Shown here in pieces: positions 1-64,000 of a stretch of DNA of 64,000 bases. A model generated the notes under the pieces. The model was given only the letters and a program-made list of their open reading frames with translations. It did not search any database and had not been told where the DNA came from. Each line of letters starts with the position of its first letter. The stretch's first letter is position 1. The DNA comes from Acidobacteriota bacterium (lineage in GTDB: Bacteria; Acidobacteriota; Aminicenantia; UBA2199). The translations under genes were made by a program, and so were the position numbers. The stretch is taken from the NCBI GenBank assembly GCA_022711715.1, contig JAKLEC010000001.1, forward strand, positions 33,500-97,499, read 5' to 3'.

Positions 1-294
1 TTCCAGGGGGTCGCCCGCCGCCCCGGCCCCGGCCTCGGCCAGGAGGAGCGCTCCCAGGCGGTTCTGTTCCTCCTTGGCATGGCGGTACGGGTCTTCGAGT
101 CCGGTCAGGGCGCGCAGGCGGCGATGGATGCGCTGGCCCATGAGCGGCGGCGGCTGGGACAGGTCCATGCCCGAGGTCCAGCGCAGCATGTCGCGCAGGA
201 TGCCTTCATGCAGCGCCGGATCGCGGCTGGTCAGGCGCGCCGCGTCCAGCGCCTGGCGGATGAGGCAGGGAATGCAATCCAGCTGCGTCCTCAT
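1..294 (-). CDS. DUF89/ARMT1-like family protein, N-terminal 98 aa (gene runs off window start)
   Basis: Minus-strand ATG at 294 gives MRTQLDCIPCLIRQALDAARL..., a CxPC N-terminal motif resembling DUF89 proteins. Not in ORF track because it is edge-truncated. Confidence 0.4.
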   Translation of the reverse strand, partial: MRTQLDCIPCLIRQALDAARLTSRDPALHEGILRDMLRWTSGMDLSQPPPLMGQRIHRRLRALTGLEDPYRHAKEEQNRLGALLLAEAGAGAAGDPLE

Positions 295-333
295 GGTCGT
301 GCCGGCTGCGGTCGCGCCGGGAAGGCCGCGCCG

Positions 334-672
334 TCAGTGGTCGCAGACGTTTTGCCCCGATTTCAGGGTGCCGGCCAGCCAGGCGGCGACCAGGGTTTCC
401 GGGGACTCGGCCGGAGCGCCGATGATCACCTCGATACCGTGCTCGCAGAACAGCGCCTGGGCGCGCTGGCCCATGCCGCCGGCGATGATCAGCTTCGCTC
501 CGCGCTCAGCGAGCCAGCGGGGCAGCAGTCCGGGCTCGTGGGGCGGGGCATCGAGGTCCTCACGCTTCACGATCCGCTTCTCCTTGGTGTCGGTTTCGAC
601 CAGGGCGAAACTGGCGCAATGACCAAAATGCATGGACAACTTTCCGTCGGACAGGGGAATGGCGATCTTCAT
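334..672 (-). CDS. MTH1175/NifX-NifB-like dinitrogenase FeMo-cofactor-binding domain protein (copy 1)
   Basis: 112 aa MKIAIPLSDGKLSMHFGHC...LIIAGGMGQRAQALF, typical small NifX/NafY-fold protein. Translationally close to upstream mrp. Confidence 0.8.
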   Translation of the reverse strand: MKIAIPLSDGKLSMHFGHCASFALVETDTKEKRIVKREDLDAPPHEPGLLPRWLAERGAKLIIAGGMGQRAQALFCEHGIEVIIGAPAESPETLVAAWLAGTLKSGQNVCDH

Positions 673-706
673 GGTGTTTTCTCCTTGGGTACGGCTTTTT
701 CGGAAA

Positions 707-1630
707 TCACTTCGCTTCCGCCTCGAGGGCCTGCAGCGGGGCGATGATGCCGCGCATGACCGCCGCCGTGGGCGAGTCGGCGAAGGTGCGCACGTATGGC
801 CGTCCGTCGTCGCCGGAGGCGGCGATGGCCGGATCGATGGGGATCGACCCCAGGAAGGGCACGTTCATGCTCTCGGCAATGCCGCGGCCGCCCCCACGGC
901 TGAAGATGGGCGTCACCTCGCCGCACTTGGGACAGGCGAAGCCGCTCATGTTCTCCACCACGCCGAGCACGGGGATGCCGAGCCGGCGGCAGAAGGTGAT
1001 CGACTTGCGCACGTCGACGGCCGCCACCTTCTGCGGCGTGGTGACGATCACTGCTCCGGTGATGCCGGGGATGAGCTGGCAGACCGAGAGCGGCTCGTCA
1101 CCCGTTCCCGGCGGCGAGTCGATAACCAGCCAGTCCAGGTCGCCCCAGGCGACGTCCATGAGGAACTGCTTGATGGCTCCCATCTTCAGCGGGCCGCGCC
1201 AGATGACGGCCTCGTCGGGATGGGGCAGCAAGAAGCCCAGCGACATGACGGCGATGCCGCCGGCGTCGGCGGGCAGGAGCCCGTCGGGCCCGCTGTCCAG
1301 CGTCATGCCCTCCAGACCCAGCATGGTGGGGACGCTCGGGCCGTGGATGTCCACGTCGAGCAGGCCGACGCGGCGGCCGACGGCGTGCAGGGCGGCGGCG
1401 ATGTTCACCGCCACCGTGCTCTTGCCGACGCCGCCCTTGCCGGAAAGGACCACGATCTTGCGGCGGATGCGGCACAGGCGCGACTCGAGCCGGCGGCGCT
1501 CGGCGAACTCCTGGTCGTTCTCGTTGCTGCGGCGGCTGGCGGCCGAGCACTCCTTGTTGCCGCAGGCGTCGCAGGCGCTCGGCCCGGCCTCCCGGGCGGC
1601 GCCGGGGTCTTTCCCGTTCTTGTTTTCCAT
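707..1630 (-). CDS. apbC: Mrp/NBP35/ApbC family Fe-S cluster carrier ATPase
   Basis: [10 protein letters not shown] Walker A, CPKCG motif, VVENMS signature. Cys-rich N-terminal tail. Confidence 0.85.
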
Positions 1631-1639
1631 GGGTGTCTC

Positions 1640-2512
1640 CTAAAGCTGCAGATTATTCCATATGGCGCGGATGTCGTCCACGCAGGGCGCGTCGGTCTCG
1701 ACCACGGCCCGCTCGCGCAGCTGCGCCGCGGTCACGCCGGCGTCGTAGCGCACGCGGCCGGCGAGCCGCGCCCCGGCGGCGGCGGCCTTGGCCTCGATGC
1801 GCTCCGTCATCTCCGGGTTCAAATCCCATTTGTTCACGCACGCGGCCACCGGGACCTGGAAGTGGCGGGCCAGGGAGAGCACCCGCTCCAGGTCGTGCTC
1901 GCCGGAGACGGTCGGCTCGGTCACGGCCAGCACCAGCGAGGCGCCGCTGAGCGAGGCGATCACCGGGCAGCCGATCCCCGGCGGGCCGTCGACGATGATC
2001 CGTTCCCGCTTCTCCTCCTCGGCCAGGCGTCGCGCCTCGCGCCGCACCAGGGCCACGAGCTTGCCCGAGTTCTCTGCGGCCGCCTTCAGCCGAGCGTGGA
2101 CCATGGAGCCGCAGCGGGTGTCGGAGACCAGCCACTCGCCGCAGAGGCATTCGGGAAAGTCGATGGCCTGGGCGAGGCAGGAGCGGACGCAGACCCCGCA
2201 GCCTTCGCAGCCGATGGGGTCGACGCGAAAGACCGGGGTACCGTCGGGGCGGGCCGCCATGGCGATGGCGGCGAAGCGGCAGAGCTCGGCGCACAGGCCG
2301 CAGCCCGTGCAGTCAGCGGGTCGGATCAGCGCCTGGCGGCCGCTGACGAAATCGTGCCGCTCGCGCGGCCGCGGCGCCAGCACCAGGTGCAGGTCGGCGG
2401 CGTCGACGTCGCAGTCGGCGACCACGGCGTCGCCGGCCAGCACGGCGAACGAGGCGGCGAGGCTGGTCTTGCCCGTTCCGCCCTTGCCGCTGAGCACGAC
2501 CAGTTCCCTCAT
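1640..2512 (-). CDS. MinD/ParA-superfamily P-loop ATPase with inserted 2x[4Fe-4S] ferredoxin domain
   Basis: LSGKGGTGKTS deviant Walker A. Two CxxCxxCxxxC motifs (CTGCGLCAELC, CEGCGVCVRSC). Confidence 0.8.
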   Translation of the reverse strand: MRELVVLSGKGGTGKTSLAASFAVLAGDAVVADCDVDAADLHLVLAPRPRERHDFVSGRQALIRPADCTGCGLCAELCRFAAIAMAARPDGTPVFRVDPIGCEGCGVCVRSCLAQAIDFPECLCGEWLVSDTRCGSMVHARLKAAAENSGKLVALVRREARRLAEEEKRERIIVDGPPGIGCPVIASLSGASLVLAVTEPTVSGEHDLERVLSLARHFQVPVAACVNKWDLNPEMTERIEAKAAAAGARLAGRVRYDAGVTAAQLRERAVVETDAPCVDDIRAIWNNLQL

Positions 2513-2775
2513 TTATCCTTCCCGCAAGCCGGTTCGCCGCAGGGCTCACCGCGGCCGCAACAGGTGCGGCCGGTGCGCTGAAGCGAGCAGTCCGCCCCTC
2601 CCCGCGCCGGCGCCTCCTTTCCGCCTCCCTTCACGATGAAACCGGCACCGCCGCTGACGACGCGATGCACCCGTCCCCGGCACTGCGGGCAGCGGGTCAG
2701 GGGCGCGGCGCTGATGGGCTGCATCTTCTCGAACCGGGAACCGCATGCTTCGCACTCATATTCATAGGTCGGCAT
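2509..2775 (-). CDS. FmdB-family zinc-ribbon putative regulatory protein
   Basis: MPTYEYECEACGSRFE...CPQCRG, canonical FmdB CxxC-CxxC ribbon. 4-bp overlap with downstream ATPase. Confidence 0.8.
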   Translation of the reverse strand: MPTYEYECEACGSRFEKMQPISAAPLTRCPQCRGRVHRVVSGGAGFIVKGGGKEAPARGGADCSLQRTGRTCCGRGEPCGEPACGKDK

Positions 2776-2778
2776 GGC

Positions 2779-3618
2779 TCATCCTCCTTGGCCGCCGAGC
2801 AGCGTGTCGGCGAGCCCGGAAAAAAGGGCACGATACTCAGGCACGGCGTCGAAGACCAGCCGGCCGCGGGAATAGGCCTCGGCGATGCGCCGGTCGTCGG
2901 CGATCTCCATCATGATGGCGATGCCGGCCTCCCGGCAATAGCGGTGAACACGGTCGTCCCCGGCCCCGGCGCGGTTCAGGACCACGGCGAAGGGCTGGGC
3001 CAACTCGCGCAGGGTGTCCACCGCCAGCTGCAGGTCGTGCAGCCCGAAGGGGGTGGGCTCGGTGACCAGCAGGACGAAGTCGGCGCCGCGCACGGCGGTG
3101 ACCACCGGGCAGGACGTGCCGGGCGGGGCGTCAATCACGGCGGGCAGCGAGGGATCGAGGCGGCGTTTGACCTCGCGGATCAGCGGCGGCGCCAGCACCG
3201 AGCCCACGTCCAGTCTGCCCGTCACCAAGGCGATGTCTCCCGCCTGCCGCCTTTCCACCATGCCGATGCGCCGGGGAACCTCGCGGATCGCCTGCCGCGG
3301 GCACACCCTCGGGCAGCCGCCGCAGCCGTGGCACATTTCGGCGAAGACCAGCGCCTTGGTGCCGGTGGAGACGATGGCGTGGTAGGCGCAGAAGCGGCTG
3401 CACTCACCGCAGCCGTCGCACCGCGACTCGTCCACCTCGGGGACCGGGATGGTGGCGACCTCGGAGGCCGCCTCGGTCCCGGGCAGGAACAGGTGGGCGT
3501 TGGGTTCCTCGACGTCGCAGTCGAGGAGCTGCAGCGGACGGGCGTAGGCGCGGGCCAGGTTGACGGCCAGCGTCGTCTTGCCCGTGCCGCCCTTGCCCGA
3601 GGCGATGGCCAGGGTCAT
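2779..3618 (-). CDS. MinD/ParA-superfamily P-loop ATPase with 4Fe-4S ferredoxin insert (paralog)
   Basis: Start taken at internal MTLAIASGKGGTGKTT (ATG 3618). The upstream 144 codons of the track ORF overlap the DUF5320 gene and are not coding. CDGCGECSRFC and CHGCGGCPRVC motifs. Confidence 0.75.
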   Translation of the reverse strand: MTLAIASGKGGTGKTTLAVNLARAYARPLQLLDCDVEEPNAHLFLPGTEAASEVATIPVPEVDESRCDGCGECSRFCAYHAIVSTGTKALVFAEMCHGCGGCPRVCPRQAIREVPRRIGMVERRQAGDIALVTGRLDVGSVLAPPLIREVKRRLDPSLPAVIDAPPGTSCPVVTAVRGADFVLLVTEPTPFGLHDLQLAVDTLRELAQPFAVVLNRAGAGDDRVHRYCREAGIAIMMEIADDRRIAEAYSRGRLVFDAVPEYRALFSGLADTLLGGQGG

Positions 3619-3890
3619 GGCCGGTCTCTCGATCCGCAGGAGCCGGGAAGCCTGCCTTCGCCTTCCAGCCGCCGCAGGCGGGCGCGCAGCGAAGCGATGC
3701 CGTCTCGCAGCGCCTGCAGGCGAAGGCGCAGCGAATGCAACCCCGGGGCCGCTGTCTCCTCCCCGACCGGCCCGGCAAAGACGGCCTGGGGACCGCCGGC
3801 TCCATCGGGCAGGTTCATCAGACAGTAACCGTGTCCATGGCCACTCATGGGCCCCTGCCCGCGGGGCCCGGTTCCATCGAATCCCGGCAT
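3615..3890 (-). CDS. DUF5320 family protein (MPGFDGTGP...coiled-coil C-term)
   Basis: N-term MPGFDGTGPRGQGPMSGHGHGYC matches DUF5320 MPxxDxTGP motif. C-terminal LRLRLQALRDGIASLRARLRRLE coiled coil. ATGA overlap with next gene. Confidence 0.7.
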   Translation of the reverse strand: MPGFDGTGPRGQGPMSGHGHGYCLMNLPDGAGGPQAVFAGPVGEETAAPGLHSLRLRLQALRDGIASLRARLRRLEGEGRLPGSCGSRDRP

Positions 3891-3916
3891 GCGTCACCTC
3901 CTGTTCGCGAACGGCG

Positions 3917-5614
3917 CTAGCGCTCCCTGGGAAAAGGCCAGGCCGCGATGCCGCCCTCCATGACCTTGACGTTCTTCCAACCGTTGGCCTCCAGGACCAG
4001 CGCCGCCTCGTAGCCGCGCAGCGAGATCTTGCAGAAGCAGACGATCTCGGCATTCTTGTCCTGGGGCAGCTCGGCCAGCCGCTTGCGCAGGGCGCCGAGC
4101 GGGATCAACCGCTCGCCGATCCCCAGGCGCATGGCCTCGAACTCGTCGGGCCCGCGCACGTCGAGAAGAAACAGCGGTTCGCCGGCCTCGACCTTCCTCT
4201 TGACCTCCATGGCCGAAATCCCCTTGAGCCGGCCTTTCAGCTTGTTCTGCATCAGATGGGCGGTGGCGATGAAGTGGTCGATGGCCAGGGAAAAAGGCGG
4301 GGCGTATGGCAGGTCGGCGTTGACGACGTCCTCGACGCCCAGCTTGCCCAGCACGGCCATGGCCCATTCGGCGACCTGCCGCGACACGTCGCCCGGGCCC
4401 ACCACCTGGGCGCCCAGGATGCGGCCGTTGGCCCTGTCCACGACCAGCTTGCTGACCAGCAGCTTGCCGTTCATGAAGCCGGGCTTGTCCAAGCTGGCGT
4501 TGATCACCGTGTCCACGTCGCGGCCCGCTTCGCGGGCGCTGCGCTCGTTCAGCCCGGTGGTGCCGGCCTTGAAATCGAAGATCTTGCAGATGCCGGTCTG
4601 GATGGTGCCGGGGAAGGAAACGACATTGCCCAGCACGGCGTTCTCGCCGGCGACGCGGCCCTCCAGATTGGCCAGGTCACCGTAGGGGGCGTGGTTGCTG
4701 CGGCCGGTGATACGGTGGGGGATCTCGATGCAGTCGCCGGCGGCGTAAATGTCGGGGTCGGAGGTCTGCATGAACTCGTTGACCAGGATGCCCCCCTTCG
4801 GGCCCAGGGCCAGCCCGGCCTCGCGCGCCATCCGGCTGTTGGGCTTCACGCCCACCGCCAGCACGGCGAGTTCGCAGGGGAGCTCCGTGCCGTTGCTCAG
4901 CTTGACCCCGGTCAGCTTCCCGTCCTGGCCCAGGAAGGCGGCCAGGCCATTGCCGGTGATCACGTTTACCCCCTTGCTGCGCACGTGGGCCTCGACCAGC
5001 TCGGCCAGCTCCCAGTCCAGGAAGGTGAGCAGCTGCGGCAGCAGCTCGATGACCGTGATTTCGATGCCGGCCAGCTGCAGCGCCTCGCAGGTCTCGATGC
5101 CGATCAGACCGCCGCCGATCACCACGGCCTTCTTGATCGTCTTCTCGTCGCGCACCCGGCGCAGGAAATCGGCGTCTTCCATCCCCTGCAGGGTGGTGAT
5201 GCCCTTCAGGTCGCCGCCGGGAACGGGGGGGATGTTGGGCAGGGCGCCGGTGGCCAGGATCAGCCGGTCATAGGGGAGCGTTTCCTCCTGGCCGGAAGCC
5301 AGGTCGCGGACGCGCACCGCCTTGGCGGCGCGGTCGATGGCCAGCGCCTCGGTGTTCGTGCGCGCCCGGATGTTCTTGGCGTTCATGTAGTAGACGGGAT
5401 CGCGGACCACGCCGGTGGGGGTGCAGAGCAGCATGTTGCGGTCGTCGAAAAAGCCGCCGACGTAATAAGGATAGCCGCAGGAGGCCATGGAGAGGTCCTT
5501 CCCCTTCTGCACCAGGGTGATGTCGGCCCGCTCGTCGAGCCTCCTGGCCTTGGCCGCGGCCTTGGGGCCGGCGGCCGAGCCGCCGATGACGATGATCTTT
5601 TTGTTTTTGGACAT
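3917..5614 (-). CDS. CoA-disulfide reductase / NADH oxidase-type FAD-dependent pyridine nucleotide-disulfide oxidoreductase with C-terminal rhodanese domain (CoADR-RHD)
   Basis: KKIIVIGGSAAGPKAA FAD motif, VVIGGGLIGIE NAD motif, AAGDC. C-terminal FLLDVRGPDEFE...CKISLRG rhodanese active-site Cys. Confidence 0.85.
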   Translation of the reverse strand: MSKNKKIIVIGGSAAGPKAAAKARRLDERADITLVQKGKDLSMASCGYPYYVGGFFDDRNMLLCTPTGVVRDPVYYMNAKNIRARTNTEALAIDRAAKAVRVRDLASGQEETLPYDRLILATGALPNIPPVPGGDLKGITTLQGMEDADFLRRVRDEKTIKKAVVIGGGLIGIETCEALQLAGIEITVIELLPQLLTFLDWELAELVEAHVRSKGVNVITGNGLAAFLGQDGKLTGVKLSNGTELPCELAVLAVGVKPNSRMAREAGLALGPKGGILVNEFMQTSDPDIYAAGDCIEIPHRITGRSNHAPYGDLANLEGRVAGENAVLGNVVSFPGTIQTGICKIFDFKAGTTGLNERSAREAGRDVDTVINASLDKPGFMNGKLLVSKLVVDRANGRILGAQVVGPGDVSRQVAEWAMAVLGKLGVEDVVNADLPYAPPFSLAIDHFIATAHLMQNKLKGRLKGISAMEVKRKVEAGEPLFLLDVRGPDEFEAMRLGIGERLIPLGALRKRLAELPQDKNAEIVCFCKISLRGYEAALVLEANGWKNVKVMEGGIAAWPFPRER

Positions 5615-5623
5615 GGGTACTCC

Positions 5624-6193
5624 TTACCCTGAGTTTTTTTCCTGACGGCGGGACGGTCTCTTCCCTTGGGCATGCCGGGACGGAAGGCGGCGTATTCCCC
5701 GCCTGCGTGCGGTCGCCTCGTCGACCTCTTCCTGCCAGCCGCTGCGGCAGGCGGCGACGCGGTCGAAGCGGGCAATATAGGGCTTGATGTCAAGCAGCGG
5801 CGTGCCGTCCAGGATGTCGCCGCCTTCGATGTGCAGCACCGATCCCTCGCGGCCGAGAAGCCGGACCAGGCTCAGGCCGATGGCGTTGGGGCGGCGGGGG
5901 GAGCGGGTGGCGAACACCCCCCGTTCGGCGTCCTGCAGGAAAGGGCGGACCGACAGTGCGGCGGCTGCGGCGCGATGAAAATGGTATAGCAGGAAGATAT
6001 GGGAGAATCCCTCCAGGTCGCGCAGTCCGGCGGCGAATTCGCCGGCCACTTCAACCCGCCCCCGGCACGCCCGGGCGTAGACCGGTTGGATGGGCGTCTG
6101 TTCGGGATCGACATGCCCGCTGCGGATCACGCCGATGGCACGGAAGGCGATGGCCGCCTTGCCGGGCAAGGGCCGGGTTTTTGCGGGGTTCAC
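5624..6193 (-). CDS. tsaA: TsaA/YaeB-family SAM-dependent tRNA methyltransferase
   Basis: GFSHIFLLYHFH and LDIKPY motifs of UPF0066/TsaA. Confidence 0.75.
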   Translation of the reverse strand: MNPAKTRPLPGKAAIAFRAIGVIRSGHVDPEQTPIQPVYARACRGRVEVAGEFAAGLRDLEGFSHIFLLYHFHRAAAAALSVRPFLQDAERGVFATRSPRRPNAIGLSLVRLLGREGSVLHIEGGDILDGTPLLDIKPYIARFDRVAACRSGWQEEVDEATARRRGIRRLPSRHAQGKRPSRRQEKNSG

Positions 6194-6549
6194 CAGTGGC
6201 CCTGAACGTCTGCGCCAGAGGATTCCTTCAACTCACCCGCTTTGTACTTTGCCACGGCATCGGCGATGGTAGCGGCGTCACTGGCATAAATCTTGACCCC
6301 GGCGGCGGCGAGGACGCGGAAAGCCTTGGGGCCGCAATGCCCGCTGACAAGTGCTTTCGCACCGGAACGGACCACTGTTTCAGCGGCTTGGATGCCCGCG
6401 CCCTGGGCCGCGGCCAGGTTTTGCTGGTTGTCAATAATTTCGAAACTTTGGTTTTCCAAATCATAGATTAGGAACTTGGAAGCCCGGCCGAAACGGCTTT
6501 CCAGCGGTGCGCTCACGTTGTTACCCGATGTAGCAAATGCAATTTTCAT
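6190..6549 (-). CDS. MTH1175/NifX-NifB-like FeMo-cofactor-binding domain protein (copy 2)
   Basis: MKIAFATSGNNVSAPLESRFGRASKFLIYD...ALVSGHCGPKAF, NifX-like fold. Preceded by AAGGAGG RBS. Confidence 0.8.
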   Translation of the reverse strand: MKIAFATSGNNVSAPLESRFGRASKFLIYDLENQSFEIIDNQQNLAAAQGAGIQAAETVVRSGAKALVSGHCGPKAFRVLAAAGVKIYASDAATIADAVAKYKAGELKESSGADVQGHW

Positions 6550-6618
6550 AAAATATCCTCCTTGCTTGTCAGTCCATGGCAGCTTGCCGGCGCCGGCCGC
6601 GTGCGTGCTGGCCTCGCA

Positions 6619-7338
6619 CTATTTTTTTTTGATAGTGCTTAAAACCTTATCCTTATCGATTTTTTTGGTGCAGAAGAACCAGTCGTGGCAGGTGACGCCC
6701 GCCTCCTTGCCCTCCATGCGCTCCTTGGCCACGCCGCAGGAGCCGGCGGTGGGCACGATGACGTCGTCGCCCGGGCGCCAGTCGGCCGGGGTGGCCACGC
6801 CGAAGGAGTCCGCCGTCTGCAGCGCCTGCAGCGCGCGCAGCAGCTCATCGAAGTTGCGGCCCATGCTCAGCGGGTAGTAGATGATGGTGCGGATGACGCC
6901 CTTGGGGTCGATGAAGAAGACGGCGCGCACGGCCTTGGTCGAGCTCTCGCCCGGCTGCATCATGCCGTATTTGTGAGCCACTTCCATGGTGATGTCCTCG
7001 ATCAGCGGGAACTTCACCTCGACGTTCTTCATCCCCTTGTAGTCGATCTTCTCCTTGATGATTCGCAGCCAGGCGATGTGGCTATACAGGCCGTCGACCG
7101 ACAGGCCGACCAGCTGGCAGTTCAGTTCGGCGAACTGGTTCTCCAGGGTGGCGAAGGTCATGAACTCCGAGGTGCACACCGGGGTGAAGTCGGCCGGGTG
7201 GCTGAACAGGATGATCCACTTGCCGGCGTACTGCTCGGGAAAGTTGATCTCGCCCTGGGTGGTGACGGCCTTGAACGAAGGAGCCTTGTCGCCGATGCGC
7301 GGCATCACGCCGCTTTGTGTTTCTTTGTTTGTTTCCAT
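6619..7338 (-). CDS. 1-Cys peroxiredoxin (Prx6/AhpC-TSA family), copy A
   Basis: FTPVCTSE peroxidatic Cys motif. ~88% nt identical over ~700 bp to 26423-27133. Start could alternatively be Met12 (MPRIGD). Confidence 0.85.
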   Translation of the reverse strand: METNKETQSGVMPRIGDKAPSFKAVTTQGEINFPEQYAGKWIILFSHPADFTPVCTSEFMTFATLENQFAELNCQLVGLSVDGLYSHIAWLRIIKEKIDYKGMKNVEVKFPLIEDITMEVAHKYGMMQPGESSTKAVRAVFFIDPKGVIRTIIYYPLSMGRNFDELLRALQALQTADSFGVATPADWRPGDDVIVPTAGSCGVAKERMEGKEAGVTCHDWFFCTKKIDKDKVLSTIKKK

Positions 7339-7377
7339 TGTCTTCTCCTTTTATTTCTATTTAAACAAGAATGGCTG

Positions 7378-7821
7378 TTAATTATAAGACGCTTTGATCT
7401 CCGGCGCTTCCAGGAAAAGGGGCTTGGCCAGTTCCTCCATGTTGCTCTCTTTCCAGAAGGGCAGCTTGGCATGGTCATCCATGTATTTCTGCGGGATGGG
7501 ATGGGTGCCGATGATCACCGGCAGGCCGTACGCGGCCTCGATGAAGGCCTTGAAGCGACGGATGTTGGGGCAGGGCGGATAGCCTACCACCAGCCCGGTG
7601 GCCAGGTGAACGGCCGTGGCGCCGTTCTTCTTGAACTCTGCCGGCACGTATTCCACGTTACCGCCCGGACAGCCGCCGCAGGTCGAATAGCCGACGACCT
7701 CCACTTCCTCTTCTCTGGAGTAAATGGAAAAGGCACCGACCCTCTCGCGTATTGCCCGGAAACATTTGCCGCCTCCGCAGTCCTTGTAGCGGGCGCAGAT
7801 GATGATGCCAATCTTGGTCAT
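7378..7821 (-). CDS. CGGC domain-containing protein
   Basis: KDCGGGKC and YSTCGGCPGG motifs of PF08821. Confidence 0.75.
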   Translation of the reverse strand: MTKIGIIICARYKDCGGGKCFRAIRERVGAFSIYSREEEVEVVGYSTCGGCPGGNVEYVPAEFKKNGATAVHLATGLVVGYPPCPNIRRFKAFIEAAYGLPVIIGTHPIPQKYMDDHAKLPFWKESNMEELAKPLFLEAPEIKASYN

Positions 7822-7863
7822 AAAAAATCTCCTGGTTCCCGGATCCGGGCCCCACCGGGAACC

Positions 7864-8229
7864 CTACTTCGTTTCGCCTTCCGTGTCCAGTTCCTCGAGG
7901 CGCTTGCGGATGGCATCCAGCTCGCCCTGCATGGCGTCTGCCTGGGCCTTCAGCGATCTTTTCTCGCTTTCAGGATCCGGGAAGAAATCGGGCGCCGGAA
8001 CGCCGTAGCGCATCCACCCCGGCTGGCCCGTCGTGTAGAAGCGGTTGCGCCAGCCGCGGCCGCCGCCGCCGAAGCCGCGGGCCCAGGCGCCGCGCCCCCT
8101 GCCCAGGCCGAAGCCGCGGCCAAAAGCCGGGTTAGCATATCCGGGCATGGCGAAGCCTGCGCAAAATCCGGCCCCACGGCCGGTCATGGGCCCCAGTCCA
8201 TTGGGCCCCGTCCTGTCTCCTCTCGGCAT
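7864..8229 (-). CDS. DUF5320 family protein (Gly/Arg-rich middle, coiled-coil C-term)
   Basis: MPRGDRTGPNGLGPMTGRGAGFCAG N-term. C-term LDAIRKRLEELD. Confidence 0.75.
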   Translation of the reverse strand: MPRGDRTGPNGLGPMTGRGAGFCAGFAMPGYANPAFGRGFGLGRGRGAWARGFGGGGRGWRNRFYTTGQPGWMRYGVPAPDFFPDPESEKRSLKAQADAMQGELDAIRKRLEELDTEGETK

Positions 8230-8256
8230 GGTTACCTCCTTGTATTTCCTATTTTT

Positions 8257-8883
8257 CTATTCCCGGACCATGGCCGTGCCGCACTGGGGGCACTGTCGCC
8301 TCACGCAGGGAACGCCCCTCTCGTGCGCCAGCCGCTGGCCGCATTTCGGGCAGACACAGTTGCCGACCGCGCCCGCGGCTACCGGGCCGCCTATGCGGCC
8401 GCGCCCCTGTCCGGCGCCTTGCCGGCCCATGCCCCCCCCCAAGCCGCGGCCTTGCCCGCGGCCTCCGCCAAAACCTCCGCCTCCTTGTCTTCTTCCGTTC
8501 ATGAAGCGATCCTCCTCGAGGAGCGCGCGGCAGCCGAATCGCCGGCAGCCGGGCATGAAAAAGCGGCTCGCGGGAAGCTTTCCCGCCGTCCAGGCCTCGA
8601 TCACCTCGGCAAGATCGCCGGAAACAAACGGGATCACCCGGATACCCGATGATGCGATCATTGCCTGCAGGGGCCGGGAAATCGCCCCGCAAACCAGGAT
8701 CTCGACGCCCAGCTCGCGGAGGCGCAGCGCTTTCTGCATGGGCAAGGGCAGATCCAACCCCTCGCGCTGCCGGCGGATGACGCGGCCGGCTCCGGCTTCG
8801 ACCATGAGAACCTGGCGGGCTGAGTCGAATACCGGCGCGATGCGCTCTTCCCAGCACGAGAATGCCGTTTTTACGCTTGCCAT
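8257..8883 (-). CDS. MTH1175/NifX-like domain fused to Gly-rich linker and C-terminal CxxC-CxxC zinc ribbon (copy 3)
   Basis: Start chosen at MASVKTAF (ATG 8883) behind AAGGA SD and the sigma-54 promoter. NifX-like LGVEILVCGAISRP core. GGGFGGGRGQGRG linker. CPKCG...CPQCG ribbon. Confidence 0.65.
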   Translation of the reverse strand: MASVKTAFSCWEERIAPVFDSARQVLMVEAGAGRVIRRQREGLDLPLPMQKALRLRELGVEILVCGAISRPLQAMIASSGIRVIPFVSGDLAEVIEAWTAGKLPASRFFMPGCRRFGCRALLEEDRFMNGRRQGGGGFGGGRGQGRGLGGGMGRQGAGQGRGRIGGPVAAGAVGNCVCPKCGQRLAHERGVPCVRRQCPQCGTAMVRE

Positions 8884-8907
8884 ACGCATTCCTTCATGAA
8901 CGTCCAT

Positions 8908-8924
8908 GCAATGACGATGCCAAG
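8908..8924 (-). promoter_or_regulatory. Candidate sigma-54 (-24/-12) promoter TGGCAT-N5-TTGCA
   Basis: Minus-strand read CTTGGCATCGTCATTGCATGG. GG and GC spaced exactly as in the TGGCAC-N5-TTGCA consensus. 25 bp upstream of ATG 8883. rpoN and an EBP gene are in the window. Confidence 0.45.
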
Positions 8925-9042
8925 CTCCCGGCAACGGAGGTGGGATCGTTTAGATTGCCGATGGCAAATGACTTTTCGTGATGCTGCTTGTAACGCGACG
9001 TACAGGAATGAGTAGCGTTTTGGCTACCCTCCATGATAGCCG

Positions 9043-9057
9043 CATTGCGGCAATGCG
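9043..9057. promoter_or_regulatory. Perfect 15-bp palindrome GCATTGCGGCAATGC, candidate enhancer (UAS) for the sigma-54 activator
   Basis: Lies ~120 bp upstream of the -24 element, the classic EBP enhancer distance. Just 3' of the activator stop codon. Confidence 0.35.
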
Positions 9058-9059
9058 AC

Positions 9060-10433
9060 CTATTTGGCTGGTGAACGGCGACCGGGGAGAGACAGGCCCA
9101 GCTGACGGATGCGGCGGAAGAGGGTGGTCTTGTGGATGCCCAGTTCGCGGGCCGCCGCGGCGCGGCTCCCTCCGTGGCGCTCGATCGCAGCGCGGATAGC
9201 TTGGGCGTCGAGAACGTCGTGGGCCGCGCGCATGCCGGGACGGTCCGTCCCGGCATGCAGGGCGGTCAGCTCGGCGGGCAGGTGCTCGACGCCGATCTCG
9301 CCGACGGAGCAGAGGATGAAGGCGCGTTCGATGACGTTCTCCAGCTCGCGGATGTTCCCTGGCCAGTCGTGGGCCATCAGCAGCGCCAGCGTCCCGGCCG
9401 ACATTCCCTGGACGGCCTTGCCTTGCAGGCGGTTAAAGCGCTCGATGAACTGCCCGGCCAGCAGGGGAATGTCCTCCCGGCGCCGGCGCAGCGGCGGCAG
9501 CTCGAGGCGCACGACGTTAACCCGGTAATAGAGGTCCTCGCGGAAGTCACCCGATCGCATGCGTTCGGCCAGGTCACGGTTGGTAGCGGCGATGACGCGG
9601 GCATCGGACGTTTCGGAACGGGTCGCTCCCAGTGGATCGAAGGCGCGGTCCTGCAGGACACGCAGCAGCTTCACCTGCAGCGGCGTGCCGATCTCGGCGA
9701 TCTCGTCCAAAAAAATGGTGCCGCCGCGAGCCATGGCGAAGCGGCCAGGTTTGTCGCGGTCCGCACCGGTAAAAGCCCCAGCCTTGTAGCCGAAGAGCTC
9801 GGATTCGAGCAGTGTTTCAGGCAGCGCGCCGCAGTTGACGGCGACGAACGGGGCGCGGTTACGCGGGCTGAGGGCATGGATGGTGCGGGCCACCAGCTCC
9901 TTCCCCGTTCCCGTCTCGCCCAGGATCAGGACGGTGCTGGGGCTGGCGGCGACAGCGGGCAGAACCTCGAATATCCGCTGCATGAGGGGGCTGCGCGAGG
10001 CCAGGTCGCCGACGCGGTATTTTCCCTGCAGCTCCTGGCGCAGCGCCTCGACCTCGGAGAGGTCGCGAAAGGTCTCGGCACCGCCGATCACGCGCCCCGC
10101 CGCGTCGCGCAGCAGGGCGGTCGAGACGCTGATGGCGATGCGATTGCCGCCTGCATCCACGATGTACCCGGACTTGCCGATGATCGGACGACCCGATTGC
10201 AGGGTCCGCTTCAGGGCGCATTCGGCCCCGCACATGCTGGAACGGAACACATCGGAGCATCTCCGGCCGATCGCCTCCCGGCGCGGCACACCGGTGATCC
10301 GCTCAGCGGCGCGATTGAACGACGTGACCCGCCATTCCGCGTCGACCGTGAACACGCCGTCGGAAATGCTTTCCAGAATGGAGTCCGTGCAGGCCAGGGG
10401 ACTCCGACTTCGTTTGGCTTGTCCGCTGCTCAC
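9060..10433 (-). CDS. Sigma-54-dependent Fis-family transcriptional activator (PAS sensor - AAA+ sigma54 interaction - HTH)
   Basis: PAS N-term. GETGTGKE Walker A. GAFTGA loop. ESELFGY. C-terminal Fis HTH (TTLFRRIRQLGL). No receiver domain. Confidence 0.9.
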   Translation of the reverse strand: MSSGQAKRSRSPLACTDSILESISDGVFTVDAEWRVTSFNRAAERITGVPRREAIGRRCSDVFRSSMCGAECALKRTLQSGRPIIGKSGYIVDAGGNRIAISVSTALLRDAAGRVIGGAETFRDLSEVEALRQELQGKYRVGDLASRSPLMQRIFEVLPAVAASPSTVLILGETGTGKELVARTIHALSPRNRAPFVAVNCGALPETLLESELFGYKAGAFTGADRDKPGRFAMARGGTIFLDEIAEIGTPLQVKLLRVLQDRAFDPLGATRSETSDARVIAATNRDLAERMRSGDFREDLYYRVNVVRLELPPLRRRREDIPLLAGQFIERFNRLQGKAVQGMSAGTLALLMAHDWPGNIRELENVIERAFILCSVGEIGVEHLPAELTALHAGTDRPGMRAAHDVLDAQAIRAAIERHGGSRAAAARELGIHKTTLFRRIRQLGLSLPGRRSPAK

Positions 10434-10528
10434 GAGCGCTTTTTTGGCGAGTACGCGGGCGGTGCGTCGTCCCGGCGCCCCGTCAGCGGGCCCGAGACGC
10501 CGGGCCCCATCCTGTCTCCTCTCGGCAT
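10430..10528 (-). pseudogene. Truncated DUF5320 N-terminus (32 codons) abutting the sigma-54 activator start
   Basis: MPRGDRMGPGVSGPLTGRR then stop. 10505-10545 (incl. RBS) near-identical to 8203-8245, the start of the intact DUF5320 gene. Stop overlaps activator ATG (ATGA). Confidence 0.5.
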
Positions 10529-10584
10529 GTTCACCTCCTGTTCATCGATCCCCCGCCGCTGCGGCGGCCGGCAGAGGAATTGAG

Positions 10585-10820
10585 CCCAGGGAAGGCAGAG
10601 GGAGGAGAGAGGGAAGAATGAGGGAAGTGAGAGTGGGAAAAGCCATGTCATGAATTATTCCCACTTTGTCTTCCCCTTGTCTTTCCCTCTGCATTTCCCT
10701 CTCTCTTCCCTGGAGCCTGGAACTTCACATTTCAGCCTGCCATACGCCGTCAGCAGAACGCCTTGCGCCAAGGTCTTTCGGCTTCCCGTACGCCGTATGC
10801 CGTCCACCGTACGCCATCTT
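10585..10820. repeat. GA-rich/CT-rich long inverted-repeat module plus CCGTACGCCGTATGCCG module
   Basis: GGGAAGTGAGAGTGGGAA ... TTCCCACTTTGTCTTCCCC hairpin. Related copies at 36130-36240, 36510-36640, 38885-38935, 40375-40440. Tail shares CGTACGCCGTATGCCG with 23265-23290 and 40500-40850. Confidence 0.7.
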
Positions 10821-11191
10821 CAATGGCAGCCGTGATGGTGCCGGCAGGCGTCGCCGGGCTGGAACAGGGGGAGACGACCGGCCTGGAACTCCTGCAGCGC
10901 CTGGCCCACCGTGGTCGGGCCCTCGGCCAGGTAAACGGAGATGCCGATCTCGTTCAGCTTCTGCACGGCGCGCATGCCCATCCCCTGGCAGGCTACCGCC
11001 TGGACGCCCCGCTCGCTCAGGCCGGAGGTCGGCTGGCATTGGCCGTGGGCGTGCTCGTGCTGGCCGTTGTCCACGGCCTCGAAAGCTCCGCTGTCGGCAT
11101 CCACCACGGCGAAGATCGGCGCGCTGCCGAAATGGCCGTACAGCTCGGAATCCAGCCCCTGGTCGGTCTCGATCGGGAAAGCAATCTTCAT
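10820..11191 (-). CDS. MTH1175/NifX-NifB-like FeMo-cofactor-binding domain protein (copy 4)
   Basis: MKIAFPIETDQGLDSELYGHFGSAPIFAVVD...VACQGMGMRAVQKL, His/Cys-rich C-term. Confidence 0.8.
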   Translation of the reverse strand: MKIAFPIETDQGLDSELYGHFGSAPIFAVVDADSGAFEAVDNGQHEHAHGQCQPTSGLSERGVQAVACQGMGMRAVQKLNEIGISVYLAEGPTTVGQALQEFQAGRLPLFQPGDACRHHHGCH

Positions 11192-11640
11192 TGTGTTTCT
11201 CCTTGCGTTGATTGGCTACGTTCATGGACGCGCCGGCCCGCGCCGGCTCGGCCGGTGCCGCGGCGGCAGGCAGGGCAGCGGGCGGGCGGCGGCGCGCCCG
11301 CATCCTGTCGCCAGCGATGGCGGCAGGAACCGCAGACGAATTCCCCCTCCCCGGCCTGCACGGCGCTGCCGGCGATGCGCAGCACCTTGCCGTTTACCAG
11401 GCAATCCGCGGTCTTGCGCCGGGCGGCGGCCACCACATTGCCGAAGGTCTGGCGCGAGACGCCCATGCGCGCGGCGGCCTGCTCGTGGTACAGTCCCTCC
11501 AAGTCGGCCAGGCGCAGCGCCTCGAGCTCGTCCAGTGCCAGCGCCACTTCAGGAAGATCCCTGGCGGGGATCCCGGCCGGCTTGAAGAGCGTGGCGTCGG
11601 GCACGAATCCCACCCGCCGGCACTTGCAGGGCCTAGGCAT
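11188..11640 (-). CDS. DUF134/UPF0251 family putative DNA-binding protein
   Basis: MPRPCKCRRV N-terminal signature of DUF134. Sigma-70 region-4-like HTH. C-terminal CGSC...CPAC. First gene of the minus-strand cluster. Confidence 0.75.
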   Translation of the reverse strand: MPRPCKCRRVGFVPDATLFKPAGIPARDLPEVALALDELEALRLADLEGLYHEQAAARMGVSRQTFGNVVAAARRKTADCLVNGKVLRIAGSAVQAGEGEFVCGSCRHRWRQDAGAPPPARCPACRRGTGRAGAGRRVHERSQSTQGETQ

Positions 11641-11707
11641 GAGCGGTTTCCATTATTAGCATATGCCAATTATAATACTATCGCTGGGAAAAAGCAACTA
11701 CTTCAAT

Positions 11708-11850
11708 AAGGAAAAAGTAAAAAGGTAAAAGGAAAAAGTGAAAACCCCAATATGAATTTTTCGGAACCGAATCTATCGAACCGGACGCGGGCCTGCGAGC
11801 CATTGCCCGCAATCTTACTTTAACCTTTTACCTTTTTCCTTTTACCTTGC
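11708..11850. repeat. ~25-bp inverted repeat (AAGGTAAAAGGAAAAAG arms) flanking an ~85-bp core
   Basis: Arms at 11713-11735 and 11823-11848 are reverse complements. Third copy of GTAAAAAGGTAAAAGG at 38958-38985. Confidence 0.6.
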
Positions 11851-11875
11851 CAAGGATCTGCTTGGCTGTTCCGCC

Positions 11876-12460
11876 CTACTTCTTCCAGCGGAAGCTGTCG
11901 ACGTCGCCGCGGTTGGTTTTCCAGGTACCCGCGGCGGTGCCGTTGGCCCAGGTCCCGCTCATGTCGGGGATGTCGCCGCTGTACACGTATTTCTCCCAGT
12001 TGCCGTAGGTCAGCGTGATCTTGCCGCCCTTGGCGGCCCAGGTTCCCTGGTAGCCGCGGCTGTCGAGGAAGGTCCCGGACAGGCGGTCTCCTCCTTCCAG
12101 CATGAGGTCGTAGTTCGTCGACTTGCTGGCCGAGTCGGTCGACGTCACGTACCAGGGCCCGCGGGGATCGAACAGGCGGGCATACAGCACGGTGTCGTGG
12201 TAGATGGTGACGGTGGAGCTGGAGTCCTCGGCGCCGTCGTCGACCAGGACCTCGACCGTTTCGCGGGTGTCGGTCGCGCCGTACGAGTACTCGATCGCGT
12301 CCAGCTCGTAGTGGGTGTAGGTCCCCTCCGCCGGGATGCCCCAGATGCCGTCCTCCAGGATGATCTGCAGGCTGTATTCGGGATGCTTGAGGAACTTGCA
12401 GCCGGCCAGCGGCAGCAGCAGGAGGCAGGCGGTCAACACAAGGCCGAGTGTTCGCTTCAT
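11876..12460 (-). CDS. Lipoprotein, hypothetical (GTW-repeat)
   Basis: Signal peptide with LAGC lipobox. Repeated GTW/GxW motifs. No family recognised. Confidence 0.6.
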   Translation of the reverse strand: MKRTLGLVLTACLLLLPLAGCKFLKHPEYSLQIILEDGIWGIPAEGTYTHYELDAIEYSYGATDTRETVEVLVDDGAEDSSSTVTIYHDTVLYARLFDPRGPWYVTSTDSASKSTNYDLMLEGGDRLSGTFLDSRGYQGTWAAKGGKITLTYGNWEKYVYSGDIPDMSGTWANGTAAGTWKTNRGDVDSFRWKK

Positions 12461-12479
12461 GGGCTAGGCTCCTACGTGA

Positions 12480-12830
12480 TGGCTCATATTATAGTATAAA
12501 TCTGACATATAGCCAAATCTTGCAGGGGATATCCGAGCAATCGTGACGCGTGACGCGTAACGCGTGACGAGTAAACGCACAACCAGCTATCGTGATTCGT
12601 GATTCGTGATTCGGAACAGCATAGTTCGGCCATGCTGTTGCTAACACAAACACTAACACCAACACGTAGCGCCCGGCAATTACCTTCATGCTGACACTGA
12701 CACTGTCACTGACACTAATTTTTATTGAATGCCGTACGCCGAGGTCCGCGTCCTGTCTCTTGTCACGCGTCACGCGTTACGCGTCACGAAGATCGTGCAA
12801 CTATGATCGACACCCGGCCGTCTTATATGG
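12480..12830. repeat. Composite intergenic repeat cluster: (TGACGCG)n, (ATTCGTG)n, (AACACW)n, (CTGACAC)n modules
   Basis: Same module types recur at 14845-15060, 21395-21545, 23330-23430, 30489-30520, 41135-41230, 46940-47030, 60400-60500, in both orientations. Confidence 0.8.
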
Positions 12831-12858
12831 TACAGTATGCAAGGAACGACCCCTTCCC

Positions 12859-13794
12859 ATGTTGAAGCATATGCAGGCGAATGAGCGGATCCAGGGCGAT
12901 GACCGCGCCGTAGAGGGCAGGACCCGGCGGCGGATCGTCGTCCTCTCCGTCCTGCTGCACATGCTCCTGCTCGCCGCCTGGAACTCGGCGCTGGTGCTTG
13001 ACTGGGCGGCGCTGCTGCCGGTCGCCCCCGCCGTGCCGGCGAAGGCCGCGCCCCTGGTATTCGACCTGCAGCCGCCCGACCTTCCCCGCGAGGTGATCGC
13101 CACCCCGGACGACGCCCGCACCGCCAGGGCGCCGCGCGACGCCGATTTCCTCTCCGACAAAAACGCCCTGGCCCGCGACCAGGAGCCGGCGCCGGGACTG
13201 CCCGTGACCGGCGCCCCCTTCTCCCGCGGCGACCTGCCCAGCCACAGCATCCCCGTCCCGCCCCCCTCCCCCGAGCGGCGGGAACGGCCGGAGCCGGAGC
13301 GCCGCAGCCCCGAGACCGGCCGCGAGAGCGAAACCCCCGACCTGGACCTCGATCCCGCCGGCCAGGCCGCCCCTCCGGCCGGCAGGCCGGCCCAGCCCCC
13401 CGGCCGCCCCTTCCGCTTCGACCTGCCGGAGGCGCCGCACCGCCAGCTGGAGGGACGCGTCGGCGAGGAGGGCGGACTCTCGTTCAACACCTACGACTGG
13501 GACTTCGCCCCCTACATGCTGGCCCTGAAGCGGCGCATCGGCGGCAACATCTTCCCGCCCCTGGCCTACAGCATGCTGGGCATGATCGACGGCGACACGC
13601 GGCTGCGCTTCAAGATCTACCCCGACGGCCGCCTGGCCGACCTGGAGCTGCTGGGCTACAGCGGCCACCGCACCCTGATGGAGACCAGCCGCTCGGCCAT
13701 CACCGTCTCGGCCCCCTTTCCCGCCCTGCCGGCCGACTTCCCCAAGCCGTACCTGGAAGTGACCGCGCGCTTCACCTATTTCGTGCGACGCTAA
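12859..13794 (+). CDS. tonB: TonB family energy transducer (Pro-rich linker + TonB C-terminal domain)
   Basis: Start at MLKHMQ (12859). Upstream track residues are translated repeat. TM helix, PxPxP/EPEP-rich spacer, C-terminal TonB fold. Confidence 0.7.
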   Translation: MLKHMQANERIQGDDRAVEGRTRRRIVVLSVLLHMLLLAAWNSALVLDWAALLPVAPAVPAKAAPLVFDLQPPDLPREVIATPDDARTARAPRDADFLSDKNALARDQEPAPGLPVTGAPFSRGDLPSHSIPVPPPSPERRERPEPERRSPETGRESETPDLDLDPAGQAAPPAGRPAQPPGRPFRFDLPEAPHRQLEGRVGEEGGLSFNTYDWDFAPYMLALKRRIGGNIFPPLAYSMLGMIDGDTRLRFKIYPDGRLADLELLGYSGHRTLMETSRSAITVSAPFPALPADFPKPYLEVTARFTYFVRR

Positions 13795-13806
13795 GCGAGG
13801 AGCACC

Positions 13807-14436
13807 ATGAAGAACATCCTGGATTTCCTGGTCAAGGGCGGCATCATCATGATCCCCCTCTTCCTGTGCTCGGTCACCGCCCTGGCGGTGGTGATCGAGA
13901 AATCGGTCACGCTGCGCCGGCGGCGGATCATCGTCCCCGAGGTGGTCAGCGTGCTGGACAACGTCAAGGGAGCCGGCGACTTCGCCCTGGCGCTCGCCGT
14001 CTGCGAGAAGCACCGCGGCTCCTTCGCCAACATCGCCCGCCTGGCGCTGGAGAACCGCGCCCTGCCCCGCGAGGAGCTCAAGGAGTCGCTGGGCGACCAG
14101 GGGCGGCAGGAGGTGCACCGGCTGGGCCGCGGGCTGGGGGTGCTGGAGACGGTCGCCGGCATCGCCCCGCTGCTCGGGCTGCTGGGCACGGTGCTGGGCA
14201 TCCTGAAGGTCTTCAAGGTCATCGCGGTGATGGGCGTCGGCCAGGCGGCGGCGCTGGCCGGCGGCATCTCCGAGGCGCTCATCACCACCATCGCCGGCCT
14301 GTTCATCGGCATCCCGGCGCTGGTGGCCTACAACTACTACTCGGACCGGACCGAGTCGCTGGTCCTGGAGATGGAGAACCACTCCAACCGCCTGCTGAAC
14401 AAGATCCACGCCCTGCAGCCGGGCGCGGAGGGCTGA
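13807..14436 (+). CDS. exbB: MotA/TolQ/ExbB proton-channel protein
   Basis: Three TM helices. GLLGTVLGI and ISEALITTIAGL motifs. Confidence 0.85.
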   Translation: MKNILDFLVKGGIIMIPLFLCSVTALAVVIEKSVTLRRRRIIVPEVVSVLDNVKGAGDFALALAVCEKHRGSFANIARLALENRALPREELKESLGDQGRQEVHRLGRGLGVLETVAGIAPLLGLLGTVLGILKVFKVIAVMGVGQAAALAGGISEALITTIAGLFIGIPALVAYNYYSDRTESLVLEMENHSNRLLNKIHALQPGAEG

Positions 14437-14437
14437 G

Positions 14438-14839
14438 GTGCGCCTGCAGACCCGACCGCGGCGCCGGGCGTTGATCAACATCACCTCGCTGATCGACGTC
14501 ATCTTCATGCTGCTGCTCTTCTTCATGATCACCTCCACCTTCCTGGAGCAGCCGGGGATCAAGCTGGAGCTGCCCAAGGCCCGGGCCGAGGCCGTCGGCG
14601 AGCCCCGGGACTACGTCCTCTCCGTCGGCCGCGGCGGCGAGCTGTTCCTGAACCGCCAGGCGGTGGGCCTGGAGGGGCTCGAGGCGGCGGTGCGCGACGC
14701 CCTGCCGAGGATGAAGGACGGGGCGCTGGTGCTCAAGGCCGACCAGGAGGTCTCCCACGGGCTGGTGGTGCGCATCATGGACCTGGCCCGCCGCGGCGGC
14801 GTCAAGAAGCTGATCATCGGCACCAAGGCCGAGGACTAG
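14438..14839 (+). CDS. exbD: ExbD/TolR biopolymer transport protein
   Basis: GTG start 1 nt after exbB stop. INITSLIDVIFMLLLFF TM segment. Confidence 0.85.
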   Translation: MRLQTRPRRRALINITSLIDVIFMLLLFFMITSTFLEQPGIKLELPKARAEAVGEPRDYVLSVGRGGELFLNRQAVGLEGLEAAVRDALPRMKDGALVLKADQEVSHGLVVRIMDLARRGGVKKLIIGTKAED

Positions 14840-14844
14840 CCGAA

Positions 14845-15060
14845 CCAACAAGTCCTCCGTGACGCGTAACGCGTGACGCGTGACGCGTGAAGGCACATAG
14901 AGAGCAATAAAGAGTCGTTCCCATGGCATTCGCCATTCATCCGGAGGGAATCCCGGCAGGGGTTGGCTTTCTTTTGCGAGAATGCTTGCCACTTTGCATT
15001 TTCTCGTCACGCGTCACGCGTTACGCGTCACGATAGTCCGTTTCTTTGACACTGTCTTCC
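14845..15060. repeat. Composite intergenic repeat cluster ((TGACGCG)n in both orientations)
   Basis: CGTGACGCGTAACGCGTGACGCGTGACGCGTG at 14855 and the reverse-complement copy at 15003. Confidence 0.75.
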
Positions 15061-15104
15061 GGGGATGCTATCATGACACCGGGATTCCGGTCGCGAATCA
15101 CGAC

Positions 15105-15821
<717 letters not shown>

Positions 15822-15824
15822 GCC

Positions 15825-17228
15825 ATGACCATCAAAATGCAGCTCAAGGGCACGCAGCAGCTGACCATCACCCCGGTGATGCACTACTTCATCCAGCTCC
15901 TGGCCGACAACCACCTCGAGCTGGCCGAGACCCTGCAGAACGAGGCCGAGTCCAATCCCATGCTGGAACTCGAGACGGCCGAGCCCGAGCCGCGCGAGGA
16001 GGAGGCCAACGACTACACCAAGCGCATCGACCGCGCCGACGCCTCCTTCATGACCCCCTACGAGGACCAGGGCTTCTTCCGCCGCGATCCCGACAGCATG
16101 GACAAGAACCGCGCCCTGGAGGTGCTGACCCCCTCCAGCGTCAGCCTGGCCGACCACCTGCTGGAGCAGGCCCGGGCCGGCTTCGACAGCGGGGAGGAGA
16201 TCGAGATCGCCCGCCAGGTCATCTACAACCTGGACGCCGACGGCTACCTGAAGACCGAGATCGAGTCCATCGCCTCGCTGATCGGCACCACTCCGGAGGA
16301 GATCGAGCGCGTGCGCCGGCTGATCACCCGCTTCGACCCGCCCGGCTGCGGCAGCAAGACGCTGCCCGAGTGCCTGCTGGCCCAGGTCAGCGAGGGCCCC
16401 GAGGAGGGGATGCTGCGTAGGCTGATCCAGGACCATCTCGAGGACCTGTCCCGGGCCAACCACGAGGCCATCGCCAAGCGCCTGGGCGTCAGCGTCGAGG
16501 AGGTGCTGCGCCTGGCCCTGCGGCTGAAGCGCCTGAACCCGCGGCCGGCCGAGGCCTTCGACCGCGGCGAGGTGGAGTACGCCGCCGTCGACCTGATGCT
16601 GATCAAGGAGAACGGCGAGTACCGCGTCGTCTACCTCGACGAGGGGCTGCCGCGCCTGACCCTGTCCCACTACTACCACGAGATGCTGGAAAAGGCGCCC
16701 GACAAGCCGACCGCCGCCTACCTGCGCAACCGCTGGCGCGACGCCCAGTTCTTCATCGAGAGCATCGAGCTGCGCAAGAAGACCATCCTGCGCATCGCCG
16801 AGTTCCTGGTCAAGGCGCAGAAGGACTTCCTGGACTTCGGCGAGAAGTGGAAGAAGCCCCTGACCATGAAAGACGCGGCCCGCGAGGTGGGACTGAACGA
16901 GTCGACGGTGTCGCGCGCCGTCAGCAACAAGTTCATGACCTGGGAGAAGGGGGTCATCCCGCTCAAGGCCTTCTTCAGCTACGGCCTGAAGGGCGACTTC
17001 GGCTTTTCCCACGCCGTGGGCACCATCAAGGACAAGATCCGCGAGCTGATCGCCGCCGAGGACCCGGCCAAGCCGCTGGCCGACGACGAGGTCGCCGCGC
17101 GCCTGGCGGCGCTGGGCATCCGCATCGCCCGGCGCACGGTGCGCAACTACCGCGAGGAGATGAAGATCCCGAGCTCCTTCGTCCGCAAAAAGGAAAATAA
17201 AATCAAAGGAGTCCAAAATGAGCATTAA
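15825..17228 (+). CDS. rpoN: RNA polymerase sigma-54 factor RpoN
   Basis: N-terminal Gln/Leu region I, core-binding region, HTH, and C-terminal RpoN box ARRTVRNYRE. Confidence 0.95.
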   Translation: MTIKMQLKGTQQLTITPVMHYFIQLLADNHLELAETLQNEAESNPMLELETAEPEPREEEANDYTKRIDRADASFMTPYEDQGFFRRDPDSMDKNRALEVLTPSSVSLADHLLEQARAGFDSGEEIEIARQVIYNLDADGYLKTEIESIASLIGTTPEEIERVRRLITRFDPPGCGSKTLPECLLAQVSEGPEEGMLRRLIQDHLEDLSRANHEAIAKRLGVSVEEVLRLALRLKRLNPRPAEAFDRGEVEYAAVDLMLIKENGEYRVVYLDEGLPRLTLSHYYHEMLEKAPDKPTAAYLRNRWRDAQFFIESIELRKKTILRIAEFLVKAQKDFLDFGEKWKKPLTMKDAAREVGLNESTVSRAVSNKFMTWEKGVIPLKAFFSYGLKGDFGFSHAVGTIKDKIRELIAAEDPAKPLADDEVAARLAALGIRIARRTVRNYREEMKIPSSFVRKKENKIKGVQNEH

Positions 17229-17787
17229 CTTCGTGCACAGGAATGTCAAGATGCCGGGCGCCCTGAAGGCCTTCGTGGAGCAGCACCTGGCCGACATCGA
17301 AAAGATCGCCGGCGAGATCATCGACGCCGAGGTGATCATCAACGAAGAAAAACTCTCATTCAAGGTGGAACTCTCCCTGAAGACGCGCCTGGACTCGTTC
17401 CACGCGGAGAACCGCGACAAGATCCTGAAGCAGGCGCTGCGCGGCGCCCTGGCCACCCTGCGCGCCCAGGCCAAGCGCAGCAAGGAGAAGATCAAGGAAA
17501 GCAAGAAGCGCGCCGGGGCCAAGGGCATCTCCATGGCCACGGTGGGCATCGCCGCCGCCCCGCGCCGCGAGCGCGCGCCGCGCGCCGACGCCGGCGAGCC
17601 ACGCGAGGAGGCCATCGTGATCTCGGACAACTACTCGCGCAAGCCGCTGACCGTCGAGGAGGCCGTGTTCTACCTGGGCGAGAGCGGCGAGACCGGCTAC
17701 ATGTTCGTCAACTCCGAGACCAACCGCCTGGCCGCGGTGTTCCGCAACGCCCAGGGCGGCATCTCGCTGATCGAGCCCAACCTCTAG
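17218..17787 (+). CDS. hpf: Ribosome hibernation promoting factor (long HPF / sigma-54 modulation protein)
   Basis: N-terminal RaiA/HPF fold plus C-terminal extension. Canonical position after rpoN. Confidence 0.85.
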   Translation: MSINFVHRNVKMPGALKAFVEQHLADIEKIAGEIIDAEVIINEEKLSFKVELSLKTRLDSFHAENRDKILKQALRGALATLRAQAKRSKEKIKESKKRAGAKGISMATVGIAAAPRRERAPRADAGEPREEAIVISDNYSRKPLTVEEAVFYLGESGETGYMFVNSETNRLAAVFRNAQGGISLIEPNL

Positions 17788-17803
17788 CGCCGGGAGGCCG
17801 CCC

Positions 17804-18778
17804 ATGTCCAAGGAGGTCAAGGGGATCCAGCTCTCCCAAGTACGCGCCCTGGCGCCGCTGAAGATCGTGCGCGTCTTCAACGAGAGGGGCCTGGCCAACC
17901 TGGTCAGCCACCCGCGGCCGCAGCGGCCGGGGCTGGGCCTGACCGGCTACCTCAAGCACATCCATGCCGGCCGCATCCAAATCTTCGGCAAGACCGAGGC
18001 CGGCTACCTGGCCAGCCTGAAGGGCGAAGAGCGCGGCCGCTGCCTGCGCAACTACTTCGCCCTCAAGCTGCCGGGGGTGATCGTCGCCGAGAGCATCGAG
18101 CCCGAGGCCGACTGGATCGCCGCCGCCGCCCGCCACAATACGCCGCTGCTGGTGTCGGAGCTGCACACGGCGCCCCTCATCTCGCGCCTCAACGCCTACC
18201 TCTACCAGTACTTCTCCAAGACCATCAAGCTGAACGGCGTGCTGATGGACATCATGGGCCAGGGGGTGCTGATCACCGGCGCCTCGGGCATCGGCAAGAG
18301 CGAGACCGCCCTGGAGCTGGTCAACAAGGGCTACCAGCTGATCGCCGACGACGTCGCCGAGTTCTACATCGACTCCAACGACGAGCTGGTCGGCCGCGCC
18401 AACGAGGTCATCAAGAACCTGATGGAGGTGCGCGGCCTGGGCATCATCAACGTCAACGACATCTTCGGCGCCTCGGCCGTGCTCGACGAGAAGAGGCTCA
18501 ACCTGGTCATCAACCTGGAGAAGTGGGACCCCAAGAAGAAATACGATCGCCTGGGCGAGGACAACCTCTACTTCAAGATCCTCGGCCTGGAGGTGCCGCT
18601 GATCAACCTGCCGGTGGGGCCGGGCCGCAACCTGTCGACCATCATCGAGGTGGCGCTGCGCAATTTCCTGGCCAAGAAGGCCGGCCGCCTGACCTACCTG
18701 GAATCGCGCGGCCCCGCCGCGCCGCCGGCGCCGCCGGGCGCGCCCGAAGAGCCGCACACGGGGGGCGGCGAGCCATGA
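17804..18778 (+). CDS. hprK: HPr kinase/phosphorylase
   Basis: GASGIGKSETALEL P-loop, C-terminal kinase domain. Confidence 0.9.
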   Translation: MSKEVKGIQLSQVRALAPLKIVRVFNERGLANLVSHPRPQRPGLGLTGYLKHIHAGRIQIFGKTEAGYLASLKGEERGRCLRNYFALKLPGVIVAESIEPEADWIAAAARHNTPLLVSELHTAPLISRLNAYLYQYFSKTIKLNGVLMDIMGQGVLITGASGIGKSETALELVNKGYQLIADDVAEFYIDSNDELVGRANEVIKNLMEVRGLGIINVNDIFGASAVLDEKRLNLVINLEKWDPKKKYDRLGEDNLYFKILGLEVPLINLPVGPGRNLSTIIEVALRNFLAKKAGRLTYLESRGPAAPPAPPGAPEEPHTGGGEP

Positions 18779-19176
18779 TCAAGAGCGTCATCATCACCCA
18801 CGGCAGCCTGGGCCGCGAGCTGGTGCAGGTGGCCGAGAAGATCCTGGAGCAGAAGCTGGACGTCGAGATCATCGCCTTTGACTGGCAGGGCGACGGCAGC
18901 GGCATGATCCGCCAGCTGGAGGCGTTCATCGCCCGCCAGGGCGGCCACAAGGTCGTCATCTTCACCGACATGTTCGGCGGCTCGCCCTCGAACGTGTCCA
19001 CGCGCTTCATCGGGCCGAATGTCGAGGTGATCTCGGGCATCAACCTGCCGGGGCTGCTGAAGTTCTTCTGCTGCGGCGAGCCCGACGGCGCCTTCCGCCA
19101 GGTGGTCAAGAAGGTGGAGCAGGAAGCCAAGAACGGGATCAACATCATCAGCGAATACCTAGGAGAAAAAAAATGA
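18775..19176 (+). CDS. PTS EIIA component, mannose/fructose/sorbose family
   Basis: MIKSVIITHGSLGREL with phosphorylatable His in THG. ATGA overlap with hprK stop. Confidence 0.8.
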   Translation: MIKSVIITHGSLGRELVQVAEKILEQKLDVEIIAFDWQGDGSGMIRQLEAFIARQGGHKVVIFTDMFGGSPSNVSTRFIGPNVEVISGINLPGLLKFFCCGEPDGAFRQVVKKVEQEAKNGINIISEYLGEKK

Positions 19177-19442
19177 TCGAGAAGAAGCAGCAGATATTCA
19201 ACAAGCTGGGGCTGCACGCCCGGGCCGCCGCCAAGCTGTCCCACCTGGCCAACATGTTCAGCGCCGACATCTATCTCATCTTCAACGAGGACAAGGTCAA
19301 CGCCAAGAGCCTGCTGGGCATCCTCACCCTGGCCGCCTCGGTGGGCAACGAGATCACCCTGCAGGCCGCCGGCGCCGACGAGAAGGAGGCCATCCAGGCC
19401 ATCGGCGACCTGTTCGACCGCAAGTTCGACGAAGAGATCTGA
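19173..19442 (+). CDS. ptsH: Phosphocarrier protein HPr
   Basis: GLHARAA His15 motif, 89 aa. Ser46 region KSLLGIL. Confidence 0.9.
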   Translation: MIEKKQQIFNKLGLHARAAAKLSHLANMFSADIYLIFNEDKVNAKSLLGILTLAASVGNEITLQAAGADEKEAIQAIGDLFDRKFDEEI

Positions 19443-21205
19443 TGCGGCGCATCTCCGGCAAGGCGGTCTCCCCCGGCATCGCCATGGGGCGCGCCGTGCT
19501 GCACAACGTCACCCGCCAGGAGATCCTGGCCGAGCCCATCCCCCCGCGGGCGGTGGAGCGCGAGACCTGGCGCCTGGAGAACGCCGTCAAGAAGTCGCGC
19601 GCCCAGCTCAAGAAGATCCACCTCGGGCTGCAGAAGGTCATGGGCAAGGACGCCGCCTTCATCATCGAGGCCCAGCAGATGCTGCTCACCGACAGCCAGC
19701 TGCTCAACGAGATCAAGGGGGCGATCTCCGGCAAGCTGGTGAAGGCCGAGTGGGCCATCCGCCTGGTCGAGCGCCGCTACCAGGAGCTTTTCCGCTCCAT
19801 CCCCGACCTCTCCTTCAAGTCCAAGAGCAACGACGTCTCCGACGTGCTCAACCGCCTGATCGCCAACCTGCGCAAGGCCCCAGCGACGAAGCCGGCCGCC
19901 GGCGCCGCGCCCGGCGCCGCCCCCGGGCAGTACGTGCTGGTGGCCGACGACATCAGCCCGTCCGAGGCGGCCACGCTGATGAGCAGCCACCGCCTGCTGG
20001 GCCTGGTGCTGAACAAGGGCGGCGAGACCTCGCACACGGCCATCCTGGCCCGCACGCTCGGCATCCCCGCCATCCTGGACACGGGGAACGCCACCGAGCT
20101 CATCGCCGACGGCGACACCGTGGCCCTGGACTCGGTCGCCGGCGAGGTCATCGTCCAGCCCACTCCCGACGCCGCCCTGGAGATCGGGCGCAAGATCGAA
20201 CAGTTCGGCCAGTACCGCGAGCAGCTGAAGGCCCTCAGCCAGCTGCCGGAGCTGACCCGCGACCGCCGCCCCTTCCACCTCTACGCCAACATCGAGCTGC
20301 CCTTCGAGAGCGAAGTGGTGCAGTCGTTCGGCGCCAAGGGCATCGGCCTGTTCCGCACCGAGTTCCTCTACCTCGACTCCAAGATGAGCATCTCCGAGGA
20401 GGAGCAGTGCCTCATCTACAAGAAGATCGCCCAGAACGTCTACCCGCACCCGCTGGTCATCCGCACCTATGACCTCGGCCGCGACAAATCGGACCCGGCG
20501 CGGCCGCGGCGCGAGGACAACCCCTCGCTGGGCCTGATGGCCGTGCGCCTGTTCCTCAAGGAGCGCGAGCCCTTCAAGGTGCAGATCAAGGCCGTGCTGC
20601 GCGCCAATGCCAGCGGCAACATCCGCATCCTCTTTCCCATGGTCACCGAGATCGAGGAGGTGCGCGCCATCCGCGAGATCATGGCCGAGGCCCGGCGCGA
20701 ATTGCAGCGCACCGGCTCGCTGCCCAAGAAGGACGTCAAGGTGGGCATCATGCTGGAGATCCCCGCCGCCGTGCGCCTGATCCGCCACCTGGGCGACGAC
20801 GTCGACTTCTACTCGGTGGGCAGCAACGACCTGATCCAGTACCTGCTGGCCGTCGACCGCAACAACGCCGACGTCGCCCACCTCTACAGCCCCTTCCACC
20901 CGGCCTTCATCCACGTCCTGAAGGAGATCCGCCGGGAGGTGGACCGCGCCGGCAAGGAGGTGACCGTCTGCGGCGAGATGGCCGGCCAGCGCCTGCCGGC
21001 GCTGATGCTGCTGGGGCTGGGCTTCACCGGCTTCTCGATGAACGCGCTGGCGATCGCCGAGATCAAGCGCGTCTTCACCCGCGTCGACCTCGCCCGCCTG
21101 CGGCGCATCGTCTCCCGGCTGGACCGCTTCGGCTCGCGCTCCGAGATCGAGGAGCACCTCAGGACGGAGATCGACAGGGCGTATCCAGGGCTGTTGCAGG
21201 GCTGA
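19442..21205 (+). CDS. ptsI: Phosphoenolpyruvate-protein phosphotransferase (Enzyme I)
   Basis: GGETSHTAILAR phospho-His motif. PEP-utilising TIM barrel with CGEMAG. Confidence 0.95.
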   Translation: MRRISGKAVSPGIAMGRAVLHNVTRQEILAEPIPPRAVERETWRLENAVKKSRAQLKKIHLGLQKVMGKDAAFIIEAQQMLLTDSQLLNEIKGAISGKLVKAEWAIRLVERRYQELFRSIPDLSFKSKSNDVSDVLNRLIANLRKAPATKPAAGAAPGAAPGQYVLVADDISPSEAATLMSSHRLLGLVLNKGGETSHTAILARTLGIPAILDTGNATELIADGDTVALDSVAGEVIVQPTPDAALEIGRKIEQFGQYREQLKALSQLPELTRDRRPFHLYANIELPFESEVVQSFGAKGIGLFRTEFLYLDSKMSISEEEQCLIYKKIAQNVYPHPLVIRTYDLGRDKSDPARPRREDNPSLGLMAVRLFLKEREPFKVQIKAVLRANASGNIRILFPMVTEIEEVRAIREIMAEARRELQRTGSLPKKDVKVGIMLEIPAAVRLIRHLGDDVDFYSVGSNDLIQYLLAVDRNNADVAHLYSPFHPAFIHVLKEIRREVDRAGKEVTVCGEMAGQRLPALMLLGLGFTGFSMNALAIAEIKRVFTRVDLARLRRIVSRLDRFGSRSEIEEHLRTEIDRAYPGLLQG

Positions 21206-21209
21206 CGAA

Positions 21210-21560
21210 ACTCGGCGGACGACTAGGACAATCGCTTCCAGATGCTATAAGGTTCGACGTCCGAGGTTCGACGCTGCCGGCCCCGTCAGGGGCGGCGTCC
21301 CCGAGGAGCGATAGCTCCGAGTGGGATAAGACGTAACGAAGGCCAATTCGCTTGAGTGCTTAAGATTTCTAGTTAGTGGCTGATCGTTCTTGCTGACACT
21401 TTCACTGACACTGACACTTAGTCTTTGCTGTTGCTAACACAAACACGAACACGAACACGTAGCGCCAGGCAATCCCCTTCTTGCTGACACTGACACTGTC
21501 ACTGACACTGATATGTGGTCGCTGCTGTTTCTCGTCACTCGTCACTTGTCACTTGTTACT
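21210..21560. repeat. Composite repeat cluster: ~150-bp GC-rich hairpin element (family A, + orientation) followed by CTGACAC/AACACG/CACTYGT microsatellite modules
   Basis: 21245-21395 matches 46772-46915 at ~90%. Reverse-complement copies at 32850-32995 and 41250-41395. Confidence 0.85.
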
Positions 21561-21571
21561 GCAAACTCGGC

Positions 21572-22291
21572 TTAGTCCACATGCCGCAGGTACACGCTCC
21601 TGACCTGCTCCATCAGCTCGCGGACGGTCTCGCGGCGGAAGCCCTGCGTGGGCACCGGCTTCTCGATGACGAACTCGACGCGGCCGGGCCGGAGCAGCAG
21701 GCTGCCGCGGCGGTTGATGGCGTACGCCCCCTTCTGCACCAGGGGCAGGATGTCCAGCCCGGTCTCCAGGGCCAGCAGGAACCCTCCCTTCTTGAACGGG
21801 CCCAGCCCGCCGTCGCGGGTGCGCGTTCCTTCGGGCAGGACCATGAAGGAGAAATCCCTCCGTGAGCGGATCAGGTCCGCGGCGCGGCGCAGCGATTCCA
21901 TGGCCCTGATGCCGCTCCTGCGGCTGACCGGGACCTGACCCATGCGCCGGATTACCCAGCCGTAGACCGGCCAGCCGAAATGGCTCTCCTCCTCGATGCC
22001 CCGCGCCCAGCCCGGGAAAGCGGAATAGAAGACGAAGGCATCCAGGATGTTGACGTGATTCAGCATCAGCAGGTACTGGCGTCCGGGAACGATATTTTCC
22101 CTTCCCGAGACGGTGATGCGGATCCCGCACAGCCGCACCAGGGAGCGGCACAGCCCCTTCAGCCAGGACTCGAAAACGCCGCCGGTGCGGAATATCCCGA
22201 TCAGCAGCAGGCTGAACCCGCCGAGGGAGAACCAGATCCAGCCAACTCCCCAGATGACGAGCGAACGGGCGATGGCGGCGGCCTTGCTCAT
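21572..22291 (-). CDS. plsC: 1-acyl-sn-glycerol-3-phosphate acyltransferase (lysophospholipid acyltransferase family)
   Basis: NHVNILD (HX4D) and VLPEGTRTRDG motifs. Confidence 0.8.
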   Translation of the reverse strand: MSKAAAIARSLVIWGVGWIWFSLGGFSLLLIGIFRTGGVFESWLKGLCRSLVRLCGIRITVSGRENIVPGRQYLLMLNHVNILDAFVFYSAFPGWARGIEEESHFGWPVYGWVIRRMGQVPVSRRSGIRAMESLRRAADLIRSRRDFSFMVLPEGTRTRDGGLGPFKKGGFLLALETGLDILPLVQKGAYAINRRGSLLLRPGRVEFVIEKPVPTQGFRRETVRELMEQVRSVYLRHVD

Positions 22292-23202
22292 GCCAGCACC
22301 GTGAGGGCGCCCGGCAGCACCCGCAGCCGAAGCGGCGTCCGCCCCAGCAGCTCGCCGTCGGCCATGAGCCGCTGCGGCGGATCGGCCGTGACCGCCATCC
22401 CGGCCAAGGGGCGGCTCCAGACCCGGGGATGCATCAGGTGGCCGCCGGAGAAGATCCGGGCGAAGATGGCCAGCATGTCGCGGCGGCTCGCGCCCTGGAA
22501 GGCGACCAGGTCGGCGCGGCCGTCGCCGGAGTCGGCCATGGGAGCGATCTTCATGGCCCCGCCGGTGAACTTGGAATTCGAGACGACCAGGGCGGAATCG
22601 GCGATCTCCAGTTCCTCCCCGTCCAGGGTCAGCCGCAGGCGGTTGCGCACGCCGCGAATCAGGCGCAGCATCACGGCCAGGCTGTAGCCGGCGGCGCCGA
22701 GCCCCTTCAGCCTCTCGTTGGTCAGCTTCAGGATGTCGGCGATCAGCCCGACGCCCAGGATGTTGAGGAAATGTCGCCGGGCCTCCCGGCCGTTGTCGTC
22801 ATAGGCGGCCTCGACCACGTCGACGGGGCGGCGGCGGCCGGCCAGGATGGCGGAGACGGCCGCGCCCCAGCCCCGCAGCGAGAAATCGCGCAGAAAGGAG
22901 TTGCCGGTGCCGGCGGGCACCAGTCCCAGCTCGAAGCCGGGAGCCGGCGCTCCGGCGGCGAACATGCCGCTGACGACCTCGAAGGGGGTGCCGTCGCCGC
23001 CCAAGCAGACCACCCTCCCGTAGCCCTCGGCCAGCGCCTCGCGGCCGAAGTCCAGCGCCTGGCCGGGCCGCGCGGAGACCCGCAGCGCCAGCCCGGGGAA
23101 GCGCGGCTCCAGCCGGGCGCGCACGGCCGGTAGGATGCGCGCGCCGCGGCCCTTGCCGGCATGGGGATTCACCACGAGCATGGTTTTCGGGTCGGGGGCC
23201 AT
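22288..23202 (-). CDS. Diacylglycerol-kinase-catalytic-domain lipid kinase (YegS/DagK family)
   Basis: Start at MAPDPKTMLVVNPHAGKG (23202). GGDGT motif. The upstream 58 track codons are translated repeat (VSRHASRVT, PYAVRRMPYA). Confidence 0.75.
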   Translation of the reverse strand: MAPDPKTMLVVNPHAGKGRGARILPAVRARLEPRFPGLALRVSARPGQALDFGREALAEGYGRVVCLGGDGTPFEVVSGMFAAGAPAPGFELGLVPAGTGNSFLRDFSLRGWGAAVSAILAGRRRPVDVVEAAYDDNGREARRHFLNILGVGLIADILKLTNERLKGLGAAGYSLAVMLRLIRGVRNRLRLTLDGEELEIADSALVVSNSKFTGGAMKIAPMADSGDGRADLVAFQGASRRDMLAIFARIFSGGHLMHPRVWSRPLAGMAVTADPPQRLMADGELLGRTPLRLRVLPGALTVLA

Positions 23203-23214
23203 GAAGGGCTTATA

Positions 23215-23430
23215 GCACAGGCAGGGCGTGCTGGCAAATGAAACGAGCTTGCTGAACTTGGCGTACGGCATACGGCGCACGGCGTACGGCAGGAAACTTC
23301 CCGAGCTTTCGTGACGCTCCTGAAGATCCCCGATGGGGGGGGTAACGCGTGACGCGTGACGAGAAACCGCGACCAAATCGATCTATCGTGATTCGTAATT
23401 CGTGATTCGTGATTCGGAACAGCAATAGGT
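23215..23430. repeat. Composite repeat cluster (CGTACGCCGTATGCCG, (TGACGCG)n, (ATTCGTG)n modules)
   Basis: Module sharing with 10745-10810, 12541-12625, 40500-40850. Confidence 0.75.
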
Positions 23431-23474
23431 CGGCTCATGCAATTGCCGTGCGCCGGGAGGCACAAAGGTGTAAA

Positions 23475-23831
23475 ATGCAAGAATTCGACCAAGGTGCCAT
23501 GCCAGGCCGACGGTTTACCGTCATTATGAATGGCGAACAGGAGGTCATCATGGAAGAAAAAGAATGCCTGAGCACCGTTCGGCGCCTGCGCACGTATCTG
23601 GGAGTTTTCTATCTCGTCATGCTGTGGGGCGTTTTTGCCCATATCATGGTCGAGGTCAACATCCATCGCCACTTCAAAATCCCCATCCACAGCTTTTTCA
23701 AGGACATCTGGCCGGCCCTCGGGCCGTTCCCCAAGCTCTATATCGTTCTGGTGCTCTACATCACGTTGCACATGGCCGTCGTGGCGGGGTGGACGTTCCT
23801 CCGGCGCCTGCGCGGCCGGGCCGTTTCCTGA
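23475..23831 (+). CDS. Hypothetical small membrane protein
   Basis: Two predicted TM helices. Start ambiguous (Met at 23475/23499/23526). No family recognised. Confidence 0.35.
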   Translation: MQEFDQGAMPGRRFTVIMNGEQEVIMEEKECLSTVRRLRTYLGVFYLVMLWGVFAHIMVEVNIHRHFKIPIHSFFKDIWPALGPFPKLYIVLVLYITLHMAVVAGWTFLRRLRGRAVS

Positions 23832-23840
23832 CCAGGGCCC

Positions 23841-24833
23841 ATGGGAGGTACGGCCTGCTTCTGGCTGGAGCAGGCAGCGGCCTGCGTCCTGATCGGCGCC
23901 ACGCTGCTCGTCTCCTTCCGGCTCCACGCCCTCTACCGGCGGGCCTATCTGCGCGACTGGTTCTTTTTCGTCCTGACCCTTGACCTGGTCCTCTACATCC
24001 TCCACCTGCTGCAGCAGACCGCCCCCGCGCCGATCCCAGGGCAGGCGCATGCCCGGTTGCTCTTCACCGCCCTGCTGGTGCGGCCACTGGCCTGGATCGG
24101 CCTGGCCCTTTTCGCGCGCTTCGTCCTGAGCCTGCTGGGGTCGAAGGCGGCCCCCTGGATGAAAGCGACGGCTTTCCTGTATCTCGGGCTGCAGGCGCTG
24201 GCCGTGATCACAACGCTGCTGCTGAGCGCCGATCCCTGGCCCGTACTGGGTACGATCTCCGACATGCTGGTCATGGCGGGCCTGTATGCCATGACCGCCC
24301 TCGTCCTTTGGCGCACCAACCGCGGCGAGAGGGAGGAACTGCGCCCGGCGCTGCGCAGCCTGGCGGCGGTCTTCTTTTTCTCGCAGACGGTGTTCTTCTT
24401 CTTCCCGTTCGAGCGCTGGCGATCCCTGGCCGGCATGGCGCTGCTGCTGCTGCCGATCCTCGCCCTTTGGCGCAGCCAGCACCGCCTCTTCCGCGGCGGC
24501 ATGCCCGCCGTGGCCCAGGCCGGGGCGGTCGAGACCTTCTTCGATCGCAGGGGGGTCACCGCTCGCGAGCGCGAGATTGCCTGGCTGATCAGCGCCGGCC
24601 GCGACAACCTGGCCATTTCCGACGAGCTGTTCATCTCCTTGGCGACGGTGAAGCACCACGTCACCAGCCTGTATCGCAAGCTGGAGGTAAAGAACCGGGT
24701 GCAGCTCAACAATCTCATCCAGCAGCTTGGGGGAAGGCCGGGGGATGGCAAATCGCCGGGAGCAGGATCCCGGGAACAGGGAGTTGCCGGCAGGATCCTG
24801 CCGGGAAACGGCGGAAGCCCTGATAGAATATGA
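23841..24833 (+). CDS. Polytopic membrane protein with C-terminal LuxR/GerE-type HTH
   Basis: ~7 TM segments, then REREIAWLISAGRDNLAISDELFISLATVKHHVTSLYRKLEV (LuxR_C HTH). Confidence 0.7.
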   Translation: MGGTACFWLEQAAACVLIGATLLVSFRLHALYRRAYLRDWFFFVLTLDLVLYILHLLQQTAPAPIPGQAHARLLFTALLVRPLAWIGLALFARFVLSLLGSKAAPWMKATAFLYLGLQALAVITTLLLSADPWPVLGTISDMLVMAGLYAMTALVLWRTNRGEREELRPALRSLAAVFFFSQTVFFFFPFERWRSLAGMALLLLPILALWRSQHRLFRGGMPAVAQAGAVETFFDRRGVTAREREIAWLISAGRDNLAISDELFISLATVKHHVTSLYRKLEVKNRVQLNNLIQQLGGRPGDGKSPGAGSREQGVAGRILPGNGGSPDRI

Positions 24834-24856
24834 GCCGCAAGGAGAGGAGGCCGCCC

Positions 24857-26209
24857 ATGAGCATGATCCTCCTCTGTCTCCCGACCGCCCTGTTCATCCT
24901 GGGCGCCGGAGCTTGTGGAAAAGGGGAACAAAGGATCGAGCATTACACGAATGGCGGCAGGAAGCTGGTGCAAGCGCTCAGGCAGGGCAAGCCGCACGGG
25001 AAGACCGTCGGCTATTTCCTGAACGGCAAAAAGGCCTTCGTGCAGGAATTCCGCATGGGCAAGCCGCACGGGAAGCTGCGGCAATGGTACGAAGACGGCA
25101 GCATTGCCGGCGAATCGCAATTCGCCGATGGCCTTCCCGCCGGAGCCATCACCCGCTATTTCAAGAACGGGAAAAAAAGCATGGAAGGCCGGTATGGCAG
25201 CGGGAAGCGCCACGGACCATGGGTCGACTACCATGAAGATGGCCGGAAAAAATGCGCCCGGGAATACAGGGAAGGGCGATTGCATGGAGCGTTGTACGAG
25301 TGGGACGCCCAGGGAAACTTGACGAAGGGCGAGTTCTATCAGGATGGCTACTTTGAAAGGCCGAGGGTCGCGGGCGGCTACATGGGGCAGAGGGAGCCGG
25401 GAATGCGGCCGGAGGTATTCGCCCCCGGGATCGTGAGCACCGACGAACGACACGAATTCGGCTGCACCTTCTCCCCCGACGGACGCGAGTTCTATTTCAC
25501 CCGGATCGAGGGCGACTCGTTCGATGACAGGAAGACGATCTACTGCATGAAGCAGGAGGACGGCGGCGGCCGCTGGACGGCCCCGTGGCCGGCGCCTTTC
25601 TCCGGCGAATTCGATGACATAGAACCCATGTTCGCCCCGGACGGCAAGCGGCTTTTCTTCGGCAGCGATCGTCCCCTGGACGGCCGGGGCGGGGAAAAGG
25701 ACACCGACATCTGGTTCGTGGAACGCACGGGCGCCGGTTGGTCCGCGCCCCGGAATGCCGGGAACGCCGTCAACACGGCCAACCGCGAGTTCCATGCGAG
25801 CGCCACCCGGGAAGGATCGCTGTACTTCGCCGGGATGGAACGGGACACCGGCGACATTTACCGTTGCCGTTCCCGGGCGGGAGAGTACTTCCCGCGCGAG
25901 CGGCTGTCCCGGGTCATCAACAGCGACTTCCAGGAAACGCATCCTTTCGTCGCGCCCGACGAGAGTTACCTCCTTTTCGAGTCGGACTCCGGGCCGGATG
26001 ACCGGGGCTTGCGCGGGCTCTTCGTCAGTTTTCGAACCCACTCCGGCGACTGGGGCCGCCCGCGCCACATGGGAAAAGAGATCAACGGCGACAGCCGAGC
26101 CGGATTTCCCATGGTGAGCCCGGACGGCAGGTTCCTGTTCTTCGCCAGGGACGGCGACATCTACTGGGTCAGCAGCAAAGTATTGGAACTCATGCGAAAG
26201 GGCGATTGA
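24857..26209 (+). CDS. Lipoprotein with N-terminal MORN-variant (YwqK-like) repeats and C-terminal WD40-like/TolB-type beta-propeller repeats
   Basis: Start MSMILLCLPTALFILGAGAC (lipobox). Repeated GKxHGxxxxYxxNG motifs. PD40-like FSPDGREFYF, FAPDGKRLFF, VSPDGRFLFF. Confidence 0.65.
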   Translation: MSMILLCLPTALFILGAGACGKGEQRIEHYTNGGRKLVQALRQGKPHGKTVGYFLNGKKAFVQEFRMGKPHGKLRQWYEDGSIAGESQFADGLPAGAITRYFKNGKKSMEGRYGSGKRHGPWVDYHEDGRKKCAREYREGRLHGALYEWDAQGNLTKGEFYQDGYFERPRVAGGYMGQREPGMRPEVFAPGIVSTDERHEFGCTFSPDGREFYFTRIEGDSFDDRKTIYCMKQEDGGGRWTAPWPAPFSGEFDDIEPMFAPDGKRLFFGSDRPLDGRGGEKDTDIWFVERTGAGWSAPRNAGNAVNTANREFHASATREGSLYFAGMERDTGDIYRCRSRAGEYFPRERLSRVINSDFQETHPFVAPDESYLLFESDSGPDDRGLRGLFVSFRTHSGDWGRPRHMGKEINGDSRAGFPMVSPDGRFLFFARDGDIYWVSSKVLELMRKGD

Positions 26210-26422
26210 TCCCATCGCCGGGCAACCGAACCGTCCAGCCAGTGCCGTTCTGCTGCTTCTACCTTCGGAGTAAAGAGGAACGCCGCGCCATGGGGGCCGC
26301 GGCGTCCCAGGGAGGAGGAGAAACGATCACACTTCAGTCAAAAGTCAGGGCATTAAGCGCCGGGCCGAGTCCGGCGTTTGCCTTCACCCTACGCCTTATA
26401 CCCTGCGCCTCGCGCCCAGTTC

Positions 26423-27133
26423 TCACTTCTTCTTGATCGTACTGAGCACCTTCTCCTTGTCGATCTTCTTGGTGCAGAAGAACCAGTCGTGGCAGGTGAC
26501 GCCGGCTTCCTTGCCGTCCATCCTATCCTTGGCCACGCCGCAGGAGCCGGCGGTGGGCACGATGACGTCGTCGCCCGGGCGCCAGTCGGCCGGGGTGGCC
26601 ACGCCGAAGGCGTCGGCGGTCTGCAGCGCCTGCAGCACGCGCAGCAGCTCGTCAAAGTTGCGGCCCATGCTCAGCGGGTAGTAGATGATGGTGCGGATGA
26701 TCCCCTTGGGATCGATGAAGAAGACGGCGCGCACGGCCTTGGTCGAGCTCTCGCCCGGCTGCATCATGCCGTACGCCTTGGCCACGTTCATGGTGATGTC
26801 CTCGATCAGCGGGAACTTCACCTCGACGTTCTTCATCCCCTTGTACTCGATCTTGTCCTTGATGGTGCGCAGCCAGGCGATGTGGCTGTACAGGCCGTCG
26901 ACCGAAAGGCCGACCAGCTGGCAGTTCAGCTCGGTGAACTTGGCCTCCATGGAGGCGAAGGTCATGAACTCCGAGGTGCACACCGGGGTGAAGTCGGCCG
27001 GGTGGCTGAACAGGATGACCCATTTCCCCGCGTACTGCTCGGGAAAGTTGATCTCGCCCTGAGTGGTGACGGCCTTGAACGACGGGGCCTTGTCGCCGAT
27101 GCGGGGCATGCTGACGGTTGCGTTCTGTTCCAT
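26423..27133 (-). CDS. 1-Cys peroxiredoxin (Prx6/AhpC-TSA family), copy B
   Basis: Start MEQNATVSMPRIGD (ATG 27133). FTPVCTSE motif. Paralog of 6619-7338. 5 bp downstream of the Fur-family gene. Confidence 0.85.
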   Translation of the reverse strand: MEQNATVSMPRIGDKAPSFKAVTTQGEINFPEQYAGKWVILFSHPADFTPVCTSEFMTFASMEAKFTELNCQLVGLSVDGLYSHIAWLRTIKDKIEYKGMKNVEVKFPLIEDITMNVAKAYGMMQPGESSTKAVRAVFFIDPKGIIRTIIYYPLSMGRNFDELLRVLQALQTADAFGVATPADWRPGDDVIVPTAGSCGVAKDRMDGKEAGVTCHDWFFCTKKIDKEKVLSTIKKK

Positions 27134-27138
27134 TTTGC

Positions 27139-27558
27139 TTATCTCCTTTTGCTTGAATTGGCTTGGCTCTCTGCGGCCAGGCAGGCGGAGCAGGTGCCGT
27201 AGAAGCGCACGGTATGGCCGCTGACGCGGTGCATCGAGAGGCGGCGCGCCGCTTCGGTGATCCTTTTGTCTGCGGGCATGTCCAGGTCGCTCACCGCGCC
27301 GCAGCGCTCGCACACGAAGTGGTAATGGCCGGCGGTGACGGCGTCGTAGCGCACGGTGCCGCTGCCGAACTCCCCCGCCTGCAGCCGCCCCTCCTCGAGG
27401 AGGATGGCGATGTTGCGGTAGACGTTGCCCAGGCTCAGCCGCGGCATTTCCGGCTTCAGGCCGTTGTACACTTCCTGCGCCGTCGGATGGCTTCTGGACG
27501 CACGTATCGCCTCATAAATCCGCTCACGCTGCGTGCTTTTTCTTCTGATCTGCTCCAT
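27139..27558 (-). CDS. Fur-family metalloregulator, PerR-like
   Basis: Start MEQIRRK (27558). HTH then HYHFVCERCG...CSAC metal-site Cys pairs. Position upstream of a peroxiredoxin suggests peroxide regulon. Confidence 0.75.
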   Translation of the reverse strand: MEQIRRKSTQRERIYEAIRASRSHPTAQEVYNGLKPEMPRLSLGNVYRNIAILLEEGRLQAGEFGSGTVRYDAVTAGHYHFVCERCGAVSDLDMPADKRITEAARRLSMHRVSGHTVRFYGTCSACLAAESQANSSKRR

Positions 27559-27574
27559 ATTAGTAATATTTCCT

Positions 27575-27588
27575 ATTATTAATATTAA
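27575..27588. promoter_or_regulatory. AT-rich palindromic operator-like site ATTATTAATATTAA (candidate Fur/PerR box overlapping promoter)
   Basis: Only strongly AT-rich palindrome in this GC-rich locus. 17-30 bp upstream of the regulator start. Confidence 0.3.
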
Positions 27589-27759
27589 CATTGATTTCAT
27601 TGTTTGTCAACTTCGCCCCCAGTCCAAGTCAGCAGGGGCCACCTGGAACCCGCTTTTCGACATACGGCTCGAGGCCGGCGGAACAGGCGCTTGCGGAACG
27701 ATCCACCACACCCAGGCCAGCGCGTCTGCAGCCGAGCGCTCCCGCCACCGCCGTGCAAT

Positions 27760-29610
27760 TCACTTTTTAATCTTGAACTTTTTCAATTCTCCGTAATTTC
27801 GAGCCACGGAGAGAAGAACATCCCCGGCCGCCAGCCCATAAACGACCGACCACTGGGTCACATGGCCATCGCTGCTGGAAATGGACTTCAGGATATTCAT
27901 GGCCTCCGGCGGTGAAACGCTCCCCCGCGATCCCTTCAGCGCCTGGTACGCTTTCTGATATCGCCAGCACTGGCGCAGGTTTTTTTCGGGATCGTCATGG
28001 CCGACATTGAAATTGGTCGCCACCTGCCACGGCTCCCGGCTGCGGATGACATCGAGGTCCCCGCCCGGGTATTCAATGATCGCCGATCTGCCGGTGGCAT
28101 CCGCCAGCAGATAATGGCTGCCGAAAGCCGATGAATTGTTGTAGTTCTCGAACAGGGCGATCGCCTCGGGTACATCTGCCGCATAATCCAGCACCAGCCG
28201 GATCATTTGCGAGCCCTTCAGCGTCACCTTGAGAGGATCGATCCGGGTATCCCCGCCGTCAAAGATCGCCATGGAGGCAATGGCCAGGCCGCGCTCATTG
28301 ACGCCGCTGTGGGGAAAATCGGGAGCCGCCAACAGCGCCCTGCGCTCCGGCAGCGGCGCGAGCCGGATATCCCGCCCGCCATGTACCAGGTCATCCGCCG
28401 GCACCATGGAAACGGAAGCATAGGCGCCCGGAGGATGGGTGAAGAGAATGAGCGGCATGCTGTCTCGCCAATCCATATTGCTGCCCAGAAGGGCGCGGTT
28501 TCCCGAAATGTCCAAACCGGCGATGGCGCTGCAGGCATGCCCGGGATCGCTGTCATTCCTTGCCTCCCAAAACCAGTCTCCTTCCCATGGCCTCAACCCC
28601 GCGGCAAGCTTCTCTTCAAAGCCATAACCGCCGAAATACTCCATGGTATACAGGCCGGAATCGCCTATTTTTTCGAGGGTCTGCAGCGTTTTCTCCTGGA
28701 ATAGGCTCAATCCTGCGTGAGTCCCAGGCCGGAAATTCCCACTTATCGGCGTTTTCTCCCCGGCAAGTGGATTGCCGGGGAACAAGCCCTTCAACAGATA
28801 ATGATTCCGGAAATCCTCCGGCCAGCCATCTTCGCCCCAGGCCCGCCATTCCCCGCATGGCCGCCCTGCCCGCCATTCGCCTTGAAACTGCCGGCCGCCA
28901 TTCTCATGCCAGCGTACCTGGGCTCCATGCCTTTCTCCATTGCGGAAAGCGACCTCCTCCTTCATCCGCCCGTTGGCATGCCACCTTGTCCATATCCCCT
29001 CCGGTATCCCCTGGCGGCACGCGCCCTGCTCTTTTCTTGCCCCATTGGCATGCCAAGTGCGGTACTCGCCATGGGGCTTTCCCTGTCGGCACGCGATGCG
29101 ATACCTCATCCTGCCCTGTTCGTCCCAACCGGTCAGACGGCCGTGAAGGTTTCCCTCCAGGAACTGCCCCCTGAACCGGATGGCGCCATTTTCGAACCAC
29201 AATATTTTATCCCCATGCGGCACGCCGTTGCGAAACCGGGCTTCCTCCATTTTTTTGCCGTTTTCATGCCAGCGGGTCAGGTTCCCGTTCAACCGCCCTT
29301 GAGTGAATTCAGCCTCCATTTTCCTTTGCCCGTCTTCGCTCCAGGCGATGCTCTTCCCCTCGAGCCTGCCGTTTCTGAATTCACTGAGATATTTCATTCG
29401 CCCGTTGGCGAATGCTTTACGGGCAACCCCGCTGAAGGGCTTTTTTTCACCCCGGACATGGTACACGCCCTCCAGCTCATGCAGATCCTCGAGCGACATC
29501 TCCCGCTTGCAGCCGACCGAAACAAAGCCGACGGCCAGAACCAGCCACAGCCATTCACGAGATCGGCAAGCCCCCGACCGAGAGCTCCCCCTGCGGTCAA
29601 TTTCCCCCAT
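27760..29610 (-). CDS. Lipoprotein with MORN-variant repeats and C-terminal C45/Ntn-hydrolase-like (acyl-CoA:6-APA acyltransferase-type) domain
   Basis: Start near MGEIDRR with WLWLVLAVGFVSVGC lipobox. Many GxxxGxWxxWxENG repeats. C-terminal region resembles peptidase C45 / linear amide hydrolases (low certainty). Confidence 0.5.
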   Translation of the reverse strand: MGEIDRRGSSRSGACRSREWLWLVLAVGFVSVGCKREMSLEDLHELEGVYHVRGEKKPFSGVARKAFANGRMKYLSEFRNGRLEGKSIAWSEDGQRKMEAEFTQGRLNGNLTRWHENGKKMEEARFRNGVPHGDKILWFENGAIRFRGQFLEGNLHGRLTGWDEQGRMRYRIACRQGKPHGEYRTWHANGARKEQGACRQGIPEGIWTRWHANGRMKEEVAFRNGERHGAQVRWHENGGRQFQGEWRAGRPCGEWRAWGEDGWPEDFRNHYLLKGLFPGNPLAGEKTPISGNFRPGTHAGLSLFQEKTLQTLEKIGDSGLYTMEYFGGYGFEEKLAAGLRPWEGDWFWEARNDSDPGHACSAIAGLDISGNRALLGSNMDWRDSMPLILFTHPPGAYASVSMVPADDLVHGGRDIRLAPLPERRALLAAPDFPHSGVNERGLAIASMAIFDGGDTRIDPLKVTLKGSQMIRLVLDYAADVPEAIALFENYNNSSAFGSHYLLADATGRSAIIEYPGGDLDVIRSREPWQVATNFNVGHDDPEKNLRQCWRYQKAYQALKGSRGSVSPPEAMNILKSISSSDGHVTQWSVVYGLAAGDVLLSVARNYGELKKFKIKK

Positions 29611-29777
29611 GGCGTGATTGTAGTGATCCCCGCCCGCGATGTCAAAAAGTCCCTCGCCGCTGGAACAAGGCGGAACCCGCTGAAGCGGGCGCGGGTACAA
29701 GTCACGCGGAGAGGCGTTTCGCCATGGGGGCCCCCCATTTTCCCCCCAGCATGATATACTGTCCATTTGGAGGCCGA

Positions 29778-30488
29778 ATGTCCCTCGCCACAGCCTTTCC
29801 CGGTTTTCCCAAGCGAACCGTGGAGTTCCTGCGCGAACTGAAGAAGCATAACGACCGCGAATGGTTCGCCGCCCATCGCGGCGAGTACGAGGAGGCGGTG
29901 ATGGCGCCGGCCCGGGCCTTCGTCCTGGCCCTGGGCGAGCGGCTGCGGCGCCTGGCGCCCGCCCTCCGCTTCGAGCCGCGGGTGAACGGGTCGATCTTCC
30001 GCGTGCAGCGCGACACCCGCTTCAGCGCCGACAAGACCCCCTACAAGACCAACCTGGGGGTCTATTTCTGGGAGGGCGCCGCCCGGCGCATCGACAGCTC
30101 GGGGTTCTACTTCCATGTCGAGCCGCCGGTCCTGATCCTGGGCGGCGGCATGTACGTCTTTACCCGGCCTTTCCTTGCCCAATACCGCCAGGCCGTCGCC
30201 GACCCCGCCATCGGCCCCGAGCTGGCCGCCATCACCAGCCGCATCGCCGCCAGGCCCGGCTTCACGGTCGAGGGCGCCCGCTACAAGCGCCTGCCAGCCG
30301 GATTCGAGGCTGACCCGGAGACCGCTCCCCTGCTCCTGCACGACGGCCTGTACGCCGGCTGGGAGGGACGCATCCCCCCCGAGCTGCACTCCCCCGCCCT
30401 GGTCGGGTTCTGCCTCGAGAAGTTCAAGGCCATGCTGCCGCTGCACCGGTGGCTTTGCGATCTGGCAGGCGGCAAATTCAAGCCCTAG
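29778..30488 (+). CDS. DUF2461 (TIGR02453) family protein
   Basis: MSLATAFPGFPKRTVEFLRELKKHNDREWF is the family N-terminal signature. Confidence 0.75.
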   Translation: MSLATAFPGFPKRTVEFLRELKKHNDREWFAAHRGEYEEAVMAPARAFVLALGERLRRLAPALRFEPRVNGSIFRVQRDTRFSADKTPYKTNLGVYFWEGAARRIDSSGFYFHVEPPVLILGGGMYVFTRPFLAQYRQAVADPAIGPELAAITSRIAARPGFTVEGARYKRLPAGFEADPETAPLLLHDGLYAGWEGRIPPELHSPALVGFCLEKFKAMLPLHRWLCDLAGGKFKP

Positions 30489-31140
30489 AGTGTTAGTGTT
30501 AGTGTTTGTGTTCGCAACGGCAAACGAACGAACTAAGCAGTATTGACAACTCATTGCCGTCCGAAATAAATCGTTTTTTATAGGAAATCAGTACTGCAAA
30601 TGGTTTTGGGGCTACCTCATACGGTTTTTATGGCTAGGTCGGCTGCTTGTAAGACTAAAATTCCAAGCACCAAGCAGCAAATTTCAAATAAATTCCAAGT
30701 TCCATCAAAGCCAGAAGCAAGTGTCAGTGTGAGTGTCAGTGTCAGCAAATCCAAACGGAAATGATGCTAAATTCTCGCTGTCACTGGCACTGTCACAGTG
30801 CTTTGTTTTGTTCATTTGGACATTGGTGTTTGGTGCTGATTTGGAATTTGGTGCTTGGAAATTGGTGCGTAAGTCCTCCCAGTTTCTAAAAGTTATTTTG
30901 GACAGATCTGTTGACAACTCTGTCCTGATCGAGTTCTCCATTATTCAGAATCCTGGCTTTCCTAACACGAACACTAACACGAACACAAACACAAAAGATT
31001 TGAGGTTCTGCGAGCAAGGGCGCCGTTCTTGCCGGGGCCGGGCGGGAGGCCCGGCTATATCTTTGGGTTTATTCGTCAAATTCTACCTTCAGGACTATTG
31101 TTTCATCCGCTTTTCAATTTTATAAGAAAATAACAAGCCT
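30489..31140. repeat. Composite intergenic repeat cluster (GTGTTAG, family-B element, TGTCAGTG, TGGAATTTGGTGCTTGG, AACACGAACAC modules)
   Basis: 30580-30680 (CTGCAAATGGTTTTGGGGCTACC...TAAGACTAAAATTCCAAGCACCAAG) recurs reverse-complemented at 39365-39465 and direct at 39170-39200. Confidence 0.8.
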
Positions 31141-31175
31141 GAATCCATGAAAAGCGAACCCACATGAGGTTGATC

Positions 31176-32480
31176 ATGAAGTTTGTGAAAGCGGGATTAA
31201 CGGCCCTGAGCGCCTGGGCCGTCCTCACGGCGGTCCTGTCCGGCCAGGCGGTCAGCGGCCGTATCGTGGGCACGATCCGCGACGAGGAGAACCGCAAGCT
31301 GGCGGGCGTGCAGGTGACGCTGGTGAACGCCAACAACAACTCCAGGCGCACGACCTGCTCGGGAAAGGAAGACGGCATGTTCCGCATGCTCGGCCTGCAG
31401 CCCGGCTATTATCAGCTCGAATTCGAGCTGGCGGGCTACGAGCCCTATACGCTGGGCGGCATTGCCCTCTCGGTGGAGCAGTCGGTCACCCTAAGCGTCA
31501 AGCTGAAAAAGGCCGCGGCCCGCGGCATATCCGTGAGCGCCGCCTCCGGCTCCTTCATGCCGGAGCAGACGGCCTCGGCTCCCGACGGTCCCGCGGGGCC
31601 TCCCCCCGCCTCCGGCTTGCCCGAAGAGGATGATCAGCCGGCCAGGACGAACTTTTTCGCGGAGCGGCAGCGATGGGCGATCCATTTCAGCCTCAGCGCG
31701 AATTACCTCGCCGGAGGCGACAGCAATGCCTACCTGCGCGCATTCCCCGACCGCGTAGGGGATAGGATCACCGACTCATTCGAGACGATGCACTCGGGTT
31801 CCGACCTGAGCGTCGAAGTGGGCTTTCGCGCCACGCCGCGACTGGAGTTCGCCCTCGGTGCGGGACTGGTGAGGGCCCGGAAACGGAACAACGACCTGAG
31901 CTGCTTCAGGCCAGGGACCTACCAGAATCGTCCGACCTACTTTAAAGAACAATATATGATCGACCTTCAGGCCAAGACGTTCCCCGTGCAGCTGATCTGC
32001 CGCTATTGGCTGGCCAGCAAGGGAAGCCGCATCTACAGCGTGTATGTCGCGATCCTGTTCCATTTCGCGTCCTGGAGCATGAGCACCTATCACCAGCCGC
32101 GGATGAATTTCTACCAACCGTATGAGTCGATCGAGCTGGAAACCGCATCGCGGCAGGGCCTGGGACTCGCGGCCGGCGGCCGCATCGAATGGAGGCTGGA
32201 CGACCATCTTTCCTTCTCCGTCGACCTCGGCGGCCGCTACGCCCCGCTGCGATATTTTTCAGGAGAGCGAACGTATTATGGGAACGGGAATACTCAAGCT
32301 CCCCAGGTCAGCCGCGGCCATCTCTGGTTTTTCGAGTTTTCCGACCCGGCCAGCCACAAATGGGTGAAGGAGCTCAGCATCGGCGACCGCCCGGCAGGAG
32401 AGGGCATTCGCAACGTCTCCAGCGCCACGGTCGATTTTTCCGGCCTGGCCCTGCGCCTCGGGTTCCTGTTCCGCATTTAG
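31176..32480 (+). CDS. Outer-membrane protein: N-terminal carboxypeptidase-regulatory-like (CarbopepD_reg) domain plus beta-barrel
   Basis: Signal peptide. GRIVGTIRDEENRKLAGVQVTLVN prealbumin-like fold. C-terminal LGFLFRI. Confidence 0.5.
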   Translation: MKFVKAGLTALSAWAVLTAVLSGQAVSGRIVGTIRDEENRKLAGVQVTLVNANNNSRRTTCSGKEDGMFRMLGLQPGYYQLEFELAGYEPYTLGGIALSVEQSVTLSVKLKKAAARGISVSAASGSFMPEQTASAPDGPAGPPPASGLPEEDDQPARTNFFAERQRWAIHFSLSANYLAGGDSNAYLRAFPDRVGDRITDSFETMHSGSDLSVEVGFRATPRLEFALGAGLVRARKRNNDLSCFRPGTYQNRPTYFKEQYMIDLQAKTFPVQLICRYWLASKGSRIYSVYVAILFHFASWSMSTYHQPRMNFYQPYESIELETASRQGLGLAAGGRIEWRLDDHLSFSVDLGGRYAPLRYFSGERTYYGNGNTQAPQVSRGHLWFFEFSDPASHKWVKELSIGDRPAGEGIRNVSSATVDFSGLALRLGFLFRI

Positions 32481-33020
32481 CCGGAACAGGCTATCGCGAC
32501 ACGCGACAGGTAACAGCGATGGACGGATCCGTCGCGATTCGCATTTCGTGACGAAATCGGCAGACGGTTTACGGGGTACGGTTTACGGGAAAGCCATTCG
32601 GAGCTAACGCTCCTCGGGGACGCCGCCCCTGGCGGGGCCGGCGGCGTCGAACCTTGCTGCATCCGAAAAGTGTCAGTGACAGTGTCCGTGTCAGCAAGAA
32701 GGGAAAAGGGGTAGAGAGATAGAGTGGTAGAGGGGGAAAGCAAGAAACAGCCCGGGAGATTTCTTTGCATGGCCGCCACTTTTTCTCTTTCCCACTTTAC
32801 CTCTCTACCACTTTACCTCTCTAGCACTGAGCGTCCTGGCACAGCGAGCAAGAACGATCAGCCCCTAACTAGAAATCCTGAGCACCCAAGCGAATTGGCC
32901 TTCGTTACGTCGAATCCCACTCGGAGCTAACGCTCCTCGGGGACGCCGCCCCTGGCGGGGCCGGCGGCGTCGAACCTCGAACGTCGAACCTTAAAGCATC
33001 TTTAGTATTTCCTGATAGCG
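32481..33020. repeat. Composite repeat cluster with two reverse-orientation copies of the family-A hairpin element
   Basis: 32595-32655 (half element) and 32850-32995 (full). Also contains GTCAGTGACAGTG and GA-rich modules. Confidence 0.85.
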
Positions 33021-33542
33021 CTAAGGTTTCCTGTAGAAATAGACCTCGAAGCTCTCTTCGCTCTCCTTGACCAGCCAGTGCTCGAGCCCCAGGCTGGCGC
33101 CCTTGTCGATCAGCGGCGCCGGCAGGAAGGGGGCGCTCAGCTTATAGATGGTCCCCGGCGCCAGGGCGGCCAGGTCGGCCATCGCCTGGTTGACCGGCTG
33201 CTCGCCGGCGGCCAGCAGCGGCCGGGCGTCCAGCTCCTTCGCCACGCGAGCCGCGTCGAACCAGCCCGGGCGCTCCGTGCGGTACGCCGAGCCGGCTCCG
33301 CCGGCATAGAGGTCCTGGCCGGCCTCACGGCGCAGGCGGTTGACCAGCTCGTCCACCGCCACGCTGCCGACGGCCGCCGCCTGCTGCAGCGTGGCCACCC
33401 GGGCCACGGTCCGGCGCAGCACCGGGTTCTGCAGCTTGCGGAAGGCCGGGACCATCGCCACCAGCACCGCCTCCAGCTGCGGGTAGGCCTCGAGCAGCTG
33501 CAGCACCTTCGTCTTGGGGGTGATGACGGGCTTTTCGTCCAC
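33021..33542 (-). CDS. DUF1858 + DUF2249 domain protein
   Basis: N-terminal ITPKTKVLQLLEAYPQLEAVL...TVARVATLQQAAAV (DUF1858). Typical partner of DUF438 proteins. Confidence 0.65.
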   Translation of the reverse strand: MDEKPVITPKTKVLQLLEAYPQLEAVLVAMVPAFRKLQNPVLRRTVARVATLQQAAAVGSVAVDELVNRLRREAGQDLYAGGAGSAYRTERPGWFDAARVAKELDARPLLAAGEQPVNQAMADLAALAPGTIYKLSAPFLPAPLIDKGASLGLEHWLVKESEESFEVYFYRKP

Positions 33543-33545
33543 GGC

Positions 33546-34778
33546 TCACTCCCCATACTGCAGGATGCGCCGCTGGCCTTCGAGCCGGCGGTAGCGATCC
33601 ACGTCGTGCGACACCTCGAGCGTCCCCAGGTACTCCCCCTTGTCGTTGCGCAGGGCGAAATACTCGATGTGGACGAACTTGTCCCCCATCTGGATCCAGA
33701 AAGGGGCGCGACTCTGGCGACCGCTCTTGAAGTCGTCCACGATCCTCTCGACGATGTGGGCGCTGGCCGGTGGGTGGCAGTGGCGCACGTCGCGGCCCAG
33801 AATGGCGCGGTTGCGCTGGAAGACGCGCTCGCTGCCCTGGGTGAAGTAGCGCACCTTGTCGTCGCGGTCGACGAAAGTCATGTCCACCGGCACGGTGTTG
33901 AGAATGGCGAGCAGTTCCTCGGCGGAGAAGGAGCCGGAGGGCAGGGTGATCCGTCCCAGCGCGCCGGCGTTCGCTGCGGTTTCCTCGGCCGGGGCGCCGG
34001 CGGCGGAAGCGGGCCATGCATCCGCCGGATCCACGAGGCAATATCCGAACTGCGGCGATTGCCGCGAGATATCCCGCCAATCGGCCTCCGCCAGCTTGTC
34101 CAGCGCCATGGGGAACAGGATCTCCTCCTCCTTGACCGTCATGTCGTCGATGGCCTGCAGCGCCGGCTCGAGCAGGATGCCGGCGGCGGCCAGCAGCTCG
34201 TCGCGCCCCGCGTACGGCGCCTGCAGCGCCTCGATGCTCCCTTTCAGCAGGTCGCGGATCTCGTCGTGCTTGCCCCACATCACCTTGGGCGGCCCGGTCA
34301 CGCCCAGCTTCTCCAGGTAGGGGAAGACCAGGTACTCCTTGCGCTGGTAGTGCTTGTCGGCGTCGAAGAGCTGGTTGAGCGCCTCGCGCAGCTCCAGGAC
34401 CGCGGCCGGGAGGTCGCCGCCCGCACCCAGCGCGGCCAGCGCCTCGCGCGCCCCAGCCGTGGCCTTGCGCAGCTCGGCGTTCTCGCGGCGGAAGACGTCG
34501 ACCGGGTGTCCCGGCGGTACCTCTTTCTGGCCGCTGAGGTCGACGCGGCCGTGCAGCACCGCCGAGTGGGCGTCGCAGAGGCGCAGCACCTCGGACTCGG
34601 GCAGCCCCTCGCCGATCAGCTCCTGCTCGACCTCGACCACCTCGCCGTAGGGGATGCTGGCCAGGCTCTGCAACAGCTCCCGGCGCACCGCCTCCTCCCC
34701 CTGGCCGGCGTGCAGCTTGAGGATCAGCTCCTTCAGCTTTTTCTTCCTGTCCTTTGAGTTGTCGATTATCTCGCTCAT
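33546..34778 (-). CDS. DUF438 / hemerythrin-like / PAS domain protein
   Basis: Start MSEIIDN (34778). N-terminal DUF438, hemerythrin-type H/E-rich segment, C-terminal PAS-like region. Confidence 0.65.
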   Translation of the reverse strand: MSEIIDNSKDRKKKLKELILKLHAGQGEEAVRRELLQSLASIPYGEVVEVEQELIGEGLPESEVLRLCDAHSAVLHGRVDLSGQKEVPPGHPVDVFRRENAELRKATAGAREALAALGAGGDLPAAVLELREALNQLFDADKHYQRKEYLVFPYLEKLGVTGPPKVMWGKHDEIRDLLKGSIEALQAPYAGRDELLAAAGILLEPALQAIDDMTVKEEEILFPMALDKLAEADWRDISRQSPQFGYCLVDPADAWPASAAGAPAEETAANAGALGRITLPSGSFSAEELLAILNTVPVDMTFVDRDDKVRYFTQGSERVFQRNRAILGRDVRHCHPPASAHIVERIVDDFKSGRQSRAPFWIQMGDKFVHIEYFALRNDKGEYLGTLEVSHDVDRYRRLEGQRRILQYGE

Positions 34779-35003
34779 GTTGTACCCCCCGATTGCAAGA
34801 CGGGTCATATTACCCGACCGGGACCGGGAATGCAAATTCGGAACCCTGCGCAGGAGAGATCTGAATTTAGTTTCATGACATCCACTTAATTATTGAATAA
34901 TATCAATATTTTATTAATAAAATTATTTATTTTTTTAATTTATATATTGATTTTTATAATTTTTATGTCATAATTGTTTCATAAAATCAATGGAGGTCGA
35001 CCA

Positions 35004-35372
35004 ATGGCCAACGACTGGCAGGAACTGACCCGGCTGACCCAGGGCGCTCCCCTGACCGTGGAGAAGGTGCGCCTGGCCGACAGCGGCATCGCCGTCGAGG
35101 GGAGTTTCGAGCTCCCGCCCCTGGCCCGCCTGAGGCAGGAGGACCAGATCTTCGTCACCGCCTTCCTGCGCTGCCACGGCTCGATCAAGGAGATGGAGGA
35201 GCTGTTCGGCATCTCCTACCCCACGGTGAAGAACCGCCTGAATCGCATCGCCGCCCAGCTGGAGTTCGTCGAGATCAACCCGCCGCCCTCGGCCATGGAC
35301 CTGCTCAAGCGCCTGGAGAAGGGCGAGATCGGCGTCGAGGAGACGCTGAAGAAGCTGGAGAAGCGCCCATGA
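35004..35372 (+). CDS. DUF2089 family protein
   Basis: Start MANDWQ. IFVTAFLRCHGSIKEMEELFGISYPTVKNRLNRI matches DUF2089 HTH region. Confidence 0.7.
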   Translation: MANDWQELTRLTQGAPLTVEKVRLADSGIAVEGSFELPPLARLRQEDQIFVTAFLRCHGSIKEMEELFGISYPTVKNRLNRIAAQLEFVEINPPPSAMDLLKRLEKGEIGVEETLKKLEKRP

Positions 35373-35650
35373 TCCCGCTGTGGATGTGGATCCGCGTCGA
35401 GGAGCCGGGCCGGCGGCGCACGGCTTTCCCGGTGCCGCTGTTCCTGGCCTGGCTGCTGCTGGCCGCCCTGCTGCTCCTGCTGCTGCCCTTCGTCCTGCTG
35501 GCGGCGCTCCTTTCCTGGCCCTGGGGCTGGGGTGGACCGCTGCTGAAAATGTACGGCCAGCTGTTCGTCCTGATCGGCTCGCTGTCGGGCCTGCGCATCG
35601 ACGTCGAATCCCGCGAGGGCGGCAGGGTCACGCGCCTGGTGATGAAGTAA
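35369..35650 (+). CDS. Hypothetical small membrane protein (DUF2089-associated)
   Basis: ATGA overlap with upstream gene. Two hydrophobic helices. Confidence 0.45.
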   Translation: MIPLWMWIRVEEPGRRRTAFPVPLFLAWLLLAALLLLLLPFVLLAALLSWPWGWGGPLLKMYGQLFVLIGSLSGLRIDVESREGGRVTRLVMK

Positions 35651-35666
35651 AATTAAGGAGAATAAA

Positions 35667-36077
35667 ATGAGCGAGGAAAAGAGAAAGATCCTGGAGATGC
35701 TGGCCGACAAGAAGATCTCGGTCGACGAGGCCGAGAAGCTGCTGGCCGCCGTTTCGGAAGCGCCGGCCGCCTCCGGCCCCGCCCAGGCAAAGGGGCCCAA
35801 ATACCTGCGCGTGCTGGTCGAGCCGGCGCCGGGCAACAAGGAGGGCGACCGGGTGAACGTCCGCGTGCCGCTGAACCTGGTGCGCGCCGGCCTGAAGTTC
35901 GCCAGCTTCATCCCGCCGCAGGTGCAGGAGAAGGTCAACTCCGAGCTGAAGGAGAAAGGGGTGCCCTTCGACCTCAGCCATTTCAACGCCCAGGACGTCG
36001 AGGCGCTGCTGGTCCACCTGAACGACCTGACCGCCGAAGTCGAGGGCAAGGAGAACGTCAGGGTTTTTTGTGAATAA
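35667..36077 (+). CDS. Hypothetical protein with SHOCT-like N-terminal motif
   Basis: KKISVDEAEKLL motif. AAGGAG RBS. Third gene of DUF2089 trio. Confidence 0.5.
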   Translation: MSEEKRKILEMLADKKISVDEAEKLLAAVSEAPAASGPAQAKGPKYLRVLVEPAPGNKEGDRVNVRVPLNLVRAGLKFASFIPPQVQEKVNSELKEKGVPFDLSHFNAQDVEALLVHLNDLTAEVEGKENVRVFCE

Positions 36078-36079
36078 AA

Positions 36080-36700
36080 CGCACTGGGGTTCCACGTACC
36101 ACGTACCATGTTCCATGTTGAAGAGATTTCGGAAATCATCGGACGGCAAGGGAGAAGCTCAGGGAAGACAGAGGGAAGAATGAGGAAAGAGAGAGGGAAG
36201 AGAGAGTGGGAAAAGCCCTTTCTATGTGCTTGTGTCAGTGTTTGTGTTAGCGAAGGCAATCGGGCGAAACTAAAAAAAATGAAAGAGAATAAAAGCCTGC
36301 GCCTGGCGCAGTGACAAGCAGGATACCATGCGCAAGACAACCCCAAGCAAAGAACGCCGACAAGACAAACGGAGACCAGACCGCCGCGCCCAGGAGCGCA
36401 AAACAAATGGCCCCGCGCCGGGAGCCGTGCTTCTCTTCCCATTCAGCACCCTGCTGCTGGGTCCGCTGCTGGCCGGCGTCGAGCGGAAGCATCCTTCAGC
36501 TCGTCGAGCTCAGGGAAGATAGAGGGAAGAGAGAGAGAAGAGAAAGGGAAGAGAAGTGGGAAAAGTCCTTCCGAAAGTTCTTTCTCACTCTGTCTTCCCT
36601 CTGCCTTCCCTCTGTATTCCCTTTCTCTTCCCTGCAGTATCTTAGAGCTTGCGCTCCGGCGAGATTTTCCGCCCTGGCCGCTATTCATATAGTATAGGAA
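36080..36700. repeat. Composite repeat cluster with two GA/CT-rich inverted-repeat modules
   Basis: 36130-36240 and 36510-36640 related to 10585-10720. Also TGTCAGTGTTTGTGTTAG module. Confidence 0.8.
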
Positions 36701-36731
36701 CTGCCGGCAACAGGCGGCGCGGGGAGGGAGC

Positions 36732-38102
36732 ATGGGCACACGGGGGGATGCCTGGAGAACGGCCATACTGGCGGCAACGCTGGCGCTGCTCATTTCCTGC
36801 AGCGGCGGGAACGGGGACGGTGACGACCAAGGGCCGCACGACGACAATGGCACGCAGTTGCCGCGGGCCACGCTGGACGACTTCATCTACCAGGGCGCGT
36901 TCAAGGCCCCCTTCGGCCAGTATGGCCAGGGGAAGATCGCCTTCAACCCCCAGGGCGACGGCGGCCGCGGCTCGCTGTACCTGGTCGGCGGCGGCACCGA
37001 CACTTTCGCCGTCGGCGAGATCGCCATCCCGGCGCTGGTGAACGTGACCGGCCGCGACGGCCTGGCGGCGCTGAACACGGCGGCCGTGCTGCAGCCCCCG
37101 GCCGACATCTACCGCCGTATCCCGGTCAAGGCCGCCTCCTGGCCGCGCGGCGCCGTCAACCGCTACGACGGCGGCAATTTCGCCGCCTTCGGTGGCCTGT
37201 ACTGCGAGGGCGGCAGGCTCTACTTCAACGCTTACACCTACTACGACGGCGAGGGCAGCGAGACCGCCACCACCGGCGTCATCCACAACCCGGCCCGCCT
37301 GGCCTCCTCGCCGGTGTCGGGCATGTTCAAGGCGCAAGGGGCGGCCCACGCCTCGGGCTGGATCACCGCCATCCCCTCCGCCTGGAGCTCCCGGCTCGGC
37401 GGCACCCACCTGATGGGCCACGACAACCAGATCACCATCGTCTCCCGGGCCAGCGCCGGGCCCAGCCTCTTCGCCTTCGACCTGGCCGACGCCGCCGCGG
37501 CCCAGAACGGCGCCGTGATCGAGACCCGCGCCTGGCTGGACTACTCGCTCGAGCACTCGCTCTGGGGCGACGACATGGCCAACGTCAGCGGCGACAACAA
37601 GACCTGGACGCTGAAGACCGAAACGGGCGTCGGCATCATCGTCCCCGGGACGCGCACCTATGCCTTGCTCGGCAGCGCCGGCGGCTTCAACCGCAACCCC
37701 GCCAACCCCTGGCACGGCACCCCCGAGCCGGCGTTCCAGCCGCCCATCGCCGGGACGATCATCTACAAGCATGAGGACTCGCTGGGCTACGACAACGGCG
37801 GCGTGGCCGTCTGGGACGCCCAGGACCGCCATTACATGTACGCCTTCTACGACATCGAGGAGATCCTCGCCGCCGCCCAGCCTTACTCCGCGCGGCCCTA
37901 CGCCAACGGCATTTTCCCGGCCCCCTTTGCCCGCTATGGCGGGTACGAGGTCCCCGGGCAGTGGATCGACGCCGTCGCCGGCGGCGCCTACGACCCGGCC
38001 CGCAACCTGCTGTACCTGACCCTGCCGGCGGCGGCCAACGAGAGCGACCCCCTGTATCCGGGCGATCCGGTCATCGCGGTGTACAAATTCCGCAGGAACT
38101 GA
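36732..38102 (+). CDS. Lipoprotein, hypothetical
   Basis: LALLISCSG lipobox. 456 aa, no recognised family. Confidence 0.55.
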   Translation: MGTRGDAWRTAILAATLALLISCSGGNGDGDDQGPHDDNGTQLPRATLDDFIYQGAFKAPFGQYGQGKIAFNPQGDGGRGSLYLVGGGTDTFAVGEIAIPALVNVTGRDGLAALNTAAVLQPPADIYRRIPVKAASWPRGAVNRYDGGNFAAFGGLYCEGGRLYFNAYTYYDGEGSETATTGVIHNPARLASSPVSGMFKAQGAAHASGWITAIPSAWSSRLGGTHLMGHDNQITIVSRASAGPSLFAFDLADAAAAQNGAVIETRAWLDYSLEHSLWGDDMANVSGDNKTWTLKTETGVGIIVPGTRTYALLGSAGGFNRNPANPWHGTPEPAFQPPIAGTIIYKHEDSLGYDNGGVAVWDAQDRHYMYAFYDIEEILAAAQPYSARPYANGIFPAPFARYGGYEVPGQWIDAVAGGAYDPARNLLYLTLPAAANESDPLYPGDPVIAVYKFRRN

Positions 38103-38176
38103 AAGCGAGAGAGCCGGAAAAAGGCGACGCAGGCAGGCACGGCGCCTTCCTCTTCCTGGCTGGCCTTTGCCAGGTC

Positions 38177-38863
38177 CTATCCGCCGCCCGATTTCCGCGC
38201 CGTGTAGAGGCAGCAGACTCCAAGGGTCAGGCGGCGGCAGGCGGCCCCGGAAAAGCCGCAGCGCTGCAGCACGGCGGAAAAATCCCTGCCATCGGGAAAA
38301 GACAGGATCGTCTCTCCCAGCAGGGCATACGCCGCGCGGTTGCCGGCGAGCAGCCGCCCGGCCAGGGGGATGACCGCCTTCAAGTAGAGGCGGTGGAGCG
38401 TACGCACGGGGAACAGCCGGGGCCGGGAGAATTCGAGGATCACGGCGCGGCCGCCGGGCTTCAGAACGCGGTGCATCTCCCGCAAGCCGCCTTCCAGGTC
38501 GCGGAAGTTGCGCGCGCCGAAGGCGGTGGCCACGGCGTCGAAGGAGGAGTCAGGAAATGGAAGTCCCTCGGCGGCCCCGAGTTTCGTCTCGATCCGTTCG
38601 CCCGCCCCCCTCTTCCGCGCCTTGGCGACAGCCAGTGCCAGCATCCTTTCCGAAGGGTCGAGGAGCGTCACGCGCCCCGCGCCGGCCGCGAGGGCGGCCA
38701 GCGCCAGGTCGCCGCTGCCGGCGGCGATGTCCAGGAGCCGCGTCGGGGAGTGCAGGGCCGCCGCCGCCTGGCGCCGCCAGCCCCGGTCAAGGCCCAGCGA
38801 CAGCAGGCGGTTCATGCGGTCGTAGCGCGGGGCGATTTCGTCGAACAGCAGGCCGTCTGGCAT
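38177..38863 (-). CDS. ubiE: Demethylmenaquinone / ubiquinone-menaquinone biosynthesis C-methyltransferase UbiE/MenG
   Basis: LLDIAAGSGDLA SAM motif I, GGRAVILEFS motif. FDEIAPRYDRMNRLLSLG N-term characteristic of UbiE. Confidence 0.8.
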   Translation of the reverse strand: MPDGLLFDEIAPRYDRMNRLLSLGLDRGWRRQAAAALHSPTRLLDIAAGSGDLALAALAAGAGRVTLLDPSERMLALAVAKARKRGAGERIETKLGAAEGLPFPDSSFDAVATAFGARNFRDLEGGLREMHRVLKPGGRAVILEFSRPRLFPVRTLHRLYLKAVIPLAGRLLAGNRAAYALLGETILSFPDGRDFSAVLQRCGFSGAACRRLTLGVCCLYTARKSGGG

Positions 38864-38869
38864 CGTGCT

Positions 38870-39480
38870 CAGATTATATCGATACCCGTGAGCTCAGGGA
38901 AGAGCGAGGGAAGACCATGCTCGAGGAAGTCAGGGGCAAAGAGCCGATACGGATAAGGAACAAGTAAAAAGGTAAAAGGTAAGAGGAAGAGTTCGTTCCA
39001 ATTGCCCGCTGCTGCCACTGCCACAATGACCACCACAAAGATTCTGAAAGATCTTTTCCCACTCTCTTTTCCCTCTGGCTTCTCTGAGCTTCATTCAATT
39101 GCTGTTGCGAACACAAACACTAGCACCAGATCTATTCAAAATAACTTGCCAAGAGGCCTCGTGAAACTGGTAAGACTAAAGCTCCAAGTTCCAAGCACCA
39201 AATCCCAAATAAGCACCAAGCGCCAATGTCCAAATGGCCCAAACGAAGAGTAAACGCGCTCGATTATTGAATTACCGCCCAATTTTCCGGTGTAGGCACC
39301 CGATCGATTGAGCGCCCTGGTTTGGGTCATTGGAATTTGGGACTTGGAATTTGTTTGGAATTTGCTGCTTGGTGCTTGGAATTTTAGTCTTACGAGCACA
39401 TGCCCTAGCCATGAAAACCGTCTGGGGTAGCCCCAAAACCCTTTGCAGAACTGATTGTCTGTCAAAAAAACGAATATTTT
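38870..39480. repeat. Composite repeat cluster (GA-rich half-module, GTAAAAAGGTAAAAGG, family-B element in both orientations, TGGAATTTGG modules)
   Basis: 39170-39200 and 39365-39465 match 30580-30680. 38958-38985 matches 11713-11735. Confidence 0.8.
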
Positions 39481-39601
39481 GGACAGCAATGCACTAACCC
39501 AAACACATAGTGAAGCTTCTGCCGCTCTGCTTCATGCGAGATTTTCCCGGCCTGGCCATATTTATAACGCAGAGACAAACAAGCCATCCCAGGGGGAAAA
39601 C

Positions 39602-40357
39602 ATGAAGAAAGCACTTGCCGCGATCGCCCTGATCGCGATCATCTCGGCGCCGGCGCTCAGTGCCCAGGGCAAGGTCATCACGCCGCTCGTGCCGGAAGCC
39701 GAAAAGATCCTGGCAAATGGCGCCACGATTTTCTATGCCGGCTCGCCCTACCTGTCCATCAGCATCCACCTGACGCGGGCCGGCGCCCCCGTTCTCGGCG
39801 CCACGGTGCGCATGAACGAGCTCCTGCTGCGGGACAACGGCCATGGCGACTACGGCGGGGCGTACTATACACCCTTCACGGTCGAGCTGGGCCAGGAACA
39901 AGTCTTCACCATTGAGACCCTGCTCCCCGTGCCGGCAGGAAGCCCAGGCCCGCTCCGCCGCGAGAAAACGCGGCTGGCAGCCTACCGCGTTGACAGGCTG
40001 CTGCAATGGCTTTCGCCGGGCACGGGAGAAACGATCGACCTCGCCGCCTTCCCGCTGGGAGAACTGCCCCTGCGCTGGAAATTCGTCGGCGCGACTTCCG
40101 GGGTCAGGGCCCGGCTGACCGTCCTCGAAAGGGGCGGGCGCGGCGAGATCATCAGCCGCGCCGTCGAGGGCGACGAATGCACCATTCCCATCGCCGCCCT
40201 GCGGCCCGGCATGGAGTACATCATCAGCATCGACACCACGCCTCCCGACTGCGGCCCCATGGGAGTTTTCAAGCTGGGAAAAATCGCCGCCCCAGGCTCG
40301 GAGGTCCACTTCGAGTGGGAGTCCCACGTCGTGCTCAGGACCGCGCCGGCCAAGTAG
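39602..40357 (+). CDS. Secreted hypothetical protein
   Basis: Start MKKALAAIALIAIISAPALSA signal peptide. Upstream track residues are translated repeat. Confidence 0.55.
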   Translation: MKKALAAIALIAIISAPALSAQGKVITPLVPEAEKILANGATIFYAGSPYLSISIHLTRAGAPVLGATVRMNELLLRDNGHGDYGGAYYTPFTVELGQEQVFTIETLLPVPAGSPGPLRREKTRLAAYRVDRLLQWLSPGTGETIDLAAFPLGELPLRWKFVGATSGVRARLTVLERGGRGEIISRAVEGDECTIPIAALRPGMEYIISIDTTPPDCGPMGVFKLGKIAAPGSEVHFEWESHVVLRTAPAK

Positions 40358-40359
40358 AA

Positions 40360-40860
40360 AGCAAAAAGGACGATCTCAGGGAAGAGAGAGGGAAAACAAA
40401 GGGAAAGGCAGAGGGAAGCCGGAGTGGGAAAGGATTCCTGACAGAGCCTTTCCCGCATGGACCGATCTGTTGCTTTTACGAACCACTAATCACTTCGCCC
40501 GTGCCCTACGCCGTCCACCGCAGGGCCTTTTCTTCCTTTTTCCTTTTTCCTTTTGCCCTTTGCCTTTCGCCTTCCTCTTCCCCTCCGCCGTACGCCGTCC
40601 GCCGTCAGCCGTATGCCTTATGCTATGCTGGGGTTTTCTCTTACTTTTGCCTTTTGCCCTTTGCCCTTTGCCTTTCGCCTTCCTCTCCCCTCCGCCGTAC
40701 GCCGCATGCCGTCAGCCGTATGCCTTATGCCATGCTTGGGTTTTCTCTTACTTTTGCCTTTTGCCTTTTGCCCTTTGCCTTTCGCCTTCCTCTTCCCCTC
40801 AGCCGTACGCCGTATGCCGTATGCCGTCAGCCGAGTCCTGATATTCATAAATAGTTCCTA
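40360..40860. repeat. Tandem array, ~3 copies of a ~108-bp unit (CCGTACGCCG...CTTTTGCCTTTTGCCCTTTGCCTTTCGCCTTCCTCTTCCCCTC), preceded by GA-rich half-module
   Basis: Units at ~40586-40690 and 40691-40799 with partial copies on each side. No unique spacers, so not CRISPR. Confidence 0.85.
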
Positions 40861-40869
40861 TGACATCAT

Positions 40870-41109
40870 TTGTCCCACCCCCCTGTTTATATTATGGGCA
40901 GGAGGCTCACGATGATGAAACAAAAAGTGTTCTTTTTCGTGCCCAGGACGGAGGACGGCGACATGTCCGGGAGCGACGACCTGCGGCGCATGGCGGACGA
41001 CTACGTCCGGCTGTACGGCGAAGGCTGCCTGAAGGACCCCGAAACCCCTTCCTTCGTCCGCCAGGCGCTCGGCCAGGGAGCGGAGTGCGAGCTGCTTCAG
41101 GCCGGGTGA
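40870..41109 (+). CDS. Hypothetical small protein
   Basis: ORF-track only. Flanked by repeats. No family recognised. Confidence 0.25.
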   Translation: MSHPPVYIMGRRLTMMKQKVFFFVPRTEDGDMSGSDDLRRMADDYVRLYGEGCLKDPETPSFVRQALGQGAECELLQAG

Positions 41110-41400
41110 GGGCGGCGACGGTACTCGCTGTCCACAGTGTCAGTGACAGTGACAGTGTCAGCAAGAAACATCTCCGAACGCTACGCGTTAGTGTTTGTGT
41201 TTGTGTTAGCAACAGCATGAACCAATACTACGTGACAGTGCCAGTGCCAGCAAGAACGATCAGCACCTGACTAGAAATTCTAAGCACCCGAGCGAATTGG
41301 CCTTCGTTACGTCGAACCCCGCTCGGAGCTAGCGCTCCTCGGGGACGCCGCCCCTGGCGGGGCCGGCAGCGTCAAACGTCGGACGTCGAACCTTGTCGCC
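41110..41400. repeat. Composite repeat cluster with reverse-orientation family-A hairpin element
   Basis: 41250-41395 is the reverse complement of 21245-21395 (~90%). Also CAGTGACAGTGACAGTG and GTGTTTGTGTTAG modules. Confidence 0.85.
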
Positions 41401-42427
41401 CTTCTGGAATTCCTCTTTTCTTTATTCTTTGCAGTGAGAAAAGCCCTGCCGCCAGGAACAACAAGCCGAAGGCGACATAGGCGTCCGCGGCAAGGAACAG
41501 CACCAGGTGCGCGTAGACCCACATGCCCAGGATGTACGCCCACCACCAGCCGCGGAAGCGGATGACGCCGGCGACGATCAGCAGCACGGCGGTGAACCCG
41601 ACCAGCGCCGCCTGGGCGTCGCGGGTGGCCAGCAGCACCAGCAGCAGGTAAGCTGCCGCGAAGACTACCCACGGCCAGCGCCGGCGCCGGGCCAGGATCC
41701 TCCGCAGCGCCAGGTCGCAGGCGGCGACAAACCCCAGTCCGGCGATGAAGTTCAACCACCAGGGCGCGGCCGGCCGCCCCTCGGCCAGGCGCTTGACGTT
41801 GCGCATCATCTGCCGCTCCATGACGAAGTGGATGGTGTCGAAGGTCAGCGCCTGGCGAAGCAAGTCCCAGCGGCCCATGGGCGGGACGCGGCCGCGCAGC
41901 AGCAGCCGGGTGCGGCCGTCCGCCAGGGGGATGAAGTTGAAGCTGCCCCAGCCGCGCAGGACGAAATGTTTCGGTTTATCCAGCCGGGACACCGGCGGCG
42001 CCAGCCGGGGGGAGGGCTCCTGCCGGCGGAACAGTCCCAGCGGGTAGTCCTGGGGCGTCAGCAGCACCGGCATGCCCAGGCGCAGCTCCTGCCATTCCGG
42101 GCGAATGGACTCCGTATTGCGAATGTTGGCCAGGAAAAGGTTCTCCAGCCAGTGATAGCTATAGAAGCCGCCGCGGTCCTGGCCGATCTGCGCCTGCCAG
42201 GCCCAGGCCTGCTCGGGCGGTGCGTTGACGTCCAGGGCGCGGGTGGTCTGGTAGGCGTAGCCGGGAAGCTCCTCGTCGCCGGGGAAGACGGCGGCGCGCT
42301 CCTGCGGCGTCGAGCCCCAGTGCAGCAGCCAGGGTCGGCCCCAGGCGAAATAAAAGGAGATGACAGCGGCGAACACCAGCAAGAAAACCAGGGTCGACAG
42401 GGCCCGGCGTTTTTTTTCCATGCGCAT
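41372..42427 (-). CDS. Membrane protein with N-terminal SRPBCC-like region, hypothetical
   Basis: Start MRMEKKRR. N-terminal TM, soluble region, then 4-5 C-terminal TM helices. Family uncertain. Confidence 0.45.
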   Translation of the reverse strand: MRMEKKRRALSTLVFLLVFAAVISFYFAWGRPWLLHWGSTPQERAAVFPGDEELPGYAYQTTRALDVNAPPEQAWAWQAQIGQDRGGFYSYHWLENLFLANIRNTESIRPEWQELRLGMPVLLTPQDYPLGLFRRQEPSPRLAPPVSRLDKPKHFVLRGWGSFNFIPLADGRTRLLLRGRVPPMGRWDLLRQALTFDTIHFVMERQMMRNVKRLAEGRPAAPWWLNFIAGLGFVAACDLALRRILARRRRWPWVVFAAAYLLLVLLATRDAQAALVGFTAVLLIVAGVIRFRGWWWAYILGMWVYAHLVLFLAADAYVAFGLLFLAAGLFSLQRIKKRGIPEGRQGSTSDV

Positions 42428-42505
42428 CGCTCCCCGTGGATTCGCTCCATGATACAACGGCGGGTGAGATTTCTCCAGCCGGAGTCGTATTCAGAAAGCG
42501 GTTTC

Positions 42506-43216
42506 ATGGAGGCCATGATGAAGAAAAGTCATTTGCTTGCCGTGTGGATGATTGCCGCTGTCTGGCCCGCCTGGGCGCAGGAGAAGACGGTGCCCAAGCC
42601 GAGCGGGACCATCCTCGCCCCGCCGCGGGTGTTCATCACCGTCGTCCGGCCCGAGCACTACGAGCATGTCCTGCGCGGCGCCCAGCAGACGGTGCAGTGG
42701 ACGCGCACCGCCGACATCGGCCGCCCGACCATCGAGATCTGGAAGGGCGAGGCCGTGGTGCAGAGCTATCCGCTGGTCACCGCCGAGGGGCCGATCTCCC
42801 GCCGCTACCGCTGGACCTGGAACGTGCCGGCGACCACGGCGACCGGCGGCGATTACCGCGTCAAGGTGATCTCCGAGAACGGCCGCGCCTCCGACTTCAG
42901 CGAGTACTTCTCGGTTGTGGCCAGCAAGATCGAGATCAGCATGCCGCGCTACGGCTCGCACTACCGCCGGGGCTCGCTCATGACCATCCATTTCACCTGC
43001 TACAACGTGACCCAGAACCTGAGGGTCTACCCGCTGAACTTCTCCAACTATCCCATCGCCACCGATATTTCCCCCAGCACCACCTACGTCGACTGGCCCA
43101 CCGCCGGCACCAGCCCCGACGGCGAGGTGTGGATGCCCTTGAGCGGCCGCATCGTGGTCTCGACCATGGACGGCTCGGTCTACGCCGAGAGCCACGTGTT
43201 CACCATCGACGATTGA
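42506..43216 (+). CDS. Secreted hypothetical protein
   Basis: MEAMMKKSHLLAVWMIAAVWPAWAQE signal peptide. Rest of the 569-aa track ORF upstream is an antisense shadow. Confidence 0.5.
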   Translation: MEAMMKKSHLLAVWMIAAVWPAWAQEKTVPKPSGTILAPPRVFITVVRPEHYEHVLRGAQQTVQWTRTADIGRPTIEIWKGEAVVQSYPLVTAEGPISRRYRWTWNVPATTATGGDYRVKVISENGRASDFSEYFSVVASKIEISMPRYGSHYRRGSLMTIHFTCYNVTQNLRVYPLNFSNYPIATDISPSTTYVDWPTAGTSPDGEVWMPLSGRIVVSTMDGSVYAESHVFTIDD

Positions 43217-43277
43217 GCCCGGGCGTCGGATGCCGGACGGTCGGCGCGATCCGTTCAGGGGCGCCTGAGATCTTCCC

Positions 43278-43706
43278 CTACCCGGCGATGATCCTGGCGC
43301 CCAGCGCCAAGACCAGGGAGAACACGGCGCTCCAGAGCACGGAGCCGGCGGCCAGCCAGGGCAGGAGGCGCCTCGGCGGCGCGCCCAGGACCAGCCCCAG
43401 GGCGGCGCCCAGCGGCGAGCCGACCAGCAGCGGCGCCAGCAGCCCCCAGCCGATGACGCCGTAGCGCAGCCAGACGCGGTACAGCAGGCCGCGCCGCTTT
43501 TCCAGCTTTTCGCGCCCCCGTTTCTTCTCCAGCCAGGCCTTCACCCGCTCCCCCAGCAGGACGACGACGGCGCCGCCGCAGCCCGCCCCGGCGGCGGCGA
43601 CGGCGAAGACCGGCAGCGGGTCCAGGCCCATGGCCGCGCCGGCGGGGGCGGCGGCCCAGAGCTCGGCGACGCCCAGCGCGAAGAGGGTCAGCAGTTTCCA
43701 GGCCAT
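43278..43706 (-). CDS. Small polytopic membrane protein (possibly small-multidrug-export-like), hypothetical
   Basis: 142 aa, 4 hydrophobic helices with central basic loop KKRGREKLEKRRG. Confidence 0.35.
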   Translation of the reverse strand: MAWKLLTLFALGVAELWAAAPAGAAMGLDPLPVFAVAAAGAGCGGAVVVLLGERVKAWLEKKRGREKLEKRRGLLYRVWLRYGVIGWGLLAPLLVGSPLGAALGLVLGAPPRRLLPWLAAGSVLWSAVFSLVLALGARIIAG

Positions 43707-43865
43707 GGAGTCGTCCGTCCCATGCGCGCCATTCTAGCGCGGCCGGCAGCGGCTGTAAACCTTGTCTCGCCGGCACGATTGCTTTTTCCCCACGATTCGG
43801 GTATTTTTCCCTTTCGCCGCCGCATCCCCCCGCCTGCGGCAGGGCGCGGCGGTCCCGGGAGGGTT

Positions 43866-45183
43866 CATGCGCCGCTCATCCGCCGTGGTCGCGCTCATCG
43901 TCCTGTTGAACACCGGCATCGCCTCGCCGTTGGCTGCCCGGCCCGGCGCCGACCAGCCCGATCCCAAGCTGCAGCTCTATTTCTGGGAGCGGGTCCGCCA
44001 GGAGAGCTGGGACAACACGATGAGCCTGGACGACCGGGCCAACGACTCCAGCGCCTACCTGCGCCTGCGCACCGGCCTGGGCGCCTATTGGCGTCCCGGC
44101 AAGGGCTGGGAACTCCACCTGCGCCTGAGCAACGAGAACCGCCTGTACCTGGCGCCCAAGCTCGACCCGCGGCTGAAGAAGGACTTCGACGTCCACGAGC
44201 TCTTCGTCGACCAGCTGAGCGTGCGCTGGCGCAGCGCCGGCCCGCGGCCGCTGACCGTCACCCTGGGCCGGCAGGACATGATGTTCGGCGAGGGGTTCCT
44301 GATCATGGACGGCGGGCCGCTCGACGGCTCGCGCTCGGCCTACTTCAACGGCTTGCGCCTCGACTGGGCGCCGCGGCAGAATGCCAACCTGACGTTCTTC
44401 CTCGTGCGCCAGGGCAGGAGCGACCGGCTGCTGCCGGTCGTCAACGACCAGCATCAGGCCATGGCCGAGCAGGAGGAGCAGGGCGTCGGCCTGTATTACC
44501 GCGGCAAGGCGAAGCGCACCGCGCTGGAGGCCTACCTGTTCCGCAAGGACGCTTTCGCCTTCGCCGCCCTGCCGCGCGGCAGCGTGAACGTGGCCGGCGG
44601 CCGCGTCGTCCACCCGTTCTCGGATGCGCTTTCCCTCAGCGCCGAGGCGGCCCTGCAGCTGGGGAAGCTGGGCCAGGAGACACGCCGCGGCCTGGGCGGC
44701 TATGTCCACCTCGACGGCAGCCCCGGCCGGCGCTTCCCCGTGCCGGCGCTGGTCACGCTGGGAGGCATTTGGCTCAGCGGCGACGACCCGGGCACTCCGC
44801 GCTGCGAGGCCTGGGACCCGGCCTTCGGCCGCTGGCCCAAGTGGAGCGACTCGCTCATCTACCTGCAGGCCAGGGAGACGCGCATCGCCGACTGGACCAA
44901 CTTCGCCTCGCTCTTCGCCGTGCTGCTGTTCGCGCCGTCCGACCGGATCAAGCTGAGCTTGGGCGGACACTTCCTGTCGGCGCCGGAGCGGACGGCGCCC
45001 GCGGCCCTGCTCAGCGGCGCCGGACGCGACCGCGGCGGCCTGTTCATCGCCAAGGCGTCGTACGAGGCCTCCAAAAACCTCACCGGCCGCCTGATCTGGG
45101 AGTGGTTCAATCCCGGGAGCTTCTACCGCGCGGGAGCCGACCCCTACCACTGGGTGCAGTTCGAGATGTTCTTCCGCTTCTGA
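43866..45183 (+). CDS. Outer-membrane beta-barrel protein (alginate-export-like), hypothetical
   Basis: Start MRRSSAVVALIVLL signal peptide. Alternating amphipathic strands. C-terminal FEMFFRF aromatic terminus. Confidence 0.4.
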
Positions 45184-45198
45184 GCGAGGAGTGAGACC

Positions 45199-46749
45199 AT
45201 GAACGTCCTTTCCGTCCTGCTGGCCCTGCTGCCCGTGATCCTGGTCTTCCTGCTGCTGGTGCTGGCCAAGAAGGCAGCCGACGTGGCCGGCGCCTGGGGC
45301 TGGCTGGCCGCCGCCGTCATCGCCTGGCTCTGGTTCCGCACGCCGCCCGGCGTCGTCCTGTTCGCCAGCCTGAGCGGCGCCGTCGCCTCCTTCCCCATCT
45401 CGCTGATGGTGGCCACCTCCATCTTCCAGGTGACGGTGATGCTCGAGAGCGGCGCCATCGCCCGCGTGGCCGTGCTGATGAAGACCGTCTCGCCGCAGGA
45501 CAAGGTCGTGCAGGTGCTGCTGATCAACGTCGGCTTCGGCACCCTGATCGCCGCCATGGGCGCGACGCCGGTGTCCATTCTGCCGCCGATCATGCTGGCC
45601 CTGGGTTACACCACCTTCGTCTCCATCGCCCTGCCGGCGCTGGGCTACGACGCCCTGTGCACCTACGCGCTGCTGGGCGTGCCGGTGCTGGTCTTCTCCG
45701 CCTTCGTCGGCCGGCCGGTGACCGACATCGCCCACGTCTTCGCCCGCTACATGCCCTTCGTCAGCACCTGCATCGCCTTCGGCATGCTATGGATCGTCGG
45801 CGGCTGGAAGCTGGTGCGCAAGGGGATCGTGCCCACGCTGCTGGCGGGGATCAGCGCCGGCCTGGTGGCCGTCGCCATGGCCGCCGTCGGCCAGATCCCG
45901 CTGACCGGCATCGTGGCCGGGCTGGCCGTGATCGCGGTCATGCTGGCCTACCTGAAGCTGCGCGGCCGCCGGTTGATCGACCGCTCGGGGCTGGGGGAGG
46001 CCGACTTCGCCGCCGAGAAGCGCATCGGCCTGGCGGCGGCCACCTCGCCGTGGATCATTCTGGTGGGCGCCTCGCTGCTGATCAACCTGAAGGCGCTGCC
46101 TTTCGAGCGCCTCTTCACCGTGACCTGGGCCATGCCGCTGGCGGTCATCCCCGGCGCCCCCGAGAAGCTGCGCCTGTTCTCGCAGGCCTACTTCTGGGTG
46201 CTGGCCGCCACCCTGCTGGCGCTGCCGTTCCTGCGCCTGCGCCGCGGGCAGTTCGCCGCCTCGCTGCGCAAGTGGGCGAAGCGCGCGCCGCGGCCGGTGT
46301 TCGCCGCCGCCGTCTTCTTCGCCCTGGCCTACGTGCTGAACCACTCGGGCAAGGGCGGCGACTGGCTGCTGCTCGACCCGGCGCGCAACATGGTGGCGGT
46401 GGTGGCCGGCGCCGCCGCCGCCGCGTTCGGCAAGTTCTACCCGCTGGTGGCACCGTTCATCGGCCTGCTGGGCGGCTTCGTCAGCGGCTCCGAGGCATCG
46501 GCCATCGCCATGCTCACCAAGCTGCACCTGGCCACGGCCGAGAAGATCGGCGCCTGGGGGATCCTGATCGCGGCCTCGTCGGGCATCGGCGGCGGGCTGG
46601 CCAGCGTCATCTCGCCGGCCAAGCTGCAGAACGCGGCGGCCAGCATCGACCGCATCGGCGAGGAGGTGAAGGTCATTCCCGTCACCTTCGTCATTTCGCT
46701 GCTGATCACGCTGGTCACCGCCGTACTGACTCTTTTATGGTCATACTGA
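45199..46749 (+). CDS. lctP: L-lactate permease family transporter (LctP)
   Basis: 516 aa, ~14 TM. N-terminal MNVLSVLLALLPVILVF and GxGT/ALGY motifs consistent with the LctP family. Confidence 0.7.
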   Translation: MNVLSVLLALLPVILVFLLLVLAKKAADVAGAWGWLAAAVIAWLWFRTPPGVVLFASLSGAVASFPISLMVATSIFQVTVMLESGAIARVAVLMKTVSPQDKVVQVLLINVGFGTLIAAMGATPVSILPPIMLALGYTTFVSIALPALGYDALCTYALLGVPVLVFSAFVGRPVTDIAHVFARYMPFVSTCIAFGMLWIVGGWKLVRKGIVPTLLAGISAGLVAVAMAAVGQIPLTGIVAGLAVIAVMLAYLKLRGRRLIDRSGLGEADFAAEKRIGLAAATSPWIILVGASLLINLKALPFERLFTVTWAMPLAVIPGAPEKLRLFSQAYFWVLAATLLALPFLRLRRGQFAASLRKWAKRAPRPVFAAAVFFALAYVLNHSGKGGDWLLLDPARNMVAVVAGAAAAAFGKFYPLVAPFIGLLGGFVSGSEASAIAMLTKLHLATAEKIGAWGILIAASSGIGGGLASVISPAKLQNAAASIDRIGEEVKVIPVTFVISLLITLVTAVLTLLWSY

Positions 46750-47045
46750 ACAGGCAATAAGCTTGCAGATGCGATAAGGTTCGACGTTCGAGGTTCGACG
46801 CTGCCGGCCCCGTCAGGGGCGGCGTCCCCGAGGAGCGTTAGCTCCGAGTGGGATTCGACGCAACGAAGGCAAGTTCGCTTGGGTGCTTAAGATTTCTAGT
46901 TTGTGGCTGGTCGTTATTCTAAAAAGGTTAGGATCATTTGAAGGCCTTCTCGAATCACGAATTACGAATTACGAATCACGATAGCTCAAATTCGTGCAGT
47001 TGCTGACACAAACACTAACACGATCACGCAGATCTTCTGTTCGCT
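46750..47045. repeat. Composite repeat cluster: family-A hairpin element (+ orientation) plus (ATTCGTR)n and AACAC modules
   Basis: 46772-46915 matches 21245-21395. Confidence 0.85.
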
Positions 47046-47049
47046 CCAG

Positions 47050-48867
<1,818 letters not shown>

Positions 48868-49009
48868 GTGCTGCAGACGCGCCGGCCTCGGGTCCGCAAG
48901 GGGTTCACGGGTCCTGCATCGGGTGATCGGTTGGGGAGCGGGAACGGGCCTTTCCGTCAGGGCCATTATACACCAGGCGGCGGGGAATGTAAATCATCGC
49001 CTCCGGCAT

Positions 49010-50237
49010 GGGGACGGAGGATTAAAATTTGACTTTTTCCCTGCGAGGTAAAAAGTCAATATTTAAAGTTCCGTCCCCCAGCAGGCAGGAAGGCAGCCTG
49101 CTTGCCTGCGCTGTATGGCCACAAAACTGATGCGGAGGACCAGCGATACAATGCAGCACACAGGGATGGCTAGAGGATTTTCCCATACCATACAGATTGA
49201 TGGACGAAATTCTAATTTTTGACCTTTATATTTCCTCTCTTCTTTGCATTGCGGTACAGATGCCCCAGAGACTGGTGCTTCAAGTCAAAGAAGAAGGGGA
49301 TTTCGCCTATATCCGAATATTTCAGCCCGGCCAGGTCATGCAGCCAGACCAATAGCTCGCCCCGCAGTCTTTTGCCTGCGTGGGATGAGCGGTCGATCTG
49401 CTTCAGGCTGACCTGGTGCTTCCTTTCGAACTCATGGACCACCTTTTCAGCGGGCTCAAAGAATCGGTCCTCCGCGCGCTTCCTCTGTGCATCGGCGGGC
49501 GTTTTCCTGCGGTCGAACTTTTCCGCCGCCTTATCCGGGAAATCATCGCTCCCGATCACAGTCCCGAACCGAGTCCGAATGATCGGCAGCTCCGCATCGG
49601 CCGGATCGCGCAAGACGGCAGCCAGACCCTGGCGCGACTTGAAGAGGCCTTCAATGAGGTCAGTCGCCAGCCACTCGCTCCTTCTCCTGGAAAAATACGC
49701 GCCAGCGCTCGACCAGGGATAATCCGTCGATACTGCAGCCAGGCCCGCCCTGACCGGATTCAGGAGGACGTAACGGATTGCCAGTGTCAGGTATCCTTCA
49801 TCCTGGATCAGGGAGGAGTGAAAGCGGTTTTGGAACACGTATCCCTGGCTCGCCGTCTTCCTGCGATAATACATGCCGTACTGGCCGTTCAACTGCCGGA
49901 GAAAATGGGAAAGCCGGCCTGAGCGATTCTCGACCACCAGGTGATAGTGGTTGTCTATCAGGCAGAAGGCGAAAATGCGGATGCCGTTCAGTTTGGAATT
50001 CCTGGCCAGAAGTTCAAGAAAATGGCGTTTATCATTGTCACCCGCAAGGATCTTTTCCCCGTTGATCCCGCGGCTGGTGACATGGTGAAACGCTCCAGGG
50101 TAAGTCAGCCTGGGAAGCCGCATGGTTCGATCTTAGTTGAGGAGCGAAACGAATTCAATGGGGACGGAGGATTAATTTTTGTGTTTTTCGTGATTCGATA
50201 AAAAAGTCAAAAATTAAAGTTCCGTCCCCAAAAGGAG
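49010..50237. mobile_element. REP-associated tyrosine transposase (RAYT) unit flanked by two AT-rich ~75-nt palindromic hairpin elements in direct orientation (REPtron-like)
   Basis: GGGGACGGAGGATTAAAATTTGACTTTTT...AAAAAGTCAATATTTAAAGTTCCGTCCCC at 49010-49082. GGGGACGGAGGATTAATTTTT...AAAAAGTCAAAAATTAAAGTTCCGTCCCC at 50157-50237. Confidence 0.7.
49212..50123 (-). CDS. IS200-like Y1 (HUH) transposase, REP-associated (RAYT), with C-terminal DnaA-C-like HTH extension
   Basis: NHYHLVV HuH motif. Catalytic Tyr region YVLLNPVRAGL. C-terminal LHDLAGLKYSDIGEI...LGHLYRN resembles DnaA domain IV. Confidence 0.75.
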   Translation of the reverse strand: MRLPRLTYPGAFHHVTSRGINGEKILAGDNDKRHFLELLARNSKLNGIRIFAFCLIDNHYHLVVENRSGRLSHFLRQLNGQYGMYYRRKTASQGYVFQNRFHSSLIQDEGYLTLAIRYVLLNPVRAGLAAVSTDYPWSSAGAYFSRRRSEWLATDLIEGLFKSRQGLAAVLRDPADAELPIIRTRFGTVIGSDDFPDKAAEKFDRRKTPADAQRKRAEDRFFEPAEKVVHEFERKHQVSLKQIDRSSHAGKRLRGELLVWLHDLAGLKYSDIGEIPFFFDLKHQSLGHLYRNAKKRGNIKVKN

Positions 50238-50321
50238 CGGGGATTGTAAATCGCGGCGATTCCCCATAGAATAGGGCCTTGACCGATGCGGCCGGAACCA
50301 CCGGGCCCGGAGGAGCACACC

Positions 50322-53300
50322 ATGAAAACAAGGCAGCGCAACACCCTGGCGGCGATCGTCCTGACGCCACTGCTGGCAGCCGTCCTGGCCTTCCCCAGCC
50401 GCGCGGCGGCGGCGCGCGAGCGGATCGCCGGGCTGGACAAGGCCATCGACGCCCGCATCGCGGGCTGGGAGCTCTCCCTCGACGGTTCGCGCTGGGAGCC
50501 CTACCAGCCCGGCCGGCCGGTCACGGCGGCGGGCTTCCGCCTGCGCGCATCCGTCCAGGCGCCGGCCGCCTTCGCCGGCGCGAGGGTACAGGGCACGCCG
50601 CTGCGCCTGGCGGCGCGGATGAGCGGCCGCGGCCTGGCGCAGGCCGCCTTTTTCCTCGACGGCCGCGAGCTGGAGCAGGCCGTCCTGCACGGCGAGAACG
50701 GCACCGCCGTCGAAGAGCGCCGCGACGTCTCGCTGCTGGAACGCAGCGACGGCGCCGCCCACGTCCTGGAGATCGCTGTGGAGAACCGCGGCTTCCTGCC
50801 GGCGCGCGGCGAATATTGGCCGGAGCGCCGCCGCGGCGCGCCGCCGGACGAGGGGATCTCCTTCACCCTGGCCGCGGCCGAGCTGTCATTCCCGGCGGCG
50901 GCGGGGAACCTGGCCGCGCTGCAGGACTGGCTGCGCTCGTTCCAGTTCGCCGACATCCTGGTCAACCCCGAGCTGAAGCGCTACACCTTCACCGGCAAGC
51001 CCTACGACATCCCCGACAAGCGGCGCGTCGCGGCGGAGAAGCTGCGCCGGCTCAATGACGCGCTGGACAGGGCCGCCGCCGCCCTGGACCTCGCTGCGCT
51101 CCAGGCCGGCGACGGGCCGAAGCTGCAGGCGTCGCTGCGTCGCTCCTTCGCCATCGCCGCCCCCGTCAAAGACTATCTCCGGGAGTTCCGTATCAGCCTG
51201 GTGGGCAACGCCCACATCGACATCGCCTGGCTGTGGCGCATAGCCGAGACCATGGCCCTGACCAAGAACACCTACGGGACGGTGATCCAGAACATGGGCG
51301 AGTACCCCGAGCTCACCTACGCCCAGAGCCAGGCCGTCACCTACGACTGGATCGAGAGGAAGCATCCCGACCTGTTCCGGAAGATAAAGGAAAAAGTGAA
51401 GAGCGGCCGCTGGGAGATCGTGGGCGGCATGTGGGTCGAGCCCGACTGCAACCTGATCGCCGGCGAAAGCTGGGCGCGCCAGATCCTCTACGGCAAGACG
51501 TACTTCAAGGAGAAGTTCGGCGTCGACGTGCGCATCGGCTGGAATCCCGACTCCTTCGGCTACAACTGGAACATGCCGCAGCTGTACAAGCTGGGCGGCA
51601 TCGACACCTTCATCACCCAGAAGCTGTGGTGGAACGACACCACCGTGTTCCCGCACTTCTTCTTCAACTGGCAGGGGGTGGACGGCACGACCATCCTCAC
51701 CTATCTGCCGCCGCTGAGCTACGCCAGCCAATTGAAGCTGGCCGAGGTGGCCAACGGCGTCTCCAAGTACGAGGCCACCACCGGTTTGAAGGAGAGCCTG
51801 ATCCTCTACGGCCTGGGTGACCACGGCGGCGGCCCCAACCGCGAGATCCTCGACCGCGTGCGCGGCTACGGCAAGATGACGCTGGCGCCGCGCTTCGTCC
51901 ACACCACGCCGAGCCCGTTCCTGCAGGGGAAGCGCAGGGAGAAGCTGGACCTGCCCCTGTGGCAGGACGAGCTCTACCTGGAGTACCACCAGGGGACCTT
52001 CACCACCCAGGGAGCGATCAAGAAGAACAACCGCCGTACCGAGGCCCTGTTGGCCACGACGGAGAAGCTCGCCGCCGCCGCCTGGCTGCTGGGTGCCCCG
52101 TACCCTAAGGAAGAACTGGAACGGTGCTGGAAGAGCGCCCTCACCCTGCAGTTCCACGACATCCTCCCCGGCTCATCCATCACCCCGGTCTACCGCGATG
52201 CGCTGGAGACCTTCCAGCAGGTGCAGCAGGAGCTGAAACGGCTTGGAAACGCGGCTTGCAGCCGCATCATCGACAGCATCGCCACCGCCGAACCGGCCGA
52301 AAAGCCGTTCCGGATGTGGCTGTTCGTCTTCAACCCCCTTTCCTGGGAGCGCGATGACGTCGTGACCACCGCGTTCCCTATCCTCGAGGGCCATGGACTG
52401 CGTCTCCTTGATGAGCAGGACCATGATGTCGAGTTCGAGATCGGCAAGGCGGTCAATGGCAAGGACGAGATCACGTTCATCGCCCGCAAGGTCCCGCCCT
52501 TGGGCTACCGGGTTTATTCCTGGCTCACGTATCCCGAAGGTTCGCCGCGGGCGCCCGCGCCGCAAGCCGCCGGCCCGGGCAGCGGCATCCTGGAGAACGA
52601 AACCCTGCGGGTGGAGATCGATCCCGCCAGCGGCAACCTCAAGAGCATTTTCGACAAGAGGCGGGGGTGCGAGTTCGTGGCGCCCGGCGAGCAGGCCAAC
52701 AAGCTCTGGGTCTACGAGGACCGGCCGGAGAACTGGGATGCCTGGAACATCGGCTATACCGGCCGCGTCTGGGAGCTGAATAAGGCCGACAAGGTGGAGC
52801 GGGTCTCCAGCGGCCCGGTCAAAACGGTCTTCCGCGTCGACAAGAGCTTCCTGGGCTTCTCCAAGGAGCGCGAGTACCCGAGCGAGGACTTTCCCTCCTC
52901 CTTCTTCACGCAGTACATCACCCTGTACAAGGGGCTGGACCGCCTGGACATCCGCACCGAGGCCGACTGGTGGGAGGACCACCTCTCGCTCAAGGCCTGC
53001 TTCCCGCTCGACGTCAAGGCCGACAAGGCGTACTACGAGATCCCCTTCGCCGCCATCGGCCGCACCACCCGCTTCGAGACGCTGTGGGAGAAAGCGCGCT
53101 ATGAGGTGCCGGCACTGCGCTGGGCCGACCTGGCGGACGAGAAGGGCGGCGTCGCCCTGCTCAACGATTCCAAGTACGGCTACGACATCCACGGCAGCGT
53201 CATGAAGCTGTCGCTGCTCCGCTCGCCGACCTGGCCCGACCCGCTGGCCGACCGCGGCCGCCACGAGTTCACCTATTCCCTTTATCCCCATGCCGGCTCG

Positions 53301-53666
53301 TGGAGTGAGGCGCAGGTGGTGCGCCGCGGCCAGGAGCTCAACCAGCCGCTGCTGACAAGAGTCTTCACGGGAAGCGAAGGCAAGCTGCCGCCCATCCAGG
53401 GCTTTTTCGCCATCGACGGCGAGGGCGTGATCATCGATGCCATCAAGCTGGCCGAGGACCGCTCGGGGCTGGTACTCCGCCTCTACGAGGCCAACGGCAG
53501 GGCGGAAAAGGCGACATTGCGCTGCTTCCGCGCCCCGACCGCGGCGGTCGAGACCGACCTGCTGGAGAAGGAGACCGCCCCGCTCGCCGTGAAGGACGGC
53601 GGCATCGCCCTGTCCTTCCGCCCGTTCGAGATCAAGACGGTCAGGATCCGCTTCGCGGAACGCTGA
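50322..53666 (+). CDS. Glycoside hydrolase family 38 alpha-mannosidase with N-terminal signal peptide and ~260-aa extra domain
   Basis: Start MKTRQRN (50322). GH38 core from NAHIDIAWLW. GGMWVEPDCN, GWNPDSFGYNWNMPQ, C-terminal beta-sandwich domains. Confidence 0.85.
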   Translation: MKTRQRNTLAAIVLTPLLAAVLAFPSRAAAARERIAGLDKAIDARIAGWELSLDGSRWEPYQPGRPVTAAGFRLRASVQAPAAFAGARVQGTPLRLAARMSGRGLAQAAFFLDGRELEQAVLHGENGTAVEERRDVSLLERSDGAAHVLEIAVENRGFLPARGEYWPERRRGAPPDEGISFTLAAAELSFPAAAGNLAALQDWLRSFQFADILVNPELKRYTFTGKPYDIPDKRRVAAEKLRRLNDALDRAAAALDLAALQAGDGPKLQASLRRSFAIAAPVKDYLREFRISLVGNAHIDIAWLWRIAETMALTKNTYGTVIQNMGEYPELTYAQSQAVTYDWIERKHPDLFRKIKEKVKSGRWEIVGGMWVEPDCNLIAGESWARQILYGKTYFKEKFGVDVRIGWNPDSFGYNWNMPQLYKLGGIDTFITQKLWWNDTTVFPHFFFNWQGVDGTTILTYLPPLSYASQLKLAEVANGVSKYEATTGLKESLILYGLGDHGGGPNREILDRVRGYGKMTLAPRFVHTTPSPFLQGKRREKLDLPLWQDELYLEYHQGTFTTQGAIKKNNRRTEALLATTEKLAAAAWLLGAPYPKEELERCWKSALTLQFHDILPGSSITPVYRDALETFQQVQQELKRLGNAACSRIIDSIATAEPAEKPFRMWLFVFNPLSWERDDVVTTAFPILEGHGLRLLDEQDHDVEFEIGKAVNGKDEITFIARKVPPLGYRVYSWLTYPEGSPRAPAPQAAGPGSGILENETLRVEIDPASGNLKSIFDKRRGCEFVAPGEQANKLWVYEDRPENWDAWNIGYTGRVWELNKADKVERVSSGPVKTVFRVDKSFLGFSKEREYPSEDFPSSFFTQYITLYKGLDRLDIRTEADWWEDHLSLKACFPLDVKADKAYYEIPFAAIGRTTRFETLWEKARYEVPALRWADLADEKGGVALLNDSKYGYDIHGSVMKLSLLRSPTWPDPLADRGRHEFTYSLYPHAGSWSEAQVVRRGQELNQPLLTRVFTGSEGKLPPIQGFFAIDGEGVIIDAIKLAEDRSGLVLRLYEANGRAEKATLRCFRAPTAAVETDLLEKETAPLAVKDGGIALSFRPFEIKTVRIRFAER

Positions 53667-53676
53667 GCGGGGCCCC

Positions 53677-54699
53677 ATGAACAAGCACCTGCTCAAGGTC
53701 AAGCAGTACCTGCTCTCGGGCGTCTCCTACGCCATCCCCTTCGTCGCCTGCGGCGGCATCCTCATCGCCGTGGCCATCGCCCTCGTGCCCATGGGCGCCG
53801 GCGGCCCCGACTTCTCCCACTCGCCCTTCCTCAAGATGCTGCTGGACATCGGCAGCAGCGCCTTCTCGCTGCTGGTGCCGGTGCTGGCCGGCTACATCGC
53901 CTTCGGCATGGCCGACCGGCCGGGCCTGGTGCCGGGCTTCGTCGGCGGCGCCATCGCCAACCAGATCGGCGCCGGCTTCCTGGGCGGGCTCGTCGCCGGC
54001 CTGCTCGCCGGCGCCGTGGTGATGCTGATCAAGAAGGTGAAGGTGCCGATCTACTTCCGGCCGGTCATGCCCATCCTGGTCATCCCCGTCGTCGCCTCGC
54101 TGGTCGTGGGCTTCGTCATGTACCGCTTCCTGGGCGTGCCGATCCGCGACCTGATGACCGCGATGTCGGCCTGGCTGAAGGTGATGGGCACCGGCAACCG
54201 CGTCGTCCTGGCGGCGGTGCTGGGAGCCATGATCGCCTTCGACATGGGCGGCCCGGTGAACAAGGTCGCCTTCTTCTTCAGCGCCGCCATGATCAAGGAG
54301 GGGAATTTCGCGCCCATGGGCGCCTGCGCCGCCGCCATCTGCGTGCCGCCGCTGGGCATGGGCCTGGCCACGCTGCTGGGCCGGCGGCGGTGGACGCAGC
54401 AGGAGCGCGAGGCCGGCTACGCCAGCCTGGCCATGGGCATGATCGGCATCACCGAGGGGGCCATCCCCTTCGCCGCCGCCGAGCCGCTGCGCACCATCCC
54501 CGTCATCATGCTGGGCTCGATGACGGCGTCCGTGATCGCCATGCTGGGCAACGTGGGCGGCCATGCGCCGCACGGCGGGCCCATCGTGCTGCCGGTGGTG
54601 GACAACCGCCTGGTGTACGTCGCGGCCATCCTCGCCGGCACCCTGCTGGTGGCGCTGCTGGCCAACGCCATCCGCCGCTACGCCGGCGTGAAGTCCTGA
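53677..54699 (+). CDS. PTS fructose-family EIIC permease component
   Basis: 340 aa polytopic. GGPVNKVAFFF and GITEGAIPFAAA motifs of EIIC-Fru. Confidence 0.85.
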   Translation: MNKHLLKVKQYLLSGVSYAIPFVACGGILIAVAIALVPMGAGGPDFSHSPFLKMLLDIGSSAFSLLVPVLAGYIAFGMADRPGLVPGFVGGAIANQIGAGFLGGLVAGLLAGAVVMLIKKVKVPIYFRPVMPILVIPVVASLVVGFVMYRFLGVPIRDLMTAMSAWLKVMGTGNRVVLAAVLGAMIAFDMGGPVNKVAFFFSAAMIKEGNFAPMGACAAAICVPPLGMGLATLLGRRRWTQQEREAGYASLAMGMIGITEGAIPFAAAEPLRTIPVIMLGSMTASVIAMLGNVGGHAPHGGPIVLPVVDNRLVYVAAILAGTLLVALLANAIRRYAGVKS

Positions 54700-54710
54700 A
54701 GGAGAAGCAG

Positions 54711-55010
54711 ATGAAGATCGTCGCCGTCACCGCCTGCCCGACCGGCATCGCCCACACCTACATGGCGGCCGAGCAGCTGGAGAAGACCGCCCGCAGGCTC
54801 GGGCACGGCATCCGCGTGGAAACCCAGGGCTCGATGGGCATCGAGAACAAGCTGGCCGCCGCCGAGATCCGCGCCGCCGATGCCGTCATTTTCGCCGCCG
54901 ACATCGCCGTGCAGGACGGCGAGCGCTTCGCGGGCAAGAAAATCGTGGAGGTCGGCGTGCAGGAGGCCATCAAGCGCCCCGAGGCGGTGTTCGCCCGCCT
55001 GGGCGGGTAA
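54711..55010 (+). CDS. PTS fructose-family EIIB component
   Basis: MKIVAVTACPTGIAHTYMAAE with active-site Cys. Confidence 0.85.
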   Translation: MKIVAVTACPTGIAHTYMAAEQLEKTARRLGHGIRVETQGSMGIENKLAAAEIRAADAVIFAADIAVQDGERFAGKKIVEVGVQEAIKRPEAVFARLGG

Positions 55011-55019
55011 GGGAGCGCC

Positions 55020-57539
55020 TTGGCCGCGGTGCGCTTCGCCTTCCCCCTGGCCGGCGGCCTGCACGCCCGGCCGGCCAGCCTGCTCCGCGACGCCTGCCGC
55101 CCGTTTGCCGCCGCCGTCGTCTTCCGCAACCTGCGCAGCGGCAAACGCGCCGACGCCGCCAGCGTCCTGGAGCTGGTGGCCAGCGACACCGTCCGCAACG
55201 ATCCCTGCCTGCTGGAGGCGAGCGGCCCGCAGGAGCGCGAGGCCATGGCGGCGCTGCGCGCCTTCGTGGAGCGCGACCTGCCCGGCGCCGACGACGAGAC
55301 GCCGCCGGCCGGCAGCGCCGCCGGCGCCTCCTGGCTGCCGCCCGTCTTCGTCGCCGGCGGCGGCTCCCTGCTCCGCGGCCGTCCCCTGGCGCCGGGGGTG
55401 GGCCGGGGCCGCGTCCGCCGCCTGGCCGGGCGGGCTTCCTTCCCGAAGCGCTTCGCATCCGGCAGGCGCGACGCGGCGCAGGAACTGGAGTCGTTCCGCC
55501 GGGCCGCTGCCGAGGTCGAGGCCGCGCTGGCGGGATCGGCTGCGCGCGCCGCCGGGCCCGTCGCCGCCATCTTCAAGGCCCAGCAGGCCATCGCCGCCGA
55601 TCCGGCGTTCGCCGGCCGGGTGGCCGGCCTGATCGCCAAAGGCAGGCTGTCGGCGGGCGCGGCGATCGGGCAGGCCGCAGGCCATTACGCCGGCAAGCTG
55701 CGGCGCTCCTCCAGCGCCTACCTGCGGGAACGGGCCGACGACGTGTACGATATCGCCGCCCAGCTGGCGGAGAAGCTGTACGGCGCCGTGTCCCGACCGG
55801 CCGCGCCGGCTTCAGGTCCCTTCGTCGTTGCCGCCTCGTCCCTCTCCGCCTCCGAGCTGCCCGCCCTCCAGCGTCGCGGCCTGCGCGGGCTGATCCTCGG
55901 CGACGTCGGCGCGACCGCGCACGTCGCCATCCTGGCGCGCTCGCTGTCCATCCCCGCCGTCTCCGTCGATCCCGGCGCCCTGGCGCGCATCGTGGCCGGC
56001 GCCGAGGCGCTGGTTGACGGCCGGCGCGGCCTGGCGGTGATCGCCCCCGGCGCCGCCCTGAAGCGCTACTACCGCCTGGAGCAGGCGTCCGCCGCGGAGA
56101 TCCGGCGCCGGCGGAGCGCCTGGCGCCGGCTGCCGGGCCGGACACGCGACAAAAAACGCATCGAGATCGCGGCCAACGTCGGCCGGCCCGAGGAGCTGGC
56201 AACGGCCTGGGCCGCCGGCGCCCAGGGCATCGGCCTCTTCCGCAGCGAGTTCCTCTTCCTCGGCCGCCGGGAGCCGCCGGGCGAGGAGGAGCAGTTCGCG
56301 GCCTACACCCGGGCGACGCGGTCGGCCGGCGGCCGGCCGGTGATCGTCCGCACCCTCGATGTCGGCGGCGACAAGCCCCTCCCCTACCTGAAGCTGGCGC
56401 CTGAAGCCAATCCCTTCCTCGGCCGCCGCGCCGTGCGCTTCTACGCCGGGCATGCCGGCCTGGTGCGCTGCCAGCTGCGGGCCATGCTGCGCGCCGCCGG
56501 CCGCGGCCGGCTGAAGATCATGGTGCCGATGGTGACCGCGCCGGGAGAAGTGCGACTGGTGCGCGGGCTCCTGAAGGAGGCCGCCGCCGAGCTGCGAAGT
56601 CGCCGCGTTCCCCATGCCCGCTCCGTCGAGCTAGGGATCATGGTGGAGACGCCGGCGGCGGCGCTGGCCGTCGATTCCCTGGCGCGCGAGGCCGACTTCT
56701 TCAGCGTCGGCAGCAACGACCTGCTGCAGTACGTGATGGCCGTCGACCGCGGCAACCCGGCGCTGGCCGGGCTCTACGACCCGCTCCATCCCGCCTTCCT
56801 GCGCCTGCTGGCCGGCGCCGCCCGCCAGGCCCGCCGGGCGCGGCGCTGGCTGGGGCTCTGCGGGGAAATGGCGGGAAGCGCGGAGCTCCTGCCGCTCCTG
56901 GTCGGCATGGGCTTCGACGAGCTCAGCATGGCGCCGGGACTGATCCCCGGGACGAAGGAGCGGCTGGCCCGCCTGGACGCGGCCGCCTGCCGCCGGCTCC
57001 TGGGCCGCGCTCTGCGCTGCGGCGAGGCCGCCGCGGTACGGGCCTTGCTGCGGCAGTTCGCCGCCGCGGACGACGGCTCCGCCCGGCGCCAGGTCACCGC
57101 GGCCGGCCTGGTCCGCCTGGGCTCGCCCAGCCGCAGCGCCGCCGAGGCGATCCGCGAGCTGTGCGCCATGCTGGAGCTCGACGGCCGCGTGGGCGACGCC
57201 CTGGCGCTGGAAGAGGCGGCGTGGAGGCGCGAGGAGTCCTATGCCACCGACCTGGGGCTGGGTTTCGCCCTGCCCCATGCCAAGTCGCCGGCCGTGCGCG
57301 AGGCGGCGGTCGCCTTCCTGCGGCCGTCCCGCCCCTTCCGCTGGGCCGCGGGATCGCGAACACCGGTGCGTGGCGTGCTGCTGATCGCCGTTCCGGAGGG
57401 CGGAGGCGAGGAGCACCTGCGCCTTATCGCCGGGTTGTCGCGCCGGCTGGTGCACGAGGAGTTCCGCCGCGCCCTGCTCTCCGCCCGCACCGTTGCCGCC
57501 GCCCTGGCCGCCCTGCGCTCGGGGCTGGGGAGCGGATGA
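55020..57539 (+). CDS. PTS multiphosphoryl transfer protein (HPr domain - Enzyme I - EIIA-Fru/Ntr type), FryA-like
   Basis: N-terminal GLHARPAS HPr His. Central GDVGATAHVAILAR EI His and CGEMAG. C-terminal EIIA GLGFALPHAKS. Confidence 0.8.
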   Translation: MAAVRFAFPLAGGLHARPASLLRDACRPFAAAVVFRNLRSGKRADAASVLELVASDTVRNDPCLLEASGPQEREAMAALRAFVERDLPGADDETPPAGSAAGASWLPPVFVAGGGSLLRGRPLAPGVGRGRVRRLAGRASFPKRFASGRRDAAQELESFRRAAAEVEAALAGSAARAAGPVAAIFKAQQAIAADPAFAGRVAGLIAKGRLSAGAAIGQAAGHYAGKLRRSSSAYLRERADDVYDIAAQLAEKLYGAVSRPAAPASGPFVVAASSLSASELPALQRRGLRGLILGDVGATAHVAILARSLSIPAVSVDPGALARIVAGAEALVDGRRGLAVIAPGAALKRYYRLEQASAAEIRRRRSAWRRLPGRTRDKKRIEIAANVGRPEELATAWAAGAQGIGLFRSEFLFLGRREPPGEEEQFAAYTRATRSAGGRPVIVRTLDVGGDKPLPYLKLAPEANPFLGRRAVRFYAGHAGLVRCQLRAMLRAAGRGRLKIMVPMVTAPGEVRLVRGLLKEAAAELRSRRVPHARSVELGIMVETPAAALAVDSLAREADFFSVGSNDLLQYVMAVDRGNPALAGLYDPLHPAFLRLLAGAARQARRARRWLGLCGEMAGSAELLPLLVGMGFDELSMAPGLIPGTKERLARLDAAACRRLLGRALRCGEAAAVRALLRQFAAADDGSARRQVTAAGLVRLGSPSRSAAEAIRELCAMLELDGRVGDALALEEAAWRREESYATDLGLGFALPHAKSPAVREAAVAFLRPSRPFRWAAGSRTPVRGVLLIAVPEGGGEEHLRLIAGLSRRLVHEEFRRALLSARTVAAALAALRSGLGSG

Positions 57540-57586
57540 GTTGCATGTCCGCCGCCGGGCGCCTATAATCGGGGCGGAACGAAGCC

Positions 57587-58198
57587 ATGGGGAGGAGCGA
57601 CATGGACCCGAAGAACGCCCTGCCGCCGCGGGCGCGCAAGCGCCTGATCGTCCTGGCCGCCGTCATCCTGCTGCTGCTGGCCGTCAACCTGGCCGTGCCG
57701 GCACGCAAGGTGCGGCCGCCGCTGACTGCCCGCACCCTCAAGGACCTGGCGGAGCTGGCCACCGTCGAGTACGAGGTGACCAAGATCGTCTCGCACAAGG
57801 ACATCGCCTGGTACGGCGACCGCAAGATCCTGTTCGAGACGGCCGCCGAGGTCAAGGCCGGCATCGACCTCAACGAGTTGGCCGACCAGGACGTGCGCGT
57901 CGAGGGCGACGCCGTCACCGTCACCCTGCCGCGGCCGCGCATCCTGCTCTTCAACATGAAGCCCGGAAGCATGCGCGAGATCTTCAACGAGTCGGGCATC
58001 CTGCGCAGCGACTTCTCCAACCAGGAGAAGGACGCCCTGCTCAGCCTCGGCGAAAAGGACATCCGCGCCAAGGTGGCCGCCATGGACGTCCTCGACCGCG
58101 CCGCGCGCAACGCGCGTATCCTGGTGGAGTCGTGGCTGCGGCGCTCGGGCTATTCCGCGGTGCGCGTGGAGTTCCGCGCCGCCGGAGGCGCCGCATGA
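57587..58198 (+). CDS. DUF4230 domain protein
   Basis: N-terminal TM anchor then DUF4230 fold (VEYEVTKIVSHKDI..KAGIDLNEL). Confidence 0.65.
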   Translation: MGRSDMDPKNALPPRARKRLIVLAAVILLLLAVNLAVPARKVRPPLTARTLKDLAELATVEYEVTKIVSHKDIAWYGDRKILFETAAEVKAGIDLNELADQDVRVEGDAVTVTLPRPRILLFNMKPGSMREIFNESGILRSDFSNQEKDALLSLGEKDIRAKVAAMDVLDRAARNARILVESWLRRSGYSAVRVEFRAAGGAA

Positions 58199-58800
58199 AG
58201 CGCCTGGCCGCCCTGCTCACCGCCGCCGCCCTGCTGGCCGCCGCCCTGCTGCTCTACAACCCGCTGGCCAAGATCGGCCTGCTGCCGCCGCTGAAGGCGC
58301 TGCTGCGCGGGGGCGCCGCCGAGATCGCGGAGACGCCGGTGATCGTCCAGCAGGTGAAGAACATCGCCCAGATGTTCACCCAGACCTTCTACGACGAGAT
58401 CGTCTACGACACCGGGGTCATGCGCACGCCGGTCTTCAGCCAGAACAAGCGGCTGATCTTCATCGCCAAGGGAGAGGTGATCGCCGGCTTCGACCTGTCG
58501 GAGCTGGGCGAGAGCGCCATCATGCGCCGCGGCCGCTCGATCGTGGTCAAGCTGCCGCCGGCGCGGGTCCTGGACGTGGTCATCAACCCCAGCGGCTTCG
58601 AGACCTTCATCGAGGAGGGCGAGATCAGCTTCGAGGAGAGCAAGCGCTTCCATGAGGACGCGCGGCGCATCTTCGATGAGAACGCCCGGCGCAAGGGCAT
58701 CCTGCGCAACAGCGCCGAGCAGGGCCGGCAGATGCTGGAGAAGTTCTTCCGCCTGCTGGGCTTCGAGACGGTGGACATCATCATCCCCGCCAGCCGCTAG
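58195..58800 (+). CDS. DUF4230 domain protein (paralog)
   Basis: Start MKRLAALLTAAALLAAALLL (58195, ATGA overlap). Same architecture as the preceding gene. Confidence 0.65.
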   Translation: MKRLAALLTAAALLAAALLLYNPLAKIGLLPPLKALLRGGAAEIAETPVIVQQVKNIAQMFTQTFYDEIVYDTGVMRTPVFSQNKRLIFIAKGEVIAGFDLSELGESAIMRRGRSIVVKLPPARVLDVVINPSGFETFIEEGEISFEESKRFHEDARRIFDENARRKGILRNSAEQGRQMLEKFFRLLGFETVDIIIPASR

Positions 58801-58990
58801 GCCAGCTCGCTGCCGGTCAGAACGAACAGGGCTTCAAGGTTCGGCGTTCGAAGTTCGACGTTCGACGTAACGAAGGCCAATTCGCTCGGATGCTTTTTAC
58901 GATCTCCAAGCAGGTTCTGATCTCTGTTTCAGACAATGGGTGTCTAGTAAAGAAAAGCGATTGCTTTTGCATTTTTGCAATCCGTCCCCA
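58801..58990. repeat. Partial family-A element (arm without central hairpin)
   Basis: AAGGTTCGGCGTTCGAAGTTCGACGTTCGACGTAACGAAGGCCAATTCGCTCGGATGC. Confidence 0.7.
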
Positions 58991-59059
58991 AGCGCCGAAT
59001 ATCCTTGATTTTGCCCCCGTGGGCAGGTAAGCTGGCAGCCAGCGAAGCGGCCGTTCAGA

Positions 59060-60352
59060 ATGAATACGACGGGTGACCCTGCCAGCAAGATATCCACCAG
59101 GGAAAGGCTCTGGAACCAAAGCTTTTTCATCCTGTGGCAGGGCCAGCTGGTCTCGGCCTTCGGCGACGTCATCTATGCCATTGCCCTGGGCTTCTGGATC
59201 CTGGCCCAGACAGGCTCAACGGCGCTCATGGGCGCCTTGCTGGCGGCCGCTTCTTTGCCACGGGTGCTGGTTTCTCCCTTCGCCGGCGTGCTGATCGACC
59301 GCAGCGACCGCAAGCGCCTCCTGATCCTGACGGACACGATCCGGGGCATTGCCGTGGCCCTGGTCGGAGTGGCCGCGCTGCTGGGCTTCGCGCGAACGTG
59401 GATGCTGTTTGCGGCCGCCATCGTGATCGGCCTGGGGGGCGCGTTCTTCAATCCGGCCGTGGCTAGCGCACTTCCCGACATGGTCCGCCGCGACAGGCTC
59501 GTGCAGGCCAATTCGCTCTTTCACATGATCTATACCCTGTCGGGCCTGGCGGGCAACTCCGTTGGGGGCTTCCTGTTCAAGATTCTTGGGGCTCCGGTCA
59601 TGTTCTTCATCAACGGGCTCTCCTATCTTTTTTCGGCCCTGGTCATCCCGTTCATAAGGATCCCTAGGGTCGAGGCGCGGGTGGAGCGTTCCCCTTTCCT
59701 TTCCGACCTGAAGGAAGGCTTCGCCTTTATCTGGCGCTTCATCGGCCTGCGCCACCTGCTGGCGTTCGCCGCCATCATGAATTTCTTCGCTTCCATGGGC
59801 GTCATGCTGATCCTGCCGCTCTTCGAGCACCAGCGCCACCTGGGCCCCGTCCTCTACGGCCTGGTCATGGCCTGCTTCACCGGCGGTCTCCTGGCCGGCC
59901 TGCTCTTTTCGTCCATCGTGCGCATCCGGCCCGCCAGCCGCTTCAGGCTCTTCGCCGCTTGCGGCTTGATCTCCTCGCTCAGCATGATCCTCTTTCCCCT
60001 TTCCCTGCACTTCCCGTTGATGGCGCTGCTGGCCTTCGCGGGCGGGGCGGCTTCAGCGCTCCTCAACATGTTCATGACCAGCGTCATCCAGCTCACCGTG
60101 ACCCAAGAGATGCGCGGCAAGGTGTTCGGCATCCTGGGCGGCATCAGCACGGGCCTCATGCCCCTGGCCCTGGTCACGGGCGGCGTGCTGGCTGAGTTCA
60201 TCCCTATCCGCATCCTGATCTCGGCCAGCTTCGCGTTCACGATCCTGCTGTACTTGCCCCTTTTCGCAAGCGCCGCCTTCCGCCGCACCATCACCTTCGA
60301 TCCTGACACCCAGGCCGCGGCAGACCTCATCGCCTTCGGTGCGAAAACCTGA
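59060..60352 (+). CDS. MFS transporter
   Basis: 430 aa, 12 TM. DRSDRKR motif A-like loop between TM2-3. Confidence 0.8.
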   Translation: MNTTGDPASKISTRERLWNQSFFILWQGQLVSAFGDVIYAIALGFWILAQTGSTALMGALLAAASLPRVLVSPFAGVLIDRSDRKRLLILTDTIRGIAVALVGVAALLGFARTWMLFAAAIVIGLGGAFFNPAVASALPDMVRRDRLVQANSLFHMIYTLSGLAGNSVGGFLFKILGAPVMFFINGLSYLFSALVIPFIRIPRVEARVERSPFLSDLKEGFAFIWRFIGLRHLLAFAAIMNFFASMGVMLILPLFEHQRHLGPVLYGLVMACFTGGLLAGLLFSSIVRIRPASRFRLFAACGLISSLSMILFPLSLHFPLMALLAFAGGAASALLNMFMTSVIQLTVTQEMRGKVFGILGGISTGLMPLALVTGGVLAEFIPIRILISASFAFTILLYLPLFASAAFRRTITFDPDTQAAADLIAFGAKT

Positions 60353-60354
60353 TC

Positions 60355-60990
60355 GTCAACACTGAAGAATCGCCCAATAATACAAGAAACTCAACGAACT
60401 CTGCGTGTTAGTGTTCGTGTTCGTGTTAGCAACAGCATGAGCCGACCTATTGCCGTTCTGAATCACGAATTACGAATCACGACAGATTCTTTTTTCCTTG
60501 TCAGTGCCAGCAAGAACGCTCAGCCCCTGACTAGAAATCTTGAGCACCCAAGCGAATTGGCTCTTGTTACGTCGAACCTCGAACGTTGAACCTTACAGTT
60601 CTTATAGGTTTTTCCCCGCCCTATGCCGCCAAGTGCCTTTCAACGTGGCACGTGGTACATGGTACGTGGCACCTTGAAAGTCCGGCGTACTTTTAGTTGC
60701 TGAATAGCATGGAGTACTACTTCTCTGCCTCTGCGCCCTGTGCCGCCGAGTGCCCTTCAACGTGGCACGTGGTACATGGGATGCCACTCGGGAGGAACCC
60801 TCGGGGACGCCGCCCCTGTCGGGGTCGGCAGCGTGGTACCTAGATGGACCGTCGTACTTCTAGTTGCTGAATAGCATGGAGTACTACTTCTCCGCCCCTG
60901 CGCCCTACACCAGGCGCCGAGTTCTATCGCTGTTCCTCGTCACTTGGCACTCGTCACTCAGCCTTTGAGCTCCTGGAAGGACCCCCCAGA
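60355..60990. repeat. Composite repeat cluster: GTGTTAG/ATTCGTR modules, partial reverse family-A element, isolated family-A central hairpin, and ~170-bp tandem duplication
   Basis: 60670-60790 duplicated at 60845-60920 (GTACTTTTAGTTGCTGAATAGCATGGAGTACTACTTCTC...). 60795-60840 carries the GGGGACGCCGCCCCTGTCGGGGTCGGCAGCG hairpin. Confidence 0.8.
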
Positions 60991-60993
60991 GAT

Positions 60994-61551
60994 TCATCGT
61001 ATGCGGTATTGCCGGATGCCCTGCAAATCAATGCTTTTTAATGCCCGCTTTTCCACCAGCGCATCCAACGCTTTCTGCAGGCTGGATCGATCTTCATTGG
61101 GGCGCAACTGAACCAGCTCATAGATCGATAACTCTTCTTTTTGCAAGGCGATGAATGCCGCGATCACCGCTTTCTCCAAGGGAGTAAACGTGGCGCGAAG
61201 ATTCTTCAGGCGGACATGAACGCGGCGCGAAAACTGCCGCTTCCAGCTGGTTTCCAAGCGCTGCAGTTCCCGGACCCTTTCCTCCCTGATCTCTTCGATC
61301 TCAACGGACACGTAGCCATGAATGATTTCGTTGTCAATGACCGTGTGCTTTTTGAAGTAGGTTCCGCATTCAGGGCAGCGTAAAAGAGTATAGTGGGCGA
61401 TCGAGCTCAACAGCACGGGGAACCGGGCAAGTTCCTCAGGAATGATCTGGCCGCGACTGAGGTACACCGAAAGGCCGCAACCGATCCTCTTGCAGAAAGC
61501 GCATTTCGTTTTCCCGCCTTTTTCCACGCAGCGTTCATTCCTAGTTTTCAT
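60994..61551 (-). CDS. Hypothetical protein with N-terminal CxxC...CxxC zinc ribbon and possible C-terminal winged helix (low-GC islet gene 2)
   Basis: CAFCKRIGC...CPECGTYF. Local GC ~50% vs ~68% genome. 11-bp overlap with upstream gene. Confidence 0.5.
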   Translation of the reverse strand: MKTRNERCVEKGGKTKCAFCKRIGCGLSVYLSRGQIIPEELARFPVLLSSIAHYTLLRCPECGTYFKKHTVIDNEIIHGYVSVEIEEIREERVRELQRLETSWKRQFSRRVHVRLKNLRATFTPLEKAVIAAFIALQKEELSIYELVQLRPNEDRSSLQKALDALVEKRALKSIDLQGIRQYRIR

Positions 61552-61852
61552 CGCTGATCGTTCCCGCCATCGGCAGCGTCAACAGGGCATCAATTTCCCG
61601 CTGGATGAGCGCCCAATCCACGATGAACAGGCTCTTATCCTTGACTTGCGCCTCAAGCCGGGGAAAAAGCTCGGCAAGAAAAGGAGAATCATGCAAAAGC
61701 CGCTCGATGTTGTCGCAGGATTCTTCCTGCATCCGCCGGGCGTCGTCGCGGTACCCGTGGTCTTCCGCGTCGTTGGCGCTGCCAATCCGCCCAAGAAAGC
61801 AGCTCAGGAAAACCAGGGCGGTTCGTTGTTGATCGGTCAGTTCCCTCAACAT
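61541..61852 (-). CDS. Hypothetical protein (low-GC islet gene 1)
   Basis: 103 aa, no family recognised. Codon usage atypical for this genome. Confidence 0.45.
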   Translation of the reverse strand: MLRELTDQQRTALVFLSCFLGRIGSANDAEDHGYRDDARRMQEESCDNIERLLHDSPFLAELFPRLEAQVKDKSLFIVDWALIQREIDALLTLPMAGTISDEN

Positions 61853-62104
61853 ACCTGGATTCTATCTGGAGAAGGACTTGTTATCAAGTGACTTCGGGGG
61901 CTCCAGATTCCATGCAAATAGGCAAAATTGAGCCGCCGGGGACAGGCCCGAAAAATAGAAATTGACAATTCGATTCTTCGGGAAGGGTTTCGGGATTAGG
62001 CCTCTAGACCTTGATGGACGGTGGTTGAATTTGCTGCATTAACGAAAACGAACCCGATCGGAGACAAGGGTTTTTTCACTTTTGCCTTTTTCCTTTTCGT
62101 CCCT

Positions 62105-63202
62105 TCAGCCATTGAGCTCCTGCAGGTAGGCATTCAGGTTCTTGCGCCGCTCGCTGGCGGGCCGGACGCTGGCGCTGCCGCGCTGCAGGGCGAATTCCAC
62201 CAGGGTGAAGAGCACCTCTTCGTAGGAGATGCCGGCGCGGGCGGCGGAGCGGATGAAGCCCGACTCGGGCGAGATGTCGGGGTTGGGGTTGACGTCGATG
62301 ACGAACGGCACGTCGCGCTTGCTGAGACGGAAGTCGACGCGGGCGTAGTCGCGGCAATCGAGGGCGCTGAAGGCGGCCAGCGCCTTGCCCTCGATCTGCG
62401 CCCGCAGTTCCTCATCCACTTCCGCCGGGCAGACCGGCACCGTCCCCCGGTAGTAGGCGCTGCTGGGCGCCCACTTGGCCTCGTAGGTGACGATGCGCGG
62501 CATTCCTTCAGGCAAAGAGTAGGTGATCTCCGACAGCGGCAGCACGCGGTCGCCCAGAACGGCGGCGCTGATCTCGCGCCCGGGCAGGCACTCCTCGACC
62601 AGCACGTCCTGGCGGAAGGTGCGGAAGAGGAAGTCGAGCTGCGCCTGCAGGGCGGCAAAATCGCTGACCACCGAGTTCTCGGATATGCCGATGCTGGCGT
62701 CCTCCTTGTTCAGCTTCAGGATCAGGGGGTACTTCAGCTTGACGTCGCTTTCGGCCTGTTTGCGCCTGCAGCGCGCCAAAAAGTGCCGGGGGGTGCGCAC
62801 GCCGAGCGAGCGCAGGATCTGCTTGGTCTTGAGCTTGTCCAGGCAGTTGCCCAGGGTCAACGCCTTGTTGCCGGTGAACTCGATGTCGAGGATCTCGAAG
62901 GCACCGGCGATGTGCCCCTCGAAGTTGACGTCGCCCTCCAGCGCCTCCACGAAATTGAGGATGACGTCGGGCTCCAGCTGCAGGATGCGCCGCAGCGCCC
63001 GCGCGAAGTTGCGGCTGAAGGGCAGGCACTCGACCTGCTGGAAGCGCTGCTGCAGGATTCTCTGGATCTCGCCGACCTGGGCGGTCAGCCCCGGATCGGA
63101 GGAGTCCTCTGCCGCTGTGCCCCCGGGAGCCGTCTTGCCGGAGTAGTTCTCGTAGATTCCTACGGGCTCGTTGTAGCAGATCAGGATTTTTTCCGGCCGC
63201 AT
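62105..63202 (-). CDS. ATP-grasp protein, D-alanine--D-alanine ligase-like
   Basis: Ddl-like central and C-terminal motifs (VLVEECLPGREISAAVLG, DYARVDFRL, FVIDVNPNPD). Confidence 0.65.
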   Translation of the reverse strand: MRPEKILICYNEPVGIYENYSGKTAPGGTAAEDSSDPGLTAQVGEIQRILQQRFQQVECLPFSRNFARALRRILQLEPDVILNFVEALEGDVNFEGHIAGAFEILDIEFTGNKALTLGNCLDKLKTKQILRSLGVRTPRHFLARCRRKQAESDVKLKYPLILKLNKEDASIGISENSVVSDFAALQAQLDFLFRTFRQDVLVEECLPGREISAAVLGDRVLPLSEITYSLPEGMPRIVTYEAKWAPSSAYYRGTVPVCPAEVDEELRAQIEGKALAAFSALDCRDYARVDFRLSKRDVPFVIDVNPNPDISPESGFIRSAARAGISYEEVLFTLVEFALQRGSASVRPASERRKNLNAYLQELNG

Positions 63203-63241
63203 TTTCTCATCTTAGCAGGACAGGGGAAAAAGCGCCAGCGC

Positions 63242-63994
63242 TCAGAAGCCGTACGCCAGGCCGACAGCGAAGTAGTGGATCCAGGCGAAGTTGTAGGTTT
63301 CGTCGACGTCGGCGCCGCCCTCGACGAAGCGGTAGCCGAAGCGCAGCTGTGCCCGCGGCGAGAGGCGCCAGTTCAGCGCCAGCAGTACGTCCTCGGCGCG
63401 GCCCTGCTTGGCGGCGGCGGCGTCGGCTTCCAGCAACAGCCCCAGCTTGCTGTTCCAGTCCCAGGCCAGGCGCAGGTGCAGCAGCGGCACGAAGCCGACA
63501 TTGGCCTTGCTGGCCGAGAGCCCCGGCGCGCTCAGGGCAATCTCGGCATCGCGTATTTTTGCGGTGAAGCCGATGTCCAGGCGCAGCCGCGATCGATCCA
63601 CCAGGCGATAGCGGTAGGTGAGGCGGTAGGAGTTGAAGGTGAAGATGCCGTCAGCGTCGCTGTCCTGTGGGAACAGGACATCCATGAAGCGGACCGCGGC
63701 AGGCAGCCGGCCCGACGCCTTCAGGGTGAGCGGCGCGTAAAGCAGGGAGAGTTCGTGGCGCCGCGACAGGGCGTAGGAGAGGCGGAGACGGTAATAGGCC
63801 TTGGCCGCAATGTCCAGGTCCTCGGAAAGCGAGAACAGGTTGCCGCTGGCATTGGGGATGCGGACGTCGTTGTAGCCCGAGAACACCGCGCCCCCCTCTA
63901 ATTCGGCTGTCCAGCGCTTACCGCCATTGCCCTGCGCATGAACAGCCGTGACGAAGGCCAATATGGTAACAAGGAGAATAAGCGTTTTTTTCAT
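63242..63994 (-). CDS. Outer-membrane beta-barrel protein, hypothetical
   Basis: Signal peptide MKKTLILLVTILAFVTAVHA. Alternating strands. C-terminal FAVGLAYGF. Confidence 0.55.
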   Translation of the reverse strand: MKKTLILLVTILAFVTAVHAQGNGGKRWTAELEGGAVFSGYNDVRIPNASGNLFSLSEDLDIAAKAYYRLRLSYALSRRHELSLLYAPLTLKASGRLPAAVRFMDVLFPQDSDADGIFTFNSYRLTYRYRLVDRSRLRLDIGFTAKIRDAEIALSAPGLSASKANVGFVPLLHLRLAWDWNSKLGLLLEADAAAAKQGRAEDVLLALNWRLSPRAQLRFGYRFVEGGADVDETYNFAWIHYFAVGLAYGF

Positions 63995-64000
63995 GAGTTC

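Follow-up and report, generated by a model that had tools for sequence, protein, structure and literature searches.

A probable orange protein (ORP) gene cluster with lineage-specific additions in an uncultured Acidobacteriota bacterium

Described systems closest to the cluster

Desulfovibrio vulgaris Hildenborough (DvH) has an ORP (orange protein) system made up of orp3-orp4-orp5, orpR (DVU2106) and orp7-orp8-orp9, with the three-gene units forming two divergent operons (PMC3897727, PMC6345978, PMC8359166 and, in part, Fievet 2011). Experiments on Desulfovibrio have established the membership of the ORP complex, its control by sigma-54, IHF and OrpR, the redox-sensing [4Fe-4S] PAS domain of DvH OrpR, and Fe-S transfer from MrpORP to Orp3 and Orp4 (PMC8359166, PMC3897727, PMC6345978). 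MrpORP is a demonstrated Fe-S carrier whose Di-Nase domain has the motifs HFGHC, PPHxPGxxP and CDH (PMC6345978). The ORP of D. gigas binds a [S2MoS2CuS2MoS2] cluster, as cited in PMC6345978. The orpR gene is sigma-70 driven (PMC3897727), and the signature of its product is C52/C61/C65/D-E54 (PMC8359166). A second point of comparison is IssA, the thioferrate storage protein of Pyrococcus furiosus, in which an IPR003731 domain is followed by an unstructured, cationic, Gly- and aromatic-rich tail of pI 10.7; in mesophiles, the members of the uncharacterised IssX clade have Gly-rich, high-pI tails (PMC5524996).

We analysed a stretch of 64,000 nucleotides (the window). Its first 11,640 positions probably hold an ORP gene cluster of the DvH kind, laid out as a long one-directional operon with lineage-specific additions. 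We base the proposed homology to orp3-5, orpR and orp7-9 on residue signatures, on the D. gigas ORP structure and on an equivalog model from NCBIfam. The first-pass annotation had treated such clusters as known bioinformatically; the experimental work on Desulfovibrio (PMC8359166, PMC3897727, PMC6345978) does not support a system known from bioinformatics only.

Gene content and conservation

Within 1-11640, 18 minus-strand features (recounted from an earlier 19) follow one another with small gaps or overlaps, in the orientation and at the locations first reported. They are listed here with the associated regulatory elements and rpoN.

1-333, minus: DUF89/ARMT1-like phosphatase gene, N-terminal part only (Pfam PF01937, 43.8 bits; synteny)
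334-672, minus: NifX1, stand-alone counterpart of the MrpORP Di-Nase (NifX-like) domain (PF02579, 75.9 bits)
707-1630, minus: Mrp/NBP35-type Fe-S carrier ATPase, putative P-loop half of a split MrpORP (PF10609, ParA/NUBPL, Mrp/ApbC, 331 bits)
1640-2512, minus: MinD/CbiA-type ATPase with inserted 2x[4Fe-4S] ferredoxin domain, Orp3/Orp4-like, copy A (Pfam CbiA + Fer4_7/Fer4)
2509-2775, minus: FmdB/Zn_ribbon_8 small Cys-rich protein, 9 Cys (PF09723, 61.9 bits; TIGR02605, 72 bits)
2779-3618, minus: MinD/CbiA-type ATPase with inserted 2x[4Fe-4S] domain, Orp3/Orp4-like, copy B (Pfam CbiA + Fer4_6/Fer4; mapped start)
3615-3890, minus: second DUF5320-like protein, 91 aa (sequence reading; weak PF17253 match of the L081 orthologue)
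3917-5614, minus: CoA-disulfide/persulfide reductase (CoADR) fused to rhodanese (Pfam Pyr_redox_2 + Rhodanese)
5624-6193, minus: TsaA/TrmO N-terminal-domain protein (PF01980, TrmO_N, 137.7 bits; TIGR00104, 116 bits, cutoff 93)
6190-6549, minus: NifX2, MTH1175-like single-domain homologue of ORP/Orp8 (PDB 2WFB; PF02579, 77.9 bits)
6619-7338, minus: Prx6-type peroxiredoxin (Pfam AhpC-TSA + 1-cysPrx_C; NF009668, 331 bits)
7378-7821, minus: CGGC-domain Cys-rich protein (PF08821, 95.6 bits)
7864-8229, minus: DUF5320a (PF17253, 92.4 bits; composition; family alignment)
8257-8883, minus: NifX3, NifX-fold domain, Gly/Arg/Gln linker and C-terminal ribbon (Pfam; alignment; AF2/Foldseek; synteny)
8907-8922, minus: predicted sigma-54 (-24/-12) promoter
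9012-9059, no strand: two tandem palindromic predicted activator sites (UAS; exact match unique in the window)
9060-10433, minus: OrpR-type enhancer-binding protein, PAS + AAA+ (GAFTGA) + HTH_8 (Pfam PAS + Sigma54_activat + HTH_8)
10436-10534, minus: 32-codon mini-ORF (MPRGDRMGPGVSGPLTGRRDD...), DUF5320 N-terminus remnant (sequence reading)
10654-10683, minus: sigma-70-like promoter preceding the mini-ORF and the gene for the activator (consensus scan 9/12, weak by itself)
10820-11191, minus: NifX4, His/Cys-rich NifX-fold protein (PF02579, 71.7 bits; PDB TM1816/PH0822)
11188-11640, minus: DUF134 putative DNA-binding protein with C-terminal Cys4 extension (PF02001, 71.1 bits; weak HTH matches)
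11655-11670, no strand: CATATG-centred palindrome ATTAGCATATGCCAAT, candidate DUF134 operator (unique in the window, expected 0.11)
15825-17228, plus: rpoN (sigma-54), in an lptB-rpoN-hpf-hprK-ptsI array (Pfam Sigma54_AID/CBD/DBD)

The domain calls of the first-pass annotation were confirmed by Pfam, NCBIfam, PDB or structure model. Pfam supports the four NifX-fold proteins, Mrp, the two ATPases with 2x[4Fe-4S] inserts, DUF134, DUF5320a, the CGGC protein, the CoADR-rhodanese, the peroxiredoxin, TsaA, the FmdB ribbon and the PAS-containing sigma-54 activator. Nitrogenase genes (nifHDK/EN/B), first reported as missing from the cluster, were not found among the main ORFs of the whole 64 kb either.

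In our survey of gene neighborhoods, dozens of loci show the same order next to this activator; they belong to many phyla, among them Omnitrophota, Zixibacteria, Planctomycetota, Acidobacteriota and Desulfobacterota, and because of this recurrence the arrangement is not due to chance. Counts of genes and regulatory sites below refer to 47 related loci. The closest relative of the window is locus L084 (87% nucleotide identity), followed by L081.

Mrp has a deviant Walker A (GKGGVGKS), a CPKC motif and an N-terminal CxxCxxxxC. The deviant Walker A, like the CxxC motif for a bridging cluster, is shared with the Mrp/NBP35/ApbC/Cfd1 carriers, and the call of an Mrp/ApbC carrier stands; however, Mrp scores far higher with the MrpORP model NF041136 (371 bits) than with the ApbC model (239 bits), and it is set apart by its Cys motif at the N-terminus and by having a NifX-like partner of its own. 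That partner, NifX1, carries HFGHC, PPHEPGLLP and a C-terminal CDH, and reaches 131 bits on positions 265-365 of NF041136, against 34 and 28 bits for other NifX paralogues. When joined, the two proteins cover positions 2-365 of the 365 in the model and reach 507 bits (equivalog cutoff 450). Since they match complementary parts of the model, we read them as a split MrpORP, a result that favors the metallocluster half of an initial proposal of metallocluster or persulfide trafficking.

The pair of ferredoxin-inserted ATPases, compared with Orp3/Orp4 as described in PMC6345978, is kept in 28 of the 47 loci. Copy B starts at 3618 and not at the long-ORF start; its ATG overlaps the stop codon of the gene before it (ATGA). 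Every ORP-MinDFd module whose retrieved stretch reached that position also has a Zn_ribbon_8 gene, and the product of the one in the window may correspond to Orp5, which in the ORP operon is the small [2Fe-2S] protein.

All four NifX-like proteins match Nitro_FeMo-Co in Pfam, NifX1, NifX2 and NifX4 at 72-78 bits each and NifX3 at 34 bits (cutoff 26.3), the latter backed by structure. The best PDB match of NifX2 is D. gigas ORP (2WFB, E 2.3e-18), ahead of TM1290 and MTH1175, to all three of which it is about equally close. NifX3, with its start codon placed at 8883, is modelled by AF2 with pLDDT above 90 over residues 1-110 and below 50 over residues 115-171, and its Foldseek matches (PH0822, TM1816, MJ0327, NifX and ORP) reach a TM of 0.83. 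The disordered Gly/Arg/Gln linker (pI 11.9) leads to a ribbon of pattern CxCPxCG...H...C...CPxCG. The reported fusion of a NifX domain to a ribbon is real, but the assignment to zinc is not secured: the ribbon has six invariant Cys and one His in the family alignment and could therefore equally bind an Fe-S cluster.

Of the three DUF5320-like features, DUF5320a holds by Pfam; most related loci have it directly after the first operon gene, and DUF5320 occurs in 26 of the 47. The protein at 3615-3890, which begins with MPGFDGTGPRGQGPMSGHGHGYC followed by a coiled-coil-like C-terminal stretch, gave no NCBIfam match and is recognised through a MPGFDGTGPRGQGPMSG motif and its orthologue. The ORF at 10436-10534 is just a 32-aa N-terminal remnant without a Pfam match; it has a good RBS, its stop overlaps the GTG start of the activator, and it is conserved only in L084. 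It could possibly act as a translational coupling leader for the activator.

TsaA/TrmO (6/47 loci), the CGGC gene (5/47) and the DUF89/ARMT1 gene (near 12/47), which is cut by the window start and is the last operon gene visible, are variable accessories, as is the CoADR-rhodanese. The DUF134-NifX4 pair, probably co-transcribed, also lies upstream of the activator in L030, L032, L050, L075 and L084. The candidate operator sits just upstream of the DUF134 start codon, and similar palindromes precede the DUF134 genes of L084, L095, L050, L075 and L032.

The activator and its regulatory DNA

The PAS domain of the activator contains Cys59, Cys68, Cys72 and Asp61, and its C-x8-C-x3-C plus D/E signature agrees with that of OrpR. 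The Cys triad is invariant in 195 of 195 homologues, and 194 have D/E two residues past the first Cys.

A gap of 170 bp separates the activator gene from NifX3 and holds the predicted promoter and tandem UAS. NifX3 is the first gene past the promoter and, of all partners of the activator, the most conserved one (42/47 loci). The promoter, TGGCATcgtcaTTGCA, is the only match with at most one mismatch in the 64 kb, and an equivalent lies at the same place in 33 of the 47 loci, compared with 0.7 in shuffles. UAS 1 (9012-9027, GTAGCgttttgGCTAC) and UAS 2 (9044-9059, one mismatch) are centred 97 and 129 nt, respectively, upstream of the -24 element; both palindromes are perfect in L084. The consensus GT[ACT]GC-N6-GC[AGT]AC occurs in 23 of the 47 related intergenic regions versus 0.14 in shuffles, with a constant spacing of about 94 nt. 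Inside the window alone, the motif counts are at chance level; the support comes from position and from conservation across loci. The window itself encodes RpoN, the sigma factor that such a promoter requires, and the first-pass proposal of sigma-54 control is supported by these results.

As in the DvH system, the genes encode an ORP-like protein of NifX fold, a pair of MinD-type ATPases carrying 2x[4Fe-4S] inserts, a small protein rich in Cys and a carrier of the MrpORP type. The PAS-AAA+-HTH activator gene likewise lies next to its targets, palindromic sites precede a sigma-54 promoter, and the system is restricted to anaerobes. However, a single direction for about 14 genes, putatively one operon, replaces the divergent operons of DvH, and MrpORP is split into two genes. 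The UAS reads GTAGC-N6-GCTAC instead of GGGCGC-N5-GCGCCC (the DvH OrpR site GGGCGYRTTTTGCGCCC was not found here), the activator has GAFTGA where DVU2106 has GAFTDA, and no IHF consensus was recognised between the UAS and the promoter. Additional genes encode a NifX protein whose tail is IssA-like and is followed by a Cys ribbon, the CGGC, TsaA, DUF89 and CoADR-rhodanese proteins, the peroxiredoxin that arose by duplication, and the DUF134-NifX pair. The cluster comes from an uncultured bacterium, and the activator family reaches well beyond the Deltaproteobacteria. The one-directional layout, the split MrpORP, the NifX with an IssA-like Gly/Arg tail and the DUF134-NifX pair with its own operator mark this cluster as a variant. 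The layout, the missing DvH site and IHF consensus, the GAFTGA motif, the near-equal closeness of NifX2 to ORP, TM1290 and MTH1175 and the chance-level motif counts inside the window speak against the ORP identity, as does the finding that the proteins nearest D. gigas ORP occur in modules without an OrpR-type activator.

Alternative readings and proposed working

In another reading, which would refine rather than exclude the ORP assignment and which we consider rather unlikely, the cluster stores and delivers iron sulfide and is what IssA is in archaea. At low redox potential and with ample sulfide and iron, NifX3 and the DUF5320 proteins would bind Fe-S polymers of an anionic, thioferrate-like kind, and Mrp and the MinD-Fd ATPases would mobilise these into clusters. 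Like IssA, NifX3 has an IPR003731 domain followed by a disordered, cationic, Gly-rich tail (pI 11.2, 28% Gly, 18% Arg+Lys), and its expression is expected under reducing, sulfide-rich conditions. Residues 1-75 of DUF5320a, ahead of an acidic, coiled-coil-like C-terminus, are cationic (pI 11.9, 31% Gly, 16% aromatic, one Cys), among the activator's targets these two proteins are conserved most, and a Gly/Gln/Arg-repeat protein lies beside the ORP module of L095. The similarity is nevertheless one of composition, judged from the published description of IssA. The NifX3 tail has 3% aromatics and ends in a structured Cys-rich ribbon not described for IssA, the aromatic segment sits on a separate protein, none of ten longer DUF5320 proteins is a NifX-DUF5320 fusion, and no experiment ties ORP systems to thioferrate. 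A role in cell-division positioning, as first proposed for the DvH complex, with the two ATPases acting at membrane or poles and the metalloproteins as regulators, seems distinctly unlikely. In DvH, OrpR inactivation causes morphological defects, MrpORP is polar and Orp3/Orp4 have C-terminal amphipathic helices (PMC8359166, PMC6345978), and the ATPases of the window have deviant Walker A motifs and weak matches to MinD models. Yet these matches score 36-46 bits, far under the cutoff of about 200; minC, minE and fts genes are absent from the cluster, many related loci have the activator driving NifX3 and DUF5320 without any ATPase, and the DvH authors themselves grade the role unclear.

Dedicated persulfide or thiol-redox trafficking, with the CoADR-rhodanese and the peroxiredoxin as integral parts, was the first-pass interpretation and is very unlikely. 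Both genes lie within the operon at short gaps, and the closest PDB matches of the fusion (6PFZ, 3NTA (Npsr), 3ICR and 8A56) include persulfide/polysulfide reductases; it has the two-domain architecture of Npsr, CoA-persulfide reductase and A. fulgidus NoxA-3, with a full-length match to 6PFZ (E 7e-139). An ORP operon is, however, not the usual setting of such fusions. CoADR-like genes are near 6 of the 47 loci (e.g., L021 and L040) and missing from the other 41, from L081-83 and from the relative with an 84%-identical activator, so that any persulfide link is at most lineage-specific. The peroxiredoxin is 92% identical to a copy 19 kb away (26423-27313), the match covering 683 nt of coding sequence only, and none occurs at the matching position in L084 or L081; on sequence grounds it is a recent duplicate inserted into the operon, and it loses its value as a pointer to function. 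Because of this duplication and the rarity of CoADR, dedicated persulfide trafficking does not describe the conserved core best; the core also has no sulfurtransferase. A further reading, in which the cluster handles Mo/W thiometallates or is left over from the maturation of a nitrogenase-type cofactor, is highly improbable. It would build on the four proteins of FeMo-co-binding fold, the Mo-Cu cluster of D. gigas ORP and structural matches to NifX bound to NifEN (9IAN) and to NafY (1P90). Although the fold is that of the NifX/NafY/NifB C-terminal carriers, sequence identity is 14-22%, and no nitrogenase structural or maturation genes were found among the main ORFs of the 64 kb. [quoted passage not shown]

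The ORP assignment, which we prefer, suggests the following working. The activator would be made from its own sigma-70-like promoter, as in DvH, and its PAS domain, given the invariant signature and the cluster of DvH OrpR, probably holds a [4Fe-4S] cluster on Cys59/Cys68/Cys72 (+Asp61). Bound to the palindromes, it would at low redox potential open the sigma-54 promoter (8922-8907) using ATP; sites and promoter are assigned by position and conservation, and the redox logic is taken over from DvH. A transcript of about 9 kb would run from the NifX3 gene to at least DUF89, as gaps are 0-69 bp, stop and start codons overlap and convincing terminators are lacking, and DUF134-NifX4 would form a separate small operon under its own candidate operator. 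By homology, Mrp, NifX1, the two MinD-Fd ATPases, NifX2 and the small ribbon protein would make up the ORP complex, in which the split MrpORP would load Fe-S clusters onto the two ATPases as in DvH. The other NifX-fold and Gly/Arg-rich proteins may hold or hand on anionic metal-sulfide species. The peroxiredoxin, CoADR-rhodanese, TsaA, CGGC and DUF89 proteins would be add-ons brought under shared low-redox control in this lineage.

Gene content and likeness to the orange protein system

Spurious ORFs are abundant in the window because of its G+C content of 65%. Read as translations, the region from 1 to 11640 holds a tight series of genuine genes, all on the minus strand. Our recount gives 18 features where the first-pass annotation had 19, and each of the domains that it had named was borne out by Pfam.

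Genes of the minus-strand cluster and the basis of each assignment
1-333 (-): DUF89/ARMT1, cut by the window edge (Pfam)
334-672 (-): NifX1, Nitro_FeMo-Co (Pfam)
707-1630 (-): Mrp/NUBPL ATPase (Pfam)
1640-2512 (-): CbiA/MinD ATPase with dicluster ferredoxin insert (Pfam CbiA and Fer4)
2509-2775 (-): FmdB zinc ribbon (Pfam)
2779-3618 (-): CbiA/MinD ATPase with dicluster ferredoxin insert (Pfam CbiA and Fer4)
3615-3890 (-): DUF5320b, second DUF5320-like gene (motif only)
3917-5614 (-): pyridine-nucleotide disulfide reductase-rhodanese fusion, CoADR-rhodanese (Pfam)
5624-6193 (-): TrmO_N/TsaA (Pfam)
6190-6549 (-): NifX2, Nitro_FeMo-Co (Pfam)
6619-7338 (-): Prx6-type peroxiredoxin (Pfam)
7378-7821 (-): CGGC protein (Pfam)
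7864-8229 (-): DUF5320a, DUF5320 (Pfam)
8257-8883 (-): NifX3, ribbon fusion, Nitro_FeMo-Co (Pfam 34 bits and structure model)
9060-10433 (-): PAS/sigma-54/HTH_8 activator (Pfam)
10436-10534 (-): 32-codon DUF5320 remnant (motif only)
10820-11191 (-): NifX4, Nitro_FeMo-Co (Pfam)
11188-11640 (-): DUF134 (Pfam)

Neither the ORFs scanned with Pfam across the window nor the loci of the closest relatives included nifHDK, nifEN or nifB, and the earlier reading that nitrogenase is absent holds for the main ORFs of all 64 kb. Rfam and tRNA scans gave no matches. The third-position GC of NifX2 (0.63) is unusually low against the 0.74-0.94 of the neighboring genes. The 32-codon ORF at 10436-10534 has a strong RBS, encodes the N-terminal DUF5320 motif only, and its stop overlaps the GTG start of the activator gene; it is conserved in L084, the most closely related locus, and in no other locus, and could be what remains of a gene, now serving translational coupling. 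Beyond the cluster, a 584-codon ORF (12823-14577, minus strand) is very likely spurious, being antisense to the MotA/ExbB gene 13807-14436 and low in complexity when translated, and it illustrates the unreliability of long ORFs at this GC content. Tandem repeats of 7 nt (CGTGACG variants) form a short stretch at 12536-12607, in intergenic DNA between a gene for a 194-aa lipoprotein-like protein and the ExbB/ExbD region.

By its combination of genes, the cluster matches the orange protein (ORP) system of Desulfovibrio vulgaris Hildenborough (DvH), a known and experimentally studied system that the first-pass annotation had missed when it called the cargo and function of such clusters uncharacterized. 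In DvH, orp3 and orp4 encode MinD-like ATPases with two [4Fe-4S] motifs each, orp5 a small [2Fe-2S] protein, orp8 the orange protein with its NifX/MTH1175 fold, orp9 MrpORP, in which Mrp/NBP35 is fused to a NifX-like “Di-Nase” domain, and orpR a PAS sigma-54 activator (PMC6345978, PMC8359166, PMC3897727). Like Orp3 and Orp4, the products of 1640-2512 and 2779-3618 are paralogous P-loop ATPases with two [4Fe-4S] ferredoxin motifs each. The best PDB match of NifX2 is 2WFB, the ORP of D. gigas (E 2.3e-18 over 111 residues), by a small margin over TM1290 and MTH1175, and the other three NifX paralogues gave 35 bits or no match. The Zn_ribbon_8 protein encoded between both ATPase genes (88 aa, nine Cys) is a candidate counterpart of Orp5, and its family also occurs with the ORP modules for which the fetched flank extended to this position.

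A fused MrpORP polypeptide was not found in the cluster, where Mrp and NifX1 are separate genes with a gap of 34 bp. Against the NCBIfam MrpORP equivalog NF041136, which has a curated cutoff of 450 bits, Mrp alone stays below the cutoff with 371 bits at positions 2-252 (239 bits against ApbC) and NifX1 gave 131 bits at positions 265-365; joined artificially, the two reached 507 bits over positions 2-365 of 365. [quoted passage not shown] By the complementary matches, the joined score and these motifs, MrpORP is split into two genes in this lineage. In the MrpORP phylogeny, fused forms are interspersed with unfused ones (PMC6345978). The arrangement also differs from that of DvH in that two divergent operons flank orpR there, whereas every gene lies on one strand here; besides this single direction and the split MrpORP, the window has different activator sites (UAS) and additional NifX-fold and Gly/Arg-rich proteins.

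The activator and its regulatory DNA

The activator has a PAS-AAA+-HTH architecture (Pfam). In an alignment of its homologues, the cysteine triad C59-x8-C68-x3-C72 is invariant (195/195), and position 61, Asp in the window, is D or E in 194 of the 195. Compared by signature, these cysteines and Asp61 are exactly the C52/C61/C65/D-E54 set with which OrpR binds a redox-sensing [4Fe-4S] cluster (PMC8359166).

A sigma-54 promoter, TGGCATcgtcaTTGCA (8922-8907), lies ~20 nt upstream of the first operon gene and is the sole match to TGGCAC-N5-TTGCW in the window at one mismatch or fewer. A second sigma-54-like match (3751-3736) was not accepted as a promoter, as it falls within the coding sequence of DUF5320b, deviates at two positions and comes without a UAS. 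The OrpR site of DvH, GGGCGYRTTTTGCGCCC, had no match in the window at up to three mismatches, and a UAS motif was derived from the related loci in its place. In those loci a conserved palindrome, GT[ACT]GC-N6-GC[AGT]AC, usually stands in two copies right behind the activator stop codon. The only exact match in the window is 9012-9027, with a one-mismatch copy at 9044-9059, and both palindromes are perfect in a close relative. The proximal UAS lies ~94 nt upstream of the -24 element in related loci, and the window sites lie 97 and 129 nt from it. Counted within the window alone, the promoter and UAS motifs are no more frequent than expected by chance, and their weight comes from position and conservation: 33 of 47 related activator-to-NifX3 intergenic regions have the sigma-54 element (0.7 in shuffles) and 23 of 47 the exact palindrome (0.14 in shuffles). 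The sigma-54 control that had been proposed from sequence alone stands, with the promoter at 8922-8907 and the two palindromes within 9012-9059 conserved across loci. An IHF site between UAS and promoter is a feature of DvH; here, 8900-9070 had no match to the consensus WATCARNNNNTTR at one mismatch or fewer.

The rpoN gene itself (15825-17228) is part of a typical lptB-rpoN-hpf-hprK-ptsI array. This classic neighborhood (14982-21205, plus strand), with genes for an lptB-like ABC ATPase, RpoN, Hpf, HPr kinase and PtsI, is ~3.3 kb from the cluster, and a second PTS multidomain gene (HPr-EI-EIIA) is found at 55020-57539.

Downstream of the promoter, the gaps between genes are 0-69 bp, with several stop/start overlaps. 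The terminator scan was at chance level, every minus-strand match lying inside genes, and gave no convincing intervening terminator. One transcript of ~9 kb from the sigma-54 promoter would be the simplest inference. The activator gene seems to be transcribed from a sigma-70-like promoter of its own; orpR of DvH is likewise driven by its own sigma-70 promoter (PMC3897727). Two imperfect long inverted repeats made of purine-rich ~11-nt units (AGGGAAGnnnG; AAGGTAAAAGG), one overlapping this sigma-70-like promoter (10586-10713) and one upstream of DUF134 (11708-11848), are both conserved in L084 and could be curved DNA, a terminator or a mobile relic.

The DUF134-NifX4 pair is a separate unit of its own. 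A CATATG-centered palindrome, ATTAGCATATGCCAAT (11655-11670), has a TATAAT-like box on one side and the start codon of DUF134 on the other; it is unique in the window, where 0.11 would be expected. Five unrelated loci (L084, L095, L050, L075 and L032) have comparable palindromes in front of their DUF134 genes, which suggests that DUF134 is autoregulated through this candidate operator.

Conservation across loci and recent additions

Homologues of the activator number in the thousands; the top 120 span many phyla and match it end to end at 73-98% identity, and conservation is very strong (53-98% identity) across many anaerobic phyla. OrpR has been considered as confined to Deltaproteobacteria (PMC8359166), a view that looks too narrow given this spread. 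We fetched 80 loci with the activator, including loci of Omnitrophota, Zixibacteria, Planctomycetota, Acidobacteriota, Verrucomicrobiota, Spirochaetia and Desulfobacterota. The recurring order, optional genes in brackets, is activator, NifX-ribbon, DUF5320, (CGGC), ORP-like NifX, (TsaA), (DUF89), MinD ATPase with ferredoxin insert (MinD-Fd), (ribbon), MinD-Fd, (Mrp), NifX. Genes were counted only where 8 kb or more of downstream sequence was present (47 loci), by tBLASTN, which undercounts short proteins: NifX-ribbon was found in 42, ORP-like NifX in 30, the adjacent ATPase pair in 28, DUF5320 in 26, NifX1-like in 22, Mrp in 13, DUF89 in 12, TsaA and CoADR in six each, CGGC in five and peroxiredoxin in two. 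The most constant target of the activator is the tailed NifX protein, NifX3, not an ATPase.

Five loci (L003, L012, L013, L019 and L020) have the activator-NifX3-DUF5320 trio without ATPase genes, followed by a radical-SAM-like (FGPVPSRRLGRSLG...CxxxCxxC) or MBL-fold gene, so that this regulator may also serve other cargo. Four further loci, reached through homologues of D. gigas ORP (L095-L101 range), hold ORP-MinDFd-MinDFd-NifX-Zn_ribbon_8 modules, and no OrpR-type activator was found in these four modules around the closest homologues. A 217-aa gene upstream in L097, tried as a NifX3 relative, encodes an unrelated ankyrin-repeat protein. In one or two cases (L095/L096), DUF134 and a 112-aa Gly/Gln/Arg-repeat protein (L095 8414-8752) precede the ORP module; with DUF134 in front and no OrpR-type activator, DUF134 may be an alternative regulator of ORP-type genes.

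The peroxiredoxin and the CoADR-rhodanese had been taken as hints to function. In L081-83, where the activator is 84% identical, the same order is found without peroxiredoxin, CoADR-rhodanese, DUF134-NifX4 and DUF89. The L084 contig (87% nucleotide identity) has CoADR and lacks the peroxiredoxin, window positions 6550-7426 corresponding to 69 bp there. Over 683 bp of coding sequence only, the operon peroxiredoxin (6623-7305) is 92% identical in nucleotides to a second copy at 26423-27313 (minus strand), and it is thus a recent intragenomic duplicate dropped into the operon. A foreign origin, considered from the low GC at 6.5-8 kb, was dropped: the third-position GC is host-like (0.89), so composition is no evidence either way, and the argument now rests on the paralogue and the indel. 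The CoADR-rhodanese joins a pyridine-nucleotide disulfide oxidoreductase to a C-terminal rhodanese (Pfam), matches 6PFZ, 3NTA, 3ICR and 8A56 in the PDB over its full length and, as read from its translation, has both catalytic cysteines, in SMASCG and CFCKISLRG. It truly belongs with the persulfide reductases (6PFZ, 3NTA, 8A56) but is optional. Persulfide and peroxide enzymes joined the cluster recently, as optional members. Of the earlier interpretation as a whole, sigma-54 control and a role in metallocluster handling remain, whereas the ORP system had been overlooked and these two lineage-specific insertions over-read.

The tailed NifX protein, DUF5320 and a possible role in iron-sulfide handling

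NifX3 comprises a NifX domain, a disordered linker (39% Gly, pI 11.9) and a ribbon that carries one His besides six invariant Cys. The NifX domain (residues 1-110) has the weakest NifX match in Pfam (34 bits), and AF2 modeled it with pLDDT >90; Foldseek gave PH0822 (TM 0.83), then TM1816, MJ0327, NifX, ORP and NafY, and the NifX fold of residues 1-110 is confirmed at the level of the predicted structure. Residues 115-171 have pLDDT <50.

A storage role for iron sulfide like that of IssA would refine the ORP assignment, not replace it, and we hold it to be rather unlikely. The NifX3 tail is cationic and glycine-rich as in IssA (pI 11.2, 28% Gly, 18% Arg+Lys), but only 3% of it is aromatic, against ~20% of the IssA tail (PMC5524996). 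DUF5320a combines 31% Gly, 15% Arg+Lys and 16% aromatic residues in its residues 1-75 (pI 11.9, one Cys) with an acidic, coiled-coil-like C-terminal end. The composition of NifX3 and DUF5320 fits “IssX,” an uncharacterized mesophile clade (PMC5524996), the likeness to IssA being compositional only. No NifX-DUF5320 fusion was found, ten longer DUF5320 proteins showing DUF5320 alone. The ORP module of L095 has the Gly/Gln/Arg-repeat protein as its neighbor. Read jointly, the activator, tailed NifX and DUF5320, as the conserved heart of the system from Planctomycetota to Acidobacteriota, would form a bacterial, low-redox-induced module that stores and delivers thioferrate-like iron sulfide, much as IssA does in archaea. 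In that case the much-debated task of the ORP complex would be the handling of inorganic Fe-S material and not a part in cell division, DUF5320 would correspond to an IssA-type tail on a protein of its own, and DUF134 would be a metallocluster-responsive repressor on its CATATG-centered operator. To this joint reading we give little credence.

Work on the ORP system goes back more than a decade. Its activator is conserved over many anaerobic phyla, beyond Deltaproteobacteria. The activator has its steadiest targets in the tailed NifX-fold protein and DUF5320; less constant are the ATPases, from which the idea of a role in cell division was drawn. Together with the late and optional arrival of the persulfide and peroxide enzymes, this pattern steers experiments to Fe-S or metal-sulfide handling, and the locus also supplies concrete promoter, UAS and operator sequences. 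For annotation, the gain is in names for widespread “hypothetical” genes of anaerobes, including a split MrpORP, and the comparison across phyla sharpens the questions on ORP function.

Follow-up and report, generated by a model that had tools for sequence, protein, structure and literature searches.

The 177-bp intergenic region between the gene of an enhancer-binding protein and the operon that follows it very probably controls the latter as an orp-type (orange-protein-complex) operon of a Candidatus Aminicenantes genome, and works like the OrpR/orp redox switch known from anaerobes such as Desulfovibrio vulgaris Hildenborough. The region was analysed within a stretch of DNA of 64 kb, hereafter the window, and it is assigned as a new member of this characterised system because of the domains of the activator, its Cys motif and the orp-like genes downstream. 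The reading builds on the motifs themselves, on their uniqueness in the window, on the way in which their positions are kept in about 40 loci, and on the domain and Cys signature. An earlier note on this DNA treated the arrangement as an open prediction, whereas it corresponds to the known OrpR/orp system (PMC8359166, PMC3897727). No new question is opened, because the mechanism is known from Desulfovibrio; what an uncultured Aminicenantes genome gains is a named and experimentally studied logic, in which a sigma-54 promoter is combined with an Fe-S/PAS redox-sensing activator.

The activator (10433..9060, minus strand) is an OrpR-like enhancer-binding protein endowed with a PAS domain, a sigma-54 AAA+ domain with the GAFTGA motif and an HTH_8 domain, the Pfam matches being PAS_4 at residues 20-129, Sigma54_activat at 146-310 (1.1e-66), AAA_lid_14, and HTH_8 at 409-444. 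It possesses the Cys motif C59-x-D61-x6-C68-x3-C72, and among 80 homologues with 53-77% identity the C-x8-C-x3-C pattern occurs in 80/80 and a D or E at C+2 in 79/80. By analogy with OrpR, this motif suggests that the PAS domain may carry a redox-sensitive [4Fe-4S] cluster. The gene of a DUF134 protein, for which the HTH matches are weak, lies upstream of the activator at 11640..11188.

Downstream of the activator, thirteen ORFs run in one direction on the minus strand (334..8883) with gaps of at most 69 nt. In order, they encode NifX with a Zn-ribbon, DUF5320, CGGC, a 1-Cys peroxiredoxin, a NifX-like protein, TrmO_N, an FAD disulfide oxidoreductase with rhodanese, DUF5320, a MinD/Fer4 ATPase, Zn_ribbon_8, a second MinD/Fer4 ATPase, Mrp/NBP35 and a NifX-like protein. 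About 40 nt past the last NifX-like gene lies a 14th ORF, ARMT1-like/DUF89 (1..294, minus strand), which is cut by the window edge. Terminator-like sites were not found between these ORFs on the minus strand, where the terminator count equals that of chance, and the genes would form a single transcript that probably extends past the window edge. The operon therefore exceeds the distal nine genes that had been proposed, as it comprises the 13 closely spaced ORFs plus the 14th running off the window. The proposal that the local PAS-sigma54 activator drives it is likely correct; the gene of this activator, with its Sigma54_activat domain and GAFTGA loop, lies immediately upstream. Orp-type neighbours (NifX-like, MinD/Fer4 and Mrp) also adjoin the activator in relatives, and Pfam revealed no nitrogenase structural genes in the cluster.

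The minus strand at 8924..8904 reads CTTGGCATCGTCATTGCATGG and contains the sigma-54 promoter core TGGCAT-CGTCA-TTGCA (TGGCATCGTCATTGCA, 8922..8907), with GG at 8921-8920 and GC at 8909-8908, so that the two doublets stand at the required spacing of 12 nt (G to G). The core matches TGGCAY-N5-TTGCW exactly and is one base off TGGCAC, as the earlier note had recognised when it placed a promoter with one mismatch at 8908-8924, a span that ends at the GC. Its distance of 25 bp from the NifX-zinc-ribbon gene was likewise given correctly: 25 nt separate the C of the -12 GC from the ATG at 8883, and the orientation is correct for the downstream gene. Over both strands of the 64 kb, TGGCATCGTCATTGCA is the sole exact TGGCAY-N5-TTGCW (0.13 expected) and the sole match scoring at least 10/11; the exact pattern turned up somewhere in 64 kb in 12 of 100 shuffles. 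No second sigma-54 promoter within the operon was found by the window scan, and no RpoN box was found in the six-frame translation of the 64-kb window.

When the interval from +95 to +210 after the activator stop was scored, a sigma-54 promoter (at least 10/11) was present at the same offset in 36/77 related loci, against an expectation of 0.004 for each interval. In close relatives, the columns of TGGCA and TTGC do not vary (alignments A1 and A3); six contigs that share the identical NifX protein match the window at 99.9-100% identity and offer nothing to compare. By its position and conservation, the predicted promoter is clearly well beyond chance, and on this comparative evidence it is real and conserved. 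With the standard geometry of sigma-54 promoters, transcription is predicted to start at 8894..8897 on the minus strand, 12 nt past the C of the -12 GC, and a start near 8896 would leave a leader of only about 13 nt. Close relatives have the same number of nucleotides between the -12 element and the start codon, and a ribosome-binding site, GAAGGAA (8889..8895, minus strand), is located 5-6 nt ahead of the ATG at 8883, in a GAAGGAG/GAAGGAA column that is kept in the same alignments (A1 and A3). A likely mis-called start codon was also corrected by the analysis.

Upstream of the promoter, the predicted family unit for the activator is a 16-bp dyad, GTNGC-N6-GCNAC, present twice per locus with the two copies 31-34 bp apart; the clade consensus is GT[A/T/C]GC(A)-N4-(T)GC[A/T/G]AC. 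In the window, the candidate distal site A is GTCGCATTGCCGCAAT (9059..9044, minus strand; 20-mer 9061..9042), which abuts the TAG stop of the activator gene and is centred near -155 from the predicted start, and the candidate proximal site B is GTAGCCAAAACGCTAC (9027..9012, minus strand; 20-mer 9029..9010), centred near -123. Measured from the T of TGG, their centres lie 129 nt (A) and 97 nt (B) upstream, at enhancer distance, and 32 bp from each other, which is the family spacing. The overlap of the distal dyad with the stop codon of the regulator may recur in this family, often with the TAG within GTAGC.

Site B is the only perfect GTNGC-N6-GCNAC in the 64 kb. A dyad matrix trained solely on other loci, with the window left out, ranked site B first (20.7 bits) and site A second (10.6 bits) in the whole window. 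In 21/22 loci the two top matrix matches are 31-34 bp apart, and four more relatives outside the training set have both sites, 32 bp apart, as the top two matches of each whole locus. Counted from the T of TGG, the perfect dyad begins at -105 in the window and between -101 and -105 in ten related loci. The 644 kb of loci contain 48 perfect GTNGC-N6-GCNAC matches, of which 22 lie in the 150 bp upstream of the conserved sigma-54 promoters. Conversely, one locus (L092) with a homologous activator and no NifX operon downstream is devoid of both dyads and of the promoter. Judged on the core alone, site A has one mismatch, and such matches number 35 in the window; site A draws its support from its spacing, its matrix rank and the comparison with locus L091, whose activator is 98% identical and whose equivalent of site A, GTTGCATTGCCGCAAC, is a perfect dyad of 18 bits. 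A weak matrix match at 58964..58983 has no sigma-54 promoter downstream, and no site of at least 6 bits was found upstream of the DUF134 gene or of the activator, where it could have indicated autoregulation.

The earlier note had proposed a single enhancer element, a perfect palindrome about 120 bp upstream by the activator stop. This 15-bp palindrome, GCATTGCGGCAATGC, is indeed present at 9042..9056, 120 bp upstream of TGG and 3 nt past the activator TAG stop (9062-9060). Its arms can be lengthened to 8 bp, which gives 17 bp in all (CGCATTGC-C-GCAATGCG, 9041..9057), and a 21-bp version (9039..9059) has a single mismatch. An enhancer does begin at the activator stop, as the note held, but the conserved unit there is the 16-bp dyad of site A, which the palindrome overlaps with its register shifted by 2.5 bp, and the second, stronger dyad at 9027..9012 was missed. 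A repeat search with a 6-nt seed over 8850..9150 returned no inverted repeat, which reflects a limit of the settings and not absence. The family motif gives no account of why the overlapping palindrome is perfect.

It might nonetheless be argued that the perfect palindrome (9057..9041) is itself the recognition site of the activator and its sole enhancer, since it is unique in the window, abuts the activator gene at a plausible enhancer distance, and forms part of a 21-bp near-palindrome that contains two mirror-image family dyads offset by 5 bp. This explanation is quite unlikely. The exact sequence does not recur within the window, as a recurrence check confirmed, but palindromes this good are about as frequent as chance would have it: the window holds 12 perfect inverted repeats whose arms measure 8 or more and whose spacers measure 0-3, while Markov simulations give 8.1 +/- 2.9. 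Taken alone, the palindrome does not rise above this rate, and it gains meaning only from where it lies and from the conserved motif that it overlaps. Moreover, its register lies 2.5 bp off the conserved one, leaving 29.5 bp to site B instead of 32 bp, and in L091 two substitutions cut it to 6/8 pairs while making the family dyad perfect. It is absent from all other relatives, L087, L089, L090 and L001 included, and a sole palindrome leaves out site B, the best-supported element.

Another explanation, very unlikely, is that the two inverted repeats act in RNA, forming stem-loops at the 3' end of the activator mRNA by which it is terminated or stabilised. Both hairpins would lie just past the stop codon, and a 76-nt stretch does fold into two hairpins with a dG of -25.5 kcal/mol (z = -3.3). 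However, both hairpins lack a U-tract after them, and scanning for terminators gave nothing here on the minus strand, so that the palindrome was rejected as an intrinsic terminator. Across loci, the GT.GC...GC.AC bases are kept, whereas the six inner nt show no complementarity and no conservation; this pattern of specific conserved bases points to a protein site and not to a covarying stem. Nor would an RNA role account for the constant spacing of 32-33 bp or for the constant distance from the -24 element. The Rfam search of 8600..9300, which also argues against stem-loops, gave no match, and a riboswitch or leader RNA was rejected.

The dyads could also be bound by a different regulator, such as the DUF134 protein or a NikR-like protein, with the sigma-54 activator binding elsewhere. 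The HTH matches of the DUF134 protein and the NikR-like genes that precede the activator in some relatives (L090, L093 and L095) speak for this explanation, which is still extremely unlikely: the dyads go with the 3' end of the activator gene, be its upstream neighbour DUF134, NikR or a peptidase, their form (a GCA-N3/4-TGC core in 16-17 bp) resembles that of the experimentally defined OrpR site (PMC8359166), and the matrix yielded no alternative activator site candidate in the window. Finally, short consensus motifs can arise randomly, as the promoter pattern did in the shuffles, but chance matches with no regulatory function are scarcely credible and appear effectively refuted by the comparative data, since promoter and dyads are positionally conserved across dozens of diverged loci.

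The spacer between the dyads and the promoter holds a third inverted repeat, TTGCC-ATC-GGCAA (TTGCCATCGGCAA, 8955..8967), centred near -65, whose A..GG(G)C columns are nearly invariant in 9 close relatives. It occupies the place of AT-rich tracts found in the spacers of more distant loci, some of which contain IHF-like cores such as AATCAATAATTAG. In the window, the IHF consensus WATCARNNNNTTR was not found in 8923..9011 with at most one mismatch.

If the two-dyad control region operates as OrpR/orp does, sigma-54 RNA polymerase would sit on TGGCAT-N5-TTGCA (8922..8907) as a closed complex, while activator dimers would occupy the two dyads on the same helix face, 32 bp or three helical turns apart. 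The active AAA+ oligomer would form at the dyads, loop over about 100 bp to the promoter and open it with ATP, and transcription would proceed from near 8896 through 13 or more genes. As in OrpR, the PAS cysteines may hold the [4Fe-4S] cluster, making the activator competent at low redox potential and switching it off when oxidised.

The comparison with D. vulgaris and its sigma-54 orp1/orp2 promoters is based on the papers of Fievet of 2014 and 2021 (PMC3897727, PMC8359166). According to these, the site of OrpR is an imperfect palindrome of 17 bp, bound at -131 and at -88; OrpR drives sigma-54 promoters, and its regulon is confined to the adjacent orp operons. The same confinement appears to apply here, as no other good site occurs in the window. 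The two activators (OrpR is DVU2106) have in common the PAS/AAA+/HTH architecture and C-x-[D/E]-x6-C-x3-C, represented in the PAS domain of OrpR by C52, D/E54, C61 and C65 (PMC8359166), and their likeness is by domains, motif and neighbours. In both systems the activator gene adjoins NifX-like, MinD/ferredoxin ATPase and Mrp/NBP35 genes, and at the Pfam level the NifX-like, MinD/Fer4 and Mrp proteins found here correspond to Orp8, Orp3/4 and Orp9 (PMC6345978). Both also combine a -24/-12 promoter with a dyad of 16-17 bp that has a GCA...TGC core and lies roughly 90-155 bp upstream of the start. The orp system of D. vulgaris has also been rebuilt in E. coli.

The half-site is GT[A/T/C]GCA with N4 here and GGCGCA with N3 in D. 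vulgaris, whose site GGGCGYRTTTTGCGCCC gave 0 matches even when 3 mismatches were allowed; as judged from sequence, the relation to the D. vulgaris OrpR site is one of form (a 16-17 bp dyad with a GCA/TGC core) and not of identity. Two dyads, 32 bp apart, serve one promoter here, in contrast to the one site per promoter described for D. vulgaris (PMC3897727, PMC8359166). There, IHF is required at orp and has a functional site between enhancer and promoter (PMC3897727); here, an IHF consensus with at most one mismatch was not found in that interval. The missing D. vulgaris site and IHF consensus weigh against the OrpR/orp reading, as do the lack of an RpoN box in the window and the short predicted leader. 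Activator and operon are co-directional here, with the distal dyad at the activator stop, whereas two divergent operons flank orpR in D. vulgaris. The AAA+ motif reads GAFTGA here and GAFTDA in DVU2106 (PMC4641369), and Mrp and the NifX-like domain are separate genes here and fused in MrpORP (PMC6345978). The operon is also much larger than orp, with the addition of a peroxiredoxin, an FAD disulfide reductase with rhodanese, TrmO_N, CGGC and DUF5320, and the host is Ca. Aminicenantes instead of a deltaproteobacterium.

Homologues of the activator with 53-77% identity occur in MAGs labelled as more than ten phyla. Tentatively, and with some doubt, the OrpR module might be viewed as a redox-switch cassette that is self-contained and horizontally mobile, with an enhancer geometry that is fixed and undescribed for D. 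vulgaris, in which the dyads are 32-33 bp apart, the distal one over the regulator stop and the proximal one starting about 100 bp upstream of -24. In the lineage of the window, site A would in addition have become the 21-bp near-perfect palindrome with its two mirror-image dyads, which could permit alternative binding registers. For OrpR-type regulators, the analysis also provides an enhancer motif and a rule for its spacing that span phyla and could be used to annotate orp operons.

The NtrC enhancer of E. coli glnAp2 is composed of two dyad sites centred near -140 and -108. The likeness consists in a pair of dyads about three helical turns (32 bp) apart, placed 100-150 bp upstream of a sigma-54 promoter, and the two-dyad arrangement presumably serves the cooperative assembly of the AAA+ oligomer, as for NtrC. 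However, NtrC is a phosphorylated response regulator with another recognition sequence, whereas the activator here is a one-component PAS protein without nitrogen-assimilation genes. The enhancer of NifA at nif promoters is TGT-N10-ACA, and here, too, a sigma-54 promoter with an upstream dyad precedes genes for the 'dinitrogenase FeMo-cofactor' (NifX/NifB-like) domain. NifA, with its GAF sensor and TGT-N10-ACA, nevertheless differs from the system described here, which has a PAS sensor and GTNGC-N6-GCNAC and is not associated with nitrogenase structural genes.

The promoter core TGGCATCGTCATTGCA (8922..8907, minus strand) conforms to the sigma-54 type, and is followed by a ribosome-binding site, GAAGGAA (8895..8889, minus strand), and by the ATG start (8883, minus strand) of a NifX-like/zinc-ribbon gene. 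TGGCAY-N5-TTGCW has one exact match on both strands of the 64-kb window against 0.13 expected, and the same site is the sole match when at least 10 of the 11 positions are required with GG and GC fixed. By scanning one genome per species, 80 loci were collected that encode homologues (53-77% identical) of the PAS/sigma-54 activator (10433..9060), 77 of them with sufficient sequence downstream of this gene. In 36 of the 77, a sigma-54 promoter that agrees at 10 or more of the 11 positions occurs 95-210 bp past the activator stop, in most of them at 125-145 bp (137 bp in the window), against a background expectation of 0.004 per such interval, derived from the same loci. The promoter is therefore real, as the earlier note had supposed, and its position is conserved. 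The spacings in that note were also correct, with 25 nt separating the -12 C from the ATG and 120 bp between promoter and palindrome, as were its coordinates except for a slight error in the promoter range.

The deposited product of the first operon gene (NCBI protein HOW45212.1) is 216 aa long, implying that translation begins within 8881..8907 (minus strand) at the ATG 8907-8905. Because this codon shares bases with the -12 element and precedes the predicted transcription start, and because the start at 8883 gives a 208-aa protein with a ribosome-binding site and aligns with the ATG/TTG starts of relatives, the deposited protein probably has 8 codons too many.

Alignment of the related loci on the -24 element reveals two dyads of the form GTNGC(A)-N4-(T)GCNAC. 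Perfect copies of the 16-bp family register, GTNGC-N6-GCNAC, number 48 in 644 kb of loci; 22 of these fall within 150 bp 5' of the promoters, 10 of them beginning at -101 to -105. The proximal dyad of the window, site B, GTAGCCAAAACGCTAC (9027..9012, minus strand), is its sole perfect copy in 64 kb and begins at -105, and was overlooked when a single enhancer was first proposed. A 20-column matrix, built from 19 sites in the other loci only with the window excluded, ranks site B first in the whole window (20.7 bits) and the distal dyad, site A, AGGTCGCATTGCCGCAATGC (9061..9042, minus strand), second (10.6 bits), followed by a match of 7.5 bits. In 21 of 22 loci the two best matches are separated by 31-34 bp, most often 33 bp (11 loci) or 32 bp (7 loci), the window having 32 bp; the dyad centres lie at about -127 and -95 relative to the T of TGG. 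In most loci site A overlaps the activator stop codon, and in several the stop is the TAG within GTAGC.

Closer relatives were found by exact-protein look-ups. In L091 (98% identity), L087 (84%), L089 (82%) and L090 (80%), the matrix places its top two sites of the whole locus 32 bp apart, and both dyads are visible in the alignment of L093, L094 and L095 (78-79%). L092 serves as a natural negative control, since its homologous activator is followed by an unrelated gene, with neither dyads nor promoter. Among the more distant loci, L045, L051, L055, L062 and L068, mostly labelled Planctomycetota, carry a dyad of 15 bp and not 16 bp (e.g., ATTGCA-TTA-TGCAAT, with N3 spacing as in Desulfovibrio vulgaris instead of N4), so that the family seems to include two spacing classes. 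Elsewhere in the window, the intergenic TTGCA-TTTT-TGCAA (58964..58983; 6.3 bits), about 80 bp upstream of an ORF starting at 59060, resembles the dyad core; it is followed by no properly spaced sigma-54 promoter, and a sigma-70-like TTGATT-17-TAAGCT is present there.

The enhancer unit had earlier been taken to be a perfect 15-bp palindrome (9056..9042), contained in GTCGCATTGCCGCAATGCGGC, directly 3' of the activator TAG (9062-9060, minus strand). With arms of 8 bp the palindrome reaches 17 bp, and if one mismatch is allowed it reaches 21 bp. Although its sequence occurs only once in the window, 12 perfect inverted repeats there have arms of at least 8 and spacers of 0-3, where first-order Markov simulations give 8.1 +/- 2.9; perfect symmetry per se is therefore unremarkable. 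Centred at 9049, the palindrome is displaced by 2.5 bp from the family register of site A (centre 9051/9052). The L091 counterpart, GTTGCATTGCCGCAAC, differs by two substitutions that leave 6 of the palindrome's 8 pairs yet perfect the family dyad (GTTGC...GCAAC), which then scores 18.0 bits instead of 10.6, and the palindrome occurs in no other relative. The family dyad is therefore the conserved unit, and presumably also the recognised one. The additional symmetry is restricted to the window's lineage and may be viewed as a pair of mirror-image dyads displaced by 5 bp. The core idea of the earlier note was right, and its detail of the enhancer was wrong. Another perfect palindrome, of 19 bp (CCGGGACGGTCCGTCCCGG, 9235..9253), within the activator coding region near the C-terminal linker, is probably due to chance.

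The dyad stretch also folds into two RNA hairpins (dG -25.5, z = -3.3), but action as RNA, whether as a terminator or a stabiliser, is unlikely because the hairpins have no U-tract and what is conserved is specific bases, with a non-complementary interior, rather than the pairing itself; an Rfam search gave no match. Between the two-dyad enhancer and the promoter there is no IHF consensus. More distant loci have AT-rich tracts at that place, some with IHF-like cores, where the window and its close relatives carry a third inverted repeat, TTGCC-ATC-GGCAA (8967..8955), which precedes the predicted start by about 65 nt. This repeat does not fit the IHF consensus; its A..GG(G)C columns are nearly invariant in the window and 8 close relatives, while the surroundings have diverged.

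Exact-protein matches assign the window to a Candidatus Aminicenantes MAG (GCA_016294905.1; HOW45211.1). From 11640 down to the window edge (position 1), every ORF lies on the minus strand. Those downstream of the activator encode, in order, NifX+Zn-ribbon, DUF5320, CGGC, 1-Cys peroxiredoxin, NifX-like, TrmO_N, Pyr_redox_2+rhodanese, DUF5320, MinD/Fer4 ATPase, Zn_ribbon_8, MinD/Fer4 ATPase, Mrp/NBP35 and NifX-like proteins. Because no gap exceeds 69 nt, terminator-like sites are all intragenic (none intergenic, and not commoner than in shuffles) and an ARMT1-like (DUF89) ORF (1..294, minus strand), cut by the window edge, follows about 40 nt past the last gene, the unit comprises 13 ORFs, not the 9 distal genes first proposed, and probably extends past the window; its ORFs would share a single transcript. 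The operon peroxiredoxin gene (6619..7338) is about 92% identical in DNA to another 1-Cys peroxiredoxin gene at 26427..27109, the identity being limited to the coding region, with unrelated flanks. It is missing at that position in L091, L087 and L090, where NifX comes directly after CGGC, yet the L095 operon includes one, so that orp operons seem to recruit this gene variably.

The activator contains PAS_4, Sigma54_activat (1.1e-66), AAA_lid_14 and HTH_8 domains (Pfam). It is preceded on the minus strand by DUF134, a NifX-like gene and a 73-aa ORF (10430..10651) that overlaps its GTG start by 4 nt, has no match in Pfam and is annotated as a gene in some assemblies only. Just 5' of this ORF, a weak sigma-70-like promoter, AAGACA-18-AATAAT (10654..10683, minus strand), may drive the activator. 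The vicinity holds no OrpR-type site and so gives no hint of an autoregulatory overlap like that reported for D. vulgaris.

OrpR (DVU2106) of D. vulgaris Hildenborough is a PAS/AAA+/HTH activator that, with IHF, activates the sigma-54 promoters of two adjacent orp operons, its sole targets, from a 17-bp imperfect palindrome, GGGCGYRTTTTGCGCCC, at -131 and -88; it senses redox potential through a [4Fe-4S] cluster bound by PAS cysteines C52, C61 and C65, position 54 being a conserved D or E (PMC8359166, PMC3897727, PMC4641369). C59, D61, C68 and C72 of the window's activator have this same spacing, the cysteine spacing being kept in 80/80 homologues retrieved; the likeness to DVU2106 is one of domains and cysteine motif. 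The window's dyads are alike in form to the OrpR site (16-17 bp, GCA/TGC core), although the D. vulgaris consensus is not found in the window; its N3 spacing is shared by some loci labelled Planctomycetota. The OrpR papers compared here mention Deltaproteobacteria only, and the homologues (L001-L080, all with the cysteine motif) are from MAGs of many phylum-level labels, including Chrysiogenales, Omnitrophota, Thermodesulfovibrionales, Holophagales, Zixibacteria, Lentisphaerae, Verrucomicrobia, Spirochaetia, Planctomycetota, Myxococcota and Syntrophomonadaceae, which suggests that the module spread widely by horizontal transfer.

The window's gene set is an orp (orange protein complex) cluster. 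Its Mrp/NBP35 (707..1630) and NifX-like 'Di-Nase' (334..672) genes are adjacent and separate, while the two domains are fused in D. vulgaris MrpORP (Orp9) (PMC6345978). The control region would most likely operate like those of OrpR/orp: the activator is predicted to bind the tandem dyads, oligomerise and loop to the promoter, with transcription starting near 8896 and under redox control. The system belongs to the already known OrpR/orp kind. The enhancer of NtrC at glnAp2 is a tandem dyad, and the two dyads of the window have a similar tandem layout.

Follow-up and report, generated by a model that had tools for sequence, protein, structure and literature searches.

An intergenic repeat mosaic in an Acidobacteriota bacterium: an unusual variant of known bacterial intergenic repeats

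What are the intergenic repeats of this Acidobacteriota contig made of, and how did they come to fill its spacers? The window analysed here, the whole stretch of 64,000 nucleotides, had been described in the initial annotation as carrying between its genes a mosaic of modular repeats in both orientations, in at least 13 clusters and over about 10% of its length. The mosaic was confirmed, and its architecture is analogous to that of BIMEs: modules were found in 13 of the 17 gaps of at least 200 bp within 12480-60990, in agreement with the proposed number of clusters, and at three further sites outside it (10583-10830, 11705-11850 and 62072-62097). Tandem arrays with units of 6-7 nt (TRF; 3 copies or more, matches of 80% or more) number 40, 38 of them intergenic in a window that is 81.6% coding and about 18% non-coding; twenty block-shuffles of the window gave 0-5 arrays each, mostly 1. 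The repeat load is real and the figure of 10% slightly high: the cluster spans total 5,062 nt, or 7.9% of the window's length and about 43% of what is non-coding in it, and the self-BLAST coverage of 5,850 nt falls to about 3.9 kb (6%) when the paralogous peroxiredoxin and PTS enzyme I genes (about 1,980 nt) are subtracted. The three repetitive pseudo-peptides noticed in the list of open reading frames were located exactly, at 23260-23289(-), 23341-23367(-) and 12691-12717(+) together with 21484-21510(+). Each arises where a mechanically listed ORF has been extended too far at its N-terminus, and we agree that such repeat-derived parts should not be annotated as protein.

Table 1. Repeat sites of the window, the RAYT-like locus, and positions of the named units.
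Position	Strand	Feature	Components and remarks
10583..10716	.	GA-rich/CT-rich foldback	arms (AGGGAAGAGAG)n 10588-10639, (CTCTCTTCCCT)n 10666-10711; RNA fold -76.8 kcal/mol, z -7.07
10786..10815	+	(CCGTACG)4 array	
11705..11850	.	foldback	arms (AAGGTAAA/GTAAAAG)n 11708-11744, (CTTTTAC)n 11817-11848; z -5.60
12541..12789	.	composite, outward-facing (CGTGACG)4 / (CGTCACG)4 arms 12541-12574, 12759-12789	TCGTGAT array 12590-12613; small hairpin 12614-12640; AACAC array 12643-12665; CTGACA array 12691-12716; fold z -4.60; sigma70-like promoters directly outside both arms
14858..15032	.	foldback, (CGTGACG)4.7 + (CGTCACG)4 arms	arms 38 nt, 89% complementary; terminator-like site 14949-14964 in loop; promoter-like TTGACA-17-TATCAT past it, 15046-15074
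21234..21560	+	family A + array chain	family A 21234-21394, A2 21274-21325; CTGACA, AACAC, CTGACA arrays 21393-21511; (CTCGTCA)n 21531-21560
23260..23446	.	(GGCGTAC)4.4 + (ACGCGTG)2.4 + (TCGTGAT)4.4 arrays, small hairpin	origin of pseudo-peptides PYAVRRMPYA, VSRHASRVT
30489..30992	.	three-level nested foldback	outer arms (AGTGTT)4 30489-30512 / (AACACG)4.8 30964-30992; middle arms AATTCCAAGCACC-type 30646-30699 / TTGGTGC-TTGGAAT 30820-30870; inner arms (AGTGTC)4.3 30720-30745 / CTGTCACTGGCAC 30778-30795; fold -165 kcal/mol, z -5.80
32593..33001	-	solo A2, array, foldback, family A	A2 32593-32644; AGTGTC array 32669-32694; GGTAGAGA/CCACTTTACCTCTCTA foldback 32694-32828 (second copy in L075, 97%); family A 32847-33001, A2 32916-32967; z -5.21
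36089..36637	.	array + GA-rich arm + more	(GTTCCAC/GTACCAC)4.4 36089-36119; GA-rich arm 36156-36222; GTGTC/GTGTT arrays ~36230-36250; GA/CT foldback 36505-36637; z -4.65
38885..39500	.	arms, array, foldback	GA-rich arm, GTAAAAAGGTAAAAGG, CT-rich arm 38890-39090; AACAC array 39100-39128; 67-nt-arm foldback 39167-39233 / 39330-39396, homologous to 30552-30886, inverted
40371..40833	.	GA-rich foldback + tandem repeat	foldback 40371-40454; 107-bp unit x2.8, 40531-40827, unit = (CTTTTGC)5 + CT-rich linker + (GCCGTAY)5; length differs ~52 nt from twin assembly
41111..41409	-	second 277-nt composite	family A with A2 41318-41369; GTGCCA, GTTTGT, ACAGTG arrays
46761..47031	+	family A + arrays	A2 46801-46852; inverted (CGAATCA)4.4 46951-46981; AACAC array 47010-47031; between convergent lactate permease and typA genes
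49010..50229	-	RAYT-like Y1 transposase gene with own palindromes	separate repeat system, not part of mosaic; gene 49212-50123; ~70-nt palindrome copies 49010-49078, 50160-50229
58839..58922	+	family A fragment	uninterrupted (GTTCGAC)4.3 array = A2 empty site
60383..60959	.	arrays, hairpin, family-A 3' half, duplication	CGTGTT array, hairpin, GAATCAC array; family-A 3' half without A2 60503-60595; ~117-nt local duplication 60617-60906 with ACGTGGC/ACGTGGT arrays and one A2, 60783-60831 (-); (CTCGTCA)n 60936-60959
62072..62097	+	(TTTTTCC)3.6 array	adjoins 3' end of D-Ala-D-Ala ligase-like gene
12542, 12762, 14858, 15005, 23345		unit TGACGCG/CGTGACG	
12590, 23386, 46951, 60460		unit ATTCGTG/TCGTGAT	
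12643, 21436, 30489, 30964, 39100, 41187, 47010, 60404		unit AACACW	
		unit CTGACA(C)	20 matches at <=2 mismatches vs 0.09 expected
30646-30870, 39167-39396		unit TGGAATT/TGGTGCT	
11722, 38964		unit GTAAAAAGGTAAAAGG	

The array units named earlier all recur at several sites and in both orientations. They had been termed microsatellites, which they are not: most modules are fixed, dispersed blocks of about 28 nt, consisting of about four 6- or 7-nt units and copied by descent rather than by local slippage, since copy numbers cluster near 4 and internal variants are shared from copy to copy. The 162 intergenic arrays measured 27.6 +/- 3.9 nt and 4.08 +/- 0.56 copies (histogram peak at 4-4.5, few at 3), and at least 46 unit types were distinguished, in blocks flanked by short conserved sequence. 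At many loci the CGTCACG arrays agree in their flanks and in carrying CGTTACG as an internal variant. No change of array length was seen between two assemblies 0.3% apart; one tandem region (40531-40827) does differ in its length. A CAC(G/T) core is common to many of the units.

A subset of the arrays stands in inverted pairs, giving predicted stems of 30-67 bp, some nested three deep, and the long foldbacks of the window have predicted RNA fold z values of -4.6 to -7.1. For only 29 of the 162 arrays was a strictly inverted partner present within 600 nt, so that foldback arms account for a minority of them. The GA/CT-rich inverted repeats reported before are real (10583-10716, 36156-36637, 38890-39090 and 40371-40454). 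The view that the modules shuffle combinatorially holds only in part. Several of them move together unchanged: a TCGTGAT array, hairpin and AACAC array (85 nt); AACAC, linker and CTGACA (87 nt); a composite of 277 nt (21236-21510 and 41409-41135); and a foldback of about 340 nt (30552-30886 and 39491-39163). Independent behaviour is nevertheless evident from the presence or absence of the A2 cassette, from TCGTGAT arrays inverted with respect to AACAC arrays and from comparisons of orthologs.

The GC-rich family A of about 150 bp was recovered as four full copies (about 155 nt, 87-93% identity) plus partial ones, and is itself composite. No single element matched the proposed family B of about 100 bp; candidates are the 107-bp tandem repeat, the duplication of about 117 bp and the 3' half of family A. 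The double-hairpin cassette A2 is a discrete element of 52 nt, with exactly six copies in the window (covariance model) and 39 distinct flanked copies in the sampled loci. It lies, single or head-to-tail, at one fixed point of (GTTCGAC)n or (GTTCCAC)n arrays, i.e. (GTTCSAC)n, with the fixed left flank GGTTCSACG, and its presence or absence is precise, whether one compares copies of the host element (empty sites within family A at 58839-58880 and 60570-60595) or orthologous spacers. In the spacer pairs L032/L070 (95% flank identity) and L067/L077 (90%) it occupies different arms, the alternative site being exactly empty; gene conversion between arms, or differential precise loss, could alternatively account for such differences. 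No target-site duplication was found, and for A2 the repeated target makes one undetectable. In the alignment 96.4% of the cells were paired, compared to about 50% in slid controls. The sequence of the second hairpin has been altered many times with retention of pairing through compensatory changes; double changes occur at five pairs, a level reached by 0 of 500 shuffles. The GA/GA internal loop, a tandem G.A loop on one strand only, is invariant in 32 of 32 copies. A2 has no U-tract and was not picked by a terminator scan, and the Rfam search gave no match to the modules.

The initial annotation had allowed that the repeats might be confined to the window, for example as an assembly artefact; they are not, since the modules occur genome-wide. 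They were found on six other contigs of the independent assembly JAEAMF01, on at least 14 contigs of the MAG DAHVOV01 (a MAG from GTDB with the label Candidatus Aminicenantes) and in a further five metagenome sources. That the mosaic is an assembly or chimera artefact of a metagenome contig is highly improbable: the sources are indeed metagenome assemblies and the length of 40531-40827 differs between two of them, but an independent assembly (L054) is 99.7% identical over about 22 kb and carries the same mosaic, six clusters included, the same modules appear in independent projects, and the clusters fall exactly between well-formed genes. Array density was 1.5-30 per 10 kb in module-bearing loci, values biased upward because most of these loci were retrieved for containing A2, against 0-2.5 in unrelated high-GC loci. 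Two module regions were found in L055 (89% TypA identity) and none in about 20 kb each of L059, L060 and L061 (86, 79 and 76%), the spacers being compact in relatives at 76-86%. The spacers of L038/L068 (92% flanks) have almost no modules in common, and those of L039/L074 (94%) keep one block while the remainder differs. The module content of the spacers turns over far faster than the flanking genes, and the system is limited to a narrow clade; the very different content of orthologous spacers fits the earlier idea of recombination hotspots.

We read the modules as lineage-specific, nested, non-autonomous repeats of the REP/MITE-like kind, tolerated mostly at gene 3' ends, an explanation for and against which our judgement is evenly balanced. 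It is less likely, but plausible, that they are instead primarily functional cis-elements with mobility secondary, a reading that overlaps with the former. With locus genes called by a crude codon-bias predictor, convergent spacers, formed by the 3' ends of both genes, hold 62 of the 130 arrays for which both neighbouring genes were called and 17 of 31 A2 cases; in 16 of these 17 (one corrected for a gene missed by the predictor) A2 is nearer to, and in sense with, the stop codon of the co-oriented gene, mostly at about 20-120 nt. This location accords with the REP/MITE-like reading. On the upstream side of three sigma70-like -35 boxes (15046, 12807 and 12516(-)) CGTCACG arms stop 13-25 nt short of the box, and in one case they bracket a terminator-like site. 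The position of these arms and the sense placement of A2 near stop codons favour cis-elements, as do the array size peaked at about 4 units over 46 unit types, the CAC(G/T) core of many units, and the A2 hairpins kept by compensatory change with their invariant one-strand loop. The ~28-nt arrays might then be multivalent platforms for an oligomeric or multi-domain nucleic-acid-binding protein, and A2 and the foldbacks modular transcript-end structures that would terminate, insulate or stabilise mRNAs. A binding-platform role has been proposed for TAACTGA repeats (PMC4679880) and for the heptamer repeats of Nostoc, which affected reporter expression (bioRxiv 10.1101/2022.06.06.494920). On the other hand, dozens of unit sequences speak against a single sequence-specific reader, modules differ between orthologous spacers at 90-95% flank identity, and the relatives with compact spacers and no modules indicate that no conserved gene needs them; inverted-pair symmetry explains the orientation of arrays relative to genes, and the missing U-tract and terminator call of A2, together with the lack of any Rfam match, count in the same direction.

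REP-type elements are handled as single strands by HUH enzymes, and A2 looks REP-type in its GC-rich hairpins, its fixed left flank and the absence of a detectable duplication. That the RAYT-like tyrosine transposase of the window drives a REP/REPIN system, with A2 and/or the arrays as its substrates, is nevertheless unlikely. The gene matches PF01797 (2.7e-07) and, with 69.5 bits against a cut-off of 80, falls short for NF047646; its homologues are named RayT by JGI, and a paralogue, 62% identical, lies on another contig of the same assembly. However, both genes are flanked by palindromes of their own (GGGGWCGG...TTAA), which are AT-rich-centred, were found nowhere else in about 400 kb sampled and are unlike A2 or the arrays; A2 has no GTAG and does not form inverted REP doublets; and the classical GTAG REPs around the RAYT-like gene of the sister lineage L055 are absent from the window. 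None of the modules could be linked to a transposase or recombinase. Membership in BIME/REP or ERIC was rejected, there being no GTAG motif and the palindromes beside the RAYT-like genes being unrelated. We also hold it quite improbable that the modules are ordinary long SSRs, made in place by polymerase slippage at heptamers and having neither mobility nor function, even if among long SSRs the heptanucleotide class is the most frequent in many bacteria (Mrazek 2007, as cited in PMC4679880) and IMG/VR contigs contain arbitrary permuted heptamer arrays about as often as they contain those of the window. Copy numbers peak at about 4 with no decay from the threshold, identical internal variants and flanks occur at dispersed loci, multi-module blocks of 85-340 nt recur, array lengths are the same in near-identical assemblies, and nearly all arrays (38/40) are intergenic.

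Enterobacterial BIMEs are built as mosaics, and the cyanobacterial STRR sequences are intergenic heptamer arrays. The statement that such mosaics are rarely described outside enterobacteria and pseudomonads was too strong, intergenic heptamer arrays being known in cyanobacteria, Beggiatoaceae, Burkholderia, Xanthomonas and others (PMC4679880). With REP/BIME elements and Pseudomonas REPINs (PMC3116915) the mosaic shares short GC-rich extragenic palindromes in high copy, mixed with other short motifs, a location mostly at gene 3' ends and in convergent spacers in both orientations, and lineage specificity with signs of within-genome spread. It differs in having no sequence similarity to them and no GTAG motif, in the two-hairpin A2 cassette, in the unrelated palindromes flanking the RAYT-like genes of the lineage, and in that most modules are blocks of four 6-7-nt units, absent from BIMEs. 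The intergenic heptamer arrays, which besides STRR include the TAACTGA repeats of Beggiatoaceae, Cyanobacteria and Bacteroidetes (PMC4679880), the long SSRs of Mrazek 2007 (as cited there) and the Nostoc heptamer repeats (bioRxiv 10.1101/2022.06.06.494920), are likewise strongly intergenic 7-nt tandem units in 2-6 copies, with several unit families per genome and a patchy phylogenetic distribution. Here, in contrast, there are at least 46 unit types of very narrow size (about 4 units), dispersed copies have fixed internal variants, some arrays are paired as inverted arms of long hairpins and chained with hairpin cassettes, and most lie beside gene 3' ends, not just upstream of start codons. 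In the FB elements of Drosophila the inverted termini consist of short tandem repeats. MITEs and foldback elements resemble the mosaic in being non-coding, with inverted-repeat arms, some from short tandem units, and nested insertions, and a MITE that carries a minisatellite is reported from Porphyromonas (PMC4596501). The mosaic departs from them in that no target-site duplication was seen, no related autonomous element was found and many arrays have no inverted partner. PATEs are palindrome-associated elements derived from IS200/IS605; A2 is like them in its hairpin at each end, constant left flank, lack of terminal inverted repeats and lack of detectable duplication, as would be expected of single-strand 'peel and paste' insertion 3' of a short target, but is only 52 nt long, its hairpins abut the ends instead of being subterminal with guide sequences, and no matching TnpA was found for it.

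The intergenic repeat mosaic is thus real and an unusual variant of known bacterial intergenic repeats. On the REP/MITE-like reading that we prefer, the spacers would have been colonised by short, non-coding dispersed modules stacked beside and inside each other, non-autonomous mobile or recombining DNA of the REP/MITE/foldback kind that may spread in the form of single-stranded hairpins, with the enzyme provided in trans. A preference for insertion into existing repeats would build the mosaic, and persistence would be expected mainly in gene 3'-flanking and convergent spacers, where insertion harms least and where the stable hairpins probably join transcript 3' ends as barriers or stabilisers, in the manner of REP/BIME sequences. 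Counting against this reading, the narrow size range of the arrays, the GA/GA loop that never varies and the sense position of A2 near stop codons look like the outcome of selection for function and not of pure parasitism.

Tandem Repeats Finder (at least 3 copies, at least 80% matches) detected 40 arrays of 6- or 7-nt units in the window, 38 of them in non-coding DNA, which makes up 18.4% of the sequence by the codon-bias gene map made for this analysis; 20 block-shuffles of the window gave 0-5 arrays, mostly one. The sequence CTGACACTGACACTG was matched 20 times at up to two mismatches, 0.09 matches being expected. The array density was 6.25 per 10 kb; loci of the lineage had 1.5-30 and unrelated high-GC loci 0-2.5. 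By self-BLAST the repeated DNA forms about 17 clusters in 15-16 spacers. The initial annotation had described at least 13 clusters between 12480 and 60990, covering some 10% of the window. Modules are indeed present in 13 of the 17 gaps of at least 200 bp in that range, each unit named occurs at several sites and on both strands, and the three pseudo-protein strings were located exactly where mechanically listed ORFs read through repeats. The window is repeat-rich, but the summed cluster spans amount to 5,062 nt, or 7.9% of it (about 43% of the non-coding DNA), and the mosaic begins earlier (10583-10830, 11705-11850) and ends later (62072-62097). These data, together with those from other assemblies, show that the repeat system is real, genome-wide and specific to the lineage, and that its grammar is unusual.

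The gene content is ordinary, including typA, a GH38 mannosidase and PTS operon, lactate permease, an MFS transporter, a sigma-54 activator, peroxiredoxins and others. Two self-BLAST repeats are paralogous genes and do not belong to the mosaic. The 1-Cys/AhpC-type peroxiredoxin genes (6623-7305 and 26427-27109), 20 kb apart and 92% identical over 683 bp at the nucleotide level, are the outcome of a recent duplication or conversion, and the PTS enzyme I-like genes (19992-20908 and 55879-56798) are older paralogues, 74-91% identical in patches. The G+C content of the window is about 65%, with dips to 53-57% in several 1-kb windows. Low G+C (0.53-0.60) and atypical codon usage characterize 27760-29766, 49212-50123, 60994-61551 and the spacers at 30-31 kb and 39-40 kb. 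The low-G+C genes, one of which encodes a 668-aa MORN-repeat/choloylglycine-hydrolase-like protein, were missed by a GC3-based gene finder; these genes and spacers may have been horizontally acquired.

An identical TypA (605-aa product) is encoded on NCBI contig JAEAMF010000795.1 of assembly GCA_016294905.1, which aligns to window positions 36773-58867 at 99.7-99.9% identity; the region has therefore been assembled twice. The twin contig contains the same clusters, with just three SNPs within them and unchanged array lengths. The sole repeat-length difference, about 52 nt, lies in a 107-bp tandem repeat (40531-40827); this repeat region (40531-40833) holds 2.8 units, themselves made of (CTTTTGC)5 and (GCCGTAY)5 arrays, and the difference may be an assembly collapse. 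A 225-bp segment (38106-38330) is absent from the twin (L054, 20485/20486), which is otherwise 99-99.9% identical. It includes the 3' end of a UbiE-type methyltransferase gene, whose product has 228 aa in the window and 216 aa, overlapping its neighbour, in the twin; the discrepancy reflects a deletion or a misassembly affecting one of the contigs.

The system is restricted to a clade. Scanning of GTDB species representatives with the core of A2, a 52-nt double-hairpin cassette, gave at least 14 contigs of a single MAG, DAHVOV01, labelled Candidatus Aminicenantes. These share no orthologous genes with the window and also hold most of its other modules at about 80-100% identity; most of those retrieved terminate in or near repeats. 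The metagenome scan added six further JAEAMF01 contigs and contigs from activated-sludge and other metagenomes, none overlapping the window and each with extra module clusters kilobases from the A2 match. The relative with 89% TypA identity (L055, a TOLCLC contig) has two module regions in 22 kb, and none were found in the compact spacers of relatives at 86, 79 and 76%, in small samples of about 20 kb each. The initial annotation had allowed that the repeats might be confined to this window, for example as an assembly artefact; their presence in a second assembly, in DAHVOV01 and in other metagenomes shows that they are not local and leaves an artefact poorly supported.

The arrays were analysed in 28 non-redundant loci (about 260 kb), which contained 162 intergenic arrays (121 of heptamers, 41 of hexamers) of 46 canonical unit types. 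Array length was 27.6 +/- 3.9 nt and copy number 4.08 +/- 0.56, with 4-4.5 copies in 108 of the 162, three in 11 and at least five in 12. Slippage combined with a detection threshold of three copies would produce a peak at the threshold, and the observed peak at about four counts against it. At many dispersed loci the copies of the CGTCACG array share both an internal variant (CGTCACG CGTCACG CGTTACG CGTCACG) and their flanks (..tttct / array / ATAGTYCG..); such arrays are therefore copies of master sequences, related by descent. Contingency loci and other slippage SSRs have variable unit numbers and open-ended lengths, whereas the present arrays have neither, and the peaked copy number, together with the absence of any array-length change over about 22 kb at 0.3% divergence, excluded them from this class. 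Pure in-place slippage is poorly supported, and the "microsatellites" of the initial annotation are better described as fixed blocks.

The most common setting of the arrays is a spacer bounded by the 3' ends of both neighbouring genes (62 of 130 arrays for which both were called), in contrast to the TAACTGA-type 5'-UTR repeats, which lie a few nucleotides upstream of start codons. Their closest known counterparts are the intergenic heptamer repeats of cyanobacteria, Beggiatoaceae and others (PMC4679880; bioRxiv 10.1101/2022.06.06.494920). A link to phages was considered, as (CGTCACG)3 is found in 7 IMG/VR contigs, sometimes directly ahead of a Shine-Dalgarno and ATG. For comparison, two permuted heptamer arrays of matched composition had 8 and 1 matches, and other window units 3 and 12; since the permuted controls are about as frequent, the CGTCACG matches represent a general heptamer-array background and no specific phage link. 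The sites of (CGTCACG)3-4 right upstream of Shine-Dalgarno and ATG are 757-800 and 1490-1532 in contig L078, 4988-5035 in L083 and 4819-4865 in L084; heptamer arrays before phage genes may be a general unexplained feature and not a link to this lineage.

Multi-module blocks and foldbacks of the window
Feature	Coordinates	Second copy	Identity	Fold z vs shuffles
TCGTGAT array-hairpin-AACAC array block	12587-12669	60485-60401	87%	
AACAC-linker-CTGACA block	12633-12719	21426-21512	92%	
277-nt composite	21236-21510	41409-41135	83%	
~340-nt foldback	30552-30886	39491-39163	72%	
Foldback	10583-10716			-7.1
Foldback	11705-11850			-5.6
Foldback	12535-12795			-4.6
Foldback, three nested levels	30485-31000			-5.8
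Foldback	32694-32828			-5.2
Foldback	36505-36637			-4.7

The combinatorial shuffling of modules that had been proposed holds in part: recombined blocks do occur, the TCGTGAT array being inverted relative to the AACAC array at 46951-47031 as compared with 12590-12665, but several multi-module blocks are fixed. The two copies of the ~340-nt foldback differ in their centre, and an inner CTGACA hairpin is present in one of them. Some arrays are inverted pairs, with arms of 30-67 nt and a complementarity of 74-96%. In a strict test with partners at up to 600 nt, an inverted partner was found for 29 of the 162 arrays and a direct one for 22; many are therefore unpaired "beads" between 12-30-nt linkers and small hairpins. 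The CGTGACG...CGTCACG pairs face outward in 17 of 18 cases and are the outermost modules within the window, forming terminal inverted repeats at 12541-12789 and 14858-15032; further inverted arms are a 67-nt pair at 39167-39396 and nested arms at 30489-30992. No duplicated flanks indicative of target-site duplication were detected at the CGTCACG-bounded units.

The CGTCACG arms of the window lie 60-100 nt upstream of starts and outside promoter-like sites. Sigma70-like promoters, as consensus matches only, are found 13-25 nt outside these arms (15046-15074, 12807-12836 and, on the minus strand, 12516-12488), and a terminator-like consensus match lies in the loop of the 14858-15032 foldback. 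The regions 36645-36700 and 39535-39575 share a promoter-like motif, CGAGATTTTCC(C)GCCCTGGCC and then an A/T-rich box resembling TATA(G/A)T, just 3' of two mosaics and 5' of two genes of unknown function; it may be a promoter or operator of the lineage. Family A (the ~155-nt GC-rich composite) and the arrays at 21230-21570 fold no better than shuffles (z +0.44), and a single structured RNA was rejected. The Rfam scan of the window gave no match at the gathering score; with E values of up to 1, the sole matches were weak ones to microRNA hairpin models in the GA/CT foldbacks, for which no connection was evident with the available portion of a report on intrastrand triplexes (PMC4666352). No tRNA or tmRNA genes are present in the window.

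Family A has the composition (GGTTCGACG..)n, then A2, then TTCGACGTAACGAAGGCCAATTCGC...GATCGTTCTTGC. The 52 nt of A2 read CTGCCGGCCCCGYCAGGGGCGGCG-T-CCCCGAGG[stem-loop-stem]CCGAGTGGG. Outside family A the cassette is found within (GTTCCAC/GTACCAC)n arrays or as head-to-tail tandems. The 64-kb window has six copies and the sampled loci have 39 distinct flanked ones, all of them intergenic; a covariance model recovered exactly the six window copies and nothing else below E = 0.1, and no viral match was found. The structure is conserved. Among 32 distinct cores, 96.4% of cells are paired in the two-hairpin structure, compared to 47-54% with slid partners; both-sided changes occur at five pairs (21 cells), and for four of five measures none of 500 shuffles matched the observed values. 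Hairpin 1 is almost invariant and the internal GA/GA loop is invariant (32/32), while hairpin 2 occurs as GGAGC/GCTCC, GGAAC/GTTCC, GGAGT/ACTCC, GGGGC/GCCCC, GGGG/CCCC, GGAGG/CCTCC and GGGA/TCCC. Besides one conserved U.G pair, G.U combinations (6 cells) are not above A.C (9 cells) and are therefore uninformative as evidence for an RNA. An intrinsic terminator was also discarded, as A2 is followed by GGGATTCGACG or similar without a T-run, and a terminator scan of 10-30 kb did not report it. The tandems comprise two or three copies with a 53-nt period (L049, 5929-6087, three copies; L043, 1052-1157; L012, 852-957), and the differences in hairpin 2 between neighbours show that they are not simple recent duplications.

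The presence or absence of A2 is precise and occurs at a fixed target. Four window copies of family A hold the cassette exactly at the position of GTTCGACGTTCGACGTAACG, and two others (58839-58880 and 60570-60595) have an uninterrupted ..GTTCGACGTTCGACGTAACG.. sequence. Informative orthologous spacers came from two pairs of comparison loci, L032/L070 (flanks 95% identical) and L067/L077 (90%). Each spacer carries one A2; within a pair, the two copies are oppositely oriented and occupy different arms of a shared heptamer-array hairpin region, and the alternative site is exactly empty (GGTTCCAC^GTTCC.. / GGTTCCAC^ATACCAC). Inversion was rejected as the cause, since loops and spacers hold their orientation; the pattern could also result from gene conversion between arms or from differential precise loss. 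Apart from a few exceptions, A2 copies outside the head-to-tail tandems have GGTTC[C/G]ACG as their left flank.

Turnover of the spacers is fast. In the orthologous spacers of L038 and L068 (flanks 92%) only a CCGTAYA-type array is common to both, one containing GTTCCAC arms, A2, an ACGGTAG hairpin and an ACTATC array, and the other family A without A2, an GGTAGAGA-type foldback and an AACAC array. The L039/L074 pair (94%) kept the TCGTGAT-hairpin-AACAC block and differs in arm number, loop sizes and A2. At the typA boundary 300 bp of modules separate typA from the transporter gene in the window, compared to 14 bp in the 86% relative, and in the 89% relative both the genes and the mosaic are different ones. 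Of 31 A2 cases, 17 are in convergent spacers, and in 16 of these 17 (one corrected for a gene missed by the predictor) the cassette is nearer to, and sense to, the stop codon of the co-oriented gene, mostly at ~20-120 nt; as gene calls came from a crude in-house predictor and some copies are orthologous, these figures are suggestive and not a clean statistic.

One Y1 (HUH) transposase-like gene is present in the window (49212-50123, minus strand). Its product matched PF01797 at 2.7e-07 and NF047646 (REP-associated tyrosine transposase, RAYT) with 69.5 bits, under the cut-off of 80; a PDB sequence search gave no match, and tblastn matched only the protein itself. A ~70-nt palindrome specific to it (z about -6.7) stands in one copy on either side of the gene, and the whole cassette (48975-50265) is an insertion upstream of typA relative to three relatives (L055, L059, L060). 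About 20 nt (CGATTTACAWTCCCCG) are found on both sides of it (48981-49000 and 50236-50256); they contain the -35-like box TTTACA, which precedes a conserved TATAAT. On another JAEAMF01 contig (L085), inverted copies of a related motif border a paralogue with 62% identity. The palindromes of both genes (GGGGWCGG...TTAA) occur only beside these genes in all loci fetched and are unlike A2 and the arrays; therefore the mosaic is not attributed to these enzymes. Neither the window nor some 400 kb of loci from the lineage contained a transposase gene with module-type ends, and the RAYT-like genes were the only transposases seen in the sampled DNA, which amounts to just a fraction of a genome. Classical GTAG REPs were considered as well. 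At least eight such hairpins (GTAGGGGCRGRCCCC...) surround a 196-aa RAYT-like gene in the 89% relative (L055 11840-13740, also L056-L058), and this type is missing from the window and all other loci, which indicates that sister lineages hold different REP systems.

In architecture the mosaic is closest to BIME/REP mosaics. A2 shares with REP/REPIN-RAYT systems a short GC-rich extragenic palindrome in many copies, but it has no GTAG-type 5' motif, no cognate REP flanks a RAYT gene, and the copies are single or head-to-tail instead of inverted doublets (REPIN/BIME). The terminal inverted repeats of MITE and foldback elements are present here, whereas no related autonomous element with the same ends was found in the window or the sampled lineage loci. 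Foldback elements with tandem-repeat arms are known from Drosophila and offer an analogy. A2 has the features of an IS200/IS605-type PATE, namely a hairpin at both ends, no terminal inverted repeat, a fixed short target and no detectable duplication (a 7-nt duplication being indistinguishable from none in a heptamer-repeat target), and filled and empty sites differ exactly by A2; however, the only Y1 genes seen are RAYT-like, with different flanking hairpins. A literature search for the exact array sequences gave no match, and no publication on these repeats was found in a literature coverage that is incomplete. The system is best classed as a previously undescribed variant of known intergenic repeat elements.

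The chances appear about even that the modules are elements of the REP/MITE/foldback kind, non-autonomous and either mobile or recombining. They would move as single-stranded hairpins mobilised by a putative trans-acting enzyme, would insert preferentially into existing repeats, which would account for their clustering and nesting, and would survive mainly in 3'-flanking spacers. A functional layer, in which hairpins would act as barriers or stabilisers at transcript ends and arrays would offer proteins multivalent binding platforms, is plausible and compatible with mobility. The peaked array size, the invariant G.A loop of A2 and its sense orientation beside stop codons argue for it, whereas the variety of units (46 types) and the absence of conserved positions argue against function as the primary explanation. 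It is tempting to speculate, though we consider it rather unlikely, that mobility and function are joined in a self-organising two-tier system, in which four-unit blocks of 6-7 nt would serve as landing pads or arms, A2-like cassettes would be inserted and excised site-specifically and seamlessly by a putative single-strand recombinase, and the stacked hairpins would be recruited as modular elements for transcript ends or insulation.

In practical terms the repeats fragment metagenome assemblies, seed false ORF extensions and provide strain-resolving markers. Two features are most worth pursuing: the precise gain and loss of A2, a clean, testable case of seamless insertion and excision in a repeat target for which no enzyme is known, and the uniform blocks of four units, a well-defined data set for the long-standing question of the role of intergenic heptamer arrays in bacteria. 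If this reading of the mosaic is true, about 40% of the non-coding DNA of the lineage is built by a repeat system that combines four-unit blocks of fixed size, foldbacks nested in one another and a double-hairpin cassette with precise gain and loss. The two-tier arrangement, if real, would be without a described precedent in bacteria and would establish, in a phylum that lacks a cultured model, a new class of mobile structured 3'-flank cassette that has a target repeat of its own.
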